From contig JBEKKK010000001.1 of the NCBI GenBank assembly GCA_050010755.1, positions 992,001 to 1,056,000 of the forward strand: a DNA stretch of 64,000 nucleotides. Direction: 5' to 3'. The stretch is from Candidatus Bathyarchaeia archaeon. GTDB lineage: Archaea > Thermoproteota > Bathyarchaeia > Bathyarchaeales > Bathycorpusculaceae. Positions 1 through 64,000 of this stretch are shown one piece after another. The notes under the pieces were generated by a model, which was given only the letters and a program-made list of their open reading frames with translations, was not told the DNA's origin and ran no database searches. Position 1 is the stretch's first letter; every line of letters begins with the position of its first letter. Position numbers and translations under genes: made by a program.

Positions 1-569
1 CTATCGGGCAAAGATTCGTGATTGACATAATAAACTCCATCTATAACAGGGCATCTGCTCATCGTTAGTAATCGAGATTCGAACCCACTAAAATTATCGT
101 TTGTTACTAAGAAGACGACGGGTTCTCGCATTTCCGCTCGCTTGCACCAATCTTTGATAGCATATGCCTCATATCCTGCTTCATACATTCGGTCATGTCT
201 CATTCCCCATTTTAAAGTCAGAATGCCGCGTAGATCGATTGTGCTTTTGAAAATTACATCAGGCATTGGAATCCAATTGACTTCTTCAAAACCTTTAATC
301 TCTTTTATCTTGTGCCCTCTTCCCGGATAGGCTTTAAATTCACCGGGTTTCAAAAAAGTTCTTAGAATTGTCTCTATTCCCAGCTCAAACCAGTCTCCCC
401 GGCATCTCCCTATTTGGTTTGGACGCAGGCCATAGTCAGTTATGCCTATTTTGTCGCATTTTTGAATGAGATTAACAATAAAACTTGAAATGTCATTTTC
501 ACTCTTGGGAACGATGCTGGTTACCATAGCTCTTTTGAAAGAGTCACCAATTACCCTACTTGTATTCAA
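1..569 (-). CDS. Type II restriction-endonuclease-like PD-(D/E)xK nuclease, CCGG family (NgoMIV/Cfr10I-like); 3' end runs off the window
   Basis: Manual translation of an open minus-strand frame (TTG 569 or ATG 527, no stop to position 1): ...RGDWFELGIETIL...IPMPDVIF...ILTLKWGMRHDRMYEAGYE...VFLVTND... This gives a GxxFE helix, a PD and a K-x3-R-x-D-R motif. Confidence 0.65.
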   Translation of the reverse strand, partial: MNTSRVIGDSFKRAMVTSIVPKSENDISSFIVNLIQKCDKIGITDYGLRPNQIGRCRGDWFELGIETILRTFLKPGEFKAYPGRGHKIKEIKGFEEVNWIPMPDVIFKSTIDLRGILTLKWGMRHDRMYEAGYEAYAIKDWCKRAEMREPVVFLVTNDNFSGFESRLLTMSRCPVIDGVYYVNHESLPD

Positions 570-581
570 GTTATTCTATTG

Positions 582-623
582 CCAGAAGTCTATCTTCTGG
601 TTAAGAACCCATGTTGATATCAA
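582..623. promoter_or_regulatory. Inverted repeats in the divergent promoter region (candidate operators)
   Basis: CCAGAAG-N5-CTTCTGG at 582-600 and palindrome TTGATATCAA at 614-623, between the nuclease gene and the divergent HTH gene. Confidence 0.35.
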
Positions 624-689
624 ATGTCTTTTTATGACTCTGATAACAACAAAATGATTTAACATACAAACACTCTTCACTTTCCATTC

Positions 690-971
690 ATGAATATTGA
701 GAAAGTCACAGCCGCACTGGATTCCAGACTCAGAAGAGACATTATGATAATTCTTGCAAAAGAGCCAAAATCGGTTGCTGAAGTCACGAAAGAATTAGCT
801 GCATTAGGTCGAGTAGTAAAGTATCGAGAGAGTGTTTATAGAGGACTTGAAAAATTAGTCGATGCTGGGCTCGTAGATAAATATTATTATAGACAAAAGG
901 GAATTGGCTATAAGCTAGTTGTAAAAAGAATCCAAATCAACCTTGCGGATGGTACGCTGGAAAGCGAGTAG
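690..971 (+). CDS. ArsR-like winged helix-turn-helix regulator
   Basis: 93 aa, ALDSRLRRDIMIILAKEPKSVAEV...VYRGLEKLVDAGLV is a typical archaeal wHTH pattern. Confidence 0.8.
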   Translation: MNIEKVTAALDSRLRRDIMIILAKEPKSVAEVTKELAALGRVVKYRESVYRGLEKLVDAGLVDKYYYRQKGIGYKLVVKRIQINLADGTLESE

Positions 972-1104
972 TTCTTAGAGACAAAAGTCCGAGTTATCAG
1001 ACTGGGGATCATAAGAGCCAATAGGCACGCGAGTTTTCCTGACGCAAAATAGCGCGCGCATTGGCACAAAAATGAAATAGAACAAATAGGCTAGAGAGGG
1101 CATT

Positions 1105-2142
1105 ATGATGTCACTTACTATCCCAACGAGATCACATCAAAGGTTATTCATGTTTAATGTTGGTCATGGCGATAGCGTTCTGATTTGCGATGACAACTGT
1201 CATAGTCTTCTTGTTGATATCGGGACACAAACACCCCGGGAATACGCTCATATACCCCATCTGATAGAGAACCTGACCTACCCTCGGAAGTGCGGTTTGA
1301 TCGTATCGCATTACCACTGGGACCATTACAGTTTATTTCGTTATTTTAGGCATCCCGACGTCCTCTTTTCTAATGTCTATTTTCCAGACTTTGAAATGGG
1401 GGGCCCAGTCGGTACTCTCGGGCTTGCTATGATGGAATTTATAAAAACTGCTGTTTCCTTCGAGTTTGGCAGCTACAGAATACTTCCCGAAATAATTGCT
1501 AATGCCAATCTATCTGTGACGTTTTGCAGAAAAGGCACAATAATCAATGAAATAACTCCTTCTGTGCGGGTGTTCTGGCCCGACTTCTCTCATACTTCCT
1601 TAATAAACAGCAAAATAGTCGAAGCCGCCGAAAAAGTCAGAGGCAGTGTTGAACCCATCATGGATAAATATGGCATCAAGAAGCCGCCCAATTCCGAAAA
1701 GAATTACTCAATGAGATCCTTCTTCGAAGATCTTGAACGAGAAGAGGTCGCATATCGTCAGCAGCCCGAATCCGAGAAGACTGAAGTGCACAAAAAACTT
1801 GAAAGAATTGAAAAAGACCTTAGCCCTGTAGCAAATATCCTATCCATTGCTTTCAGGACTAAGTACTGGAGCTTCCCCAGATTTTTGTTTCTCGGCGATA
1901 TGGAGAGTTCTGTACTTGACAAAATCTACATCCCGAACTCGCGCGATTATGATTTCTTAAAGGCCTCGCATCATGGAACCGAATTTGGAAGCAGTCTGGA
2001 AAACCTCAACACAGAGTTTCTATTGATCTCGCGGGTCGAAAACAGCAAACACCTTTCCGGGATCCATGATGGCTACATAAACAGAGTTCATTACAGAATG
2101 ATGCTCAGCACAAGTTACCTCGGAGATTGTTTTTTCATCTAG
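1105..2142 (+). CDS. ComEC/Rec2-type metallo-beta-lactamase-fold hydrolase (putative nuclease)
   Basis: Motifs FNVGHGDS, LVDIG, SHYHWDH, FLGD and KASHHG. Confidence 0.8.
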   Translation: MMSLTIPTRSHQRLFMFNVGHGDSVLICDDNCHSLLVDIGTQTPREYAHIPHLIENLTYPRKCGLIVSHYHWDHYSLFRYFRHPDVLFSNVYFPDFEMGGPVGTLGLAMMEFIKTAVSFEFGSYRILPEIIANANLSVTFCRKGTIINEITPSVRVFWPDFSHTSLINSKIVEAAEKVRGSVEPIMDKYGIKKPPNSEKNYSMRSFFEDLEREEVAYRQQPESEKTEVHKKLERIEKDLSPVANILSIAFRTKYWSFPRFLFLGDMESSVLDKIYIPNSRDYDFLKASHHGTEFGSSLENLNTEFLLISRVENSKHLSGIHDGYINRVHYRMMLSTSYLGDCFFI

Positions 2143-2208
2143 CGCGCGCTCACAATATAGGAGAAACATAATAACTGATAGAGATCGGCTTCGATTTCAT
2201 CTGCAATC

Positions 2209-2400
2209 ATGACGACGTTATGCTTTTCAGAACAGGAAATAGAAAGGTTATCTGAGTACAGCGGGCGCTTTCCGGAAAAGCCATTTACAAAGTGTTGTAT
2301 AAGGCCCTGTCCACGGTACCGTGCGATATTTCAATTCGCAAGGTATTCTCTGCTTGCATTCGAAGATTGCCGCCTCGAGTGGCGCGAGTGGGAACCATGA
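2209..2400 (+). CDS. Hypothetical small protein
   Basis: 63 aa ORF whose stop overlaps the next ATG (ATGA, 2397-2400). Confidence 0.35.
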   Translation: MTTLCFSEQEIERLSEYSGRFPEKPFTKCCIRPCPRYRAIFQFARYSLLAFEDCRLEWREWEP

Positions 2401-2624
2401 CGCACAGACGAACCAGAGAAAAAGAGCAGGTGAGACAAGCTCGCCGAATCATCCTTTCCAGCAGTTTCCATGACCGAGTGAGGTGCGAAAGAATCTGCAG
2501 AATGACCCGCACCGACGTTCTGGCACTGCTTAAGGAGCCAGTTCAAGTCGGCTCAGTGCCTGCACTTGAACGAGGCGAGGTCTTGGTTGACTCGCGCGGA
2601 AAGGGAAGCTTCCAAACAGAGTGA
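2397..2624 (+). CDS. Hypothetical protein
   Basis: Internal ATG of ORF 2292-2624; its stop overlaps the GTG of the next ORF. Confidence 0.4.
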   Translation: MTHRRTREKEQVRQARRIILSSSFHDRVRCERICRMTRTDVLALLKEPVQVGSVPALERGEVLVDSRGKGSFQTE

Positions 2625-3070
2625 TAACACAAGCCTGGGCCGGGGAGTTCTCAGAGTTGAAAAGAGCAGGTAAGGGGCAATCGTTGCGTGCCCGGCGATC
2701 TTTCAATGATGTGATGGCGGGCCGTATTTTTCAGATAAGGCGTCGCGTGAAGCTTGACACGCAGCAGCTACGCATGAAGACGATTAGGCAGTTGGAGCAG
2801 CTTTTCGATTTTGCTTCCGCAATCGCGCGTGGGCAGGTTCAGTATCAACGTTTGGAAGGGAAGATGCATCTTATCACGTTGAAGGAGCGGCAGGGTTGGA
2901 CGAGGGTCGCCGGGTACATCGCCCAGATCCTGCAGAACATTGGCAAAGGTTTTGATGAGAAGCAAGTTGATGAGGACCTTGCTGAACTGGAGAAGTTTTT
3001 GAATGAAACAATGCCAGAAGACCAGGCTAAAACGGTTGAAGAGGCAGCTGAAGGCGCGCCGTCCAAGTGA
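2621..3070 (+). CDS. Putative terminase small subunit (start may be ATG 2714)
   Basis: Helical protein immediately upstream of and overlapping TerL; positional assignment only. Confidence 0.55.
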   Translation: MITQAWAGEFSELKRAGKGQSLRARRSFNDVMAGRIFQIRRRVKLDTQQLRMKTIRQLEQLFDFASAIARGQVQYQRLEGKMHLITLKERQGWTRVAGYIAQILQNIGKGFDEKQVDEDLAELEKFLNETMPEDQAKTVEEAAEGAPSK

Positions 3071-4385
3071 ACCTTTGGAGATCCCCTCTGATCCAGCGAC
3101 GTTCGCCCTTCACGTTTTCGGGTTCAAGTGCAACGAGTACCAGGCGAAGCTTCTGCGAGATACTTCCAAACGTATTGTCGTGAGGTGGAGTCGACAGTCT
3201 GGTAAGACAACTTGTATCGCTTTGAGGGCGATTTGGTTTGCGCTTGTTCACCCGAAGACTCTAACGTTGATCGTGGCACCATCATTGCGACAGTCGATGA
3301 TAATGAGCGATAGGATTCAGGATTTTCTCGCAAGCTTGCCAAAGGAACGATATCTGCAAATGATTGAAAAGCTGCAGAGAGCCACGGTTCGTTTCAAGAA
3401 CGGCAGCCGCATCGTGGCCTTGCCTAACAGTCCTCAGCTCCTACGCGGATACACCGCCCACCAGGTTTTGCCTGATGAAGCAAACTTCTTCAGGGATGAT
3501 GACCTAGTCTTTTACGATATATTGTACCCGATGCTCAGTACTACGGATGGCGTTCTTATCGCGTCAAGCACGCCGTGGAATAAGGACAGCGTGTTCTACC
3601 GGATGACTCAGAGCAGCGAGTTCAGCAAGCACGTTGTGACCTGCGAGGACGTAGTTCGTAGCGGCCTTGTGAAACAGAGTTTCGTCGACGAGATGCGGGC
3701 TCAGCTGCCAGCGGAGCGGTTTCAACGTGAGTTCATGGCCGAGTTTGTTGAGGACATCGACGCTTGGCTGACGCAGAGCCTGATTGTCAACTGTATCGAT
3801 AGCAACTTGCAGCCATATGATTTTCAGGACACACTCCAAGGCGAGTTTTATGTCGGGGTCGATTTTGGGAAAGAGCAGGATTCCAGTGTGGTCCTGGTCC
3901 TTCAAAGAATCGGGAGTGTGCTCAAGATGGTGCACGTTCACCGTTTTCCACTGAAAACAGAGTATGCAAGCGTCATCGGCTACACGAAGAGTCTTCAGGA
4001 TCGCTGGCGGGAAATCAGGGCCGTTTACGCAGACATCACTGGCGTGGGAGGCTACATCGTTGAGGACATGGTTCGCAGCGGGATCCAGGGCGTCAACGGC
4101 GTAACCTTCACGGTGCAGTCGAAAGAAGAGATGGCCACGATTTTAAGGGAAAAAATGCGCTGCGGCGAAGTGAAAATTCCATACGTGCCGGCGACGAAAA
4201 TTCAAGACGTAGACTTGACTGCTGAGCTTAACATTGAAAAGTACGAGCTCATGAAGACCGGTCACCTTCGCTTCAGCCATCCAGATGGCTCACATGACGA
4301 CGTGTTTTGGAGCATGGCTCTGGCCGTGTACGGAGCGATTCAGGCCCCGTTGCCCGGCAAAGGCGTCGCATTCATACCACATTAA
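3003..4385 (+). CDS. terL: Terminase large subunit
   Basis: Walker A WSRQSGKTT, Walker B VLPDEANF, coupling motif SSTP, RNase-H-like nuclease residues GVDFG and HDDVFWS. Confidence 0.95.
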   Translation: MKQCQKTRLKRLKRQLKARRPSEPLEIPSDPATFALHVFGFKCNEYQAKLLRDTSKRIVVRWSRQSGKTTCIALRAIWFALVHPKTLTLIVAPSLRQSMIMSDRIQDFLASLPKERYLQMIEKLQRATVRFKNGSRIVALPNSPQLLRGYTAHQVLPDEANFFRDDDLVFYDILYPMLSTTDGVLIASSTPWNKDSVFYRMTQSSEFSKHVVTCEDVVRSGLVKQSFVDEMRAQLPAERFQREFMAEFVEDIDAWLTQSLIVNCIDSNLQPYDFQDTLQGEFYVGVDFGKEQDSSVVLVLQRIGSVLKMVHVHRFPLKTEYASVIGYTKSLQDRWREIRAVYADITGVGGYIVEDMVRSGIQGVNGVTFTVQSKEEMATILREKMRCGEVKIPYVPATKIQDVDLTAELNIEKYELMKTGHLRFSHPDGSHDDVFWSMALAVYGAIQAPLPGKGVAFIPH

Positions 4386-4409
4386 ACAAATGAACGAAGT
4401 TGAAAAATC

Positions 4410-4622
4410 ATGGAGACAGAAGTATTCATCGCTTCCTCAAGAGGAACTTTGAAAGCTCTCGGCATAGAGCTAGCGGGCGACATCAAAGACTTGCATATAC
4501 TCATAGACGGCGTTGACATTTCGAAAGTCGCGAGTTTCGAAGAAGTGAGAATCGTGCTGCGAAAAGAAGAGCAATCTTCGCCGCTCGCAGTCATTGTGAA
4601 GGAGAAAGAGAAAACACAATAA
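4410..4622 (+). CDS. Hypothetical viral protein
   Basis: 70 aa ORF filling the gap between terL and portal. Confidence 0.6.
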   Translation: METEVFIASSRGTLKALGIELAGDIKDLHILIDGVDISKVASFEEVRIVLRKEEQSSPLAVIVKEKEKTQ

Positions 4623-4636
4623 TCCGGTGAGTTCTG

Positions 4637-6070
4637 ATGCCGTTTAAAGCAGTGAAGCCAGCGGGCACTGTGCTTGCTCAAAGGGATGTACCTCCAGATA
4701 TCTCTGCGAAGCAGATTCAAGAAGAAATCCCGGTAAACTGGAGATATGACCCCGGTCTTTGGGGTTACCTGAACAAGTACGTGATTAAAGACTCAGGCGT
4801 CGGCTTCATAACTCCACCATACATTGCCTATTGGGAAAGGGTTTGGGGCGCCCAACCCATAGAGGATTTACCGAAGTACAAGGAACTCTACACGTTCACA
4901 CCCTTCATCAAGGCCAGCGTGGACGTCACCATTAACTTGATGATAAGCAACGGCTTCGAACTTGAAGGCGGCGATGACGACGTCAGAAGTTGGCTCACGG
5001 ACTGGCTTGATGAACACAATGTTCTGCAAACCTTGCGAGTCGTTTCAGCGGACATGTACATCTCTGGCAACGCCTACATAGAGGTTTGCAGAGATGAAGA
5101 CTCTGATGTTGACGATTGGTGGCTTAAGCCTCTTGATCCTGTTTACATGAGAGTGCGCAGAGACGCTTACGGCAATGTTTTCGGTTACATTCAACTGTTA
5201 ACCTTTCCACCAGTGACTTTTGAAGCGGAAGACATCATCCATTTCAAGTGGTGCCCCAAAAGTTGGTGGTACGAGTACAGCTACGGCACAAGCCAGCTTA
5301 GGCCCCTAATCCTCGTTCAAAGCCTGATTGATGATTTCCAGACGGACATGGCCACAATAATGAAGATTTACACGAAGCCTATGCTCATCGTCACCTGCGG
5401 CACACCGGACAGACCTTTCAGTGATTCAGCGTTATCAGGCGTTGTCCAAGCTTTTCAAAACAGAGACGCAGCCACAGATGTTTTCGTTAGAGGCGATGTC
5501 ACCGTCAAAACGATGACAAGCATGACTCGTGAGATTAACGTTCAGTGGTGGATTGACTACCTTCATAACCAGAGGAAAGCCGTGCTCGGAGTGCCAGAGA
5601 TTTTCCTTGGAGATTCAAAGGGCACAAATCGGGCCACTGCAGACATCGTGATGCAAGAGTTCGTTACACGCTTACGAATGGGGCAAGAATCTCTCGGAGA
5701 TACGCTTGAAACAGTTTTGTTCAAGCAACTTATAGATGCAAAGTTTGGCGTAGGCAAAGAGATTCCGCATTGCAAGTGGAGACCCATATGGGAGCCCACA
5801 ACTGGAGATAAGGCGAAATACTTAGATCTTCTCGTGAAGGACGGTGTTTCAGCCATTTCAGAAGCAAGGGCGCAACTCGGCTTTCCAGAAGAGTTCCCGG
5901 CAGAAGAGATTCCACAGTTGCAAGTGCTTCCTGAAAGAGTCGGTGTAAGCGTGACTCAGCAGGCAAGCGGCGGAACAGCCGTTCAAGAGATGCTTCCTCA
6001 GAACCAATCAGGCGGAACATCAGCTCAAATGCGAGTCAAAAGGAAGTATCTGATTGCCGAGGTACAGTGA
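4637..6070 (+). CDS. Portal protein
   Basis: 477 aa after TerL; SGNAYIEV, LKPLDP, DIIHFK, YGTSQL, LGVPEIFLG and ISEARAQLG are portal-like motifs; GGTGA RBS. Confidence 0.92.
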   Translation: MPFKAVKPAGTVLAQRDVPPDISAKQIQEEIPVNWRYDPGLWGYLNKYVIKDSGVGFITPPYIAYWERVWGAQPIEDLPKYKELYTFTPFIKASVDVTINLMISNGFELEGGDDDVRSWLTDWLDEHNVLQTLRVVSADMYISGNAYIEVCRDEDSDVDDWWLKPLDPVYMRVRRDAYGNVFGYIQLLTFPPVTFEAEDIIHFKWCPKSWWYEYSYGTSQLRPLILVQSLIDDFQTDMATIMKIYTKPMLIVTCGTPDRPFSDSALSGVVQAFQNRDAATDVFVRGDVTVKTMTSMTREINVQWWIDYLHNQRKAVLGVPEIFLGDSKGTNRATADIVMQEFVTRLRMGQESLGDTLETVLFKQLIDAKFGVGKEIPHCKWRPIWEPTTGDKAKYLDLLVKDGVSAISEARAQLGFPEEFPAEEIPQLQVLPERVGVSVTQQASGGTAVQEMLPQNQSGGTSAQMRVKRKYLIAEVQ

Positions 6071-6335
6071 TGCTCTTTTGGCTTGTGAGGTATTCAGAGC
6101 TTTCAAAGCAGCCACTGCAGGGGAAGAACAGGAATCGCCTACGACCACGTGGGCCTTCGTTGTGACTGGCGACAAGACATGTGAAGAATGCCAGAAGTAT
6201 AAGGATGACACATACGAGCTTGAGAACCCCGACGACCTGCTGGGCATGTTTGATTATGGCGAGTGGATTGACGAAGACACCTTCGCACCCAACATTCACG
6301 TCAATTGTGAGTGCACGATTATCAGAGTTGATTGA
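6054..6335 (+). CDS. Minimal MuF/SPP1 gp7-like head morphogenesis protein
   Basis: DKTCEEC...PNIHVNCEC matches the Cys/His C-terminal motif of MuF; follows the portal. Confidence 0.7.
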   Translation: MPRYSDALLACEVFRAFKAATAGEEQESPTTTWAFVVTGDKTCEECQKYKDDTYELENPDDLLGMFDYGEWIDEDTFAPNIHVNCECTIIRVD

Positions 6336-6336
6336 A

Positions 6337-6651
6337 ATGTCTGAAAAAGAAAATCCATTGTTTAGAGGCAAAACGGAGAAGGAAATTGATGAGTTCCTCA
6401 GGTTAGAGGGGGAGCTTATTGTCGAGCTGGATGCGCTTTCACCACCCATGAAACGCGCAATTCTTGATAATCTTAGACAAATTGCAAAGCTGCCACCTTG
6501 GATGCAGAGAATCCTTCTTGATGACATTAACACGGCCGCTGTCAATCGCATAGGCATCATGGTCACGATAATTCAAACTCAAAAGCAAAACGAGCAGCAC
6601 CCAACTTTCAGGATGGCGCGAGATGATGCACGTGAACGGAAAAAAGAATGA
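6337..6651 (+). CDS. Hypothetical viral protein, paralog of 21408-21614
   Basis: ATG 6337 just after the previous stop; contains LPPWMQRILLDDINTA. Confidence 0.65.
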   Translation: MSEKENPLFRGKTEKEIDEFLRLEGELIVELDALSPPMKRAILDNLRQIAKLPPWMQRILLDDINTAAVNRIGIMVTIIQTQKQNEQHPTFRMARDDARERKKE

Positions 6652-6931
6652 GAAGCTTGTGCAAATGGCATGCCCAGAGTGTAAAACCGTCTACGGACCG
6701 CAACCAATGATTTTGCTAATGAAAGATGGAACGAGTCAGCTAATCCACGAATTGCCGAGAAAGTGTTTGCGCTGTCATTGCAACCTGCAAAGATTCGCAG
6801 TTGAAATGCCGAGAGGAATGAACACTGCCAACACAATACTATCAAAGACAAATCATACCGCCGGGCATGATTTACCGCACGATGCAACAATACGGTCGCG
6901 AGATGCGCGCCCTGACATTAGCGCACATTGA
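6623..6931 (+). CDS. Zinc-finger-like viral protein
   Basis: CPEC...CLRC pairs. Confidence 0.5.
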   Translation: MMHVNGKKNEKLVQMACPECKTVYGPQPMILLMKDGTSQLIHELPRKCLRCHCNLQRFAVEMPRGMNTANTILSKTNHTAGHDLPHDATIRSRDARPDISAH

Positions 6932-7355
6932 AGCTTCAAAGATCCCTCCTGCCCCCGCAGTGCCTCAAAGAGAACTCAGCGTTTTATGGCCACGCATGCC
7001 TTGTCACACACTCTGCAGATACACGAATGAGATGCGCAGGCCACACGTAAGCTGCTGGTGGTTCTGCCGGCTCCGCAGATTCTTTTATGGCAAGCTCAGC
7101 AAGGATGAATACCACTATAATCCGCTCACGGGCATGGTAGTCACAAAAAACTTGAAGAACATGCGCACGCATGTCATACTCTTAACTGAAGAATACTTTT
7201 CCCCGAACTGCAGTTACGTCATGAACATTTTTACGAAAAGAAGGTTTGCGAGAGTTAAGGACATCCTCATGAACAAACTCTTCCAAATTTACAACGTTTG
7301 GTGGATCCCACACAAGAAGACGATTTTAACCATGTGTGAAGGACTGGCGAACTAA
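6867..7355 (+). CDS. Hypothetical viral protein
   Basis: 162 aa co-oriented ORF with a Cys/His cluster; abuts the next gene. Confidence 0.55.
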   Translation: MIYRTMQQYGREMRALTLAHIEASKIPPAPAVPQRELSVLWPRMPCHTLCRYTNEMRRPHVSCWWFCRLRRFFYGKLSKDEYHYNPLTGMVVTKNLKNMRTHVILLTEEYFSPNCSYVMNIFTKRRFARVKDILMNKLFQIYNVWWIPHKKTILTMCEGLAN

Positions 7356-7356
7356 T

Positions 7357-7683
7357 ATGGCAAACATCACAAACGAAAAAAACATGTGGAAATGCAACGT
7401 TCAAACCCTTGAAAAGTTTGACAAGATGCATGCAAAGCCATTTGTCGCAGGCGTGCAGGTTGTTATGGGAAGAGTTAAGGGCACAGATCGGTGGGAAATT
7501 CAAGGATTCACCTTTTTGAAGACTAACTTCAAGAGCGCTGAAGATTGCCGAGTATGGCTTGATTCCCATTTAAAGGGAGAAATCAAAACCTGCCTGGATT
7601 TCAAAGCTTGGAATGAATACAGGCGAAGGGCGATGAACGCATTCTTGCAAGTTGCGGAAGTCACAAATCACGGCAACGAATAA
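7357..7683 (+). CDS. Head-module protein resembling a domain often attached to phage prohead proteases
   Basis: GVQVVMGRVKG...EIQGFTF.K..F.SAEDCRVWLDSH pattern; lies between portal and protease. Confidence 0.5.
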   Translation: MANITNEKNMWKCNVQTLEKFDKMHAKPFVAGVQVVMGRVKGTDRWEIQGFTFLKTNFKSAEDCRVWLDSHLKGEIKTCLDFKAWNEYRRRAMNAFLQVAEVTNHGNE

Positions 7684-7695
7684 GAAGTTGAAAAA

Positions 7696-8304
7696 ATGTC
7701 TGAAACAATCTTTCTTGCAAAAGAATGGACATACAAGAAAAAGAAGAACCTTCCAAACTCTTCATTCGCCTATATGGACCCCCAGGACAAGGGGCATTTT
7801 CCATACAAGGATGAGAACGGAAAACTTGACGAAGCCCACATCAACAATGCATTCTCTTGGCTACCGCAATCAAACCTAAGCATGGATATCAAGAAGAAAA
7901 TACACACGAAACTTGTGAATGCCTGCAAGCAACTCGGGAAGGAACACAACAAGTGCAGCATACCCGGCTGTGAAGGCTACACACCGGCGAGCCAGAAAAG
8001 TTTCCTTGAAAGCGGTGCAACATTCTCCGCGCTGAGCGAAGAGGCAATGAGTCTTCAAAGTGACTGGACAAAGTTTGACCAGAAACGTGCAAAAGGTGGA
8101 AAGAAAACAAAGAGTGCAGCGCCTAAGAGTACAACGAAAAAGACAAAGGGCACGAGCAAAAAGAAAACAGGTAAGACGAAAACCAAAAAACCAAAAGTTG
8201 GAAAAACCAAGAAGACAAGAAAGAAAAGCCTTCTTGAAGAACCCACTTCGTTTTTGAAGTTAGCTTCAGAGTTTGACCAAATCAAAAGAGAGGCAGGTCT
8301 GTAG
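7696..8304 (+). CDS. Head-associated protein (DUF6582-like N-terminus) with a Lys-rich tail
   Basis: LPNSSFAY...HFPYKD...DEAHINNA motif, then a highly basic KKTK-repeat segment. Confidence 0.6.
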   Translation: MSETIFLAKEWTYKKKKNLPNSSFAYMDPQDKGHFPYKDENGKLDEAHINNAFSWLPQSNLSMDIKKKIHTKLVNACKQLGKEHNKCSIPGCEGYTPASQKSFLESGATFSALSEEAMSLQSDWTKFDQKRAKGGKKTKSAAPKSTTKKTKGTSKKKTGKTKTKKPKVGKTKKTRKKSLLEEPTSFLKLASEFDQIKREAGL

Positions 8305-8305
8305 G

Positions 8306-9559
8306 ATGGAATTGCATTATTTCATTCCGTTCAAGGCTCAAGGGGGCACAGATGCGCAATTCGCTTTGAGAGAGCATCTGCTCAATATTGAAGGTACGGC
8401 CATAGATACATCCGTGAATGCGAATAAATGGCAAGTACCGGCTGAAGACTTGGAGTTTCTTACACAGGGGCTAATCAACGCTCAGTTGAGAATCGACCAC
8501 GCTGAAAGCGCCATGGCCGTTATCGGAAAGGTCCCTGAGGCTAAGTTGTTCGCAGATTTGGGGCAAGTTTGGTTCCGTGCTGAAATCGGTGACTTGCCAA
8601 TCATTGAGAGAGTGTTGAAGGGCTATCTTGACCACGTTTCCATTCAGATTGACTCTGATGATGTGCAGTGTTCAAAATGCCTGCAGCAAACGCGCAAAGA
8701 GGGCATGCTTGTTCACCTTTGTCCTGATGCGTGGGAAATCGTTCATAAACCGAAAGTCAGGGAACTTAGCATCGTGGCGAGCCCTGCTTACAAGAACACA
8801 GACTTTAAGCCGGTAGGATTCGCAGCAGCTATGGATGCGAGTCAAACATGTAAAACTTACCCCTGCACAGGGAGCGAAGGTTGCGGAAGAAGAGGCTCAT
8901 TCGTGTGTGCGCTTCCACCGTTATCACCGTTATCGCAAGGTAACAAAGATGTGGGTTCTAAGGGAGACCTGCAAGAACCCGAAAACGAAAAGAAAACTTC
9001 AAGGGAGGTGAACTCCTTGCCTGAACAACAAACAGCTCAGCAAGCGAGTTCTCCACATAAAGCACAAGGCGTAGTCAACACGAACAACGGACAAGGCGAG
9101 AGCGCACCATCACAAGTGAATTACGCGGACTTCATGAAGGAGCTTGAAGGCTTGCAAAACCAAATCGCCTCAGACGACGCTGCAGAAGCGGATGCCATGA
9201 GAGCGAAGATTGCAGCCCTTCAGAAACAAGTTGCCAACAGGGCCACGAAACAGCAACTCGGCAAGAAAATCAGCGACCTTCAACAGCAGCTTGACTCTGG
9301 GAGTGGAGCTGCGGAAGACGCTGAGGAGCCAGATGGTGATGAGGATGGCACCACAAACGAAAATCTCGTGGACACGAGTGACGACGGCGCAGTTTCCTCA
9401 AAAACTTCGCACAAGGCCACAGGGAAAGGCATGATTGGCACAGATGCCGAACGTAACCAACCAGGCATGGCTGGTGAAACAACGATGAGCGTCTTCGGCA
9501 ACATTGACTGGTTCAAAGACGTCGCCAAAGCCACGGCCAAGTTAAAGGGCATGAGATAA
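8306..9559 (+). CDS. Prohead protease with C-terminal scaffold
   Basis: IEGTAID, LRIDH, VIGKV, VSIQI, CxxC insert and RELSIVASPAY, followed by a coiled-coil/acidic C-terminus. Confidence 0.85.
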   Translation: MELHYFIPFKAQGGTDAQFALREHLLNIEGTAIDTSVNANKWQVPAEDLEFLTQGLINAQLRIDHAESAMAVIGKVPEAKLFADLGQVWFRAEIGDLPIIERVLKGYLDHVSIQIDSDDVQCSKCLQQTRKEGMLVHLCPDAWEIVHKPKVRELSIVASPAYKNTDFKPVGFAAAMDASQTCKTYPCTGSEGCGRRGSFVCALPPLSPLSQGNKDVGSKGDLQEPENEKKTSREVNSLPEQQTAQQASSPHKAQGVVNTNNGQGESAPSQVNYADFMKELEGLQNQIASDDAAEADAMRAKIAALQKQVANRATKQQLGKKISDLQQQLDSGSGAAEDAEEPDGDEDGTTNENLVDTSDDGAVSSKTSHKATGKGMIGTDAERNQPGMAGETTMSVFGNIDWFKDVAKATAKLKGMR

Positions 9560-9569
9560 GGGGATTACA

Positions 9570-9986
9570 ATGGCAACTCCATATGCTAATCTCGAAGGTC
9601 AAACCCCGCTTGCCTCCGACCGCTTCATCATAACCCTAATGGCTGGCGCTGCAATCACATATGGGCAATTGCTGTACCTCAACGGCACAGACTTCACAGT
9701 AGCTCCCGCACCAGGCACGGCGAACTTAACCACCATAATCGGCGTCGCCATCGCCACTAGAGCATCTGGAAAAACTGTTCCTGTTGCAACCATGGGCGTT
9801 CTTCGACTCAAGGCTTATGGTTCAATTAGCGCAGGAGACCAAATTTGCTCAGCGAGCGGCGGCACAGCAGGTGTGGGCCTAATACAGTCTGACACAGGGG
9901 GCGCAGCTGCAAAGAACGCCACTGTTATTGGTCAGGCTTTGCAGGCTATCGTAAGCGGCGGTACTGGATTCTGTGTTCTCTGGTAA
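9570..9986 (+). CDS. Capsid decoration/cement protein
   Basis: Gly/Ala-rich beta protein (AGAAITYGQ...IGVA...ISAGDQI...VIGQALQA) directly before the capsid gene. Confidence 0.75.
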   Translation: MATPYANLEGQTPLASDRFIITLMAGAAITYGQLLYLNGTDFTVAPAPGTANLTTIIGVAIATRASGKTVPVATMGVLRLKAYGSISAGDQICSASGGTAGVGLIQSDTGGAAAKNATVIGQALQAIVSGGTGFCVLW

Positions 9987-10003
9987 ACCTAGGGTGAATT
10001 GAC

Positions 10004-10897
10004 ATGAGCTTTACTCAAGACGCAATAACTTGGTATGATTCAGGTGCAGTACAGTATCCAGCCCTCCACAAGCACATAATTGAGCTGACAATGCCCGCGT
10101 TGGTCGTCAAACGCTTACTGCCAGAGTTCCCACTTGTACAGGGAAGGACAGCCACGTTCGTCAAAGAGTCTGGTTCAAGAAGCATCGGCATCAGCGAAAT
10201 CGCAGAGGGTGCCGAAATCATGATGGATTACACACCGCTGAACACTGTAACTGTCACGCCGTACAAGAAGGGCGAACGCATACGCGTCCCAAGAGAGCAA
10301 GTGGAAGACTTATACATCCCTGTAATAGACCAACAGCTTCGCAGACTCGCAAGACGAACCGCGTACCAGATTGACCTTGACTGCATGAACGTCATCGGCG
10401 CCGCAGCCGCGTTCACATCAGCAGCCACGGGCAAGACCATGGGCGCGACCGGCTCAGAAATGACAATCGCGAGCACCATAGGCGCAAAAGACATCTTGTG
10501 GGCAGAGGCAGCTATCGCGAGCAAGAACTTCATCGCCGACTCAATAATCGCCAACCCGATTAACATCCGTGACCTCAAGTACGTGCCTAACTTCACCATA
10601 TTCTCGCAATATGGTAGACCCGTGCTTCAGAATGGAGCAATGGGTCAAGTGTACGGCCTCAACTTGTACTCCACGAATGTTTGCAGCCCGGGCACAGCAT
10701 ACGTGCTAAGCACAGGAAGCAACTTGAGTTCGTCATACGCTCCTATCGGCTTCTTCGTGATAAAGAGGCCGCTGATGACGGACGTTGACCAAGTCAAACA
10801 GAACGACGCAATCGACATCATCGAGACGACCAGATACGCGCCAGTTGTGCTGAATGGAGAATGCATCTCGCAAATAACCAGCTTGTTCACAACTTAA
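10004..10897 (+). CDS. Major capsid protein (HK97 fold)
   Basis: 297 aa; EIAEGAEI...VTVTPYKKG...RRTAYQID...IANP...GQVYGLNL; GGTGA RBS. Confidence 0.9.
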   Translation: MSFTQDAITWYDSGAVQYPALHKHIIELTMPALVVKRLLPEFPLVQGRTATFVKESGSRSIGISEIAEGAEIMMDYTPLNTVTVTPYKKGERIRVPREQVEDLYIPVIDQQLRRLARRTAYQIDLDCMNVIGAAAAFTSAATGKTMGATGSEMTIASTIGAKDILWAEAAIASKNFIADSIIANPINIRDLKYVPNFTIFSQYGRPVLQNGAMGQVYGLNLYSTNVCSPGTAYVLSTGSNLSSSYAPIGFFVIKRPLMTDVDQVKQNDAIDIIETTRYAPVVLNGECISQITSLFTT

Positions 10898-10904
10898 GCA
10901 CCAA

Positions 10905-10934
10905 TTCTTTTCCTCTTTTTCTTTCCTTTTTTCT
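10905..10934 (+). terminator. Pyrimidine/T-tract terminator after the capsid gene
   Basis: TTCTTTTCCTCTTTTTCTTTCCTTTTTTCT immediately after the stop. Confidence 0.65.
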
Positions 10935-11024
10935 AAATCTTGAATCCTGACCACTTTTCGTGGCAGGCGAGAACCTTGCCCGAAGGTTACAATCGGGAAC
11001 TTCAATATGTAAACTTTAACGGGG

Positions 11025-11738
11025 GTGAAAGCTTTGAAATTGAATCCTTTACAGGGCATTCTCCTTGCCACAATGATTCTTGCAGTCATAGGCGGAACCA
11101 TCGGTGAACTCAACAATTACGTGACCACGCAAGACTTGAGCGCATTAGGCCAATATGGCATATACCTTAAACTGCTCATGACGGGCACTCCGGTGCTTGT
11201 TTTCGCCATCTGGATTTACAACATCTGGATGTACATACGCCAGAACCAGATAGCGGCCGTGAACCAGCTTATTGAGCAGTACGACTTGAACAAACTCGTG
11301 CAGACAATAGCATTATTCACAGGAATAATCGGTCCAATAGTTGCATTCCTGCCTCAATACAAAGAGATAGGCGCATTATTCGTCGTCATCGGCACCGCAC
11401 TTGCGAAAGAAATCCAAAACGTTCTCAGCGGCCAGAATATCACACAAACGAACGCTCAAGTCGCCAGCCCAACCGCAACCTCAACAGTAGGCCTAGTCAC
11501 GGCAAATATGTCTCTAGGCACTTATAAGAGTTGGACGGTCACAATCGTCAACTGGATGCTGACGGTAATACCGCCCGCAAACCTTGTGAGCAGATACGGC
11601 CAGAGCCAAAGCCCGGGAAGCGTGCAAGGTTACACAAGCTCAGATGCGTTTGCTCAAGCCACAAAGTACATAGACGGATTGCTCAGCCTTCCAGCACCCG
11701 GCCCGCCTTCCGCGAGCCCAGTAACTCCGCCAACATAA
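11025..11738 (+). CDS. Multi-pass membrane protein with Pro-rich C-terminus
   Basis: About four hydrophobic segments in the first 130 aa. Confidence 0.75.
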   Translation: MKALKLNPLQGILLATMILAVIGGTIGELNNYVTTQDLSALGQYGIYLKLLMTGTPVLVFAIWIYNIWMYIRQNQIAAVNQLIEQYDLNKLVQTIALFTGIIGPIVAFLPQYKEIGALFVVIGTALAKEIQNVLSGQNITQTNAQVASPTATSTVGLVTANMSLGTYKSWTVTIVNWMLTVIPPANLVSRYGQSQSPGSVQGYTSSDAFAQATKYIDGLLSLPAPGPPSASPVTPPT

Positions 11739-11752
11739 GAATCGTGGTAAAG

Positions 11753-11781
11753 TTTCCCCATTCTCCCCTTTTTAGTTTTTT
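11753..11781 (+). terminator. C-rich plus T-tract terminator
   Basis: TTTCCCCATTCTCCCCTTTTTAGTTTTTT after the stop. Confidence 0.55.
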
Positions 11782-11913
11782 CAAAATCACAATCATTACA
11801 AATCTCACATTCACTCCCAAAATCCTTGACGAAGCCCTCTCCTGTACAACATGGCCCTATTTTCAGACTTTATCAAGGATGGGCAAAGTGAAAAAAGAAA
11901 AGGTGAACAAAAC

Positions 11914-14421
11914 ATGACACAAAGTCAAACGTTGAATATTAGTTCGTGGTTCAGCAACTTCAAGAACCTTAAATGGTGGCAGGGAGCAATCCTCTTAGCC
12001 ATTCTGCTTACCGGACTATCTGCAATCGCGTACGAAGGCGGAAACGTCAACGTAAGCGCGAATGTATCCATACAAATCCAACAAATTGAAAATCGCTTAG
12101 ACATCCCTGTGAACAGCACACTCAGCGCGTTCATAAAATCCAACAGCTTCATCGTGAGCGAGCTTGACCAAGGCTACTGCCTACAAAACGGCACAAACGG
12201 CTCATACTTACCCCCCTTCACAACGAACGCCACCACCATCATTCAAAACGGCCTTGGGAATGCGAGTGCGAATGGTGGAGGCAGCGTATATGTTTCTGCA
12301 GGGCAGAATCTTTACAACGCGAGCGTGACCATCCTTAACAATACAAGGCTTATCATTGAGGCAGGAGCAAAGAACGTAACGTACACGCCAGCAGCGGGTG
12401 CTTATGGGATTGTGGATGACTTCGCAAATTGGGTTTTCATTTACTACAGCAACGGAGTCCCGTATAGTGTCTTCAATTACGCCACCGGGAACTTGTTGAC
12501 ACAAACTGCAAACATGACAACAATATACTGCGCCACCATCAACCAAGTTTTCAGCGGAGGTGGGGTGCAGATTCTTAACATGGTTGTTCAGCACGGCACC
12601 ACTTCTCCAACTTCACCTGTTGATAGGCAGCTCTTCTTCAATGATTCCACGGGCAACCTGTATGTTTACAACGCAACTTCCTCAGCTTGGCTTCCAATAG
12701 GCTCATCAGGAAGCGGCGGGGGTAGCATGCCGAGCACTTACCCATATGCGAACTTAACGGGAATCCCTGTTCTTCTGTATGCGAATGGCACACAAGGCTT
12801 AACGGCAGATTGGAATGTCAGCGGATACAGTATCTTCAATACATTTTGGCTGAACAGTACTTCCTTGAATACTAACAACTATTATCTGAATGGCGCAACA
12901 CTCGGTTGGATTGAACCAGATTCATACATCATTGACAACTCTGGAGGATATACTCGTGCGTGGTATGGAGCGAATAGTACACTTGCCTTTCAAGGCACGA
13001 ATGCAAGCACGATAATAAACAATGCAATTGGAAACTTGACAGCTTATTCTTACACGTTCACAGGATTCGGCGGAGGCACAATCTATCTTAAAGGACAGTT
13101 TCAAGTTTCAAACACCATATTCTCGCAGCTGCCCATAAGCATCATAGGCGTACCAGATAGCACAGATTCTTTCGCCTACCTATTCGCTAATGGCCTGAAT
13201 GGTTCTTTACTCTATTTCAACGCAACAGGAAGCATTGACTGGCATTGGTCCATACAAAACTTGCATATTGACGGTGTGAACACAACAGGAGGAAGCATTG
13301 GGACCGGGGGACCTGGCGGAAACTATCTGATATACATAAATCTGGGTTACGGAACCCTTCAAAATATGTACATCATGCGTGGTTACGGAACCGGGATATT
13401 CATGGGAGGTCAGGACAGCATATGCGACCACGTTTACTCTGAATACAATGGATTTGGAACCGGCACAGGCGATGGATGGTACGTAGCAACTCTGAATGAC
13501 CAATGGTACAGTTGCACAGGATGGAACAACTCGCGATATGGAATGTACATAGGAACAGGTCAAAATCGCGGACTGTTTGAAGGTTGCAGACTCTCATGGA
13601 ATCTCGTCGGCCTCAAAACCCTTTCAGGAGCTTCACAAATAACCATTGAAGGCTCAGACATCTTTGACAATTACAATGAGGGAATTTACCTTCTGAGCGC
13701 GGACCACTTCACAATCGAAAACAACCCGAGCATTCTGGATAACGGAATAGCTGCAAACAACACGTACGCAGGAATCCGCTTAAGCAGCAGCACAAACTGC
13801 ACAATTGAAGGAAACAACATATACGATGACGGAAGCCAAGCGAACATAATGCAGTACGCTGTTTCAGAAGATGGCTCAGCAGATTGGAACCAGATTAAAG
13901 ACAACAACTTCGCTTATGGCACTAACTTCATCGGAGTCCACACAATCGGAGGAAACACAACTGTAAGAGGCAACATTCCACTCATTATTCAAGATAGGCT
14001 CTTGAACGTAGTTTGCGGACAAAGCGGATGGACACAAGCGCCGACTAACCTGCAAGCTGCTGTAGATGGAAATTTTGCAACGTTCACAGGAATAGGCGAA
14101 ACGAACGCAACAGCAGGGCACATGGGCTATCTTTATTACGACATGGGCGCAAACTACAGCGTAACCTTCACATACTTAGTGCACGTCTGGAACAACGCGA
14201 GCAATTTGAACATTCAAGTCTTTTACGGTTACGACAATGCCACATGGAGCACCTTACCATCAGCCTATTACGGTTTAAGCTCGGCATCTGAAAGCACCGT
14301 ATCTGGCGGACCATACTACATCTACGCGCGATACTTAAAATTTGACTTCTACTTTTCAGGGTCAACCGCCACAAAGTTTGACATGCGAATGGCTGAAGTT
14401 CAAGCGTACGATTATCCATAA
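11914..14421 (+). CDS. Membrane-anchored or secreted parallel beta-helix (tailspike/adhesin-like) protein
   Basis: GGTGA RBS before ATG 11914; N-terminal hydrophobic helix; beta-helix repeats (GIYLL...TIENN...GIRLS...TIEGNNI); about 30 N-x-S/T sequons. Confidence 0.8.
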   Translation: MTQSQTLNISSWFSNFKNLKWWQGAILLAILLTGLSAIAYEGGNVNVSANVSIQIQQIENRLDIPVNSTLSAFIKSNSFIVSELDQGYCLQNGTNGSYLPPFTTNATTIIQNGLGNASANGGGSVYVSAGQNLYNASVTILNNTRLIIEAGAKNVTYTPAAGAYGIVDDFANWVFIYYSNGVPYSVFNYATGNLLTQTANMTTIYCATINQVFSGGGVQILNMVVQHGTTSPTSPVDRQLFFNDSTGNLYVYNATSSAWLPIGSSGSGGGSMPSTYPYANLTGIPVLLYANGTQGLTADWNVSGYSIFNTFWLNSTSLNTNNYYLNGATLGWIEPDSYIIDNSGGYTRAWYGANSTLAFQGTNASTIINNAIGNLTAYSYTFTGFGGGTIYLKGQFQVSNTIFSQLPISIIGVPDSTDSFAYLFANGLNGSLLYFNATGSIDWHWSIQNLHIDGVNTTGGSIGTGGPGGNYLIYINLGYGTLQNMYIMRGYGTGIFMGGQDSICDHVYSEYNGFGTGTGDGWYVATLNDQWYSCTGWNNSRYGMYIGTGQNRGLFEGCRLSWNLVGLKTLSGASQITIEGSDIFDNYNEGIYLLSADHFTIENNPSILDNGIAANNTYAGIRLSSSTNCTIEGNNIYDDGSQANIMQYAVSEDGSADWNQIKDNNFAYGTNFIGVHTIGGNTTVRGNIPLIIQDRLLNVVCGQSGWTQAPTNLQAAVDGNFATFTGIGETNATAGHMGYLYYDMGANYSVTFTYLVHVWNNASNLNIQVFYGYDNATWSTLPSAYYGLSSASESTVSGGPYYIYARYLKFDFYFSGSTATKFDMRMAEVQAYDYP

Positions 14422-14433
14422 GCGCACATTCAA

Positions 14434-14464
14434 ATTCCCTTTTTTAGTTTTCCGTAAAGTTTTC
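14434..14464 (+). terminator. C-rich plus T-tract terminator
   Basis: TTCCCTTTTTTAGTTTT...GTTTT after the stop. Confidence 0.5.
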
Positions 14465-14486
14465 ACATTCATGGAGATGATTCAAA

Positions 14487-15203
14487 ATGGGTTCAGCAAC
14501 CATAACAGCAGGAAACACAAACGTGGTCGTGTCACATGGCCAGAGCTTCACACCGACAATAGACCAAATTTGGCTGCAGCCTCAAGATGACCTTGGAGGC
14601 CGCGAGTATTTCCCAAGCAACCCCACATCCACAACTTTCCAGATTAACATAAGCTTCGCCGACCCTGACACGGCACACAACTTCAGCTGGCAAATTTTAG
14701 TCGCTGGAAGCGGAGGAGTACAGCTTCCCCCAGCACAACTGCCAATAACCTTTCCAATTAACGTGACGGATGTGCAAACTCAGCTGAATGCCGCGTTTGA
14801 TGGGGTCGGCACATACACAGTTTACGGGCTTACAATCACTCTGGCCTCTGTTCAAGCACAGGTAGATTATGCGAATCAGTACATCACAGGGATGCTGTCT
14901 TCAGCCATTTCAAGCAGCGACCCGCGGTACGTGTACGCACGGCAGGCTGCAATTGACCTTGCTTGTATCCGCACTCTCGTGATTGCGAGTGGCGGAAGCC
15001 TAACAGGGGCTTATGACTACTTCCTTGGAGACCTGCGAGTTACAAGAGCAGGGCCCTATGCGAATGCGATAAAGAACACGATTGCCGGCCTACAAGCAGA
15101 TCTTACGAAACAACTTGTAAACTTTAGTACCCCTGTAATGACCGCCGACGCAGCTGCAGCTCAGCAAGTGCCAACCTACCGCGGAGACGTGATAGGCCCA
15201 TGA
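14487..15203 (+). CDS. Putative head-tail adaptor with an N-terminal fibre-tip-like beta domain
   Basis: Helical C-terminal part (VTDVQTQL...ARQAAIDLAC...GDLRV) in the connector position; N-terminal GSATITAG.T.VVVSHG...F.W domain. Confidence 0.6.
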   Translation: MGSATITAGNTNVVVSHGQSFTPTIDQIWLQPQDDLGGREYFPSNPTSTTFQINISFADPDTAHNFSWQILVAGSGGVQLPPAQLPITFPINVTDVQTQLNAAFDGVGTYTVYGLTITLASVQAQVDYANQYITGMLSSAISSSDPRYVYARQAAIDLACIRTLVIASGGSLTGAYDYFLGDLRVTRAGPYANAIKNTIAGLQADLTKQLVNFSTPVMTADAAAAQQVPTYRGDVIGP

Positions 15204-15418
15204 GTCAAAGCGGCGGAACAGCAATCGCCTTCAGCAACGGTGACATAAGCTTCGGCACCTTGAACCTTAACCCTGCTGATGAGCCTGGGAGGAACGTTTA
15301 CACGGGCAATTATATCGTGGTCAGAGTCAACAAGGGCCTCAAACAACTTGTAACTTCCGCTCAGTACACAAACCTTGTGAACGCAGGGTATGAAGTAGAC
15401 ATCTGCAAGGATGAGTGA
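15200..15418 (+). CDS. Small neck-region protein
   Basis: Overlaps both neighbouring genes. Confidence 0.6.
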   Translation: MSQSGGTAIAFSNGDISFGTLNLNPADEPGRNVYTGNYIVVRVNKGLKQLVTSAQYTNLVNAGYEVDICKDE

Positions 15419-15869
15419 GCACATGCCAGATAATGTTCAAGTTGTAAGCTCCCTGCTTCAAGCACAATGGGCTTCGTTCATTAGTTCCCCCGGCATAAGC
15501 GCAATTTTCTGGCCCACGACAAAACCAGACGTGGCACAGTTTGATTCTCAGCCTTTCAATTATGTTGTCGCATGCTACAACCCGGGCAGCCCAGCAGCCG
15601 TGGATGACAGCGCACAAGGCGTATGGACGATTGTTGAAGACATAATCGTGGACATACTCATCAAAGTCGGCTCAGGCACGGAGCAGAACGCAATTGACAC
15701 GAGAGAAGCTTTGCGACAAGCAATTTACAGCATCATTCATCACAACGAGACGACGATTTCTGGAATTAACGAAGCTCACATCAGCAGGGAAACTTACAAA
15801 GTTGAAAGCCCACAACACATGCGTCTTGCAATGCTTGTGAAGTGCAAGTATTTCCACCTGAAAACGTGA
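15411..15869 (+). CDS. Putative tail terminator/completion protein
   Basis: 152 aa alpha/beta protein between connector and tail tube; positional assignment. Confidence 0.55.
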   Translation: MSEHMPDNVQVVSSLLQAQWASFISSPGISAIFWPTTKPDVAQFDSQPFNYVVACYNPGSPAAVDDSAQGVWTIVEDIIVDILIKVGSGTEQNAIDTREALRQAIYSIIHHNETTISGINEAHISRETYKVESPQHMRLAMLVKCKYFHLKT

Positions 15870-15912
15870 TTTCCACAAACGAGTTGCAAAACTTAAACGA
15901 AGCTTGAAATTT

Positions 15913-15998
15913 ATCTCGTGCGGGACACTGATTCAGGAGGTCCGCCTCACGACGCTCTGAGGCCGCTGAACCCTCTGCAACAGTGTCGCACACGAGAT
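15913..15998. ncRNA. Candidate structured RNA / long multi-stem hairpin
   Basis: Nested complementary arms ATCTCGTG/CACGAGAT, GACACTG/CAGTGTC and GCCTCA/TGAGGC in a ~150 nt gap. Confidence 0.5.
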
Positions 15999-16017
15999 TA
16001 GAAACGAGTTGCTTTTC

Positions 16018-16374
16018 ATGTTGAGCTGGCAAATCACATTTCAAACTGAAGCCCTGCAAAGCTTCTTTCAAAATCTGCCCCCAAACTTGAAGACGGCTGT
16101 GCAGAATGCAGAGTTAACGGTTGCAGAGCGAATCTTGTTTACGATGCAAACGTTGACCCCTGTGCGCACAGGCTTCCTACTTTCAACAGAGGGCATTCAG
16201 CCGCAGGGAGATTGGGGCTTCACGATTTATGCGCGCGCCTTCTACGCTCATTATGTAGAGTTCGGCACGAGACGCATGTCTCCGCGGCTGTTCATGACAC
16301 GGGCGATTGAGCTACACAGGGGCGACTTGCAAAATGAGATTTGGAGCAACATTGCAGCCATGATTATCGGGTGA
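16018..16374 (+). CDS. HK97 gp10-like tail/neck component
   Basis: TPVRTGFL...YAHYVEFGTRRMSPRLFMTRA is the gp10-family signature. Confidence 0.88.
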   Translation: MLSWQITFQTEALQSFFQNLPPNLKTAVQNAELTVAERILFTMQTLTPVRTGFLLSTEGIQPQGDWGFTIYARAFYAHYVEFGTRRMSPRLFMTRAIELHRGDLQNEIWSNIAAMIIG

Positions 16375-16378
16375 GAGC

Positions 16379-16912
16379 TTGGACAAGTGGCTTAAGTTGA
16401 AAATTGCAAAGCATTTGATTAACCCCATGGTGCGAGTGCTCAACCTACTTATCCCAGACAGTGTTGGTGTTTATCCTCAAACCAAAATTCTTGGGAAGGT
16501 TTACGCCGACTTGCTGCACGTTTACAAGATTGAAGCGTACTGCGGGCGGTTTGATGATATCCCAAAGGGCACACTTGAAGCGCTGAAAGACAAGAACTTT
16601 CTTCGCTTTCTGCAGCTTTCTGGGAAACTGCTGATTTATCTCGGAGACACGGACCGATACTATCGCGCATGGCTTGGGCTTTTCTTTCTTCTTGTGCGCG
16701 ACCACACGGAAACTTTGCCACTCGCTAACGCTGGGCAATCTGTTGAAGCACAGTGGGATTATCCGGTGTGCGAAGAAATCTTTCAAAAATATGCAAGTGT
16801 CGCCGAAAGGGAAGCAAGGCAAATCGTTCTTGCGAACCAACTTTACAACCTTGTCCAATTAACCCTGAATCGAGGTGATAAAAACCATGAGCACTCCACT
16901 AATAGGTCGTAA
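16379..16912 (+). CDS. Hypothetical viral protein
   Basis: 177 aa co-oriented ORF with a GGTGA RBS and TTG start. Confidence 0.65.
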   Translation: MDKWLKLKIAKHLINPMVRVLNLLIPDSVGVYPQTKILGKVYADLLHVYKIEAYCGRFDDIPKGTLEALKDKNFLRFLQLSGKLLIYLGDTDRYYRAWLGLFFLLVRDHTETLPLANAGQSVEAQWDYPVCEEIFQKYASVAEREARQIVLANQLYNLVQLTLNRGDKNHEHSTNRS

Positions 16913-17285
16913 CGCCGTTATAGAGATGAGCGCAGGCTCAGCGGTCGTAATCGGCTTCGCGCAAGGCTTCACAGATGAAACGGACGCGGACTTAATCAAA
17001 GAGTTCGCTTTGGGCAGCGACCACGCGGCAATCTTGGCATCTGGGAACAAGCACTTCAAGTTTAACATCGACAAGATGTTCATCGACAAAACTTATCAGC
17101 AGTACGTGTACGGAGGCACAAACGTTGACATAATCGTGGCCCCACAGGGCACATCGTCAGGTAACCAAAAATGGACTTACAAAAGTTGCGTACTAACACA
17201 ATCTCAAATGAAGGCTGACCAGAAGGGCATCATAGCCGAAAAAGTTGTAGGCGAAGCGAGTGACGTCATAATAGGTTCCTTCTAA
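16887..17285 (+). CDS. Major tail tube protein
   Basis: GAGGTGA RBS; 132 aa beta-rich protein (GRNAVI...IGFAQG...GNKHFKFNIDKMFID) before the chaperone and tape measure; followed by a CCCCGCTTTTTT terminator. Confidence 0.75.
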   Translation: MSTPLIGRNAVIEMSAGSAVVIGFAQGFTDETDADLIKEFALGSDHAAILASGNKHFKFNIDKMFIDKTYQQYVYGGTNVDIIVAPQGTSSGNQKWTYKSCVLTQSQMKADQKGIIAEKVVGEASDVIIGSF

Positions 17286-17341
17286 ACTCTCCCCGCTTTT
17301 TTGGGGATTTCGCAATAATCAAACTACTTTGAGGTGAAAAC

Positions 17342-17755
17342 ATGAGTGAAGAAATTAATTGGGGAAAAGTCACAGAGATGGAGCAAGTCTTGCAGAAGGA
17401 TGATGAGGAAAAGCTGAAGCGCGTCCGCGTCTTCAACCCGAAAGAGCTTGTCAAGAGAGCCAAGGAAATCAGGGAACTTTACGATGATGACTTAGGCGTG
17501 ATACGATATAAACTACTGACATACGCGCAGCTAAACGAAATCATGGAGAAGCATCCTGAGAACAAGGATAGGAGCATGCAGCTTCTATTCAAAATGCTCG
17601 CACCGGCGAGTGAGGGCTTAACTCTTGAAGACATCAAAGCCATGCCATACGAAGTTGTCGCGCGCCTCTTAACGAAGCTGACGAAGGAAGGCAGTTTTTT
17701 TCCTCAGAAGCAATCGGCGAATGGGTCGGCTGCGACTCCATCGCCCAAACCGTAG
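17342..17755 (+). CDS. Tail assembly chaperone (gpG-like)
   Basis: Between tail tube and tape measure; slippery T-TTT-TTT near the 3' end. Confidence 0.8.
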   Translation: MSEEINWGKVTEMEQVLQKDDEEKLKRVRVFNPKELVKRAKEIRELYDDDLGVIRYKLLTYAQLNEIMEKHPENKDRSMQLLFKMLAPASEGLTLEDIKAMPYEVVARLLTKLTKEGSFFPQKQSANGSAATPSPKP

Positions 17756-17868
17756 GGTTCGTGGCTCATGAATACGGCTACACCCTACAGCAAATAGGCG
17801 AACTAACCCCGTTTCAAATTCGTTTCCTTGTCGAGTGGGCAAAATGGTTTTACAAACAGAAAGGTTAG
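17695..17868 (+). other. Programmed -1 frameshift site and gpGT-like extension
   Basis: AG-T TTT TTT-C at 17695-17701; the -1 frame reads SSEAIGEWVGCDSIAQTVGFVAHEYGYTLQQIGELTPFQIRFLVEWAKWFYKQKG to TAG 17866-17868. Confidence 0.8.
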
Positions 17869-17874
17869 GTCAAA

Positions 17875-19461
17875 ATGAGCAGCAACGAAATTGACATTCA
17901 GCTAATCGCATATGACGAAGCGTCGTCTGTGATTGAGAGCGTCGGCACTAACCTTTCCACAACCTTCACAGACATTGAGGGTAACACGCAAGACCTTGCA
18001 ACCTCAACTGATGACGCGACAAGCCAGATTTCCGCAAGTTACACTCAAGTCGGAGAAGCTGCCCAAAATGCTGCTGATGAAACTGAATCTGCAAACATGA
18101 GCTGCTCAAGCAGTGCATCATCCATGAACAGCGCGGCAATGGCTGGCATGATGCTCTACATGAGCTTCAACAATCTGGAGAACGCAGAGATTTCACTTCA
18201 GAAAGCTCACTTAACAGTTGAGAAAGACACATTAGCCGTCACTAAAGCACAGGAAGCCTACAATGCCGCCGTCGCCAAGTACGGCCCAGATTCCCAGCAA
18301 GCGAAAGACGCTGCCCAAAAACTCTCAGATGCACAAGGAACACTTCAAATCGCTGAGGAAAAGGTTGGCGAAGCTCAGAGGAATGTTACCAACTCGATGG
18401 TTATGGCCGCTCTTACCGTGATTCCAAGCTTAATCGCAGTCATAAACACGGTTTCAAACGCAGAGGACATCTGGGAGGGGATACAGTGGGCCTTGAATGC
18501 AGCGATGGATGCGAACCCAATCGGTTTGATTTGTCTCGCCATCGGTGCGCTTATTGCCGTTATCGTTGTGCTCTGGAATTACTGCCCACCGTTCAGAGAC
18601 GCCATAATTGAAGTTGGTAAAGTTCTTGGCGGAACGTTAAAAGAAGCTGTTGAAGCAATCACCGTTGGGCTTGAGTGGTTCTGGAAGAATGTTCTTGAAC
18701 CGCTTGGAAACTTCATCAAAGGGTACATGATCACAGAGATTAATGTGCTTTCCACTGTTGTAATGTTCTTGTGGAATAATGCCTTCAAACCACTTGGAGA
18801 CTTTTTGGCAGGTGCTTTCTACACAAGTATCAAGGTTATTTCAGACATCGTTAATTTTATGTGGGGAAGCGTACTCAAACCTTTTGCAGACTTTCTAATC
18901 GGCGCGTTTGAGGATGCTTGGAAGGGGCTTTCTGATATTATCCAGTGGTTTTACAATCTTCTGAAGCCCATCTTTGACGCCGTTGACACAGCTGCGAAAG
19001 CTCTTGGCGGCTTCGTTAAAGATGTTAGCGGAGCCATGGATAAGGCGGGTGGTGCGATTCAAGGCTTCATCAAAAGCGTTTGCTTCGCTCATGCTCTCTC
19101 AGATGCTGCTGACAGCAGTGAAAAAACTATGAAGAATTGGACGGGCATGGTTGACGATAGCATGAACAAGGGCCTCAAATCCATCAAAGACTTCAACGCG
19201 CAAGCTCAGATAGGCGGAACGGGAATGTCAGGCTCCATATCTGGCATGGGAGCTTTGCCGACAGGAGCGCAGAAGCCTACAACCGTGAACATTGAAACGA
19301 AGGCGCCTCTTATCAATATTGAAGGTAGCGCGGATAAGGCCACAGTTGATGCCGCGTCAAAGATGCTTCTTCAGCAGCTTAAAACGATTATTGTCGAGCC
19401 CACAAGCTCAGCAGCTGCGGCGACTCAGAAAAGAATCCGCTCAGGGAGTGTGTTTAGATAA
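17875..19461 (+). CDS. Tape measure protein
   Basis: 528 aa helical protein; N-terminal IDIQLIAYDEAS, ALNAAMDANPIGLI motif, periodic W/F repeats. Confidence 0.9.
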   Translation: MSSNEIDIQLIAYDEASSVIESVGTNLSTTFTDIEGNTQDLATSTDDATSQISASYTQVGEAAQNAADETESANMSCSSSASSMNSAAMAGMMLYMSFNNLENAEISLQKAHLTVEKDTLAVTKAQEAYNAAVAKYGPDSQQAKDAAQKLSDAQGTLQIAEEKVGEAQRNVTNSMVMAALTVIPSLIAVINTVSNAEDIWEGIQWALNAAMDANPIGLICLAIGALIAVIVVLWNYCPPFRDAIIEVGKVLGGTLKEAVEAITVGLEWFWKNVLEPLGNFIKGYMITEINVLSTVVMFLWNNAFKPLGDFLAGAFYTSIKVISDIVNFMWGSVLKPFADFLIGAFEDAWKGLSDIIQWFYNLLKPIFDAVDTAAKALGGFVKDVSGAMDKAGGAIQGFIKSVCFAHALSDAADSSEKTMKNWTGMVDDSMNKGLKSIKDFNAQAQIGGTGMSGSISGMGALPTGAQKPTTVNIETKAPLINIEGSADKATVDAASKMLLQQLKTIIVEPTSSAAAATQKRIRSGSVFR

Positions 19462-20492
19462 TGGTGCTCTTAGCTGAACAGGAAAGACTAATCGCTCAAG
19501 AAGCAAACCTTGTGAATGATGCGACCCAGTATGCAGCTACAACTGCAAGCTGGGTACTTCTGAAAGACTGGGGCAACATCACAATGCCCGCAGATGGCAT
19601 TCTACTCATAAAGTTTGACAGTTTCCTTGACACAACAGGGGGAAGCGGAGCCATAAGAATCAAGGTTGGCTCATATTACGTGCTCACATCTTGGACAAAC
19701 TTGGCAACTTCTCAGAGCTTTGGCACGGCAATCTGGCTTGCAGCCGGCACGTATGATATTCAAGCAGCTGGATACTTGAATGGCGCAGGAAGCAATTATA
19801 ACGTTTACCTCAAGAATTTCCAATGCGGCCTCACAGCCTTTAATGACGCCGTTGGCTCATCTGTGCACACATACAGCAGCGGAACAAGCTTAACGGTGAA
19901 TAACAGGAACACGCCAGCAGGGCCCCTTCAGCAAGCCACATATTTTGTTCAAGTTTACGCGGTCACATCTGGCGCCTCAACAACTCTTGAGAATATCGGC
20001 AACAATTACACAAACGGAGTCAGCATACTTGTTGATGGCGTGCAAGTCAACTGGAGCGAAGTTATCCCTGAAGAAAGTGGCAGCTCAGGAGGCACAACAG
20101 GGAAAATCAGCTTACCATACAACGTAGACCTTAGTCACACGGTCACTATAAGCAAGAGAAATGGTAGCACGGCCGTGACCATTAGCGTGATTGCATGCCC
20201 TTGGATTTTATCTTCAACTTTCGGCATCCCTGTGAACATTTACTTTAGTCAAGGTAGCACGCTTTATTGCATGCTTGAACCTTGGTATCTTAACCCTTCA
20301 ACAAAGTTCACAGGGGTTGGAGCCATTCATGGAGTCACATTCGGAAACGCGGATGACTTCTACAGCAGCATCACGGGAGCTGACCTTCAAGAGTTCAGTT
20401 ACATGATGGACATTGTGGACATTAACAACAATAATCTGATGGCTTCCGGCCTAGGCGCTTGTATCGGAGTCATCGCCGTGGATGCAAGGTGA
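19461..20492 (+). CDS. Tail-tip / minor tail protein
   Basis: Beta-rich Gly/Ser/Thr protein translationally coupled to the tape measure gene. Confidence 0.6.
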   Translation: MVLLAEQERLIAQEANLVNDATQYAATTASWVLLKDWGNITMPADGILLIKFDSFLDTTGGSGAIRIKVGSYYVLTSWTNLATSQSFGTAIWLAAGTYDIQAAGYLNGAGSNYNVYLKNFQCGLTAFNDAVGSSVHTYSSGTSLTVNNRNTPAGPLQQATYFVQVYAVTSGASTTLENIGNNYTNGVSILVDGVQVNWSEVIPEESGSSGGTTGKISLPYNVDLSHTVTISKRNGSTAVTISVIACPWILSSTFGIPVNIYFSQGSTLYCMLEPWYLNPSTKFTGVGAIHGVTFGNADDFYSSITGADLQEFSYMMDIVDINNNNLMASGLGACIGVIAVDAR

Positions 20493-20496
20493 TAAG

Positions 20497-21315
20497 ATGC
20501 CAACTTTTGGAAACACAAACTCGGGCGTGAACAGCCACGGAGAAAGCGCAAACGCAACTCATGGCGGAGTATTCTCGCTCTCACAAGCAGGTATCGTGAC
20601 AGCCCTGATCTTGTACTGTCAGATTCCAAACGGAGTACAAGTGCAATGCGCCGTTTACCGTGACAGTACTTTAGCATATGTGGGAAAAACCCAAACAGTC
20701 ACGGGCACAGGAGCAGCTGCAGCCTTTGTGCAATTTAGCTTCAGCGGAAATGGCCTTCAACTTGACGCGGATACTTATCAACTCTTGTTCAACGCATCTA
20801 GCAGTTACACGGCCTACGATAGTAGCTCATCAGGTGGCACACCTGTAAACTCGGTAACGGAAAATTTTGGCACGTGGCCGAACCCTGGCACATGGACACA
20901 TGCAAGTTCAGCCCTGAACTGGTGTATTTATGGCTCGTACACAGCGAACTCAAGCGTGGGTGTGATGCTTGATGGGCAGGCTTTAACAGTTCAAAAATGG
21001 TCTGAATCTTGTGCAGCTCAGGGAAGCAATTGGGACGCTTGGTATGGTGGTCAGTACAAACGAAAAGTCAAAACCTATGGCATCGTCCGCACGTACACGC
21101 TGACTTTTCTTGAGTATAATGTGTCATGGGCGAACAGTCTTGCCAACCTATACGAGCAGGACTGCCAGAATGGAAACGTCGTGACATTTTACAGCGACAC
21201 CGCTCAAAGGCCCGTGAACAGCGTGAGCGTCAACGTTTTGGACGTCACGTTTGACATGGAAAACCTTGCAGGACAAAACGTGCGAATCGTAACAGTAACA
21301 ATTCAAGAAGCATAG
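20497..21315 (+). CDS. Tail-tip protein, possibly with a distal-tail-like C-terminal domain
   Basis: GGTGA RBS; beta-rich; C-terminal KRKVKTYG.VRTYTLTF...VTVTIQEA. Confidence 0.55.
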   Translation: MPTFGNTNSGVNSHGESANATHGGVFSLSQAGIVTALILYCQIPNGVQVQCAVYRDSTLAYVGKTQTVTGTGAAAAFVQFSFSGNGLQLDADTYQLLFNASSSYTAYDSSSSGGTPVNSVTENFGTWPNPGTWTHASSALNWCIYGSYTANSSVGVMLDGQALTVQKWSESCAAQGSNWDAWYGGQYKRKVKTYGIVRTYTLTFLEYNVSWANSLANLYEQDCQNGNVVTFYSDTAQRPVNSVSVNVLDVTFDMENLAGQNVRIVTVTIQEA

Positions 21316-21407
21316 GAGCACTTTCGAACAGCTGGGCAAGATAACATTCGCAGGTCACGGTTCAAGAGGCACAATTTTCGCGAGTATCTGGTTATGAGGT
21401 TTGAAGC

Positions 21408-21614
21408 ATGGTAGAAGTTGATATTCTGGAAAATTTCGGACGAGAGGCCGAGCTGCGAAAGAAATGGTTAAAACAGTGGCAGCTGCTGGGGACTCGAATA
21501 CTGCGATTTCCCAAGTGGATGCAGACCATCATTCTGGAAGACGTGAACACCGCGATTGAGAACAGAGCGGCCACAATGGAAATGATACTACGCAGCAAGA
21601 AACATTCGACCTGA
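21408..21614 (+). CDS. Small helical protein, paralog of 6337-6651
   Basis: FPKWMQTIILEDVNTAIENR; GAGGT RBS. Confidence 0.7.
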   Translation: MVEVDILENFGREAELRKKWLKQWQLLGTRILRFPKWMQTIILEDVNTAIENRAATMEMILRSKKHST

Positions 21615-21618
21615 AGGT

Positions 21619-22017
21619 GTGGAAGAAATGAAACGAAAAATCGAAGACGAAATCAGACAGCTCAGCCCTGGAGATCTCTGTTGCATCGACTGGTACGACG
21701 CCAGCATCGGCAAGAGTTTGAACAGCGGCATGGCCGTTGACGTGCCGGTGAAGAGCTGGGGCATTTTCGTGGGCGCGATGGGCCAGAGGAGCAAGCACAT
21801 TATTCTCGCCCAGAACAATTTCAGATATTCAGACGGTATGTACGACATCGACTACACCGCCGTGCCGGTTGCATGGACAATCGGGATCACAGTAATTCTC
21901 AAGAACTACCTCGCCTCGGATGACGTTAAGCATTTGCTTAACAGTTTTCTCATCGGCGGCAGGCGCACGGAAAGGAAGTTTCAGCAAAGGGCGTGTAACC
22001 ATGGAAGACTGGGTTAA
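21619..22017 (+). CDS. Hypothetical viral protein (possible small beta-barrel)
   Basis: PGDLCCIDWYDAS...KSWGIFVG; co-oriented and tightly spaced. Confidence 0.65.
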   Translation: MEEMKRKIEDEIRQLSPGDLCCIDWYDASIGKSLNSGMAVDVPVKSWGIFVGAMGQRSKHIILAQNNFRYSDGMYDIDYTAVPVAWTIGITVILKNYLASDDVKHLLNSFLIGGRRTERKFQQRACNHGRLG

Positions 22018-22267
22018 GCGGGCTCTCACCAGAAAGGGGCATCGCAAAGGCGCGCGCGGAGCTTTTGAAGACTTCGAGATCACACCCAACGAAGAGCTTG
22101 TTTATGGTGTCAAGTTTGCAATAGGCATGACAGTCTGCCTGAGCGCCATTGAAATTGCGCACATGGCCTTTCTACACAGCTGGAACAGCGAAGTGTTCAC
22201 TGCGATGACAGGTCTGACAGGATTGGTGACTGGCATCCTCATAGGCCATCGTGTTAGCGCGTGCTGA
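22001..22267 (+). CDS. Small two-TM membrane protein (holin-like topology)
   Basis: ATG 22001; basic N-terminus then two hydrophobic helices. Confidence 0.55.
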   Translation: MEDWVKRALTRKGHRKGARGAFEDFEITPNEELVYGVKFAIGMTVCLSAIEIAHMAFLHSWNSEVFTAMTGLTGLVTGILIGHRVSAC

Positions 22268-22376
22268 CGAATCAAGTGAAAATCCACTCTCAGCAAGCAT
22301 AACAGCCCTCAGCGAACTGAGTTCCCCCCTTTTCATTGTTTTAATTCTCCTTCCCAGTTGCTAGTAGGTGTGAAAG

Positions 22377-23849
22377 TTGAGAAGACGAAAAGAATATTTC
22401 AGGATTCGACGCCTTGCCAGGCGCTACGATCGTAAGTCCGGTAAATTCACCATCAGCGTATCGTATGAAACGGCAACTCCGAAACCTTCAGACAGGGTTG
22501 TTGCAGTTGCCGAAGGCTTCGGCCTAGGCTTGGACAAGTGGGAACGGTTCGTAATCTACGACAACGTCCAGATTTCTATCTCCCAGACAGACATCGTCTA
22601 TATCACGGGTGACAGCGGCAGCGGCAAGAGTGTTCTCCTGCGAGCGCTGCTCAAAGATTTGGGAGACGAGGCAGTCGACATGAACGCTATTCCCATCGAC
22701 TCTGCCCGGCCGCTCATCGAAACTGTCGGCAAGACAGTTGAAGAAGGACTGGAGCTTCTCAGCCGAGTTGGCTTGAACGATGCTTTCCTATTTCTACGCA
22801 ACTACGATCAACTCTCGGATGGTCAACGCTACAGATACAAGATTGCCAAGCTCATTGAAAGCGGCAAACAATTCTGGCTCTTTGATGAGTTTTGTGCCAC
22901 TTTAGATCGGGATACTGCGAAGATTGTTGCATTTAACGTCCAGAAGCTTGCGCGGGCCCTTGGAAAGGCCGTCGTTGCGGCCACGACTCACATGGATCTC
23001 TTCGAAGACATGAAACCTAGCGTTCACGTCCACAAACGTTTCGGCGAAGAGATATCCATCAAATATTACCCGAACACCGCTGCACAAGAGTGCAGCCTGA
23101 TGGCCGAGATGCGTGTCGAAAAGGGCACAACAAAAGAGTGGAAAAAACTCGCCAGCTTCCATTATCGATCCCATAGGGCCGGTGCAGTTCGCAAGATTTT
23201 CTGCTTGAAACGCCGCGACGAGGAACTATGCGGTGTGATTGCCTATTGCTACTCGCCGCCCGAAGCTTACGGACGCAGAATGGTCCTCCCAAGAATGACT
23301 ATAGGGGAAATCAACCAAAAGCTCAGCATCATCAGCCGCGTCGTCGTGCACCCAAAGTACAGAACGATAGGCCTCGGCCGCCGGCTAATCCAAGAAACCC
23401 TGCCTCTCGTAGGAACGGAGTACGTCGAGATGCCAGCCGTCATGGCAAAATACAATCCCTTTGCCGAGCGCGCCGGCATGCGTAGAATAACTGAGCAGCA
23501 CCCCTCAAAAGATGTCCTGAAAATTGTAAATGTCCTTGAAGAAGTCGGGTTCAAGGCTCAGTTGCTCGGAAGCCAGAATTACGTTTTCGATGTCCTTCGA
23601 AATCTCAGCAGTGCCAACCTGGAAAGAGTCAGGGAGGCCTTCGCGAAAGGTGGACACGTGCGTTTCCTGAAATATTTCAGCTCTGATCTTCCATTCGGCC
23701 ACAAGGAAGAATACAAGGAAGCCGTCAGAACTGCGGATCTAGTGAAGCTCGCGGGGCTCATCAAGATCTGCGGTTTTCTGTTGCAGACAAAAGTCTACCT
23801 TTTTTGGCAGCGCCCTAAACGCGCGCTTAAAAGAAGGAAAAAGTGTTGA
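22377..23849 (+). CDS. ABC-type ATPase fused to a GNAT acyltransferase (COG2401-like)
   Basis: Walker A GDSGSGKS, signature LSDGQ, Walker B WLFDEF, H-loop ATTH; GNAT motif A ISRVVVHPKYRTIGLG. Confidence 0.88.
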   Translation: MRRRKEYFRIRRLARRYDRKSGKFTISVSYETATPKPSDRVVAVAEGFGLGLDKWERFVIYDNVQISISQTDIVYITGDSGSGKSVLLRALLKDLGDEAVDMNAIPIDSARPLIETVGKTVEEGLELLSRVGLNDAFLFLRNYDQLSDGQRYRYKIAKLIESGKQFWLFDEFCATLDRDTAKIVAFNVQKLARALGKAVVAATTHMDLFEDMKPSVHVHKRFGEEISIKYYPNTAAQECSLMAEMRVEKGTTKEWKKLASFHYRSHRAGAVRKIFCLKRRDEELCGVIAYCYSPPEAYGRRMVLPRMTIGEINQKLSIISRVVVHPKYRTIGLGRRLIQETLPLVGTEYVEMPAVMAKYNPFAERAGMRRITEQHPSKDVLKIVNVLEEVGFKAQLLGSQNYVFDVLRNLSSANLERVREAFAKGGHVRFLKYFSSDLPFGHKEEYKEAVRTADLVKLAGLIKICGFLLQTKVYLFWQRPKRALKRRKKC

Positions 23850-24439
23850 GAAAACAAATAGGCGTGTCCGTGGATGCCCAGGTCTGGAACGGCTATCGAG
23901 AGGTTTGCACGCGTGAGAAACTTTGGCCCGTTGAGCCAATTGAAGAATTTCTCAAGTTTATCCTGAGGAACGGTTCAGCCCTGACAGCCATAAGCATGTT
24001 TCAGAGTATGGCAAGGGTGGAACCAGCGGCTTTCGAGACATATGCTCGAGTGTTACTCAACTGGTACAAGACGGGCCGATATTGGGTTCACGTGACAGAT
24101 GAGGTTGAAGCTCCCGTGGAACAAATGTTGCTACATTCCTTGAAGGACGTTGCCGACCCTCGTTTGCGCAACCAGATACAGGAAACTCTCATTAGCCCTC
24201 ACAAACGCTCAAGCCACAAGAATAGGAAAAGATTGATTGTAAACAATACTGCCGCCAAAGGAGAACCGCCAATCGAAATTGCACCTTCCGCCACGTCAGA
24301 AAGAATACAAGAAATCAAAAAACGAATCACCGGTCGGACCATGAACGCTGAAAAGGCAAAAAGAATGTTAGAGAAGATACATGAGATCCGAGAAAAACTC
24401 AGAAGTGACGAAAAAGACCGAAACAGGAAACGTGGATAA
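23843..24439 (+). CDS. Putative ribbon-helix-helix DNA-binding protein
   Basis: N-terminal RKQIGVSVDAQVWNGYREVC...IEEFLK strand-helix-helix pattern; basic C-terminus. Confidence 0.55.
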   Translation: MLRKQIGVSVDAQVWNGYREVCTREKLWPVEPIEEFLKFILRNGSALTAISMFQSMARVEPAAFETYARVLLNWYKTGRYWVHVTDEVEAPVEQMLLHSLKDVADPRLRNQIQETLISPHKRSSHKNRKRLIVNNTAAKGEPPIEIAPSATSERIQEIKKRITGRTMNAEKAKRMLEKIHEIREKLRSDEKDRNRKRG

Positions 24440-24536
24440 AAAGAGCGGCACGCGCGCTCAAGACGCAAGAATGAACGAAAAGACCAGAGATAAATTATGC
24501 TTGATTTCGTCGCCACACAACATGGAAACTTACACT

Positions 24537-24564
24537 GCAACATTACACGGCAACATTACAACGG
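24537..24564. repeat. Short tandem direct repeat at the right end of the viral cluster
   Basis: GCAACATTACA at 24537-24547 and 24550-24560. Confidence 0.55.
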
Positions 24565-24568
24565 ATGT

Positions 24569-24590
24569 AAAGAAAAAAAAGGGAGGGGGG
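24569..24590 (-). terminator. C-rich plus T-tract terminator of the CDF gene
   Basis: Reads CCCCCCTCCCTTTTTTTTCTTT on the minus strand, downstream of the CDF stop. Confidence 0.55.
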
Positions 24591-24652
24591 CAGAATACAA
24601 ACCGTTATCCATAAACCCAGAAGTGGGTGTTCCGGAAATATGGGGCAAAATG

Positions 24653-26011
24653 TTACGCTGGTTCCATGTGAAGAGTGACAACTGTTTCGGGAAAGCGTTC
24701 TCTGAGCTGCTCTTCGATCTGTGACGCTATTTTGTGGGCTTCTTCGATCGTAATTTGCTTTGCGAAGCTGCAGTCGATGTTTATGTGCAGTTTCTTTCTT
24801 GCCACATAAGTTACTATTCCTTTGATGTGAATGGCTTGCCGATGTTTCTCCACTATGCTCTCGGCTGTGCGTCTGATTTCTTTCTCGTCAATCGCTGAAC
24901 CCTCTCGTCTCCTGGGGCTGAAAGGTTCCATGTGCACGGCCACGTTTTCCACTTCGGGTATTCTTTTTTCAATCGTATTTTCGATTTCTTGAGCTATTTC
25001 GTGGCCGGCTTCAACCGACATCTTTGGATCCACGTTGGCGTGCAATGTGACGTACAGTTTTCCTTCAGTGTGCACGGCGCTTACTTCATGCACTTCCTTC
25101 ACGCCTTGAACCCCTATGGCAAGATTCTCCACGAGCTTTTCAGTTGGGATTCCCTTTTCGTATGGCTCGGTGTGTATTGAAACGTCGCAGTTTCCGCACA
25201 CGTTCTTTATGTTTGATTCTATCTTGGAAGTCAATTCGTGGGCTTCCCCGAAATCAAGGTAGTCAGGCACTTGGACCGTTGCCTCGACGTAGGTCTTTTC
25301 TCCAGCTTTTCTCATTTTCAGGGATTCGAGTTTGCACACACCCTGTGTTCCCACTATTTCATGTCTGACAGTTTCGGCCAAATCCTTCGATATCGCGTCC
25401 GTCAACTCCATCCCGCTACTCCAAACCAGCTTGACACTCAGGTAGATTAACAGGCCAGCGAGAATCATTGAAGAAATGGAATCTCCATAGTGGAACCCGA
25501 AAGCCGCTAACGCGAATCCAATGAGCGCTATAAAGGTTGAGCTCATGTCTGCGATGGCATCATAATACCCGACTCGCATGCTTGTGCTTTCAATCTTGCG
25601 CGTTCTGCTGAATGTTCTCACCCTGAAAAAGTCCACACAGAGAGTGTAGCCAATCGCTATGAAGCCGGGAATTTCTAGTCCCGAGTTGATGCTTTGTCCT
25701 CGCATTATCCTCAAGACAGCCTCGTACACCAACAGCAATGCTATGATTACAAGCGAGAGTCCACCCACGAATCCCCCGACCGATTCGAATTTCTCATGCC
25801 CGAACATGTGTTCCTCGTCAGCAGGTTTAGCCGACTCGCGCACTGCTAAGAAGAGAACAATAGTAATTAGAACATCAAACAGTGCGTGCAAACCATCACT
25901 CACAATCGCAAGACTGTTCGCCGTCAGACCGACGATCATTTCAACGAAAACAACGCTTGTTATCGCAATTGCCGAGAGCTTAAGCGTCCTTTGTTTGAAG
26001 CCGCTTTCCAA
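24653..26011 (-). CDS. Cation diffusion facilitator transporter with three C-terminal dimerisation domains
   Basis: SLAIVSDGLHALFD, KPADEEHMFGHEKFE and three EAHE...IH.EP repeats. Confidence 0.93.
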   Translation of the reverse strand: MESGFKQRTLKLSAIAITSVVFVEMIVGLTANSLAIVSDGLHALFDVLITIVLFLAVRESAKPADEEHMFGHEKFESVGGFVGGLSLVIIALLLVYEAVLRIMRGQSINSGLEIPGFIAIGYTLCVDFFRVRTFSRTRKIESTSMRVGYYDAIADMSSTFIALIGFALAAFGFHYGDSISSMILAGLLIYLSVKLVWSSGMELTDAISKDLAETVRHEIVGTQGVCKLESLKMRKAGEKTYVEATVQVPDYLDFGEAHELTSKIESNIKNVCGNCDVSIHTEPYEKGIPTEKLVENLAIGVQGVKEVHEVSAVHTEGKLYVTLHANVDPKMSVEAGHEIAQEIENTIEKRIPEVENVAVHMEPFSPRRREGSAIDEKEIRRTAESIVEKHRQAIHIKGIVTYVARKKLHINIDCSFAKQITIEEAHKIASQIEEQLRERFPETVVTLHMEPA

Positions 26012-26276
26012 ATATTCCGAGCACTACTCGGAGTTACATCCATTTCCCGCCGATTTAAGAATTATGGGTTTCCAACGCGCGCTCTAAAATCAGAAGTAAC
26101 ATACACGCCCTTTAGCAACTTCAGCCTATACCAAAATAACGCACAGATCCGACATTCAACCTGATTCAAGGAGTAGCTGTGAATAAACCAGTTTATGTCG
26201 GCGCGTACGCGAGAACCTTCGTAGGCGAAGTTTTAATACGTTAGACCTTTGAAGTCTACTTGGAGTTCAGCTGAAA

Positions 26277-26750
26277 TTGGTCACTTTAACGGATTGGGCC
26301 GCTATTCTTTCGGCAGTGGCCGGAGTCTCTGCAACGGTCTTCATTTTGCTTCAGCTTAGACACATGGAGAAGCACAGGGATCTGGAGATTTCAATGAAGC
26401 TTTTCGATTGGGCGGAGACGGACCGTCTTCATAAGGCTTTCAGATGGGTTGAGGACAAGTTCCAGTTTGAAGACTATGAGCAATACAAGAAACATATGGC
26501 AGAAGACTACGAGGCGAGCGACTATCCTTACGAGGTCACAGCCTTCTTTGAAGAAGTGGGTTTCTTGATAGAAAAGAAATTCATAGACATCGACATAATA
26601 GCAGACCACCTCGATACGCACATAATCTCAAACTGGAAGAAACTGGAACCCTGGATCCTGGCGTTGAGAAAGGAGAAGGGCGACAAAACCTTTGGAGAGC
26701 ACTTCCAGAAGCTCTATGAAAAAACGATTGCATACATGAAAAGAAAATGA
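26277..26750 (+). CDS. DUF4760-like membrane-anchored protein
   Basis: N-terminal TM helix; FFEEVGFLIEKKFID...W..L.PWI...R...EHFQKL. Confidence 0.7.
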   Translation: MVTLTDWAAILSAVAGVSATVFILLQLRHMEKHRDLEISMKLFDWAETDRLHKAFRWVEDKFQFEDYEQYKKHMAEDYEASDYPYEVTAFFEEVGFLIEKKFIDIDIIADHLDTHIISNWKKLEPWILALRKEKGDKTFGEHFQKLYEKTIAYMKRK

Positions 26751-26895
26751 GAGCTGGCTTCGCCCACGCAGCTTCGTGAAAGATTCTGGTGACTTTCCAG
26801 CCAGCGTGGAAAGAGAAATTTCGAAAACTGCAAATTTCTGAAAAGAATGATGTGGAAAAGGTACGTTCCACATCATTCTTGGAAGAGCTGCCATT

Positions 26896-27723
26896 TCATT
26901 CTGGGGCAAGTTTCTGTATTATGCTCACTGCCTGAAAAGTGTTTTCAAAGGTTGAGATGCCGAGATCTGCACGAGCGAAGCCTCCGTTTGCGTTCTGACA
27001 TCTGCGCACAAAACCAACTGTTTGCGATGGAAACTTGCAGTTTTCTCCGAGTGCGTCAAGAGCCATTACTCCATAGTACGTGTGTTCCATGTAGGAGGTG
27101 AAAGAATCAGGGATCACCGTGAAACCTCCATAACGCCTTTCACACATTCTGAGAAAAGATACGGTGTTCTTCAGGCTCTTCATATCAAAACCCAACAGAT
27201 CAAGAGACGTTGCAGCATAGTACGTTGAGTTGACGTTGGAATGGTTGTGTGCTCCAAACCCTCCGTCTCCATTCATGTACTGAAGCAACCATTGCATAAC
27301 GTCGGTGCCTGGGTCGACGCCTAGCAAATTGGCGAGTTCCAGAGCCATAAGCGTAGCTCTAAACTCGGAAGCCACTTCGAAATAGACGTCCACGGATCCG
27401 AAATGTCTCTTCGCCGCGATTGTTGAGGCAATGAATTTTCGGAAACGATAGTCTAACTCTTCACCGCACAGCGACAAGGCCTTACCAACATAGTAGTGAG
27501 AGTAGATGCTGCCCAGCCCAAACTCATGTAGCCATTCCACCGTCTTGGCGACACGGGGATAGGGCGAATCCAGCAGTTTCAACACTGCCAGCCCATAATA
27601 AGTGTCCTGTGCATTGGAATCATTCTCTTCCACAAAGGTATAGCCGCCATCCGTGTTTTGGCGAGACACGACATAGTTGATAATGTTTTTCGTTAAAGAT
27701 GAATCATCAGCCAGTATCTTCAT
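26896..27723 (-). CDS. Prenyltransferase/squalene-oxidase repeat (alpha-alpha toroid) protein
   Basis: Repeats QNTDGGY, MNGDGGFG, ERRYGGF and QNANGGF, each followed by TY(Y/F)...L..L. Confidence 0.85.
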   Translation of the reverse strand: MKILADDSSLTKNIINYVVSRQNTDGGYTFVEENDSNAQDTYYGLAVLKLLDSPYPRVAKTVEWLHEFGLGSIYSHYYVGKALSLCGEELDYRFRKFIASTIAAKRHFGSVDVYFEVASEFRATLMALELANLLGVDPGTDVMQWLLQYMNGDGGFGAHNHSNVNSTYYAATSLDLLGFDMKSLKNTVSFLRMCERRYGGFTVIPDSFTSYMEHTYYGVMALDALGENCKFPSQTVGFVRRCQNANGGFARADLGISTFENTFQAVSIIQKLAPE

Positions 27724-27786
27724 ACAGGTAACTCCCAGATGTTTGACGCGCGCGCCACTCTTGATTTGCCCGCCGCACACTTTTGT

Positions 27787-28905
27787 CTAGAACCTCAGCC
27801 TATGACTCTTCCGGACGCTCTCGTCGAATTCTTTTGCCAACTCTTCCAGCAGAGTTTTCTGATTCGACGTGAGTTTTTCGGGCACTTTGATGTCAACCCG
27901 CAATAAAAGATCGCCTCTTCCGTATCCTCTGAACCTTGGCATGCCCCTGCCCTTCAGTCTGATCACCTCTCCAGGCTGGGTTCCCTCATGAACATCCACC
28001 TCAACGTTTCCATCGAATGTGGGCACCGAGACTTTTGCGCCAAGGGCAGCCTGAGGAAAACCTATCTTCAAATCGTAAAGCAGGTCGTCCTCGTCCCTCT
28101 TGAAGTACGGATGGAGTGCTATGTGAATCAAAACGTAAAGGTCTCCTGGAGAATCGCTTTCCGGCGACATCTCTCCTTGACCTTGTAGTCTAAGCTGGTA
28201 TCCTTCGTCGATGCCGGGCGGCACCTTCACCGTTATGTTTCTTTGCTTTCGCAGCAGGCCCGTGCCCCTGCACGTTGGGCATGGCGAATCGATGATTTTT
28301 CCTTTTCCCTTACACGTGGGGCATGGCACGACCTGCACGAAAGTTCCAAAAGTGCTCCTGTTGGCCCTCTGAATTCTTCCGGCGCCCCTGCAGGTGGGAC
28401 AAACCCTTGGAGAAGTGCCCGGCGCGGCTCCGGTGCCGCCACAAACGTCGCACTTCTCGATTCTCTTGAAATTGATCTCTTTCTCTGTTCCGTGCGCTGC
28501 TTCTTCCAAGGTTATTTCCAAATCGTAGCCAAGATCTCTACCTCTAGTAGCTCTCTCTTCGAAATCTCGTTGGCCAAAAATGGTGCTGAACAGGTCTCCG
28601 AAGCCGAAGTTGAAGCCCATGTCCCTGAATATCGACTCGAAGTCTGCACCTCTAAAAATGTCTTCGGTCGTGTAGCGCTGATCAAATCCCGCGTGGCCTA
28701 ACGTGTCGTATTGTCTTCTTTTCTCCTGATCTGAGAGGACAGCGTAGGCTTCGGAAATCTCTTTGAACTTCTCTTCAGCATCAGGGGCCTTGTTCCGGTC
28801 CGGATGATACTGCATCGCCAGCTTTCTGTAAGCATCCTTGATCTCATCTGGAGAGGCAGTTCTTGATACGCCGAGGACTTCGTAGTAATCTCTCTTGCTC
28901 GCCAT
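27787..28905 (-). CDS. dnaJ: Chaperone DnaJ
   Basis: J domain with HPD, G/F region, four CxxCxGxG repeats. Confidence 0.98.
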
Positions 28906-28960
28906 CGTTTTACCATCAGATCAAAGATTTCGAAAAACTAAACAATGCCGTCTGGGCCGC

Positions 28961-30841
28961 TCACTTCACCTTGTAATCCTCAGAGTCGACTACTTTTCCC
29001 TCGCCAGTTGGAGGCTCCCCACTTGTTGGGGACTCCCCGCCAGGAGGCGGGGCTTGTTGCCTCGCCTGTTGTGCGCTTGCCTGTTGATAAACGGCTGTTC
29101 CGACCTCCTGAAGGACCTTAGTTAGTTCGTCGGATGCGGATTTGATTTTGTCCAAATCGGAGCCGCCCAGCGCATCTCTCAACGCAGAAACAGCTACGTC
29201 TATCTTGTTCTTCTGGTCTTGTCCTATTTTATCTCCAAGATCCTTCTTGGTCTTTTCAGCCGTGTACATGAGGTTGTCCGCGTTGTTTCTCAACTCGGCC
29301 TCCTCACGTTTTCTCTTGTCCTGTTCAGCATACTGCTCAGAGTCTCTGATTAGCCTCTCTTTCTCCTCTTTCGACATCTTTGTTGAAGCTGTTATCGTTA
29401 TTTTCGCTTCTTTTGCCGTTCCCAAGTCTTTTGCGGTGACGTTGATTATTCCGTTTGCGTCTATGTCAAAGCTCACTTCGATCTGTGGAACGCCTCTAGG
29501 AGATGGTGGTATTCCTTCTAGGTTGAACATGCCTAGGGACACGTTGTCTGTTGCCATTGCCCGTTCTCCTTGAAGCACGTGAATCGTGACGGCTGTTTGG
29601 AAATCAGCTGCAGTCGTGAATACTTGGCTTCTCCGCGTGGGAATGGTGGTGTTCTTCTCGAGTATCTTGGTGAAAATGTGGCCGAGGGTCTCGACGCCGA
29701 GAGACAAGGGCGTAACGTCAAGCAGAAGCAGATCCTTCACCTCTCCTGTGAGCACGGCCGCCTGAATTGCGGCGCCAACAGCTACACATTCCATTGGATC
29801 TATGCCTCTTTCAGCCGGCTTACCCATAATCTGTTCCACAAACCTTTGCACAAGAGGCATTCTGGTCATGCCGCCTATGAGAATTATTTTGTCTATATCT
29901 TTTGGCGTCAGCTTCGCGTCCTCGAGCGCCTTGACAATTGTGCCTTGTGTTTTCTGTACTATAGGCTGTGCCATGCCTTCGAGTTTTGCTCGGGTAAGGG
30001 TGAGGTGCAGGTGTTTCGGCCCTGAAGCGTCGTTGTACAAGAACGGCAAGTCAATGTCGGTCGCCATCAACGTCGAGAGTTCTATCTTTGCCTTTTCTGC
30101 AGCCTCCTTAAGTCTCCCCATGGCGCTCTTGTCTGCTGCCAGGTTGATGCCTGTCTGTCTTTTGAATTCGTCAAGCAGATAATCCATGATTGCTTTGTCG
30201 AGGTCCGTTCCGCCGATTTGTGTGTCGCCGCTGGTTGACAGTACTTGGAAGACTCCTTTTCCGAAATCCATCACGGTCACGTCGTGCGTGCCTCCGCCGA
30301 AGCTGAAGACAAGTATCTTCATCTCTTTCTCGATCTTATCGACTCCGTACGCGAGGCAGGCTGCAGTCGGTTCATTGATTATTCTTGCAACTTCGAAGCC
30401 TGCTATCTCTCCCGCGTCCTTTGTTGCTTGGCGCTGGTTGTCGTTGAAGTGAGCAGGCACCGTGATTACTGCTTTCCTTATCGGAACTGCCAGATAGGTT
30501 TCCGCATCTTTCTTGATCTTTTGCAGAATGAATGATGAAATCTGCTGTGGGGTGTACTCTTTTCCGTAAATATTTACTTTATAATCAGTGCCCATCTTCC
30601 TTTTTATTTCGTACACGGTTCCTTCGGGGTTGGCAGTTGCCTGCCTCTTAGCCGATTCACCCACCAACAGTTGGCCATCTTTGGTGAAGGCCACGACTGA
30701 GGGGAACATTTTTCCCGCCATGGTAGGTCCTTCGGCACTCGGTATGACCGTTGAGCGTCCATTCTCGTAAATGGCCGCAGCCGAGTTTGTCGTTCCCAAG
30801 TCTATACCAAGTATTTTTTCTCCCGCTTTAACATTACTCAT
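28961..30841 (-). CDS. dnaK: Chaperone DnaK (Hsp70)
   Basis: [43 protein letters not shown]. Confidence 0.99.
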
Positions 30842-31376
30842 CTGAATTCATCTCCTTTTGTGATTTTGAAGGTTTCACCACAACCTTAACAATGCTCGGT
30901 CTAATCACTTTTTCCCTCATGGTATAACCTTTTCGGACTTCTTCGGAGATTGTGCATCCATCTTCATCTTCACTTTCGGTTGTCGCGATGGCGTGGTGTT
31001 TCGTCGGATCGAAGGGCTTACCCAAGCATTCTATTGGAGATACTCCTTGATTTTCAAGCACTTTCTTCATTTTCTTCAGGGTCATTTCAACGCCCTGAAT
31101 TAAGGCTTCCGCAGAGTTGGTGGAGCGGCCAGACTTGACAGCCAACTCCAACTCGTCTACAACATCCAATAACTCGATGATGAGGGGTTCCGTACAGTAT
31201 TTCTTAACCTCCTCCATCTGCCTCTCGTACCTTTTCTTCAGATTCTCAGCATCTGCCTGAGCATACTTCAGTCTGGTGAGATACTCTTCAGAACGCCTCT
31301 TCTCCATGGCCAAAGCTTTTGTCAAGGCCTCGACTTGGTCAGCATTTTCCTCCGGTTCTTTTTGCTCTTCGCCCAT
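30834..31376 (-). CDS. grpE: Nucleotide exchange factor GrpE
   Basis: [20 protein letters not shown]...VIRPSIVKV; upstream of dnaK. Confidence 0.96.
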
Positions 31377-31393
31377 TCAAGGCTCTCCGAATA

Positions 31394-31430
31394 GTTTGCA
31401 AACCTTTAGCGTGTCGAACAAAAATATATA
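31394..31430 (-). promoter_or_regulatory. Candidate grpE-dnaK-dnaJ promoter with a palindromic operator
   Basis: TATA-like TATATATTTT (31430-31421) and palindrome GTTTGCAAAC (31394-31403) between it and the start. Confidence 0.4.
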
Positions 31431-31759
31431 CCTAATGCTCAGTGACTTTTTCCAAATGCGCACGCTCTCCATCTTCTTTGTCTTTTTCGTTGCCTGCGAG
31501 GCCTATTTTCTTCACTTGACAGTACGTACAGAATAGCGCGCGCGACTTTCGACTCGAGCAAATCGACCTTCTTTCAAGTCTTTGAGGAGGAGCTCAAGGG
31601 TATCAGTAAAATCGTCAGCTGACAGTAACTAGCGCGCGCAGGAGGCGAATAACAGTATCGCCTAAGGAAAATGGCTCACAGTCAAAGCTCCTGAAGCCAG
31701 CAAAAATTGTTAAATACGAATAGACAAGATATGGTGCATCGACAATTGAGGAATAGAGT

Positions 31760-32362
31760 ATGACTGAAGAAAATGAATATTTCATCGATTACATCGCTAT
31801 CGGAATCATAGGATTCGCCATCGGACAAGCAATCGCAAGCGTCGGTGGATTCCAAAGCTTTTTCGGAGGAGCAGTTGGGACATTTGGCGGTATCGATTGG
31901 GGCAAAACGGTAGGAAGCGACGTCATCATAGGTATCTTCGCGTTCATTCCCGCAGGTTTCGTGGCAGGATATCTGTGCTATAAGCTGCTTAAGTCGGAGG
32001 ATAAAATGGCAGGTTTCACAGGCGGTGTCATGTCTTTCTTGGCTTACTTTATAATCACGTTGATAGTGGCACTGGCCCAAATCGGCATTCGAGGATATGA
32101 CTTTGGAACATATATGGAACTTTGGGTCGTTCTCATGGTGTTCGCTTTGATCTTCTTACCAATAGGAGGGTTCCTGGCTGGCATGATGAATGGAACGAAG
32201 GCGCCGATGCCTTCTTTCCTAAAGTTCCAGTTCCAGCGAGGCCCCGCGGCTCCTCCGCCCCCTCCTGGCTCTGCAAACATGTGCCCCACATGTGGTAGCC
32301 CTTTGAGATACATAGAACAGTACAAAAGATGGTACTGCGACAAAGAACAAAAATACGTTTAG
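31760..32362 (+). CDS. Membrane protein with Pro-rich linker and C-terminal zinc ribbon
   Basis: Four to five TM segments, then PPPPP-CPTCGSPLRYIEQYKRWYC. Confidence 0.85.
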   Translation: MTEENEYFIDYIAIGIIGFAIGQAIASVGGFQSFFGGAVGTFGGIDWGKTVGSDVIIGIFAFIPAGFVAGYLCYKLLKSEDKMAGFTGGVMSFLAYFIITLIVALAQIGIRGYDFGTYMELWVVLMVFALIFLPIGGFLAGMMNGTKAPMPSFLKFQFQRGPAAPPPPPGSANMCPTCGSPLRYIEQYKRWYCDKEQKYV

Positions 32363-32589
32363 CAAACAACCCATCTTTTTTTTGTTGATACGCGCGCGGA
32401 GACCATTATTTATAGCGTATGTACGCGCGAATTAACTCATAGAATAGTGCGCGAGTTGGTTCTTTGGGCAATTAATCAGTTTCTTTCTCGCGGTTTTCCT
32501 TGTCTTTTTTGAGCGCGGGCTAGCCATTATTCATTCTTGTAAATGGTCTGATGAAACATTTGAACACTTTAGATTCGAGCCTTGCGCGT

Positions 32590-33147
32590 TTAATGTTTTG
32601 CTGTCGCGGTCAGCACAATCAGGCTTTCAATGAGGTCGGCAATCGATTTCTTTGCTTTCTCGTCTTTCAGTTTGCCATCTTCATCGAATTTTTCTCGTGC
32701 ATAGCTCACCATTACTTCTGGCCTGTTGACGGCGTGCATGTTTAGGAATACGAAGCATTGTCGCAGGTGATACTGTGCTCTCGCTGTTCCCAGCATTCCT
32801 GTGGATGCGCCCATTATCGCCACTGGCTTGTCATTGAAGACATTGTCAGTTGGCGGCCTTGAGGCCCAGTCGATTGCGTTCTTGAGCACTCCTGGGATAG
32901 AATAGTTGTATTCGGGCGTCGCTATCAGTAATGCATCGGACGCTCTGATTCTGTTCTTGAAGTCCACAATTTTTTCAGGTGGTCGTGTTTCTATATCTTG
33001 GTTGAACGGAGGGATTCCCTCAAGATCGAAAATCGTGAACATTGCATTCTTCGGCATTAGTTCAGCGGCCGCTTCCAGCAATGCTTTGTTGTATGAACCT
33101 TTCCTCAAACTTCCAGCAAAACCAAGAATGCGAACAGGTTCGACCAT
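32590..33147 (-). CDS. NAD(P)H-dependent FMN reductase (ChrR/SsuE family)
   Basis: GSLRKGSYN, ATPEYNYSIPGVLKNAIDWASR. Confidence 0.95.
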   Translation of the reverse strand: MVEPVRILGFAGSLRKGSYNKALLEAAAELMPKNAMFTIFDLEGIPPFNQDIETRPPEKIVDFKNRIRASDALLIATPEYNYSIPGVLKNAIDWASRPPTDNVFNDKPVAIMGASTGMLGTARAQYHLRQCFVFLNMHAVNRPEVMVSYAREKFDEDGKLKDEKAKKSIADLIESLIVLTATAKH

Positions 33148-33297
33148 GGTCACCGTGTATAGCACTTTTTCGTTAAATAGATTTTTGTCCGTCGAAAAAT
33201 TGTCCTCGAGAGAAGCTCAAGGATATATCGAAGTCTGGCCGGCCAAGCTTGCTCTCCCGAGTCCGCAGAAGCGCGCGCGTTACTTAGGCCAAGCTTC

Positions 33298-33954
33298 TCA
33301 GTCGAAAGTGAAGGCCGAGGGGCATATCTTGTTCAGAACGCAAACTCCGCACTTGGGCTTCTTTGCCACGCAGACGTTTCTGCCGAGGAACATGAGCAAG
33401 TCAGTGATTCTCATCCACTCGTTTTTCGGGACGATTTCCATCAGATCCTTTTCTATCTTTTCCGGGTCTTCCTTCTCTGTAAGTCCTAGCCGTTTGGACA
33501 ATCTGCGGACATGCGTATCCACGGCTATTCCGTCAATAACGCCGTAAGCATTCTGCAGAACAATGTTCGCGGTTTTTCTAGCGACTCCGGGCAACTGCAG
33601 CAGTTCTTCCATCGTTCTCGGAACTTGAGAGTCAAACCTGTCCACAAGGATGTTGTTGGTCTGTTTGATGTTCTTGGCTTTGTTTCGGAAGAAACCGGTG
33701 GGCTTTATGTCGAGTTCAAGCTCGTCCAAATATGCTTTGGCGTAGTCCTCTGCATTTCTGTATTTCTTGAAAAGTGTTTCCGTCACCTTGTTTACTCTTT
33801 CATCCGTGCATTGAGCAGAGAGAATAGTGGCGACCAGGAGTTCAAGCGGATTTCTGTATTTCAAGGCTATCTTGGCCTGAGGATATTCCTTTTCCAATAG
33901 TCTTATAGTCGTTGACGCTCTGGCTTTTCTATCTGTCCCCGCAGTCCTGCTCAT
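33298..33954 (-). CDS. nth: Endonuclease III
   Basis: ILSAQCTD, HhH LPGVARKTA, VDTHV, C-x6-C-x2-C-x5-C. Confidence 0.97.
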   Translation of the reverse strand: MSRTAGTDRKARASTTIRLLEKEYPQAKIALKYRNPLELLVATILSAQCTDERVNKVTETLFKKYRNAEDYAKAYLDELELDIKPTGFFRNKAKNIKQTNNILVDRFDSQVPRTMEELLQLPGVARKTANIVLQNAYGVIDGIAVDTHVRRLSKRLGLTEKEDPEKIEKDLMEIVPKNEWMRITDLLMFLGRNVCVAKKPKCGVCVLNKICPSAFTFD

Positions 33955-34048
33955 TCAGGTCACTGTTCTCTCATGCATTGTTTGGCTAGAAAAAGCTTAC
34001 AGAAGCTTTTTACTCTCAGAGAATACATTTTGCTAGAGGCGATATTGT

Positions 34049-34198
34049 TTGAACACTAGATTGTTGGTTGACGGCGAAGTTATCGACTTGAACGAATTCG
34101 TCGAAAAAATCCTCGGCGGCACAATCGCAGGAGCGGTGACCTCGTTGCGAGACATAAAGAAAGACTGGAAAAAAATCGAAATACAGGTAACAAAATAA
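34049..34198 (+). CDS. Small protein resembling the MobB C-terminal domain (not in ORF track)
   Basis: Manual translation MNTRLLVDGEVIDLNEFVEKILGGTIAGAVTSLRDIKKDWKKIEIQVTK; GAGG RBS. Confidence 0.65.
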   Translation: MNTRLLVDGEVIDLNEFVEKILGGTIAGAVTSLRDIKKDWKKIEIQVTK

Positions 34199-34218
34199 AA
34201 CCATGCTTTGTTATTGTG

Positions 34219-34779
34219 CTAACCCTGCACTGTCGTGTTTATTTCCAGTTGGGTGAACATTTCTCTTTTTGCTTTGCATATTGGACAGACGTAGGGTGGA
34301 TCTTCGCGGTATACGACGTAGCCGCATTGTTTGCAGTACCAGAGTTTCTTCTTAACCGAACCGGTTTGTGTAGTGGGCACTGGTTTGGCCTCAGGTGCTT
34401 GTGGGCCTACTGGCTTGGGTGCCGCTGCCGCCGTGGGGCCGTAGGCTCTGGCCTGTTTTTCTGGGGGTCTGCGTTCGGGGATTGGGTTTATCGGTGTTTT
34501 GCCTTCGTACAGGTCTTTTCGCATGTATAATGCGCAGTAACAGGCTCCGTATTCGGCGATGTCTGGATCTCGGTAGTCGCACGGGCAGATTATGTCTCGG
34601 TCGATCTCAAGGTTTCCCGTGGCAAGTCTGCAGGGGCATGAAGGATAGCCGTAACGTTCCTCGTTCTTTTTCAAACCTTCGAGGAGGTCTTGCAGAAATT
34701 TAGGGTCGGAATGTAAGTAGTACCCGTAGGTTTTTGCGTCACTCTCGGCTCTTTGGCGAACCTTTTCGAGCGATATCAA
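34219..34779 (-). CDS. Ferredoxin:thioredoxin reductase catalytic-type protein with C-terminal rubredoxin-like domain
   Basis: CPCR, CPC and CYC motifs, then WYCKQCGY...CPIC. Confidence 0.92.
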   Translation of the reverse strand: MISLEKVRQRAESDAKTYGYYLHSDPKFLQDLLEGLKKNEERYGYPSCPCRLATGNLEIDRDIICPCDYRDPDIAEYGACYCALYMRKDLYEGKTPINPIPERRPPEKQARAYGPTAAAAPKPVGPQAPEAKPVPTTQTGSVKKKLWYCKQCGYVVYREDPPYVCPICKAKREMFTQLEINTTVQG

Positions 34780-35069
34780 ATATCAAGTGCCTCTTTTATC
34801 TTGTCTTTACGGAAGCCCGTGACGACGGTTTTTCCGTCGACAATTATCGTTGGGTAGGTGGGTGAACCTCCTAGGCGTGTGATTTCGTTTCTGATTTTTT
34901 CATGGTCTTCGTCATTTGCCAAGTCAACGTCCACATATTCATATTCGATATCGTTTTCTTTCAGGAACTCCTTCGTCATTTTGCACCATGCACACGTACT
35001 TATCGCGTAAATCAGAACTTTATGTGTCTTGTTATTGCCGTTAACTCTGATTTTCTCCATTCTTTTCAC
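34776..35069 (-). CDS. Glutaredoxin-like protein
   Basis: STCAWC, YPTIIVDG, GF. Confidence 0.92.
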   Translation of the reverse strand: MKRMEKIRVNGNNKTHKVLIYAISTCAWCKMTKEFLKENDIEYEYVDVDLANDEDHEKIRNEITRLGGSPTYPTIIVDGKTVVTGFRKDKIKEALDI

Positions 35070-35296
35070 ACCACTTTCTTAATGAGTCTACTATCAGCCT
35101 AGCCTATATCAATGTAGGATATAATAATTTAGCTCGGGTTTGACTTGGCGAAATATTGCACCTGAGTATTTCTCTTTGGCGTTTCTGGCGCAAAGGCGTT
35201 TGTTTTGACTACTTGATTCTTGGCTTTTAGTTTCATCTTTCGTGTGATGTAATGAAAAGATGGGGGTTGTGAGTTTGGCTTATTTCTTGTTCAAGC

Positions 35297-35911
35297 TTAT
35301 TTTTGGAATTCTTGAAGTCTTTCGTTAGCTTTGGCCCAGTTGACGATGCTCCAGAACGCTTCTATGTATTTGGCTCTGTCGTTTTTGTAGTCGACGTAGT
35401 ATGCGTGCTCCCAGACGTCTAGGACCATGAGGATGTGGAAGCCTGGGTAGACGTTGGTGTTGTGTTTTTCAATTTGCATTACTATCGGTCGTTTTGTTTG
35501 TTTGTCGATAGTCAATGCGGCCCATCCTGAGCCTTCAACGCTCTGGGCTGCCTGAGAGAATTCTTTCTTGAATCTGTCGAAGCTTCCGAACTCCTTGTCT
35601 AATGCGTCAGCAAGCGCACTTGCTGGTTTTCCTCCTGCCTTTTTAGGTGGTGCTAGGTTGTTCCAGAATAGTGAGTGGAGAAGGTTTCCGCCTATGTTGA
35701 AGGAGAGTTCTTTCAGGGAAGACTTAACGTCCACGTCAGCTCCTTCTTTTCTGGCCTTGTCCAGCTTTTGAAATATAGTATTCGCACCGTTGACGTATGC
35801 CTGATGGTGCTTGTCATGATGTAGCGTCAATTGCTCTTTGGACATGTACGGCTGTAAGTCCCCGTAATCGTACGGCAGCTTCGGCAGAATGTAGAGTTTG
35901 CTTGTTTCCAT
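35297..35911 (-). CDS. sod: Fe/Mn superoxide dismutase
   Basis: [22 protein letters not shown]. Confidence 0.97.
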
Positions 35912-36112
35912 AATACATTCCTTCTGTGACTAATACCTTGCAACTTGTGCAGTTTTAAACTTTCCTTACTACCGTGCTGCAGTAACGCCAACTTCGGTGT
36001 GAGGTTGCGATATGCAAGCATATGATGGTATGTCTTCTTAGATTTGTCGATGAAGACAATAAGTTTAAGCTTGAGCGCAGTAAGACTTCAGAAAGCTCAG
36101 GCGGATGGTTGA

Positions 36113-36469
36113 ATGGAGATGCTAACGATGGTAATCAGCAGCTCTCCGTATGGAGATGAGAGAATCTGGAATGCTTTGAGGTTGGCAGAAGCACTGTCAT
36201 GCTCGAATGCAAGGATGAAAGTCAGCATTTTCCTAATCGGCGACGCGGTGAACGCTGCCAAGAAGGGACAAAAACCTGCCAAGGGATTTTACAACATAGA
36301 AAGAATGCTTGAAGGCCTCGTCAAAGTAGGTGTCTGCGTCAACGTTTGCCACACGAGTATGAACCTGAGAGGGCTAACCGAGCAGGATCTAGTCGAAGGA
36401 ACAGAAATGGGCACTATAACGGGGCTTTCAAAATGGATAGCAGAAAGCCAGAGAGTTCTATCTTTCTAG
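36113..36469 (+). CDS. DsrE/YchN-like protein
   Basis: SSPYGDE...ALRLA...FLIGDAV...RGL. Confidence 0.85.
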   Translation: MEMLTMVISSSPYGDERIWNALRLAEALSCSNARMKVSIFLIGDAVNAAKKGQKPAKGFYNIERMLEGLVKVGVCVNVCHTSMNLRGLTEQDLVEGTEMGTITGLSKWIAESQRVLSF

Positions 36470-36624
36470 AAGTAATTCACACTTGTCGCGGGCTTTGCTG
36501 GTTCATGTGAAGACCTTTGAACTGCTGCATGCCTTTTCATAGACTTGCGCGCCGTTCGGTTTGCAGTTTCATAAACGAAAGGGTTAATATTTCCAAGCTT
36601 TCCATCTAGGATGGGTGAATCAGT

Positions 36625-36939
36625 TTGCCGATAGATCCTGACTTTCAGAAGAAGCGTACAATTGCAGGCCAGCACAATGGGCACAATGTCTGGGGACCTG
36701 TTGAACCGCCCAAGAAACTGGGCGTTCATGGGACCGACGTGGCTGTCGACTGGGACATTTGTACTGGAGACGGAATCTGCATCGACGTTTGCCCCGTGAC
36801 ACTGTTTGATTGGGGTGATTCTCCCGGCCATCCGAATTCGGAGAAGAAATCTGACCCGGCAAGAGAGAAAGACTGCATAAAATGCCTTGCATGCGAAGTT
36901 CAATGCCCAGCACAAGCTATTAAAATATCACAAACCTGA
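36625..36939 (+). CDS. zfx: Zinc-containing-type dicluster ferredoxin
   Basis: N-terminal extension IDPDF...H..H.VWGPVEPP..LGVHGT plus CTGDGIC...CP and CIKCLAC...CP. Confidence 0.85.
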   Translation: MPIDPDFQKKRTIAGQHNGHNVWGPVEPPKKLGVHGTDVAVDWDICTGDGICIDVCPVTLFDWGDSPGHPNSEKKSDPAREKDCIKCLACEVQCPAQAIKISQT

Positions 36940-37007
36940 ATTGTTGCACTGTAGACCCAAAAGAAATTTATTCCCCTTTTTTAGCTTTTGAATTAAGAGG
37001 CTGAGTT

Positions 37008-37244
37008 ATGAAGGTCAAACCTGACAAAACGTTGGACTGTTTAGGCCTGTACTGTCCTGAACCCGTCTTCAAGACGAGACTTGAATTGGACGAGCTGAAA
37101 GTTGGCGAGACTCTGGAGGTTCTTGCAGACGATCCAGCTGCCGAGTCTGACATACGGAGTCTAGTGAAGAATCTGGAACAGGAACTAGTGAGTGTGAACA
37201 AGGAAGGCGAAACGGTTCGTATATTAATAAGGAAAGTTAAATGA
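37008..37244 (+). CDS. TusA-family sulfur carrier
   Basis: LDCLGLYCPEP...DDPAAESDI. Confidence 0.93.
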   Translation: MKVKPDKTLDCLGLYCPEPVFKTRLELDELKVGETLEVLADDPAAESDIRSLVKNLEQELVSVNKEGETVRILIRKVK

Positions 37245-37267
37245 GAAATATCGAGAAGTGAAGTGAA

Positions 37268-37639
37268 ATGAGCGTTAAGAAGAAAAAAATTCTGTACGTG
37301 CAAACCAGCGGTACCGACAATCCTGAACGCGCCTATGCACCTTTCATTCTGGCAACCACGGCCGCAATGATGAACGTTGAAGCCACCGTCTACTTCGTGA
37401 TAAAGGGCGTCACTCTTGTCAAAAAGGGTGAAGCTGAGAAAATCAAGATGGGCAGTTTTCCATCGCTCAAAGAGGTTATGGATCAGGCAGTCAAAGCAGG
37501 CGTCAAGCTCTCCGTGTGCGAACAGAGCTGCGGACTACTCGGAATTCCCAAGGGCGAGTTCACGAAAGAGGCACAGGTTGTGGGCGCTGCAACCCTTAAT
37601 GACCTAGCTCTCACCGCTGACGCTATTCTAAGCTTCTGA
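37268..37639 (+). CDS. DsrE-family protein
   Basis: ERAYAPF..A..AA...GV...VCEQS...VGAA. Confidence 0.85.
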   Translation: MSVKKKKILYVQTSGTDNPERAYAPFILATTAAMMNVEATVYFVIKGVTLVKKGEAEKIKMGSFPSLKEVMDQAVKAGVKLSVCEQSCGLLGIPKGEFTKEAQVVGAATLNDLALTADAILSF

Positions 37640-37650
37640 GTGAAAACACC

Positions 37651-38835
37651 TTGTCGGCAACGAAACGCGTCTACCTAGATCACGCAGCGGGCCGACCCGT
37701 AGAACCGCTCGCCATAGAAGCGATGCTACCCTACTTGAAATCGTCGTGCGGAAACCCATCGTCCCTGCACGAGATCGGCCAACAAGCAAAGCGTGCAGTC
37801 GAAGAAGCAAGGTCGAAAATTGCTGCGATGATAAACGCGGAGAAAAAAGAATCGATAATCTTCACTTCAGGCGCGACTGAAAGCAACAACTTGGCCATCA
37901 AAGGCGTGGCCAACCGTAAGAAGGATCGAGGACTCCGAATTCTCACCTCCAGCGTCGAACACATGTCCGTGGTCAACCCATGCAAGTTCCTCACCACAAA
38001 AGGATTTGAGACAGTCTTCATTCCAGTTGACAAGTACGGCTTCTTGAATCTTGAAAGCCTCCAGAAAGAACTAACAGAAAAAACAGTCCTGGTTTCTGTA
38101 ATATACGCAAACGCAGAAATAGGAACAATCGAACCGATAAAAGAAATCAGCAAGATCGTGCACAGCAAGAACGCCTATCTACACGTTGACGCCACAGCCG
38201 CTTGTGGCCACTTCCCAATTGACGTAAAGAACGAAGGCATAGACCTGCTCACCATCTCTTCGAACGATTTGTACGGGCCTAGGGGCGTAGGGGCTCTCTA
38301 TTTGAAAGAAGGAGTGCGCATTGAACCACTGTTCCACGGCGGCGGCCAAGAGAAGGGTCTGAGATCCGGCACGGAGAACGTTGCAGCCATCGTGGGGTTT
38401 GGAAAGGCTGCAGAAATAGCTAAGAAGGAATTGCAAACCGAAAGCGCGCAGCTTACAAAACTCAGAGACAGGTTCATCGACGGTTTGCTCAAGCCGATTC
38501 CATACTCTTTCTTGAACGGGCACCCCACGACGCGTTTGCCCGACAACGTCTCCGTCAGATACAGTTTCATAGAAGGAGAATCCATGCTTCTCAGCCTAGA
38601 CCTGAAGGGCGTGTACGCGTCGTCAGGCTCAGCCTGCGCATCCAAGACGCTGGAACCGTCCCACGTGCTGTTGGCAATTGGATTAAAGCACGAGGAGGCT
38701 CACGGTTCCCTAATGTTTACTCTGGGCAGAAACAACACTGAAGAAGACGTTGACTACGCAGCAAGCTTAATGCCAGACATCGTAAACAGACTAAGAGGTA
38801 TGTCACCTCTGACTCCGAAGGAGCTGAAAACATAA
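37651..38835 (+). CDS. iscS: Cysteine desulfurase (IscS/NifS type)
   Basis: GNPSSLH, FTSGATESNN, RSGTENV, SSGSACAS; the usual SxHK PLP motif reads SSND here. Confidence 0.9.
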   Translation: MSATKRVYLDHAAGRPVEPLAIEAMLPYLKSSCGNPSSLHEIGQQAKRAVEEARSKIAAMINAEKKESIIFTSGATESNNLAIKGVANRKKDRGLRILTSSVEHMSVVNPCKFLTTKGFETVFIPVDKYGFLNLESLQKELTEKTVLVSVIYANAEIGTIEPIKEISKIVHSKNAYLHVDATAACGHFPIDVKNEGIDLLTISSNDLYGPRGVGALYLKEGVRIEPLFHGGGQEKGLRSGTENVAAIVGFGKAAEIAKKELQTESAQLTKLRDRFIDGLLKPIPYSFLNGHPTTRLPDNVSVRYSFIEGESMLLSLDLKGVYASSGSACASKTLEPSHVLLAIGLKHEEAHGSLMFTLGRNNTEEDVDYAASLMPDIVNRLRGMSPLTPKELKT

Positions 38836-39224
38836 TGTACACCGAAAAAGTCATGGAACACTTCAAAAACCCCCGAAACGTCGGGGAAATCCCAGACGCA
38901 GACGGCGTCGGCACTGTCGGAAATCCTGTCTGCGGAGACTTGATGACCATCTACATCAAAGTAAAAGACAACCGTCTCGTGGACATCAAATTCAAAACAT
39001 TCGGGTGTGGCTCAGCGATTGCGACCAGCAGCATGATCACCGAATTGGCCAAAGGAAAAACGTTGGAAGAAGGACTGAAAATCTCGCGGGCAAACGTGGC
39101 TGACGAGCTTGGCGGGCTTCCACCGGTTAAAATGCACTGTTCAAACCTCGCCGCGGACGCGTTGCACGCCGCTATCGAAGATTATTACAAGAAGCATGGA
39201 AAAGGTGGAGATGTTAAGAAATGA
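38835..39224 (+). CDS. iscU: Fe-S scaffold IscU/NifU
   Basis: HFKNPRNVG, NPVCGD, FGCGSAIA, LPPVKMHCS. Confidence 0.97.
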   Translation: MYTEKVMEHFKNPRNVGEIPDADGVGTVGNPVCGDLMTIYIKVKDNRLVDIKFKTFGCGSAIATSSMITELAKGKTLEEGLKISRANVADELGGLPPVKMHCSNLAADALHAAIEDYYKKHGKGGDVKK

Positions 39225-39376
39225 AGCCGGAATTTGTCCGATGCGAATTCTGCCAAGCAGAAGTGCCGCAGGAAGCATGCAAACTCGCAGCTCACCGCAC
39301 AGTCATTGACGGGAAAGAGTACATTTTCTGCTGCGCAAAATGCGCCCAAAAATACCAACAGAAAAAGAAAAAGTAG
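39221..39376 (+). CDS. Small TRASH/YHS-like metal-binding protein (not in ORF track)
   Basis: Manual translation MKPEFVRCEFCQAEVPQEACKLAAHRTVIDGKEYIFCCAKCAQKYQQKKKK; overlaps the iscU stop. Confidence 0.75.
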   Translation: MKPEFVRCEFCQAEVPQEACKLAAHRTVIDGKEYIFCCAKCAQKYQQKKKK

Positions 39377-39479
39377 GCCAGGCACTCAAAAAACTCCCGC
39401 TTTTTTTCCTTTTTGTCATGGTTCATTGCTGACGATGTTTATAAGACAAACAGAAAAAAGGCGTATTGGGTGATTAAGA

Positions 39480-39698
39480 ATGACATGTTGGAAATGGTTT
39501 GAGAGAATGTTAAAAGAAGCTGGAATAGAGGTCACCGACAAGAACAAAGACAAAATCGATAAGATCATCCATCACTATGTCGGCGAGCAATCGAGATACG
39601 GCCGCTGCTCAGCACAATGGCACAAAGCCCTAGAAGAGATTGAAAATGATGAAGCGTTGAAAAAGGAACTCATCGAGCAGCTCCGGACTCCGATGTAG
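39480..39698 (+). CDS. Small hypothetical protein
   Basis: GGTGA RBS; MTCW...GIEVT..NK..ID..IH...C...W. Confidence 0.7.
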   Translation: MTCWKWFERMLKEAGIEVTDKNKDKIDKIIHHYVGEQSRYGRCSAQWHKALEEIENDEALKKELIEQLRTPM

Positions 39699-39806
39699 CC
39701 TTCTCTCGGACGCGATTTGCCCTGAGAGACTTTCTGAAACGTTAAGCCGCACAGTAGGCTTTAAATGTCGTTTAGCACTTGTTTTTCGCGAATGTGAGGA
39801 ATAACC

Positions 39807-39968
39807 TTGGAAAAATGGGAATGTGCAGTTTGCGGCTACATTTACGATCCTGCAGTAGGAGACCCTGAACATGGCATAGAGGCTGGAAGGCCGTTCGAGG
39901 CTCTGCCGAACGACTGGGTTTGTCCGGTCTGCGGGGTTCCCAAGGACCAGTTTGTCAAGAAAGAATGA
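39807..39968 (+). CDS. Rubredoxin (not in ORF track)
   Basis: Manual translation [20 protein letters not shown]...[14 protein letters not shown]. Confidence 0.95.
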
Positions 39969-40059
39969 AAAACTCGGCTTTTTTGTTGCAGAATTGTTTC
40001 TTGCAAACTTTATATTCTTAGGGTTAGCAAGTTTGAGTTGAAGTTTGAGTTGATAAAGC

Positions 40060-42153
40060 ATGCCTATCTCAAAGATTTCCAAGAGGGACGGACGAATCGT
40101 TGATTTTGACTCGAGGAGGATCAGAGATGCGATATACAAGGCCTTCATCGCTGTGGAACTTGAAGATGGCGAGAAAGCTGAAGCCGTCTCGATAGAGGTT
40201 GTGAGCCTCTTAGAACAGAAGTTCGAGGGAAAGGTTCCCTCCGTAGAGGACGCGCAAGATGCCGTTGTGAAGGTTCTAAAGGAAAAAGGCTTCTCGAAAG
40301 TTGCTGAAAGCTACCAAGCCTACCGAGAGAAGAAGCAGGAAATCAGGAAGTTAAGACTAAAGCTGGCAATCGAAGAGCCCAAATTGACGGTGAACGCCCT
40401 TGAAGTCTTGAGACAGAGGTACCTTCTCAGGGACGAAGATGAAAAAATCGTAGAGTCTCCGGCTGAGCTGTTCAAGAGGGTGGCACAGGCTGTGGCGGCT
40501 GCAGAAAGTAACTACGGCGGGAATCCGAACGAAACTGAAAATGAATTCTACGGAATGATGTCGAGGCTTGAGTTCCTGCCAAACACTCCGACTCTCTTCA
40601 ACGCAGGGACACGGCTGGGTCAGCTGTCAGCTTGCTTTGTTCTGCCGGTTGAAGACTCGCTGGAGGGCATCTTCACGTCAGCAAAGAACATGGCATTGAT
40701 AGAGCAGAGCGGAGGAGGCGTCGGTTTTGACTTTTCTAGGCTCAGACCCAAGGGCGACATAGTCAAGTCAACAAAGGGAGTAGCGTCTGGACCCGTGAGT
40801 TTCATGCGAATCTTCGACACAGGAACGGAAATCATAAAGGCCGGCGGAAAACGCAGGGGCGCGATGATGGCAGTGCTGAGAGTCGACCACCCGGACATTA
40901 TCGAATTCATAGCATCCAAACAGCAGCCCGGGTTCTTGTCAAACTTTAACATTTCAGTCGCTGTCACCGATGACTTCATGAAGGCTGTCGAGGAAAACGG
41001 CGATTACTGGCTCGTCAACCCACGTAACAAGGAGAAGACGAAGAAGCTCAGGGCAAAAGAGGTTTGGGACTTGATGGCGAAATCGGCCTGGATGAGCGGC
41101 GACCCGGGAGTCATATTCATCGACGAAGTCAACCGGCAAAACCCTACTCCACAAGTTGGAAGAATAGAGTCCACGAACCCTTGCGGCGAGCAGCCGCTGC
41201 TTCCCTACGAGTCCTGCAACTTGGGTTCCGTCAACTTGTCCCACATGATCGTGGAAGGAAAGATAGACTGGGAGAAGCTCAGGGATACTGTTAGGAAAGC
41301 GGTGGTTTTTCTTGACAACGTGATTGACGCGAACCGCTACCCGTTGAAGGAAATCGAGAATATTACACATGCAAATAGAAAGATAGGTCTGGGCGTGATG
41401 GGTTTCGCGGACATGCTTGTCAAGCTTGGGATTCCTTACGATTCCGAACAGGCCTTGAAGATGGGCGACGATATCATGAAGTTCATCGAGGAAGAGGGGC
41501 ACAAACGGTCCGAGGAGCTGGGCCAACAGAGAGGATCTTTCAGAAACTTCGAGGGCAGCATCTGGCGAGACAAGCATTCAGCACTCAGAAACTCCACAGT
41601 CACAACCATCGCCCCCACAGGAACCATAAGCATAATAGCAGGATGCTCCTCAGGCATCGAACCGATTTTCGCAATCTCATTCATAAGAAACGTGCTGAAC
41701 GGGACAAGACTGTTTGAAACCAATCCCCTGTTCGAGACGATGGCCAAAGAAAAAGGTTTCTACAGCGCAAAATTGCTCGAAGAGATAGCACAGACAGGCT
41801 CAGTTCAAAAGATTGCGGGAGTGCCCGAGGACGTGAAGAGGCTCTTTCGCACGGCACTAGACATACTGCCTGAATGGCACGTAAGAATGCAGGCCGCGTT
41901 TCAGAAATACACCGACAACGCCGTGTCGAAGACAGTTAACCTGCCCTCAGAAGCAACGGTTGAAGACGTTAGGAAAATCTACGAGTTGGCTTGGAAGCTG
42001 AAATGCAAGGGAGTTACCGTCTTCAGGTACGGCAGCAAGCCCGAACAAGTACTCTACATCGGAGAGATAAAGACGGACAAGGGCAAGTTTCTGTCTTTGG
42101 AGCCGGAATATTCAGGAGGATGTCCGACTAAGAACTGCCCATTCCCAAGCTGA
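40060..42153 (+). CDS. nrdJ: Class II (B12-dependent) ribonucleotide reductase with ATP cone
   Basis: KRDGRIVDFD cone, LSACFV, TNPCGEQ, CNLGS, TIAPTGT; no beta-subunit gene nearby. Confidence 0.95.
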   Translation: MPISKISKRDGRIVDFDSRRIRDAIYKAFIAVELEDGEKAEAVSIEVVSLLEQKFEGKVPSVEDAQDAVVKVLKEKGFSKVAESYQAYREKKQEIRKLRLKLAIEEPKLTVNALEVLRQRYLLRDEDEKIVESPAELFKRVAQAVAAAESNYGGNPNETENEFYGMMSRLEFLPNTPTLFNAGTRLGQLSACFVLPVEDSLEGIFTSAKNMALIEQSGGGVGFDFSRLRPKGDIVKSTKGVASGPVSFMRIFDTGTEIIKAGGKRRGAMMAVLRVDHPDIIEFIASKQQPGFLSNFNISVAVTDDFMKAVEENGDYWLVNPRNKEKTKKLRAKEVWDLMAKSAWMSGDPGVIFIDEVNRQNPTPQVGRIESTNPCGEQPLLPYESCNLGSVNLSHMIVEGKIDWEKLRDTVRKAVVFLDNVIDANRYPLKEIENITHANRKIGLGVMGFADMLVKLGIPYDSEQALKMGDDIMKFIEEEGHKRSEELGQQRGSFRNFEGSIWRDKHSALRNSTVTTIAPTGTISIIAGCSSGIEPIFAISFIRNVLNGTRLFETNPLFETMAKEKGFYSAKLLEEIAQTGSVQKIAGVPEDVKRLFRTALDILPEWHVRMQAAFQKYTDNAVSKTVNLPSEATVEDVRKIYELAWKLKCKGVTVFRYGSKPEQVLYIGEIKTDKGKFLSLEPEYSGGCPTKNCPFPS

Positions 42154-42201
42154 CCCTCCAGCCTGAAGTCGCATGCTAAATCAGCATGAACGATCCAACG
42201 T

Positions 42202-42468
42202 TTGGGTGAAAGGATGGTCAGGAAGACCAGACGCACGCACATCGGCGAAAACCAAAGGAAGATTTTGGACATATTGACTAAATATCAAGAGTTAACAGCG
42301 AAGGACATAGCAGAGATTCTGTGGGCGAGAGACATAAACTACAAGACGCCAGAGTACACTTCAACTCATCGCAGCCTTGCAGCCCTCTGCGAAAAAGGTC
42401 TCGTCGAGAAAGTCGGAGGCCAACTGAAGTGGCGGAAAGCTAAACATGAGTCAAGAAAGCCGGGCTAA
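42202..42468 (+). CDS. Winged-HTH protein
   Basis: QRKILDIL...LTAKDIAE...SLAALCEKGLVEK. Confidence 0.7.
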   Translation: MGERMVRKTRRTHIGENQRKILDILTKYQELTAKDIAEILWARDINYKTPEYTSTHRSLAALCEKGLVEKVGGQLKWRKAKHESRKPG

Positions 42469-42759
42469 GCCAAAGCCGCAATTTCTCACCTACGGCAGCG
42501 TACGACGTGCAGACTTCTCCAATTGTGCACAATGCTCAAAGGTACTGATTTATCAGAACCCATTCAACGAAAAACGTAGTGAATCAATCAGGCAAATTAT
42601 CAAGATATTATCCTCCAACTATTGCGGCGTAATTGTTTGGGCTGGTAAAGTTGACCTCTGGGAAGTGTCAATTTTTGTAAATGAAATTGGGGGTCGTATG
42701 GTGTTATGATAAGAAGGGCGATCACGTGCAAAGAAAGGCTTTCTTGTTTCTCATTTTAG

Positions 42760-43659
42760 TCACGGTCTATAATTTTCGAATGCGAATTCAACTTCTACGT
42801 CGCCACCGAAGTCCACATGGGCCCTCAAAACCTGGCCCTGCTGTGTCTTCACAGGCACAACTGTTAATGGAAAATGCACGTAAAAAGTGTACCCTGTTTC
42901 GTTATTAAACGTGCAATAGTGGTAGGGGCTCGGACGTGGCAGGTTCTTCACAGCGCCCGTTAAGAACCACCCATACCCCAACTGTGTTTCATACCCACTG
43001 AAAGTAGTGTTATCAGCAAAAAGAGCGTATCCTTGATCGCCCAGGTGAAAACCGTCGAATTCCTCGTCGAAGATTATCCCCAAGTCAATACTTGGATAGA
43101 AGGTTGTGTCGTTTATTTCTGCTGTTATTAGCAGTGAATCGTTAGTGAAGGCGAATTGAAGCTTCATGTTGAGGGTTCCATTTACCAAGACCTGGGCATT
43201 TTTGCTCCAATTGAATGAGTAGTCATACGTGGGCTCTGTGGCGGAGACTCTGCTGAGCGTTAATGTGAGTTCGAGCTGTGCTGGCGGCGCGTCTGACGCT
43301 ACGTTGATGCTGGCAGTGAGGTTGTTGAGGCCTGGGAGGACGGTGTATGTTGTATTGGAGAAGGTAACGTACGAATTTTGGTAGACGGTATCGTTCAGCG
43401 TAAAAGTGAGGGCGACAAGATAGTTCACGGTGGCGGCGTCGTTCACCGTGATGTTGAAAGCCTGCGTCATGTTTGGATAAAGCTCAAGAAGATTAGGAGA
43501 AGCGACGACGCTCAGAGGCTCCCCAACATTCACGGCTACATTGAAGGTGCCAAAAATATAAGCAGCAACACCTCCGACAACCAAACAAACTGACAGAGTT
43601 ACTAAGGCCCATATGGGAACGCCTCTCACTTTCCTGAAAAAATCTACCACGAACCCCAT
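42760..43659 (-). CDS. Secreted or membrane-anchored beta-sandwich hypothetical protein
   Basis: N-terminal TM helix, multiple N-x-S/T sequons; start uncertain. Confidence 0.7.
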   Translation of the reverse strand: MGFVVDFFRKVRGVPIWALVTLSVCLVVGGVAAYIFGTFNVAVNVGEPLSVVASPNLLELYPNMTQAFNITVNDAATVNYLVALTFTLNDTVYQNSYVTFSNTTYTVLPGLNNLTASINVASDAPPAQLELTLTLSRVSATEPTYDYSFNWSKNAQVLVNGTLNMKLQFAFTNDSLLITAEINDTTFYPSIDLGIIFDEEFDGFHLGDQGYALFADNTTFSGYETQLGYGWFLTGAVKNLPRPSPYHYCTFNNETGYTFYVHFPLTVVPVKTQQGQVLRAHVDFGGDVEVEFAFENYRP

Positions 43660-44027
43660 CCCCAAGAATATTATTCTATCATCAAACATATAGGGTTGTT
43701 GCAAGTTCGAAAAGCCAAAGAAATTGGAAGTCAAAACCATCCTGATCCGAGGGCGCTAAGCGTTTAGTTATTGAAGAAACGTTAGAGTTACTTGTTGATG
43801 TGTCGCCTCATTGCTTGAAGCATGTTGAAGCTTGGCCAAGATTAAGGCAGAAGTTCGTTTCTGCCGTCTTTTGGAGTTTGGGACGTAACTAAAAGGCCAA
43901 GGGAAAGGGCGAACGTTTTGCCTCAGATCTCGAGTCAAGCAAATGCAGCACAAACTCCTGACGAAGTCGATTTCATAAATTGACTTCTCAGGACAGTTGC
44001 GGCAACGTTCAATGACGTGTACGGTCG

Positions 44028-44444
44028 CTACTGTCTTTCTATCCTTAGCGTGTAGGTGATTTTGACTCCGGCCTTTTCAAAGAGCTTGCCAACAGGGCAA
44101 CCTTTCACTGTTAACTCGTGCAGTCTGTGCACCCTGTCTTCTGCCAAATCCGTCTTTGTCGTAATATCGAATTTTGTCTCTGTAACAGTTCCTGCTTGTT
44201 CAGACTTGACCGCTTCCACCTTTATCTCCAAGTCCTTTATGGTCGCTCGCATCTTGCTTGCCGTCAACATGAATATCGTTGCGTAGCATCCAGCGAAGCT
44301 CATTAATGCAAGCTCGAGCGCTGAGGGACCCATGTTGGTTCCGCCGCTCTCCTCTTCAAGATCAAGGCAAACAGCATGACCTCTGTCGTCGTCAACATCT
44401 ATCCTATAGTTCTTGACCAGCTTTGCGTTTGCATAAAACTTCAT
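44028..44444 (-). CDS. OsmC-family protein
   Basis: GG...GPSALEL...AGC...CPV. Confidence 0.9.
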   Translation of the reverse strand: MKFYANAKLVKNYRIDVDDDRGHAVCLDLEEESGGTNMGPSALELALMSFAGCYATIFMLTASKMRATIKDLEIKVEAVKSEQAGTVTETKFDITTKTDLAEDRVHRLHELTVKGCPVGKLFEKAGVKITYTLRIERQ

Positions 44445-44674
44445 TGAAATCTGTCACCTCCTACCCAAGTTGCTTACTGAAGAACTGGTTCTGTGAATTT
44501 CAACTTTTTGCATAAGAATCGTGTTGGGCAACACCATCCTCATTCCTTCTTTCCTTTTTCATCTCTTTTGGAGAAAAGACTCTTATTTTGGTAGTGTTTT
44601 CATCTTTTGCGTACCAGCAAGTGCGAAAAAACGCGTCGAGAGTGCTGAAAAGAATTCGAGATTGGTGGAATGTG

Positions 44675-45319
44675 ATGAGTTTGATACCTGAAGATCAGAG
44701 GGAACGGGTCCGAAGCGAGCTTGCAGAGAGGTTAACGAGTCCTGTTCGAGTTATCATGTTCACACAGGCGATGGAATGCAAGTTCTGCGCGGACACAAAA
44801 CAACTGATTTATGAACTGGCAGAATTGAACGATAAGATTCAGGCTGAAATCCACGACTTTGTTGCTGACACTGAATTAGCCCGAGAATACGGCGTTGATA
44901 AGATCCCAGCAATAGTCGTCAGAAGCGAAAAAGACTATGGCATAAGATTCTACGGGTTCCCGTACGGCTACGAGTTCCAAACATTGATGGAGGCACTGGA
45001 CTCAGCTTCAAGAGGCCAAACCAACCTCTCGGAACAAACAAAACAGAAACTTCGAGAAATCAAGACTCCAACAGTCATCAAAGTCTTCACGACCCTGACC
45101 TGTCCGCACTGTCCCACCGCCGCAGCCATGGCCCACAAATTCGCCATCGAGAACAGCCTTATAAGGGCTGAAGCAATCGACGCCAACGAGTTTCCAGATC
45201 TGGCAATCAAATACGGAGTTATGGGTGTTCCCAAGGTAGTGATAAACGAAAAAGTCGAATTCGTGGGAGCGCTTCCCGAAGATGCATTTCTGGAGCAAGT
45301 ATTGAAGGCCACTCAGTGA
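44675..45319 (+). CDS. Protein disulfide oxidoreductase (two thioredoxin folds)
   Basis: CKFC and CPHC, GFPYGYEF, VMGVP. Confidence 0.93.
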   Translation: MSLIPEDQRERVRSELAERLTSPVRVIMFTQAMECKFCADTKQLIYELAELNDKIQAEIHDFVADTELAREYGVDKIPAIVVRSEKDYGIRFYGFPYGYEFQTLMEALDSASRGQTNLSEQTKQKLREIKTPTVIKVFTTLTCPHCPTAAAMAHKFAIENSLIRAEAIDANEFPDLAIKYGVMGVPKVVINEKVEFVGALPEDAFLEQVLKATQ

Positions 45320-45350
45320 GCAAGATGAACCCTGACTGCATAGTTGACGT

Positions 45351-47510
45351 GTGATGAAAGAACGAGAAGTCGTCCTTCAGATTCTCGGAATGAGTTGTCC
45401 GTCCTGTTCGGAGGGAATTCAGACTGGTCTGGCCAGGCTGGAAGGGGTTATAGACGCTAAAGTGAATTTCGCCTCAAAAGAAGCCATCGTCAAGTTTGAC
45501 GAAGACACGATAAGCCTAGACAAGATCAAGGCTTCGATAAAGAGAGGCGGTTACGAAGCCGCCGAGCAGCTGGAGGACACAACTGAAAAACGCCGCAAAC
45601 AAGTCCGTAACAGCATGCTACTTTTTTTCTTGGGCCTTGCCCTCACAATTCCGATCTTGTTGATTTCTTATCTTTTCTCTTTTTCCGATAAAAACTATGT
45701 CCTGTTAGCCCTCGCGACTCCTGTCCAATTCATAGTGGGTTGGCACTTCTACAGAGGCGCGTACAACTCGATAAGAAACAGGTACGCCGACATGAACGTT
45801 CTAGTGGCTCTAAGCGCCACGGCCGCCTTCGTCTACTCGGTTTACTCGACCTTCACTTCGCAAGGCGCGGTTTTCTACGATGCCTCAGCGGTGGTAATAA
45901 CGACAATAACCTTGGGCATGCTGCTGGAAGAGATGGCAGTGGAACGGACGGGTGCAACAATAAAGAAGCTCATGGCACTGCAGCCCAAGACTGCAACCGT
46001 CGTCCGTGAGGGCCAAGAAAAGGAGGTTTCAGTTGATGAAGTTCAGGTCGGCGACACTGTTGTCGTCAGGCCTGGAGAAAGAGTTCCTGTTGATGGCGCG
46101 GTCGTCGAGGGCCGCACGTTCATAGATGAGTCAATGATCACTGGCGAATCTGTTCCAGTTGAAAAGAGCGTCGGGGATACGGTTTTCAGCGGAACGATAA
46201 ACAAGACTGGCACTTTGAAGTTCACGGCAGAAAAGGTGGGCCTTGAAACTACCTTGGCACAAATAGTGAGGCTGGCTCGAGAAGTTCAGGCGAGCAAAGC
46301 GCCAATCCAGAGAATCGCAGACAGGGTCGTGAACGTATTCGTCCCAGTTGTGGTGGTTGTTGCCGCATCAGTTTTTGTCACATGGCATTTGTTCATGAAT
46401 GACTCTTTGGCTTTGACGACCATGGTCTCTGTCCTCGCAATCTCTTGTCCCTGCGCATTGGGAATAGCGACGCCGGTAGCGATCATGATTGGAGTGGGCA
46501 ACGGCGCAGAAAACGGGATACTCATCAAGAATAGCGCCATCCTGGAAATAGTGGGAAAGCTCGATACTGTAGTTTTTGACAAGACTGGCACGTTGACGAA
46601 AGGCAAGCTGGAAGTCACCGACGTAGTCGGCGAAAACAGAAACTCCGTCTTGCAGGTTGCGGCCGCCGCGGAAAAATGGTCTGAACATCCGATAGGCCAA
46701 GCTATCGTCAGGAAAGCTGAACGTGAAAGAATCAGGTTCGGTGAGCCAGAATCTTTCGAGGCCTTACCCGGCTTCGGCGTGGCCGTCGAGGCCGAGGGCA
46801 AGAAGATCCTGATAGGAAACCGCGCCCTGATGAAGAACAACGGTGTCTCCTTCGAACGCTTCGAAAGCGACATTCAAAGGTTGGAAAGCGAGGGAAAAAC
46901 CGTTCTCAACGTCGCCGTAACCAACGAGCTCGTGGGCTTAGTAGCCGTTTCCGACACTCTCAACGAGCACTCGAAAGAGGCTGTGCAGTCTCTACACGAG
47001 AAGGGTTTGAGAGTTGTCATGCTCAGTGGCGACACCATGAGAACGGCGGAGGCCATAGCAAGACAACTGGGAATAACTGAAGTGCTAGCAGAAGTTGTAC
47101 CGGCCCAGAAGGTCGAGGAAATAAAGAAACTTCAAAGCCAAGGACGCTTCGTCGCCATGGTTGGAGACGGAATAAATGACGCCCCGGCAATAACACAGGC
47201 TAACGTGGGAATAGCGATTGGAAGCGGAACAGACATAGCAATTGAGGCCGGAGACATAGTGCTAATCAAGGACGACCCCCGAGATGTGGCGACCAGCATC
47301 GACCTCAGCAAAAAGACACTACGCAAGATCAAACAGAACCTGTTCTGGGCCTTCTTCTACAACGCGATAATGATCCCATTGGCCGCAGGCCTGCTCTACT
47401 TGCCGCTTGGCATCCTAATTCCGCCCGAGGCAGCGGCGACTTCAATGATACTCAGTGACCTCACAGTCGTTGGAAACTCAATGCTCCTGAGAAGATGGAA
47501 ACCCGAGTGA
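45351..47510 (+). CDS. copA: Copper-translocating P1B ATPase
   Basis: GMSCPSC, TGES, CPCALG, DKTGT, SEHP, GDGINDAP, YN. Confidence 0.95.
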   Translation: MMKEREVVLQILGMSCPSCSEGIQTGLARLEGVIDAKVNFASKEAIVKFDEDTISLDKIKASIKRGGYEAAEQLEDTTEKRRKQVRNSMLLFFLGLALTIPILLISYLFSFSDKNYVLLALATPVQFIVGWHFYRGAYNSIRNRYADMNVLVALSATAAFVYSVYSTFTSQGAVFYDASAVVITTITLGMLLEEMAVERTGATIKKLMALQPKTATVVREGQEKEVSVDEVQVGDTVVVRPGERVPVDGAVVEGRTFIDESMITGESVPVEKSVGDTVFSGTINKTGTLKFTAEKVGLETTLAQIVRLAREVQASKAPIQRIADRVVNVFVPVVVVVAASVFVTWHLFMNDSLALTTMVSVLAISCPCALGIATPVAIMIGVGNGAENGILIKNSAILEIVGKLDTVVFDKTGTLTKGKLEVTDVVGENRNSVLQVAAAAEKWSEHPIGQAIVRKAERERIRFGEPESFEALPGFGVAVEAEGKKILIGNRALMKNNGVSFERFESDIQRLESEGKTVLNVAVTNELVGLVAVSDTLNEHSKEAVQSLHEKGLRVVMLSGDTMRTAEAIARQLGITEVLAEVVPAQKVEEIKKLQSQGRFVAMVGDGINDAPAITQANVGIAIGSGTDIAIEAGDIVLIKDDPRDVATSIDLSKKTLRKIKQNLFWAFFYNAIMIPLAAGLLYLPLGILIPPEAAATSMILSDLTVVGNSMLLRRWKPE

Positions 47511-47546
47511 AAGACGTACGGTCGAATGCAACTGTCTCTTTTCGAC

Positions 47547-47732
47547 CTAGGCATGCATAGCGTCGCTGGAAGGCTGCACTTGGCCGCTTGCATATTTGGC
47601 TGGATTCTTGTCAAAAGTCGTCTTGCACATCTGGCTGCAGAAATAGTATGTTTTTCCTCTGTATTCCGTCTTGTGCTTGCCAGTCTTCTCGTTCACTTCC
47701 ATTCCGCAAATCGGATCTTTCGCCAATTTCAA
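47547..47732 (-). CDS. YHS/TRASH metal chaperone
   Basis: KDPICGM...YRGKTYYFCS..C...F..NP. Confidence 0.9.
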   Translation of the reverse strand: MKLAKDPICGMEVNEKTGKHKTEYRGKTYYFCSQMCKTTFDKNPAKYASGQVQPSSDAMHA

Positions 47733-47899
47733 CCTCCTCCAGAATCACACTTCAAATTCTTGTTGGTCAAGCAGGTATGTAAACATATCTTGTTAGGACG
47801 GGGTAACACGCACTGATTTGGAGTGGCAAAAGTTCTAAATATCTGCACGTAGACGCAGCTTTAAGGTCGAGGATTGACACGAAGTTCAAGGCGTTTATC

Positions 47900-48112
47900 A
47901 TGATGAATGTGAACCTAGGTTGTGAAACTGAGGTCTTGAAAGCCCTGAAGAAGGTTCAAGGTTTTGACGACGCCTTCTATGTTCTCGGAGATTACGACAT
48001 AATAGCAAACGTGAGCGCGAATACGCTTGATGAGCTCAACCTGATTGTGTCTCATGTTAGGAAAATCGGAAACGTCAGGTCAACAACGACAATGATTACA
48101 CTGGATTTATAG
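47900..48112 (+). CDS. Stand-alone Lrp/AsnC ligand-binding domain protein (start may lie slightly upstream)
   Basis: V.G.YDIIA.V...IGNVRSTTTMI. Confidence 0.8.
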   Translation: MMNVNLGCETEVLKALKKVQGFDDAFYVLGDYDIIANVSANTLDELNLIVSHVRKIGNVRSTTTMITLDL

Positions 48113-48346
48113 TCTACCCAGCGCGCATTATCTAATGTTTCAAAATTCCTTTGCAAAACATAGTTCAGCACGGACGTGTATTTCGAATTTTGACCATTGG
48201 CCGGAGGAGGGTTCTAGTGTGCGTCAACGGCCCCTCCCCCCGGTCTACGATATGATCCAAATATGAATCCAAACACGACTTGCGACAAGGCTGCTCATCA
48301 AGTTTTTATATGGTTTCTTGTACCGTAGGCTGAGAGGTCCAACTCG

Positions 48347-49609
48347 TTGACTGGTTTCAGCGTTCTGAGAAAGATTCTGAGGAATTGGCGAGAGAGATTC
48401 TATCTCCCAGGCAACGCGTGGGTACTTTCCCTAAGCGCCCTTGTATGGAATATTGGAGGCGCGATGATCAACCCGTACCAGTCTGTCTATTTCTCAGGGT
48501 TGGGAGCAGATTCACTATTCATAGGTCTTCTCTTAGGAGTAAACTCGGCGGTCACAGCTTTGGTCCAATTGGTCGGCGGGTATGTTTGCGATGCTTGGGG
48601 CAGAAGAAAAGTGATTGTCATCTTCAGTTTTTTGAGCGCTGTCACCGCCTTCATCTTCATCTTTGTGTCCGGGCCAGCGCTTCTGATGATTCCCATAGTA
48701 ATCGGGGCGATTTCGGGCATTTATGGTCCCGCTTTCAACGCGACTTTGACCGATTCGATGGAGCCGGAGTTAAGAGCACGGGGTTTGGTTTCCTTCACGC
48801 TCGTCACTTCGCTGCCCTCCATTATCTTTCCGTACGTTGGAGGAACACTGATGCAGATTCTCGGAACCCTCCAAGGACTGCGAGTAGCATTTTTCTTCAG
48901 CGGACTCTTAGGCGTCATCGGAGTATCATACAGAGCTCTCAGACTCAAAGAGACCTTTGTAGGAAGCGCAGCTAAGGAAAAAAAGCCTATTCGGCGTATT
49001 GTTTCGGATTTCTTCGCCGATAATCTGTTTGCTCTACGGAACGCCACGGACGGAGCGAAGAAACTCTTGATCTACGCCGCCTTGGCAAGTGCGGGAACAG
49101 CCATGACCGTGCCCTACACTTCGATATATCTGGTTAACGTAGCAAAACTGCCCCCAGAATTCTATGGTCTTCTAACAAATGTTGCCGGACTAATCAGCGT
49201 CTTGCTCTTGCTGCCTGCGGCGAGAATACTCGAAAGGGTGGGTTTGAGGAAAAGTGCCATTTACGCGTCACTTTCAATTCCTGTGAACCAGCTAGTATTC
49301 GTCAGGGCCAAAGGAGCAGACGACTTTGTAACATGGACCGCAATAGGCGGTGCGAGCGGCGCTCTACTGGGCCCGTCGCTGACGGCGCTTCAAGCGAATT
49401 TTTCGTCGCAGGAGATGCGAGGGAGAATAATGGCCATGTTCAGTGTGTTTTCGCTGATCACTGCCGTCCCAGCGCAGATAGTCGGAGGTTACCTTTTCCA
49501 AACTCTTGGTCCACTTTCTCCATTCATCGCTTCAACACCAATCTTTGCGTTGGCGACGTTGATACTCATTCGAATAAGGGAGCCAGAACCGCGCCCAATC
49601 GAAAAATGA
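48347..49609 (+). CDS. MFS transporter
   Basis: About 12 TM segments; motif A GGYVCDAWGRRK. Confidence 0.93.
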   Translation: MTGFSVLRKILRNWRERFYLPGNAWVLSLSALVWNIGGAMINPYQSVYFSGLGADSLFIGLLLGVNSAVTALVQLVGGYVCDAWGRRKVIVIFSFLSAVTAFIFIFVSGPALLMIPIVIGAISGIYGPAFNATLTDSMEPELRARGLVSFTLVTSLPSIIFPYVGGTLMQILGTLQGLRVAFFFSGLLGVIGVSYRALRLKETFVGSAAKEKKPIRRIVSDFFADNLFALRNATDGAKKLLIYAALASAGTAMTVPYTSIYLVNVAKLPPEFYGLLTNVAGLISVLLLLPAARILERVGLRKSAIYASLSIPVNQLVFVRAKGADDFVTWTAIGGASGALLGPSLTALQANFSSQEMRGRIMAMFSVFSLITAVPAQIVGGYLFQTLGPLSPFIASTPIFALATLILIRIREPEPRPIEK

Positions 49610-49643
49610 TGAGAAGCACTAGGGGCAAGATTAGCCATGTGCC

Positions 49644-50225
49644 TCAAGATGTCAACCGCTCGATTTGATCGTGCCGGAAGCAGTTGACTAGATGATCGTT
49701 CACCATGCCCACGGCCTGCATGAAGGCATAGCAGATTGTAGGGCCGACGAACTTGAATCCCCTTTTCTTCAGCTCTTTGCTCATCGCTCTCGACTCCTCG
49801 GACTCTGCTGGCATATTTGAGAAATTCTTGAGCGCGTGGTTGATCGTTTTTCTCCGAACAAACTTCCAGATGAGCGCGTCGAATGAACCGAATTCTTTCT
49901 TAACTTCTCTGAATCGTCCTGCATTGTTTATGGTCGCCAGAATCTTCGCCCTGTTCCGAATCACGCCTGGATCTTTCATCAGACGCTCCACGTCTTCATC
50001 CGTGTATCGGGCTATCTTGTCCGGGTTGAAATTGTCGAAGGCTTTTCTCAGAGTAGTTCTTCTCTTCAGTATGAGTTCCCACGTTAACCCTGCTTGGAAT
50101 CCTTCAAGCGTCAAAAACTCGAACAGTGTCCTATTATCATGAACCGGAGTTCCCCACTCCTCATCATGGTACCTAACGTAAAGCGGGTTATCCGTGTCCC
50201 AGCATCTAATCACCCTTTTTTCCAT
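49644..50225 (-). CDS. tag: DNA-3-methyladenine glycosylase I
   Basis: YHDEEWG, LEGFQAGLTW, IRNRAKI, FKFVGPTI, NDHL..C. Confidence 0.96.
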   Translation of the reverse strand: MEKRVIRCWDTDNPLYVRYHDEEWGTPVHDNRTLFEFLTLEGFQAGLTWELILKRRTTLRKAFDNFNPDKIARYTDEDVERLMKDPGVIRNRAKILATINNAGRFREVKKEFGSFDALIWKFVRRKTINHALKNFSNMPAESEESRAMSKELKKRGFKFVGPTICYAFMQAVGMVNDHLVNCFRHDQIERLTS

Positions 50226-50291
50226 GGTCAACAACCCCTAGGCTCGAAATTTAAATCAGCGCATTCTTTTATTCCAAATCTGAGCCGTTTC

Positions 50292-50624
50292 TCACAGCCA
50301 TCCATGCTGGATAGTTGCGGGTGCTGGAGAATGCTTCTTCTTTTTTTCATCCTTCTTCCCTTTAAACTTGTGGATTTTAACGGAGCTCCCTTCAAGCGAA
50401 ACCCAATACCTGTTGTTTAGATGCTGATGGTAAATGAACTTGTTCACCAGCCCCTTCAATTCTTCTGCGGAGATTTTCTCAGAATCCACCAAAAAATTAT
50501 GATCATCAGAAGCAATCTCTCCATTGAGGCTCCTGCGCAGAAAATTCGAAAGCGGGTCCTTCCCGCCCTCCAACTCGCCAAAATCCACTTTCAACTTCTT
50601 CCGACCAGAGAACAAGCAGCTCAC
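50292..50624 (-). CDS. Ribosomal protein eL22-like protein
   Basis: LKVD...DP..NFL...V.SE.IS...LK.LV.KF.....L pattern recalls eL22. Confidence 0.5.
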   Translation of the reverse strand: MSCLFSGRKKLKVDFGELEGGKDPLSNFLRRSLNGEIASDDHNFLVDSEKISAEELKGLVNKFIYHQHLNNRYWVSLEGSSVKIHKFKGKKDEKKKKHSPAPATIQHGWL

Positions 50625-50864
50625 TCTCCACAGTGGTGACAGTTAACTCTCCAAGAATGTATATGCTTTTTCTCTAAAGGATGCATGCGAGTTCCCAAAA
50701 TGGCCAAGAATGGCCATGATTCCAATCTCCGTGCTTGAGAAAACGGCTGCTCAAAGAGACAAAGCGCGCGGAGCGATTTGACCTATGATGCAGAATATAG
50801 GAAACGTGGAACATTACAGATCGAAAAAGTGCGACCGAGTTTCCAAACCTGATGAATTTAATGT

Positions 50865-51179
50865 CTAGATAGATTCATGTTCGCCCAGGGTGTGATGCCC
50901 CACATCTAAGCCTTCTTTCTCACAAAATTCCAGGATTTTTGACACGGCTCTCATGTCAATTTCTTTTATCTTTTCTTCCTCGGGTCCAACCACTTCGACT
51001 ATTAGGCCCAGTCCTCCAACTCCACAACACGAGTAGACATTCTTGTAGATTCTCACATCATATTCTGATGGGAGCTTCATTCCTTTGACAGCTTCTTTCA
51101 CCTTGTCGATCAAGAAATCGACTTGGCTCGGCTGTGTTGCTTTGATGAAGTGAACCTCCCTGCAGCCCATCTTGGGCAT
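50865..51179 (-). CDS. Hypothetical protein with SCCG motif
   Basis: Abuts the Lrp gene; YSCCG. Confidence 0.7.
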   Translation of the reverse strand: MPKMGCREVHFIKATQPSQVDFLIDKVKEAVKGMKLPSEYDVRIYKNVYSCCGVGGLGLIVEVVGPEEEKIKEIDMRAVSKILEFCEKEGLDVGHHTLGEHESI

Positions 51180-51416
51180 CTAGATCCCCTTGAAAGCTAT
51201 CAAGGTTGCAGTCTCCTTTATCCCGGGGATTCTGCGGATTTGCTCAAAGATGAACTTGTCAAGCTCCTCCATCTTTTCAAAAGAAACTTCAACATGCAAG
51301 TCATACAAACCGTAAGTCGGAATGGCTTGCTTAACTCCTGCTATTTTCTTGACCTCTTTCAGGACATGTTGATCTTGTCCTGCTTCGACTTTTGCCAGCA
51401 CATATGCGATCGTCAA
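51180..51416 (-). CDS. Stand-alone Lrp/AsnC ligand-binding domain protein
   Basis: AYVLAKV...YGLYDL...IRRIPGIKETATLI. Confidence 0.9.
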   Translation of the reverse strand: MTIAYVLAKVEAGQDQHVLKEVKKIAGVKQAIPTYGLYDLHVEVSFEKMEELDKFIFEQIRRIPGIKETATLIAFKGI

Positions 51417-51542
51417 GTTCCAAACCCCTTTTCTACACTTTACGTTTCTGGTTAATCAACTTTTCTGGTATGAAACCATAATGAACCAGAAGTCTCATTG
51501 GTCAGCAAGATTCAGGATGAATTTCCTTTCTTCAACGCGTTC

Positions 51543-52106
51543 TTAGAGCAATTCTCCTTTGTAATGAACAGTGGCAGGACAGCCCAGGCACCTGTCACTT
51601 GCGTACAAAGTGCAACTCCCACAATCTGCACTGCAGGGCGTGGTTTTTTGCTTGTCAACACTAGGTCTTATCTGTATCACGAAAGGCCGAACAGGCGTAA
51701 CTATCAGGTCGAGTTCCGTATCCTTCACGAGAGGATTCTGCCTCAGGTGTGAGTCCACACAAGACATTATGGATCTGATGTTTTCGCCTACGAGCATAAC
51801 GGTTAAGTTGTTTTTTCCAGAAGTCAAGAAACTGTTAAGATAAATTGGGCATCCTTCAAGGGACTTCAGAAATTGTTCAACGTGGTTCGTTGCAACGTCA
51901 AGATTGGCGAGAAAGAGCTGAGCTTTCTTAACGTCAGTTCCTACTATGTGAGCCAATGCTCCTCTTTCCTCAAGCTTGCGTATTCTCGAACTCACTGCAG
52001 GTTGTGAAACCTTCAACTGTTTCGCAAGTTCGACTTGAGAAACCTCAGGATTCTGAGACAGCAAGGACATAATCTTCCTGTCTGTATTATCCAGCTTGCC
52101 CGTCAA
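51543..52106 (-). CDS. Lrp/AsnC regulator with Cys-rich C-terminal tail
   Basis: LD..DRKI...SQ.ELA..L.VSQPAV..RI..L HTH; C-terminal PCSADCGSC...RCLGCP. Confidence 0.88.
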   Translation of the reverse strand: MTGKLDNTDRKIMSLLSQNPEVSQVELAKQLKVSQPAVSSRIRKLEERGALAHIVGTDVKKAQLFLANLDVATNHVEQFLKSLEGCPIYLNSFLTSGKNNLTVMLVGENIRSIMSCVDSHLRQNPLVKDTELDLIVTPVRPFVIQIRPSVDKQKTTPCSADCGSCTLYASDRCLGCPATVHYKGELL

Positions 52107-52281
52107 AGTCTTTTCCCTCGCAGGTCTACCAATTCAAGTCATAACGAAGTACAGTCCAATATATACGAATTGCCTCTGGAAAATAAACAGTTGGTTCAGA
52201 AGACTTTTGAAATATAATGGAAAGACTTATAGCATATTTCTACAATACTCTATGTGTAGGTTCATAAGGGGCTGTATTAAA

Positions 52282-52656
52282 ATGAACGAGAATGAGTCTT
52301 GGGAAAGCAAGTGTTGCCGTTGTGAGGGAGATACTAACTTGAATCTAACCCCGGGAAAAAGAGCTTGCCATCTCACTTGTGGTCCTTGCCTTTACCCAGA
52401 AGATTGGGGTAAATGTGCCTCATGCGAAATCGTTGGACACTGCGCGTATGCGTTGGCTCATCTGAAAAGCCTGAAGGGTAACGGCATCCAGAAGGGTTGC
52501 TTTTTTGACCAGCAGCTTACGGGAGAAGAATCAATCTATCACACGATGAACTTTGTAAACGGGCAGCAGCAAATCATGAAAACAGCTGGTGAAAAAGCGT
52601 ATCTAGAGAGTTTGAAAAAAGCAAACGCCAAGAGCACATGTCTGCAAGCACCCTGA
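52282..52656 (+). CDS. Cys-rich hypothetical protein
   Basis: ATG 52282; CCRC...CHLTCGPC...CASC...C; divergent from the Lrp gene. Confidence 0.65.
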   Translation: MNENESWESKCCRCEGDTNLNLTPGKRACHLTCGPCLYPEDWGKCASCEIVGHCAYALAHLKSLKGNGIQKGCFFDQQLTGEESIYHTMNFVNGQQQIMKTAGEKAYLESLKKANAKSTCLQAP

Positions 52657-52859
52657 CCTCACCTTTTCCGGCGTTCCGATCTTCTACGTGATTTTATTAG
52701 CAAATAGGGGTTGCGCGGGTCGTTTCGTTGAATTAACGGAGTTTCTAGGTTATTTTTTCGCGCGCGCTTTTTGGCAGCTGTAGGGCTTCGGTTGCCCAGC
52801 TCATGGAGGTGCTTCTAGAACATTCTTCTAAATATTCTGTTCAGAAGATCCATTGCCTC

Positions 52860-53249
52860 TTATTTTCTTTCGATAAGTTCTATCAGAGTTCCATCCGGAT
52901 CCTCGATAAAGGCTATGAGCGGACCCGCGGGTCCAAGCGTGTACGGTTCATCTGTAATCGTGATTTTTTCGCTTCGCAACTTTGAGATGGTTTTGTTCAT
53001 GTCCTTAATCTCAAACGCGATATGATCAAACAAGCGATTCTGATATTCTGCTTGAATAAACTTCTTCTGGTCACGATAGTGAGTCAGCTCGAGTTTGGCG
53101 CCTTTTCCCTTAGGATCCTGCAGAAAAGCTATTTCAGCGTTGGTCTGCTTTATCTCACGCCGACTCAGAAGCTTTAACCCCATCAACCGCGTGTAGAAGT
53201 CAATCGACCTGTCCATATTTGATGCCCTAATACTCGTGTGTGTGAACAT
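52860..53249 (-). CDS. VOC/glyoxalase-family protein
   Basis: HTSIR...SIDFY...LELT...HIAF...FIEDPDGTLIELIE. Confidence 0.93.
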   Translation of the reverse strand: MFTHTSIRASNMDRSIDFYTRLMGLKLLSRREIKQTNAEIAFLQDPKGKGAKLELTHYRDQKKFIQAEYQNRLFDHIAFEIKDMNKTISKLRSEKITITDEPYTLGPAGPLIAFIEDPDGTLIELIERK

Positions 53250-53472
53250 TCTCAGCAATCCTTCCACTTGTTTAATGGGCATTCTCGGAATAAAGGATTA
53301 ACCCTTCGCAAATGAGCAAAATGGGCGGCAATGTCCCTTTACCTGATATTCGCGGGGCTGAAGAGCCAAGTGTGTGCTGTGGCTTCTATTCTAGGAAGAA
53401 AAGGTTAGTATCAATACATAAACCTTTAATTTTCCCATCTCAAGACAACGAGGGTGAAAGAAGGTTGCAGCG

Positions 53473-56274
53473 TTGGTTACCTTGAATCTTGGCAAGATTT
53501 TCAACCCAAAAAGCGTCGCCGTCATAGGAGCAAGTGATGAAGAAGGCTCAGTCGGCTACGCTTTGATAAAAAATTTCACAGAATCAGGTTTTGCAGGTCA
53601 TGTTTTTCCGGTTAATCTCAAGAAAGCCGAGATCTTAGGCCTAAAGGCATACCAAAGCGTTGAACAAGTTCCTGAACCCTTAGACCTTGCCGTAATTGCC
53701 ACGCCAGCGAGAACCGTGCCCGATGTGCTCGAACAGTGTGGGAAAGTTGGGATAACGGGCATAATCATAATCTCGGCCGGCTTCAAAGAAATAGGGCCAG
53801 AAGGCAGGGCGCTTGAGGAGAAAATAACTGAGATTAAAAAGAAATATAACATGCGCATCGTCGGACCAAACTGCTTGGGCGTGATTCGCCCAATGCTGCA
53901 CTTGAACGCGACGTTCATCAGCAAGATGCCGAAGCCGGGAAACATAGCGTTCATTTCTCAAAGCGGCGCTCTAGGCTCCGCAATCCTCGACTGGGCGATG
54001 CATGAAAACATAGGCTTCAGCAACTTCATATCCTTGGGGTCGATGATAGACGTGGATTTTGGAGATCTTATAGACTATTTCGGCACCGATCCCAAGACAA
54101 AAAGCATCCTCATGTACATTGAAGGAATAACAGACGCGAGAAAGTTCATGAGTGCAGCAAGACACTTTGCCAGGACAAAACCGATAATCGTTGTTAAGGC
54201 TGGAAAATTCAGTGAAAGCGCGAAAGCCGCTGCTTCGCACACCGGTTCGCTCACCGGCGAAGACATGATTTACGACAAGGCATTCAAACGGGCGGGCATG
54301 GTTAGAGTAGAAGAAATCGCTGATCTTTTCAATTGCGCCGCAGTCCTGGGAATGCAGCCCATTCCCCGCGGTCCCAATCTTGCCATAATCACAAACGCCG
54401 GCGGCCCAGGAGTCATGGCAACCGACGCCTTGATCGCTCAAGGAGGAACACTTGCAAAGCTCAGCGATAAGACGATGGAGACGCTCAATAGTATTTTGCC
54501 TCATTTCTGGAGCAGGGGAAACCCGATTGACATCCTCGGAGACGCCAAGGCCGACAGGTACAGGGCAGTGGTTGAGGCTTGTCTAAACGACGACAATGTG
54601 GATGGAATAGTAATAATATACACAGCCCAAGCCGTGGCAGAACCAGTAGAAGTGGCCAAGAGTCTCGCAGAGCTGATTCGAGCCCGAACTTATCAAAACA
54701 AGACAATACTGACTTCGTTCATGGGCTTTGGAGCTGTGGAGGAAGCCAACCGCATATTCGTCGACAACAACATTCCAACATATTCCACACCCGAGCAGGC
54801 GATCAAGACATACCAATTCATGCACCAGTATAAGCGCAATCTTGAATTGCTCTATGAAACGCCAGAAGAACTCCCAACGGACGTTGTGCCGCCAAAACGA
54901 CCGCTTCTGACCGTTTTGAGAAACGTTGCGGCTGAAAACCGCGAGATACTCACCGAAGTCGAAGCCAAAACCTTCTTGGAATATTACAACTTTCCAGTTG
55001 TAAGAACAAGAACAGCAACGACAGAAAACGACGCTGCCCTGTTGGCTTCCCAGCTTGGCTATCCTGTCGTTTTGAAGATTCTTTCTCCTCAGATCACGCA
55101 CAAGAGCGATGCAGGCGGCGTCGCGTTGGACTTAACAAACGAAAACGAAGTGCGAGAAGCGTTCAAAGAAATAATGCAGAGAGCAAAGCAGTACAACCCA
55201 GATGCTGATATTTTGGGTGTGACCGTTCAGCCGATGATTAAGAGGCAGGGCTACGAAGTGATAATTGGAGCCAAGGCCGACCCTTTGTTCGGCCCGGTCA
55301 TACTTTTCGGGATGGGAGGAGTCGGCGTGGAACTCTTCGAGGACTTTGCCATAGGAATCCCTCCGTTGAATCAGACTCTGGTGAGAAGGATGATAGAAGA
55401 AACCAAGATTTATCAGCTTCTGAAAGGGTACAGAAATGAGCCTCCCGCTAACGTCAAGCTCCTGGAGGAGATATTGGTTCGGTTCAGCCAGATGCTCGTT
55501 GATTTTCCTCAACTGAAAGAAGTTGACATCAACCCTCTTTTTATAAACGAAAAAGAAGCGTTCGCCTTCGACGCACGCATCGTGATTGATCCAAAGAAAG
55601 TTTTCAAAAAGTTTGAGCCTCATGAACACCTCGTCGTAACCCCGTATCCAACAAAATACGAAACCTTGTGGAGGCTCCGAGACGGAAGAACTGTCATACT
55701 CAGGCCGATAAAGCCCGAGGACGAACCGTTGTGGCTGGAAATGTTCCAAAACTTCTCAGAGGAGTCAATACGCTATAGGTTCTTCCAGATACTCAAGGAT
55801 ACACCGCATGAGACCAGAGTCCGCTATTGCAACATAGACTACGACCGGGAAATAGCCATAGTCGCGGAACTGACCGAAGAAGGACGAAAGAGAATCCTCG
55901 GCGTGGCCCGAGTGAGCATAGAACCTGACGGAAAAACGGGGGAAATCGCCTTCATCGTCGCAGATCCTTGGCAGGGTCTGGGACTGGGAACGAAGCTAGT
56001 GGATTATGTGCTTGAAATCTGCGCAGACATGAAACTCGAAACAATCTACGCCATAATGCTCGCTGACAACTACAGGGCAATGGGCCTCATGAAAAAAATG
56101 GGTTTTACGGTCAAGTACATGGACGACGGAACTGTAAAAGGGACGCTGGACTTGAGAGAAGAAGAGGCCAAATGCGCAGAACCAAAAATGGCCGAAGAGA
56201 ACCGAATCCAGAACCAAACAGAAACGCAAATGGAATCTAAACAACATAGAGAAGCAGAACCTATACCAAGTTGA
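53473..56274 (+). CDS. NDP-forming acyl-CoA synthetase-like domains fused to GNAT (Pat/PatZ-type protein acetyltransferase)
   Basis: P.SVAVIGAS, GPNCLG, SQSGA, SHTG, ATP-grasp HKSDAGGV, C-terminal GNAT WQGLGLGT. Confidence 0.92.
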   Translation: MVTLNLGKIFNPKSVAVIGASDEEGSVGYALIKNFTESGFAGHVFPVNLKKAEILGLKAYQSVEQVPEPLDLAVIATPARTVPDVLEQCGKVGITGIIIISAGFKEIGPEGRALEEKITEIKKKYNMRIVGPNCLGVIRPMLHLNATFISKMPKPGNIAFISQSGALGSAILDWAMHENIGFSNFISLGSMIDVDFGDLIDYFGTDPKTKSILMYIEGITDARKFMSAARHFARTKPIIVVKAGKFSESAKAAASHTGSLTGEDMIYDKAFKRAGMVRVEEIADLFNCAAVLGMQPIPRGPNLAIITNAGGPGVMATDALIAQGGTLAKLSDKTMETLNSILPHFWSRGNPIDILGDAKADRYRAVVEACLNDDNVDGIVIIYTAQAVAEPVEVAKSLAELIRARTYQNKTILTSFMGFGAVEEANRIFVDNNIPTYSTPEQAIKTYQFMHQYKRNLELLYETPEELPTDVVPPKRPLLTVLRNVAAENREILTEVEAKTFLEYYNFPVVRTRTATTENDAALLASQLGYPVVLKILSPQITHKSDAGGVALDLTNENEVREAFKEIMQRAKQYNPDADILGVTVQPMIKRQGYEVIIGAKADPLFGPVILFGMGGVGVELFEDFAIGIPPLNQTLVRRMIEETKIYQLLKGYRNEPPANVKLLEEILVRFSQMLVDFPQLKEVDINPLFINEKEAFAFDARIVIDPKKVFKKFEPHEHLVVTPYPTKYETLWRLRDGRTVILRPIKPEDEPLWLEMFQNFSEESIRYRFFQILKDTPHETRVRYCNIDYDREIAIVAELTEEGRKRILGVARVSIEPDGKTGEIAFIVADPWQGLGLGTKLVDYVLEICADMKLETIYAIMLADNYRAMGLMKKMGFTVKYMDDGTVKGTLDLREEEAKCAEPKMAEENRIQNQTETQMESKQHREAEPIPS

Positions 56275-56502
56275 CCGACAACCCTGGTGTTTTTCCTAAA
56301 ACTCATTCTAATGTCCTTTCGATACGGGTAGAGTGTCAATCTTGGTCGGTTTTCATCGTGCTCTCGTTTAGAAGCGTCCAGTCTACCTGTTTCGATTAGC
56401 GTTCAAGTTATGTACCATTCTTTGAGGAGTCAAGGAAAAACTCTAAATAACTCAGACTTAATGCACATTTAGCTCAAAATCGAAGAAAGGGAGGGCCTGT
56501 GA

Positions 56503-57093
56503 ATGTCTGAATGGAAAACAATTAGCATCAGACAGGAACTCATAAAAGAAATCGAAAAAATCATCAAAACAGGCCGTTACCGAAGCATCTCAGAATTTGT
56601 GTCAGAAGCCGTTCGCCTGCGCCTGGAAGAACTCACACGCGTGGAAGGATTCTCAACGGGCAAGACTCAGGAAACGCATTCCGCACCTGACCATTTGTTA
56701 TACACGCCGAAACACACGTGGGCTCAAACGACGGAGGATGGAAACGTACGCGTCGGCATGTCTGACTATGCTCAGAAGCGGCTCAAGGGTCTGGCCGACG
56801 TTCGAACAGATCCTATAGGAAAAGAACTTAACAAGATGGAACCGTTCGGAGTCGCAGAAACATGGATGCTGCTATTCGACCTCTATTCGCCGATAAGCGG
56901 TCAAATAGTCAAAATCAACGAAAAACTAAGGGAAAAACCCACCGTGGTCAATGAAGACCCATACGGACGAGGGTGGATCGTGGAAATCAGACCCAATAAC
57001 TCTTTGAATTTGAAGCAGGAGCTTGACGGGCTGATGGGCGCGCGTGAATACACCAAATGGGTTGACAAACTGGAGGAAAGATCGCATGAGTAA
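56503..57093 (+). CDS. Ribbon-helix-helix domain fused to a GcvH-like domain lacking the lipoyl Lys
   Basis: WKTISIRQELI...YRSISEFVSEAVR, then YT..HTW...VG.SDYAQ...GVAETWMLLFDLYSPISG...N.DPYG.GW. Confidence 0.85.
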   Translation: MSEWKTISIRQELIKEIEKIIKTGRYRSISEFVSEAVRLRLEELTRVEGFSTGKTQETHSAPDHLLYTPKHTWAQTTEDGNVRVGMSDYAQKRLKGLADVRTDPIGKELNKMEPFGVAETWMLLFDLYSPISGQIVKINEKLREKPTVVNEDPYGRGWIVEIRPNNSLNLKQELDGLMGAREYTKWVDKLEERSHE

Positions 57094-57221
57094 ACAGGAT
57101 TGCAAGATGACATGTCGAGCCAGGGGTCTTGACATATGCTACCCTTATGCCAAGGGTGGCTTAGGTGCTTTAATAAGTTCGCTTTGGAATCATTATTTGA
57201 CGAGTGAAGCGAGGTTCGAGA

Positions 57222-58940
57222 ATGACGACTGAGTCTGTTACGAACGTGAAAAGAAAACTGCCGCCATGCCGTTATGCGTGTCCAGCACACGTCAACGTTC
57301 AAGCATACGTTTCTCTTATTCAAAGAGGAAAGTACAAGGAAGCTGTTGACATAATTCGAAACGACATGCCCTTCCCAGCAATCTGCGGAAGAGTGTGCTT
57401 CAGCCCATGCGAGGATGCATGTGCAAGAACTGATGTCGACCAGGCTGTGGCCATACGCGCATTAAAGAAGTTTGTAGCAGACATTGAACGCCAACAGAGG
57501 AAGGTCAAACCCAAACCAATACCCAAGAGACATCCAGAGAAAGTCGCGATCATCGGAGCAGGTCCCGCAGGCCTAACCGCGGCATACGAACTCGCGAAAC
57601 TCGGTTATCCCGTAACAGTCTATGAACGCATGGCCGAGCCAGGAGGCATGATGCGCTACTGCATACCCGATTTCCGCCTTGAAAAATTCGTCGTCGAAAA
57701 CGAAGCAAACTACATCAAAGACTTGGGCGTGGAAATCAGAACAGGCGTAGAATTTGGAAAGGACATCACGATTGAGAGTCTGCAGAAGGAAGGCTACAGG
57801 GCTGTTTTTCTGGCCATCGGCACCCAGAAAGGCATGATGCTTAATGTTCCGGGTGAAGACCTGAAAGGCGTAGTGAACGCCGTTGACTTCCTAAGGGACA
57901 TGGCCCTCGGAAAACACGTTGAAATCGGGCAAAAAGTAGCCGTTGTCGGTGGGGGAAACAGCGCGATAGACGCTGCCAGAACAGCCAAAAGAATGGGCGC
58001 AAAAGAAGTCACCCTTCTCTACAGACGTTCCCGAGAGGAAATGCCCGCCCTACCAAGCGAAGTGGAAGAAGCCGAAAAAGACGGCGTCAAAATAGAAATT
58101 CTAGTCGCACCCAAACAGATCATCGGGCAAAACGGCAAAGTCGAAGCCCTCGAATGCTTGCGAATGAAGCTGGGTGAACCCGACGAAAGCGGCAGGAGGC
58201 GTCCAGTGCCAATAGCCGGTTCTGAACACAAATACGAGGTGGACATGGTCATTCCAGCCCTGGGTCAGTTGGCAGAAGCCGCGTGTATTCCAAAGCCCTT
58301 ACAGGATGAAAAAGCAAGGATTCCAACAGTTGCCACGGATCCATTAACGCTCGAGACCAGGGTTCCAGGGGTCTTCGCTGGTGGTGACATAGCCACTGGG
58401 CCGGCAAGTATAATCGAAGCCGTGGGGCAGGGAAAACGGGCAGCCGCGTCAATTCACCTTCACCTTAGCGGACAAGACGTGCACAAGGACCGAGAGGAAA
58501 ACTTCGAAGAGGCAACATGGGCTAAGGATCTGAAGCAGATAAAGAAGAAAGAGCGTCGGTACAATCCGCTTCCAGAGAAATCCCGCACCACTTTCGAAGA
58601 AGTGCAAGACTACGTGGAAAAGCTGGAGAGAGATGCCAAGTTTGAAGCTTGCCGTTGCTTGGGTTGCGGGCCTTGCGCAGAATGTCTCGGAACCACAGAA
58701 TTGTGCGAAGGTGACAAAGCTGCCGTGGACGAAGCTCTCTGCATAGGCTGCAACGTGTGCGCCATCGTCTGTCCATTCGGAGCGGTTGAAAAGGACGAGA
58801 ACAACATCGCGCGAATAAACGAGGATCTTTGCAAGGGATGCGGACTCTGTGCCGCAAGATGCCCAGTGAGGGCGATAACGATGAAGAAAATAACCAACGA
58901 GCGCATACTAAACTTTGCCATACCAACCCTTAAGGAGTAG
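57222..58940 (+). CDS. GltD/NfnB-like FAD/NAD(P) oxidoreductase with extra ferredoxin domain
   Basis: PC..ACP, ICGRVC..PCE..C, GAGPAG, GGGNSAID.AR, FAGGD, two C-terminal CxxCxxC...CP. Confidence 0.9.
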   Translation: MTTESVTNVKRKLPPCRYACPAHVNVQAYVSLIQRGKYKEAVDIIRNDMPFPAICGRVCFSPCEDACARTDVDQAVAIRALKKFVADIERQQRKVKPKPIPKRHPEKVAIIGAGPAGLTAAYELAKLGYPVTVYERMAEPGGMMRYCIPDFRLEKFVVENEANYIKDLGVEIRTGVEFGKDITIESLQKEGYRAVFLAIGTQKGMMLNVPGEDLKGVVNAVDFLRDMALGKHVEIGQKVAVVGGGNSAIDAARTAKRMGAKEVTLLYRRSREEMPALPSEVEEAEKDGVKIEILVAPKQIIGQNGKVEALECLRMKLGEPDESGRRRPVPIAGSEHKYEVDMVIPALGQLAEAACIPKPLQDEKARIPTVATDPLTLETRVPGVFAGGDIATGPASIIEAVGQGKRAAASIHLHLSGQDVHKDREENFEEATWAKDLKQIKKKERRYNPLPEKSRTTFEEVQDYVEKLERDAKFEACRCLGCGPCAECLGTTELCEGDKAAVDEALCIGCNVCAIVCPFGAVEKDENNIARINEDLCKGCGLCAARCPVRAITMKKITNERILNFAIPTLKE

Positions 58941-58946
58941 ATATGA

Positions 58947-59702
58947 ATGACGGATAAAGAACCCAGAATTGTTTGTTTGATGTGTAACTTCGCCTTCTGC
59001 AGCAGCGAAAACCCAGTGCCATCTAACTTCAACGTGGGACGCGTAAACTGCATCGGAGAAATAGACCCGACGGTTGTTCTAGAAATATTCGAGAAAGGCG
59101 CCGATGCTGTGATGCTGGCAGGATGCAAACCGCCAGACTGTCACTTCGTTGAAGGTAACCTGCAGGCAGAACGCGCCGTAAGAATGATGAAGAAGCTTTT
59201 GGCATTGACAGGCTTGGAGCCTGAACGTCTAAACCTGCTCTGGTACTCGCCCTTTGAAGAAACGAGTTTCACGCCTTCAGCGAAAGAGTTCTCCAAGGAA
59301 ATAGAGAAACTGGGAACTTCCCCGCTGAAAAATGCAGGGCGTGAATCTATGCTTATGGTGAACCTCCTTGCTGCCAAGAACGCTGCCGGCGAGTTTCGCC
59401 TGAGAGTCCTGCTTGGCAGGGAGAAGGAACTCACCGAGGGCGTGAACGTTTACGGTGACAGACTCACACCTGAGGAATTCGACACATTGATGGATGACGT
59501 TGTTGAAGACGAATTCATCAGGTACAAGATTCACGTTCTCACAAGAACCAAGCCGCTTTCAGTCAAGGCCTTGGCGGAAGTAACCGAAATGAAGCCAGCG
59601 GCGGTTCTCAAGCAGATTGTTAACATGCGCAGAAAAAACATGATAGCTCTAGACAGCATTGAAGGAACGACACCTCTCTACAAAGCTTTGGAGATTGAAT
59701 AG
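58947..59702 (+). CDS. MvhD-like [2Fe-2S] subunit with C-terminal helical/HTH extension
   Basis: RVNCIG.IDP, GAD.V..AGC...DCHF..GN, G.EPERL. Confidence 0.85.
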   Translation: MTDKEPRIVCLMCNFAFCSSENPVPSNFNVGRVNCIGEIDPTVVLEIFEKGADAVMLAGCKPPDCHFVEGNLQAERAVRMMKKLLALTGLEPERLNLLWYSPFEETSFTPSAKEFSKEIEKLGTSPLKNAGRESMLMVNLLAAKNAAGEFRLRVLLGREKELTEGVNVYGDRLTPEEFDTLMDDVVEDEFIRYKIHVLTRTKPLSVKALAEVTEMKPAAVLKQIVNMRRKNMIALDSIEGTTPLYKALEIE

Positions 59703-59703
59703 A

Positions 59704-62700
59704 ATGAAAAACCAAAAAATCGGAGCAGTAATGGTGGTCGGCGGAGGAGTCGCTGGCATACAAGCATCCTTGGATCTAGCCGATTCTGGATTCAAAGTGT
59801 ATCTTGTTGACAAAGGACCAAGCATAGGCGGGGTGATGGCTCAGCTCGACAAGACGTTTCCAACAAACGACTGTTCAATGTGCATCTTGTCACCCAAGCT
59901 TGTTGCAACTGGAAGACACCCGAACATCACGATTCTGACGAACGCAGATATCATGGGATTGAACGGTGAAGCTGGAAACTTCGAAGTAAAGATTCGAAAA
60001 AACAGCCGTTACATAATCGAAGACAAGTGCAACGGCTGCGGCATCTGCGCGCAGAAGTGTCCAATCGAAGCCGTTGACACGTTTAACGAAGGCCTAGCGA
60101 AGAGAGGCGCTGTCTACGTGGAGTATCCACAGGCAGTCCCGCTGAAGTACAAGATTGACCGCGAAAAATGCATAGGATGCGGAACGTGCTACGAAATCTG
60201 CAAAGCAAGAGCAATTGAGTACGACCAGAAAGAGACCGAGACAACCCTGAAAGTTGGCTCAATAATCCTCGCTCCCGGATTCGAACCCTTCGACGCAACG
60301 CTCAAAACCGAGTACGGCTACGGACGCTTCCAAAACGTGGTCACAAGCCTCGAATTCGAGCGAATCCTTAGCGCCTCCGGCCCGTACGGCGGACTCGTCA
60401 TAAGACCATCAGACGGTGAAATACCGAAAAGAGTAGCCTTTATCCAATGCGTCGGCTCAAGAGACTATCAACTCGGAAACAACTACTGTTCCGCGGCATG
60501 TTGCATGTACGGCATAAAAGAAGCCGTCATAGCAAAAGAGCACACACCCATCCAAATTGACGCGTCAATCTTTTACATGGACATGCGTTCGTACGGAAAA
60601 GAGTTCGACGCGTACCGCAACCGCGCCGAGGAAGAGTACGGCATAAGATTCACGAGATCACGCGTCGCCGGAGTCACTGAAGACCCGTTGACGGGTAACC
60701 CCTTCGTCCATTACGTCCAAGACGAAACCCCAAAGACGGAAGAGTTCGACATGGTTGTGCTGGCAATAGGCATGCAACCCCCGAAAGGCGTTAAAGAACT
60801 GGCCAAAAACCTGGGAATCAAGCTCAACAAGTACAACTTCTGCGCAACACAAACTTTCTCTCCGATGGACACTTCGAAACCCGGCATCTACGTCTGTGGT
60901 GCTTTCTCAGCACCGAAAGACATACCTGAAAGCGTAGCCCAAGCAAGCGGCGCGGCGGCAAGAGCCATGGGAATAATCGCAGACGCAAGAGGAACACAGG
61001 TTGTAGCAAGGGTGTATCCTGCTGAAAGAGACGTGAGCAAAGAAGAGCCTCGCATCGGAGTCTTCGTCTGCCACTGCGGAATCAACATAGGCGGAGTCGT
61101 GAATGTACCACAAGTCGTGGAATACGCAAAGACCTTGCCAAATGTGGCCTACGCAGAAGCAAACGTTTACACTTGCTCACAGGACACTCAGAAGCTCATG
61201 TGCGAAGAAATCAAGCAGAACAAACTGAACCGGGTTATAGTTGCTTCGTGCACACCGAGGACGCATGAGCCGCTCTTCAAAGAAACAGTCCGGGAAGCTG
61301 GATTGAACCCGTACTTGTTTGAGATGACGAACATCCGAGACCAGTGCAGCTGGGTGCATATGCACGAACCGAAAGAAGCTACGGAAAAAGCCAAAGACCT
61401 CATCAGGTCGATAGTTGCCAAAACAGCACTCTTGAAACCCTTGAAGAAACCGGTGATAAGCGTCACCCAAGTGGGTCTCATAATAGGAGGCGGCGTCTCT
61501 GGTATGACGGCAGCTTTGGAGCTTGCAAAACAGGGTTTCGAAGTGCATTTGATTGAAAAAGAAAAGGAATTGGGTGGTCATCTTCTCACGATGTACTCTC
61601 TACTTGGAGAGAAAGGCGATCCGAAAGAAAAAGTAAATGCCATCGTCGACGAAGTCATGAAGAATGACAAGATACACGTCTACACCGAAGCAGAAGTTGC
61701 CGAGGTCCACGGTTTCGTGGGAAACTTCAAGTCAAAAATCCACCAACAGAACGGTAGCGAAAAGGAAATTCAGCACGGCATAGTGATAGTCGCCACTGGT
61801 GCGGTAGAATACAGACCCACGGAGTACTTCTATGACAAAGACCCGAGAGTCGTGACACAACATGAGCTGGAAGAAGACCTTGCAAAAGGAGAATTCAACG
61901 CCAAAAACGTGGTCATGGTCCAATGTATCGGGGCAAGGACAAAAGAGCGACCCAACTGCTCAAGAATATGCTGTGGACAAGCCATCAAGAACGCTTTGAA
62001 AATCAAGGAAGTAAGCCCGCAGACCGAAGTGTACGTGTTATTCAAGGACATCAGATCCTACGGGTTCAAAGAAGACTACTACCGTGACGCTGCAATGAAA
62101 GGGGTCACGTTCATAAACTATGGCGATGAACGCAAGCCGGAACTCACCAAGGAGGGAAACAAACTCAAAATGGCCTTCTGGGAACCCGTGCTGAAGCAAC
62201 AACTCGATATTGAGCCTGATCTAGTGGTTTTGAGTGTGGCAACGATTCCGAACCCTGGGAACAAGCATATAGCCGAACTTCTCAAGGTGCCGCTGACAAA
62301 GGATGGCTCATTCTTGGAAGCACACATGAAACTCCGCCCAGTGGATTTCGCAACCGACGGCGTTTTCCTGTGCGGAATGGCTCATTCGCCAAAGTACATC
62401 GAAGAAAGCATCGCACAAGCGTGTGCAGCTGCTTCGAGGGCCGCAACAATACTCTCCAAAAGCACGCTCGAGATGGAAGGAATTATCGCGAACGTTGACG
62501 AAGATTTATGTAGTGCCTGTAGGGTCTGTGAGTATTTGTGTCCGTACAGTGCAGTCGAAATTAAGGACAAGGATGGAAAATCAATCGCACACGTGATTGA
62601 AGCCTTGTGCAAGGGCTGCGGCGCCTGTGGGACTGCCTGTCCGACCAAAGCTATTACGATGGGACACTTTACCACGCAGGAAATACTTGCCCAGGTCAAA

Positions 62701-62724
62701 GCAGCTTTAGTGGAGGCGGAATGA
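59704..62724 (+). CDS. hdrA: Heterodisulfide reductase subunit A (long, two FAD modules)
   Basis: GGGVAG, LDKTFPTNDC, QCVGSR..YCS..CC, VFVCHCG.NI, ASCTPRTH, NIRDQCSW. Confidence 0.95.
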   Translation: MKNQKIGAVMVVGGGVAGIQASLDLADSGFKVYLVDKGPSIGGVMAQLDKTFPTNDCSMCILSPKLVATGRHPNITILTNADIMGLNGEAGNFEVKIRKNSRYIIEDKCNGCGICAQKCPIEAVDTFNEGLAKRGAVYVEYPQAVPLKYKIDREKCIGCGTCYEICKARAIEYDQKETETTLKVGSIILAPGFEPFDATLKTEYGYGRFQNVVTSLEFERILSASGPYGGLVIRPSDGEIPKRVAFIQCVGSRDYQLGNNYCSAACCMYGIKEAVIAKEHTPIQIDASIFYMDMRSYGKEFDAYRNRAEEEYGIRFTRSRVAGVTEDPLTGNPFVHYVQDETPKTEEFDMVVLAIGMQPPKGVKELAKNLGIKLNKYNFCATQTFSPMDTSKPGIYVCGAFSAPKDIPESVAQASGAAARAMGIIADARGTQVVARVYPAERDVSKEEPRIGVFVCHCGINIGGVVNVPQVVEYAKTLPNVAYAEANVYTCSQDTQKLMCEEIKQNKLNRVIVASCTPRTHEPLFKETVREAGLNPYLFEMTNIRDQCSWVHMHEPKEATEKAKDLIRSIVAKTALLKPLKKPVISVTQVGLIIGGGVSGMTAALELAKQGFEVHLIEKEKELGGHLLTMYSLLGEKGDPKEKVNAIVDEVMKNDKIHVYTEAEVAEVHGFVGNFKSKIHQQNGSEKEIQHGIVIVATGAVEYRPTEYFYDKDPRVVTQHELEEDLAKGEFNAKNVVMVQCIGARTKERPNCSRICCGQAIKNALKIKEVSPQTEVYVLFKDIRSYGFKEDYYRDAAMKGVTFINYGDERKPELTKEGNKLKMAFWEPVLKQQLDIEPDLVVLSVATIPNPGNKHIAELLKVPLTKDGSFLEAHMKLRPVDFATDGVFLCGMAHSPKYIEESIAQACAAASRAATILSKSTLEMEGIIANVDEDLCSACRVCEYLCPYSAVEIKDKDGKSIAHVIEALCKGCGACGTACPTKAITMGHFTTQEILAQVKAALVEAE

Positions 62725-63164
62725 TGAGCAAGAACGACGGGTTTGAACCGAAAATAATAGGTTTTCTGTGCAACTGGTGCAGTTACGCAGGCGCAGACTT
62801 GGCCGGTGTGAGCAGAATCCAGTACCCCCCGAACATCAGAATCATACGCGTGATGTGCAGCGGCAGGATAGACCCAGCGTTCGTGCTTGAAGCCTTCAAA
62901 GACGGCGCCGACGGAGTGCTGGTTGCTGGTTGTCACTTGCCGTCTGACTGTCACTACATTAGCGGTAATTTCAAGGCTATGAGAAGGATAAACCTGTTGA
63001 AGAGAGTCTTGAAAGATTTCGGGATAGAACCTGAACGTTTGCGGCTGGAATGGATCTCGGCGAGTGAGGGAGACAAATGGGCAGCTGTGGTCAAAAGCAT
63101 GGTGGAGGACCTGAAGAAGCTCGGTCCGAGCCAAGTGCAGGATATGGAAGCTGAAGTCGAATGA
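62721..63164 (+). CDS. mvhD: Methyl-viologen-reducing hydrogenase delta subunit
   Basis: FLCNWCSYAGAD, RVMCSGR, GCHLPSDCHY, WISASEG. Confidence 0.95.
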   Translation: MMSKNDGFEPKIIGFLCNWCSYAGADLAGVSRIQYPPNIRIIRVMCSGRIDPAFVLEAFKDGADGVLVAGCHLPSDCHYISGNFKAMRRINLLKRVLKDFGIEPERLRLEWISASEGDKWAAVVKSMVEDLKKLGPSQVQDMEAEVE

Positions 63165-63688
63165 CGGAAACCGCCGGTGAAAAGCCGATAAAGGCTTCAG
63201 AAATCGATCCCAAGTTTAAGTATGAGATATCGAAGATGCACGGCGGAGAAAAACTGATGCGCTGCTTCCAGTGTGGAACATGCACATCAGACTGTCCGGT
63301 TGCGAGGTTCAGCGAGACCTACAGGCCCAGACAGATAATACGCATGGCACAGCTCGGTCTCAGAGACAGAGTGCTGAACAGCGACACTCTGTGGCTTTGC
63401 GCAGCCTGCTTCACGTGCACAGACCGGTGTCCACAAGATGTTGAGGTTGCCAGTGTGATACGTGTTCTGAGAAACTTGGCAGCTGAGAAGGGCATCGTTC
63501 CTCAAATGTTCAAAGAGGAAGCATCAAGCATACTCGAGTCAGGCTACGCCTACCGAATTCCCGAGTTAAGGCTAAAGAAGAGAGAAACCCTGGGCCTGCC
63601 GCCGCTACCGAAGGGGAACCCCGGAAGCATAGGAAAAACGCTTCGGGAAATAAAGTTTCTTAAGTGCGTCGAAAAGAAGGGAAGCTAG
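63161..63688 (+). CDS. hdrC: Heterodisulfide reductase subunit C
   Basis: CFQCGTCTSDCP and WLCAACFTCTDRCP. Confidence 0.93.
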   Translation: MTETAGEKPIKASEIDPKFKYEISKMHGGEKLMRCFQCGTCTSDCPVARFSETYRPRQIIRMAQLGLRDRVLNSDTLWLCAACFTCTDRCPQDVEVASVIRVLRNLAAEKGIVPQMFKEEASSILESGYAYRIPELRLKKRETLGLPPLPKGNPGSIGKTLREIKFLKCVEKKGS

Positions 63689-63689
63689 G

Positions 63690-64000
63690 ATGGCCGAACA
63701 CAAGTATCTCCTGTTTCTGGGATGCGCAATTCCCTACCGTGTAGCCGCGTACGAGATCTCGGCGCGCAAAATCCTGCAGAGACTCGGCGTGGAAATAGTT
63801 GAGATGCCCGAGTTCAACTGTTGCGGGCTTCCGTTAGATCCTGTGAGCCACGAAACGATGCTCATTCTGGCAGCCAGAAATCTTGCAATAGCGGAGCAGA
63901 AAGGATTGGATATCGTGGCCTTGTGCCCAGGCTGTGCTGGGACTTTGAAGAAAGTCAGCAAGATGTTGAAAGAAGATAAGCACATGTGTGAAGAGATAAA
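63690..64000 (+). CDS. hdrB: Heterodisulfide reductase subunit B (partial, runs off the window)
   Basis: Manual translation MAEHKYLLFLGCAIP...EFNCCG...AARNLAIAE...LCPGC (CCG domain). Confidence 0.93.
   Translation, partial: MAEHKYLLFLGCAIPYRVAAYEISARKILQRLGVEIVEMPEFNCCGLPLDPVSHETMLILAARNLAIAEQKGLDIVALCPGCAGTLKKVSKMLKEDKHMCEEI

Follow-up and report, generated by a model that had tools for sequence, protein, structure and literature searches.

Positions 2209-24439 of the window, by which we mean the whole 64,000-nucleotide stretch of DNA analysed here, hold a single block of packaging, head, neck and tail genes in open, full-length frames. All plausible genes across these positions lie on the + strand, and the strand, the frames and the HMM and fold matches bear out the original prediction of a ~22 kb one-strand cluster with intact packaging, head, neck and tail genes; its guess of a Bathyarchaeia-like host also fits the record titles of related loci. 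Relatives of 29 of the 33 listed sense ORFs occur among 89 stored related sequences, a set that includes overlapping pieces from the same record, and most of the conserved ORFs align to these relatives across 95-100% of their length. The late module is complete and apparently functional, comprising TerS/TerL, portal, protease-scaffold, cement protein, HK97 capsid, connectors, tube, tape measure and distal tail.

Packaging, head and tail genes

The packaging operon opens, as it does across the virus family described below, with a small conserved gene (2292-2624), which has matches in 58 of the 89 stored sequences and always lies just upstream of TerS/TerL. The following ORF (2621-3070) overlaps the start of TerL and is a probable small terminase subunit by position and conservation (matches in 55 of the 89 sequences, coverage 0.99), profile searches having found neither a family nor a PDB match. 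The large terminase subunit, TerL (3003-4385; PF03237, E 2.4e-13; PHROG 2, E 7.6e-38), is 83% identical to the copy in the congener G001. The portal (4637-6070; Portal_Mu, PF06074, above cut-off; PHROG 9232, E 8e-24) has coverage of 1.00 in relatives, and is followed by a small, positionally conserved head protein (6054-6335) that may be MuF-like (C-terminal motif), with a weak HMM match under cut-off (E 9e-4); by tblastx the same small ORF is present in relatives with no frameshift. Variable small ORFs (6181-6931) come after it, and then three head-module ORFs that are conserved by synteny in relatives (6867-7355, 7336-7683 and 7696-8304).

Fold and alignment indicate that 8273-9559 encodes a probable prohead protease fused to a coiled-coil, scaffold-like tail. 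We assign the prohead-protease-like N-terminal domain with moderate confidence: the His and Ser columns are invariant in a 15-sequence alignment, and the best fold match of the model (pLDDT 47 overall, 60-80 at residues 36-170) is the T4 gp21 protease, with a middling Z of 7.8 and an rmsd of 4.1 over 132 aligned residues; a PDB sequence search gave no match. A cement/decoration (or scaffold-like) head protein (9570-9986; PF09956, E 1.3e-7, above cut-off; PHROG 673) precedes the HK97-fold major capsid protein (MCP; 10004-10897; PF25209, E 1e-6; PHROG 544, E 4e-12), which is 91% identical to that of the IMG/VR locus L073. MCP, portal and TerL, which mark Caudoviricetes, are encoded together. Between the head and connector genes lies a variable insert (11025-14421) of a 237-aa ORF and an 856-aa right-handed beta-helix protein (11851-14421; PF13229, E 2.5e-15), the latter likely a fibre, spike or depolymerase. 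Both are rare, with matches in three and nine of the 89 stored sequences, respectively, and both are absent from the corresponding place in G229.

Four head-tail connector genes follow, the first three (14487-15203, 15200-15418 and 15411-15869) assigned by conserved synteny and the fourth (16009-16374) gp10/Neck1-like (PHROG 5, E 1.2e-11). Among the tail genes (16379-17755), the tail tube (16875-17285) is named by folding and profile, with a match to the major tail protein of PDB 8gtb (E 0.0075) and a model (pLDDT 75.5) whose top Foldseek match is a siphophage tail tube (E 2.5e-5, TMq 0.56); from their position, its neighbours (16379-16912 and 17342-17755) may be a terminator or chaperone. The tape measure (17875-19461) matches several PHROG tape-measure families, down to E 2e-15, and together with the PHROG 5 connector and the tube supplies the tail module of Caudoviricetes. 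We infer that the tail is non-contractile because no sheath family was seen in Pfam and PHROG profile searches of the window. Distal tail/baseplate genes and small ORFs (19461-20492, 20482-21315, 21408-21614, 21619-22017 and 21920-22267) are placed by position and conserved in relatives, and profile searches found no family match for them.

The last large gene of the module, a hallmark of the family, encodes an ABC-type ATPase fused to a GNAT acetyltransferase (22377-23849). It is 60-82% identical in G001, G041, G042, G044, G229 and G239, and its Atlas clusters are about half viral. A terminal ORF (23843-24439), with neither a family nor an Atlas lead, overlaps the ATPase gene stop by 7 nt; its relatives adjoin the element end in G001 (48%) and G229 (49%).

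Flanks, cargo and integration genes

On the right, conserved host synteny begins with a cation-diffusion-facilitator (CDF) gene on the - strand (24653-26011; PF01545 and PF16916), which has orthologues in all four congeners and belongs to a syntenic block in G002 and G004. To the left of the packaging genes lies a variable region filled with defence-type genes. An ORF on the - strand (1-569), which extends to 78 nt left of the window, matches nothing in Pfam, PADLOC or NCBIfam. A small winged-helix DNA-binding protein (690-971, + strand; ArsR/Csa3-like; HTH_20, E 1.6e-4, under cut-off; Csa3, E 2e-6; PHROG 4278, E 9e-8) is a possible regulator and the only nearby candidate for that role. The third gene (1105-2142, + strand) is a candidate defence-type effector, whose C-terminal part resembles Lamassu LmuA (E 4e-10 over residues 195-297) and Avs1a (E 2e-6, far under cut-off) and which had no relative in the related elements. 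Both the host CDF gene on the right and the defence-like patch on the left had been predicted, and both are confirmed.

The predicted extent, 2209-24439, describes the late block well but falls short of the element, which extends 4.8 kb or more beyond the left edge of the window, to G000:C1:987221 (G000 being the genome that contains the window). A conserved 127-aa gene there (G000:C1:987221-987604) lies upstream of TerL in G000, G001 (63%) and G047 (88%), and the genes between it and TerL differ among the three. Since this gene is conserved and the content between varies, the defence patch lies inside the element, and the neighbouring defence genes are prophage cargo. The island junctions lie near G000:C1:983809 and 1016655, both of which are synteny breaks relative to G002 and G004, and the composition of the island is like that of the genome except for a lower G+C content in the cargo genes. 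IMG/VR lists as a provirus a record identical to window positions -2505 to 24439; CheckV puts its completeness at 78%, which fits ~8 kb missing when compared with relatives of 32-38 kb.

As predicted, no integrase, MCM, primase, polymerase or tRNA att site accompanies the cluster. The integrase family PF00589 has three matches genome-wide, none nearer than ~100 kb; tblastn with the integrases of six relatives (E<=10) found no integrase-like sequence in C1:975000-1025000; and no island ORF matched a recombinase family. The genome's one MCM is on a different contig, and no Prim-Pol was found in the genome. Neither the window nor the adjoining 20 kb on the left contains a tRNA, and an ORF scan of those 20 kb revealed no integrase, replication gene or tRNA; the further 20 kb leftward, covered by the tRNA check and the whole-genome searches, contains one tRNA-Arg. 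The longest exact direct repeat between the flanks is 13 nt, where shuffles reach 12-14, and flank-to-flank comparison by blastn and tblastx found nothing. Since neither the scanned left DNA nor the whole-genome searches yielded them, the integrase and att sites appear to have been lost or scrambled and not just to lie beyond the DNA inspected. Thus, where a provirus with its early genes either left of the window or lost had been suggested, loss is supported and a leftward location is not. That the island once had an integrase and att sites is deduced from its relatives, no remnant of them being visible there. The missing replication genes are not diagnostic, because complete relatives likewise lack MCM, primase and polymerase by Pfam.

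Integrating relatives and their distribution

IMG/VR contains 35 TerL loci and 20 MCP loci related to those of the window. Four of its records (G041-G044; 32-38 kb, with G041 at 38 kb and G044 at 32 kb; CheckV 93-100%) have the gene order of the window: small conserved gene, TerL, portal, MCP, connectors, tube, tape measure and ABC-ATPase/GNAT. Their TerL proteins are 68-78% identical to that of the window (68% in G044) and their MCPs 72-75%, with no MCP match in G044; the ATPase is 60-65% identical in G041, G042 and G044, and G043 has only a 35-residue fragment. G041 has colinear homologues for 20 of the 23 sense ORFs between 2292 and 23849. A 34-nt direct repeat (67-100 and 38162-38195) marks its two ends and overlaps a tRNA-Ser, and a 438-aa integrase lies next to this repeat. 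A perfect 27-nt repeat, adjoining its integrase, bounds G044; no tRNA gene was found in that record, and the repeat matches the 3' end of the tRNA-Leu of G000. PF00589 was present in all five of the longest related IMG/VR records (four above cut-off), a sample that choice by length biases. The relatives therefore differ from the window's copy in having a tyrosine integrase, with an att pair in G041 and G044, where the window's copy has neither. In the relatives the cargo, which likewise abounds in restriction, modification and defence genes, is found past the ATPase gene; in the window it is found upstream of TerL. Gene content and order identify the block as the morphogenesis module of a widespread family of temperate Bathyarchaeia viruses.

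Head-tailed viruses of Bathyarchaeia have been described, namely the 'Fuxiviridae', with a Fuxivirus genome of 31,982 bp, and the 'Kunpengviridae', in which Kunpengvirus encodes an integrase (PMC10848311), as well as eight head-tailed proviruses (PMC11705971). Compared by published description only, these share with the window Caudoviricetes hallmark genes, Bathyarchaeia hosts and small genomes (PMC10848311; PMC11705971).

Relatives of the MCP were found in 37 of the host family's 332 genomes, spread over 8 of its 70 genera. One of four congeners (G001) has them, at a different locus and with MCP and portal frameshifted (five single-nt indels in MCP and four in portal relative to an intact relative). 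TerL and MCP are both missing from G002 and G004, two genomes that are 97-99% complete and syntenic at the CDF flank, and G003 has only TerL fragments with stops. There is thus no syntenic retention across the host clade of the kind that vertical inheritance of a gene transfer agent (GTA) would leave. The nearest MCPs (73-76%) belong to another genus and the nearest TerL to a congener, which makes the module a mosaic of the sort seen in viruses. Some genomes hold multiple copies, with up to four MCP matches in one, and several hold deletion remnants and solitary TerL genes. A decay series is therefore documented in this lineage, from complete proviruses through integrase-less intact and frameshifted copies to deletion remnants and solitary terminase genes.

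In five well-assembled genomes, three of seven MCP loci have PF00589 within 30 kb, and at a fourth, tblastn with relatives' integrases gave a match that PF00589 missed. A further 21 genomes contain 25 close TerL loci, and among the matches listed at least 3 of these loci have PF00589 within 31 kb on the same contig; 19 weaker matches exist besides, several of the contigs are short and some of the loci are remnants. G229 holds an intact colinear copy with no integrase or flanking repeat, both flanks of which differ from those in G000; its flank genes are orthologues of G000 genes within ~100 kb of the window's copy. The intact copy in G239 is bounded by a 164-nt direct repeat (94.5% identical) with no Pfam integrase inside, and 181-aa and 309-aa ORFs with no assigned role and no homologue in G000 adjoin the repeat. 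That integrase-less copies are common suggests that the loss may be selected or that another recombinase may serve.

State of the window's copy

We believe that the cluster represents, in intact form, the particle-forming half of a common tailed, integrating virus from a temperate, siphovirus-like (non-contractile tail) head-tail family infecting Bathyarchaeia, and that the window's integrase-less copy is most likely a grounded, or stranded, provirus, a reading to which we give a probability of roughly 0.7. Grounding is favoured because the integrase and att pair are missing and the element sits at a host synteny breakpoint. The window's copy would once have had an integrase, later lost through deletion or rearrangement, and its excision by site-specific recombination is probably impossible, such that it would be carried along as part of the chromosome. 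If its late genes are expressed, the terminase may cut a chromosomal pac or cos site, and heads would then be filled with the element and adjacent host DNA. Such packaging would resemble lateral transduction, an accidental GTA-like effect and not a domesticated function. Grounded bacterial prophages, as described, have similarly lost excision functions while keeping many genes and defence cargo (PMC6379469), and late-excising prophages bring about lateral transduction, in which packaging that starts in situ at a chromosomal pac site moves flanking host DNA, as it would here (PMC8575938). The bacterial cases were tested experimentally, whereas grounding of the window's copy is read from the sequence of an uncultured archaeon (PMC6379469; PMC8575938).

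The late genes of the window have dN/dS values of 0.08-0.19 against relatives, which mostly reflect time spent as a virus, with dS near saturation. Full-length late genes with low dN/dS are not expected from long neglect, a point against grounding, as are the frequency of integrase-less copies, the lack of any visible integrase or att remnant and the presence of several island ORFs with no profile match.

It is unlikely, in our view, that nothing is missing and that the element is a still functional temperate virus using an unrecognised recombinase or host recombination. All of its late genes are intact, ORFs with no family match flank its module, and the repeat-bounded relative in G239, with no Pfam integrase and two ORFs at its repeat, would fit this reading. 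However, no direct repeat bounds the window's island, both ends of which are host rearrangement points; the G239 end ORFs have no counterpart in G000; none of the unassigned island ORFs, all short at 127-215 aa, matches a recombinase family; and relatives with clear ends use ordinary tyrosine integrases.

The intact integrase-less copies in G229 and G239 leave room for a GTA-like side effect in the window's copy too. It is distinctly unlikely that Bathyarchaeia repeatedly keep such modules (the window, G229 and perhaps G239) for the sake of particles into which chromosomal DNA is still packaged in situ from a pac site. If selection does keep them, this would bear on gene exchange in uncultured sediment and soil archaea, as a recurrently arising archaeal route of GTA-like or lateral-transduction type in a globally abundant lineage.

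The original prediction favoured a domesticated GTA-like system, in which the host keeps a head-tail module to package and export its own DNA. The VTA of Methanococcus voltae is a chromosomal head-tail cluster without integration or replication genes. The same is described for RcGTA of Alphaproteobacteria (PMC5721377; PMC5026251), and the window resembles both in this respect; RcGTA tube chains are also among the matches of its tail tube model, as they would be for any tube. The intact late module lacking integrase, att and replication genes, the low dN/dS and the integrase-less copies elsewhere would suit such a system, and the G229 flank orthologues near the window's copy could go back to an old insertion common to both, with later rearrangement. 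GTA clusters are, however, described as vertically inherited, kept clade-wide and packaging pieces too small for the cluster (PMC5721377; PMC5026251), whereas the window's module has the patchy, host-incongruent distribution that the original prediction had itself set against a GTA, and its close, colinear relatives are integrating viruses. Furthermore, the one congener copy is frameshifted and elsewhere, both G229 flanks are unlike those of G000, the module is mosaic and multi-copy in some genomes, and it comes with a TerS candidate and defence cargo typical of prophages; the replication genes are absent from complete relatives too, so their absence does not discriminate. We consider domestication very improbable.

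Misjoining of a virus or provirus contig into the metagenome-assembled chromosome, which would explain the synteny breaks, is extremely unlikely: the left pilus operon and the right CDF block are on different contigs in all four congeners and have other neighbours in G002 and G004, but the 1.44 Mb contig contains no N, the island composition is like that of the genome, the cargo genes' lower G+C aside, related elements are integrated in many genomes, and IMG/VR contains the identical provirus record, which may not be independent.

As it stands, the element is a well-preserved, ordinary provirus that is useful for annotation: it settles the gene map of a family of head-tail viruses found commonly both in Bathyarchaeia genomes and in IMG/VR. 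G000 also carries, as a further part of the decay series, a second, 4.9-kb element with no match to TerL or any other cluster protein, which lies at a tRNA-Leu and has an integrase and att repeats of its own.

Late genes and defence cargo

The gene cluster is the late half, together with cargo, of a temperate siphovirus-like provirus of Bathyarchaeia that carries neither an integrase nor an att pair. The window corresponds to G000:C1:992001-1056000, G000 being the source genome (2.19 Mb, 8 contigs, 93% complete), and every plausible gene between 2209 and 24439 lies on the + strand. Profile searches recognised, all on that strand, the large terminase subunit TerL (3003-4385), the portal (4637-6070), a small MuF-like ORF (6054-6335), a cement-type head protein (9570-9986), an HK97-type major capsid protein, MCP (10004-10897), an 856-aa beta-helix protein (11851-14421), a gp10/Neck1-like connector (16009-16374), the tape measure (17875-19461) and an ABC-ATPase fused to a GNAT domain (22377-23849). 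Two products were named by folding 15-sequence alignments. The first, encoded at 16875-17285 (+ strand), is a tail tube protein by profile and fold: its profile matches PDB 8gtb (E 0.0075), and its model (pLDDT 75.5) has a siphophage tube as best Foldseek match (E 2.5e-5). In the second, encoded at 8273-9559, a long coiled coil comes after an N-terminal domain for which the T4 prohead protease gp21 is the top fold match (Z 7.8, 132 residues); since the whole-protein model is poor (pLDDT 47) and interpretable in the N-terminal domain only, the evidence that this domain is prohead-protease-like is moderate. No sheath family was seen among the cluster genes in the profile searches, and thus the tail is probably non-contractile.

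Relatives exist for 29 of the 33 listed sense ORFs among 89 stored related sequences, a set that includes overlapping pieces of one record, and for most conserved ORFs the alignments cover 95-100% of the frame. The intact late operon of the original prediction is borne out. The small, overlapping ORFs at 6054-6931 do not represent one frameshifted gene; they are small genes that vary. PDB sequence searches with the MCP, the candidate small terminase subunit (TerS), the product of 19461-20492 and the 8273-9559 family gave nothing or chance-level matches, and an Atlas search with 23843-24439 gave no lead. Between the capsid gene and the connector genes, 11025-14421 holds an insert of a 237-aa ORF and the beta-helix gene, a position at which a fibre or depolymerase gene would be unusual; few relatives have it, and it is absent at the corresponding place in G229, another Bathyarchaeia genome with its own copy of the module.

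A defence-like patch is indeed present on the left, as originally noted, but it is cargo within the element and not an abutting neighbour. At G000:C1:987221-987604, 4.8 kb beyond the left edge of the window, lies a gene for a 127-aa protein. Its homologues stand upstream of TerL in the congener G001 (63%) and the IMG/VR record G047 (88%), and the genes between this gene and TerL differ in each of the three. Eight other genomes have weaker homologues (28-34%) immediately before their packaging genes. Because a conserved gene lies beyond the patch with differing genes in between, the patch occupies a variable slot inside the element, which spans at least -4779..24439 (~29 kb). Left of the window, the cargo (G000:C1:987635-991917; L001:15635-19917) comprises an SRA-HNH nuclease, SIR2-like, DUF262/GmrSD_N and type II methyltransferase genes; inside the window, 690-2142 holds a Csa3-like wHTH gene and an ORF whose product resembles LmuA/Avs1a in its C-terminal part. 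The SIR2-like gene precedes the DUF262/GmrSD_N gene with a 1-nt overlap, and the product of the latter has an NsnA-like match in PADLOC (E 8e-18). The G+C content of the cargo stretch, 0.41, is below that of the genome (0.477).

Integration genes and viral relatives

The absence of an integrase, MCM or tRNA att site at the cluster, as first read from the sequence, held up. By PF00589 the whole genome has three integrase-type genes, and the one closest to the cluster is ~100 kb away; no match to six relatives' integrases came up by tblastn in C1:975000-1025000, even at E<=10, and Pfam, PADLOC and NCBIfam scans revealed no hidden integrase among the island ORFs. The only MCM of the genome is on contig C2, and Prim-Pol is absent. 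No tRNA lies within the window or up to 20 kb left of it. The longest exact repeat common to both flanks is 13 nt, a length that shuffled sequence also reaches, and exact-word, blastn, tblastx and repeat-finding comparisons of the two flanks detected no att pair above chance. Nor do an integrase and replication genes lie within 20 kb left of the window, where the early genes had been placed as one alternative; those 20 kb contain a type IV pilus-like operon, surface proteins and the defence-type patch. A genome-wide tblastn with all ORFs of seven relatives did not find the missing half: matches were confined to two TerL paralogues, an integrase locus on C2 that is unrelated, and a gene pair at C1:1430991-1432490.

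Related viral sequences are abundant in IMG/VR, where 35 loci have a TerL relative (mostly 67-83% identical) and 20 an MCP relative (57-91%). One record, G046, is identical to -2505..24439 and is classed as a provirus (CheckV completeness 78%), likewise without an integrase. A PF00589 match is present in all five of the longest related records, a sample biased by its choice on length, and exceeds the cut-off in four. The 38.3-kb record G041 shares the gene order of the window in 20 of the 23 sense ORFs between 2292 and 23849 (TerL 78%, portal 69%, MCP 72% and ATPase 65% identical). Its ends are formed by a 34-nt direct repeat, which overlaps a tRNA-Ser and has the gene for a 438-aa integrase next to it. 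In G044 (33.8 kb, TerL 68%) the ends are a perfect 27-nt repeat beside the integrase; no tRNA gene was found in this record, and the repeat matches the 3' end of a tRNA-Leu of the source genome. Between the ATPase gene and the integrase these proviral records carry ~10 kb of variable cargo, including C5 methylases, Vsr, GmrSD, a HaeII-type enzyme, RelA/SpoT, ParB_N and resolvase-like nucleases. Pfam detects no MCM, primase or polymerase in any of them; the want of recognisable replication genes is thus a family trait and not a sign of domestication. Titles name Candidatus Bathyarchaeota or Bathyarchaeia for 25 of 26 related loci in species-representative genomes, and head-tailed viruses and proviruses of Bathyarchaeia have already been published (PMC10848311, PMC11705971).

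We consider a grounded provirus the best reading of the cluster, with a probability of roughly 0.7. A caveat is that integrase-less copies of the module are frequent. In five well-assembled genomes, three of seven MCP loci have a PF00589 match within 30 kb, and a fourth, on which PF00589 is silent, has a 199-residue tblastn match to relatives' integrases (44% to that of the IMG/VR record G042). Of 25 close TerL loci in 21 further genomes, only three share a contig with a listed integrase no more than 31 kb away, a count that leaves out 19 weak integrase matches and includes several short contigs; several of the 25 are remnants of deletion or TerL genes that stand alone. In G229 the copy is full and colinear, and neither an integrase nor a flanking repeat was found for it. 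Both its flanks are unlike those of the source genome, and their orthologues lie within ~100 kb of the window's copy; orthologues of 40060-45319 in its right flank prompted the idea of one shared insertion site, which was rejected at fine scale because both flanks differ; a link at the regional scale persists.

A virus that is still mobile by means of an unrecognised recombinase seems unlikely here; a possible parallel is G239, another Bathyarchaeia genome. There, an intact 24.3-kb copy stands between 164-nt direct repeats that are 94.5% identical (17631-17794 and 41791-41954 of G239:C1 region 1725001-1785000), contains no Pfam integrase and may have a recombinase of that kind. A PIN/MazE pair and unexplained 181-aa and 309-aa ORFs also lie within this copy.

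Distribution and flanking synteny

The original prediction preferred a domesticated system resembling a gene transfer agent (GTA), and had itself named a patchy distribution, incongruent with the host, as evidence to the contrary; that is the pattern we found, and we regard domestication as improbable. In 41 genomes (40 relatives and the source), TerL relatives occur in 25, mostly at 35-50% identity, and MCP relatives in five. The congeners G002 and G004 (97-99% complete) have neither, and TerL fragments with stops are all that G003 has. In G001 (77% complete) there is a syntenic copy (TerL 83%) at another locus, ~137 kb from its cation-diffusion-facilitator (CDF) gene. Compared with an intact close relative, this copy has five single-base indels in MCP and four in the portal, with none in TerL over 1,379 aligned bases; assembly error is possible, though it would be oddly confined. 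Across the host family, at E<=1e-20, MCP relatives occur in 37 of 332 genomes including the source (20 of 169 high-quality genomes, 8 of 70 genera), with up to four matches in some. The best MCP matches (73-76%) are in another genus, g57, and nearest relatives differ between TerL and MCP; the module is therefore mosaic. The dN/dS values of window genes against relatives (0.08-0.19, with dS saturated in several pairs) are predicted by virus and GTA alike and do not separate them.

Host synteny with G002 and G004 stops at about -8190, after the pilus operon, and resumes at the CDF gene at 24653. Because in both congeners the pilus and CDF blocks have other neighbours, orthologues of C1:1317-1322k and C1:397-402k, the island sits on host rearrangement points, which could explain the lost ends. 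Its position also leaves a small chance of misassembly, which we think very improbable.

As a grounded provirus, the element would be copied passively along with the chromosome, and the benefit to the host may come from its defence cargo. Should the late operon be switched on, packaging would begin in situ and take neighbouring host DNA along, the only sense in which the element could act in a GTA-like manner.

Other virus-related loci

Two further TerL genes with open frames, both on the - strand, stand alone in the source genome, at G000:C6:36839-38200 (72% identical to the cluster TerL) and G000:C1:786122-787465 (34%), amid ordinary host genes (LPG synthase, KH/RIO/eIF-1A, glutamate dehydrogenase, PGK). 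Solitary intact TerL genes occur in other Bathyarchaeia genomes too (loci L114 and L117), and the C6 gene against L117 gives a dN/dS of 0.04 at a dS close to saturation. Of the virus genes, TerL seems to persist longest; in the decayed G001 copy, too, it is the gene free of indels.

A 4.9-kb element at G000:C2:59432-64464 adjoins tRNA-Leu(GAG), whose ~24-nt 3' end recurs at the far side. It encodes a 317-aa tyrosine integrase, 40% identical to that of G044. It is one of two things, a minimal integrative element or a provirus of which deletion has left only the integrase end. The gene pair at G000:C1:1430991-1432490, coding for a wHTH protein and a protein of 162 aa, shows 74-89% identity to the two terminal genes within the att-bounded proviruses G041 and G044; no other virus gene or tRNA was found nearby, and the pair may be a remnant of the regulatory end of another related provirus. 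A crude scan (>=4 exact 20-mers, 50-90 nt spacing) found no CRISPR-like arrays in any contig.

The ABC-ATPase/GNAT fusion protein belongs to large Atlas clusters that are each about half viral. In several relatives a second, partial copy of the 3' end of its gene lies a few kb downstream (G239, L143:1407-1775; G041, L099:9679-9918; also the IMG/VR record G043). Inserted genes separate the two, in G041 a pair of extra integrase genes, and the 3' end of the ATPase/GNAT gene has the look of an insertion hotspot, or of an att site used by other elements.
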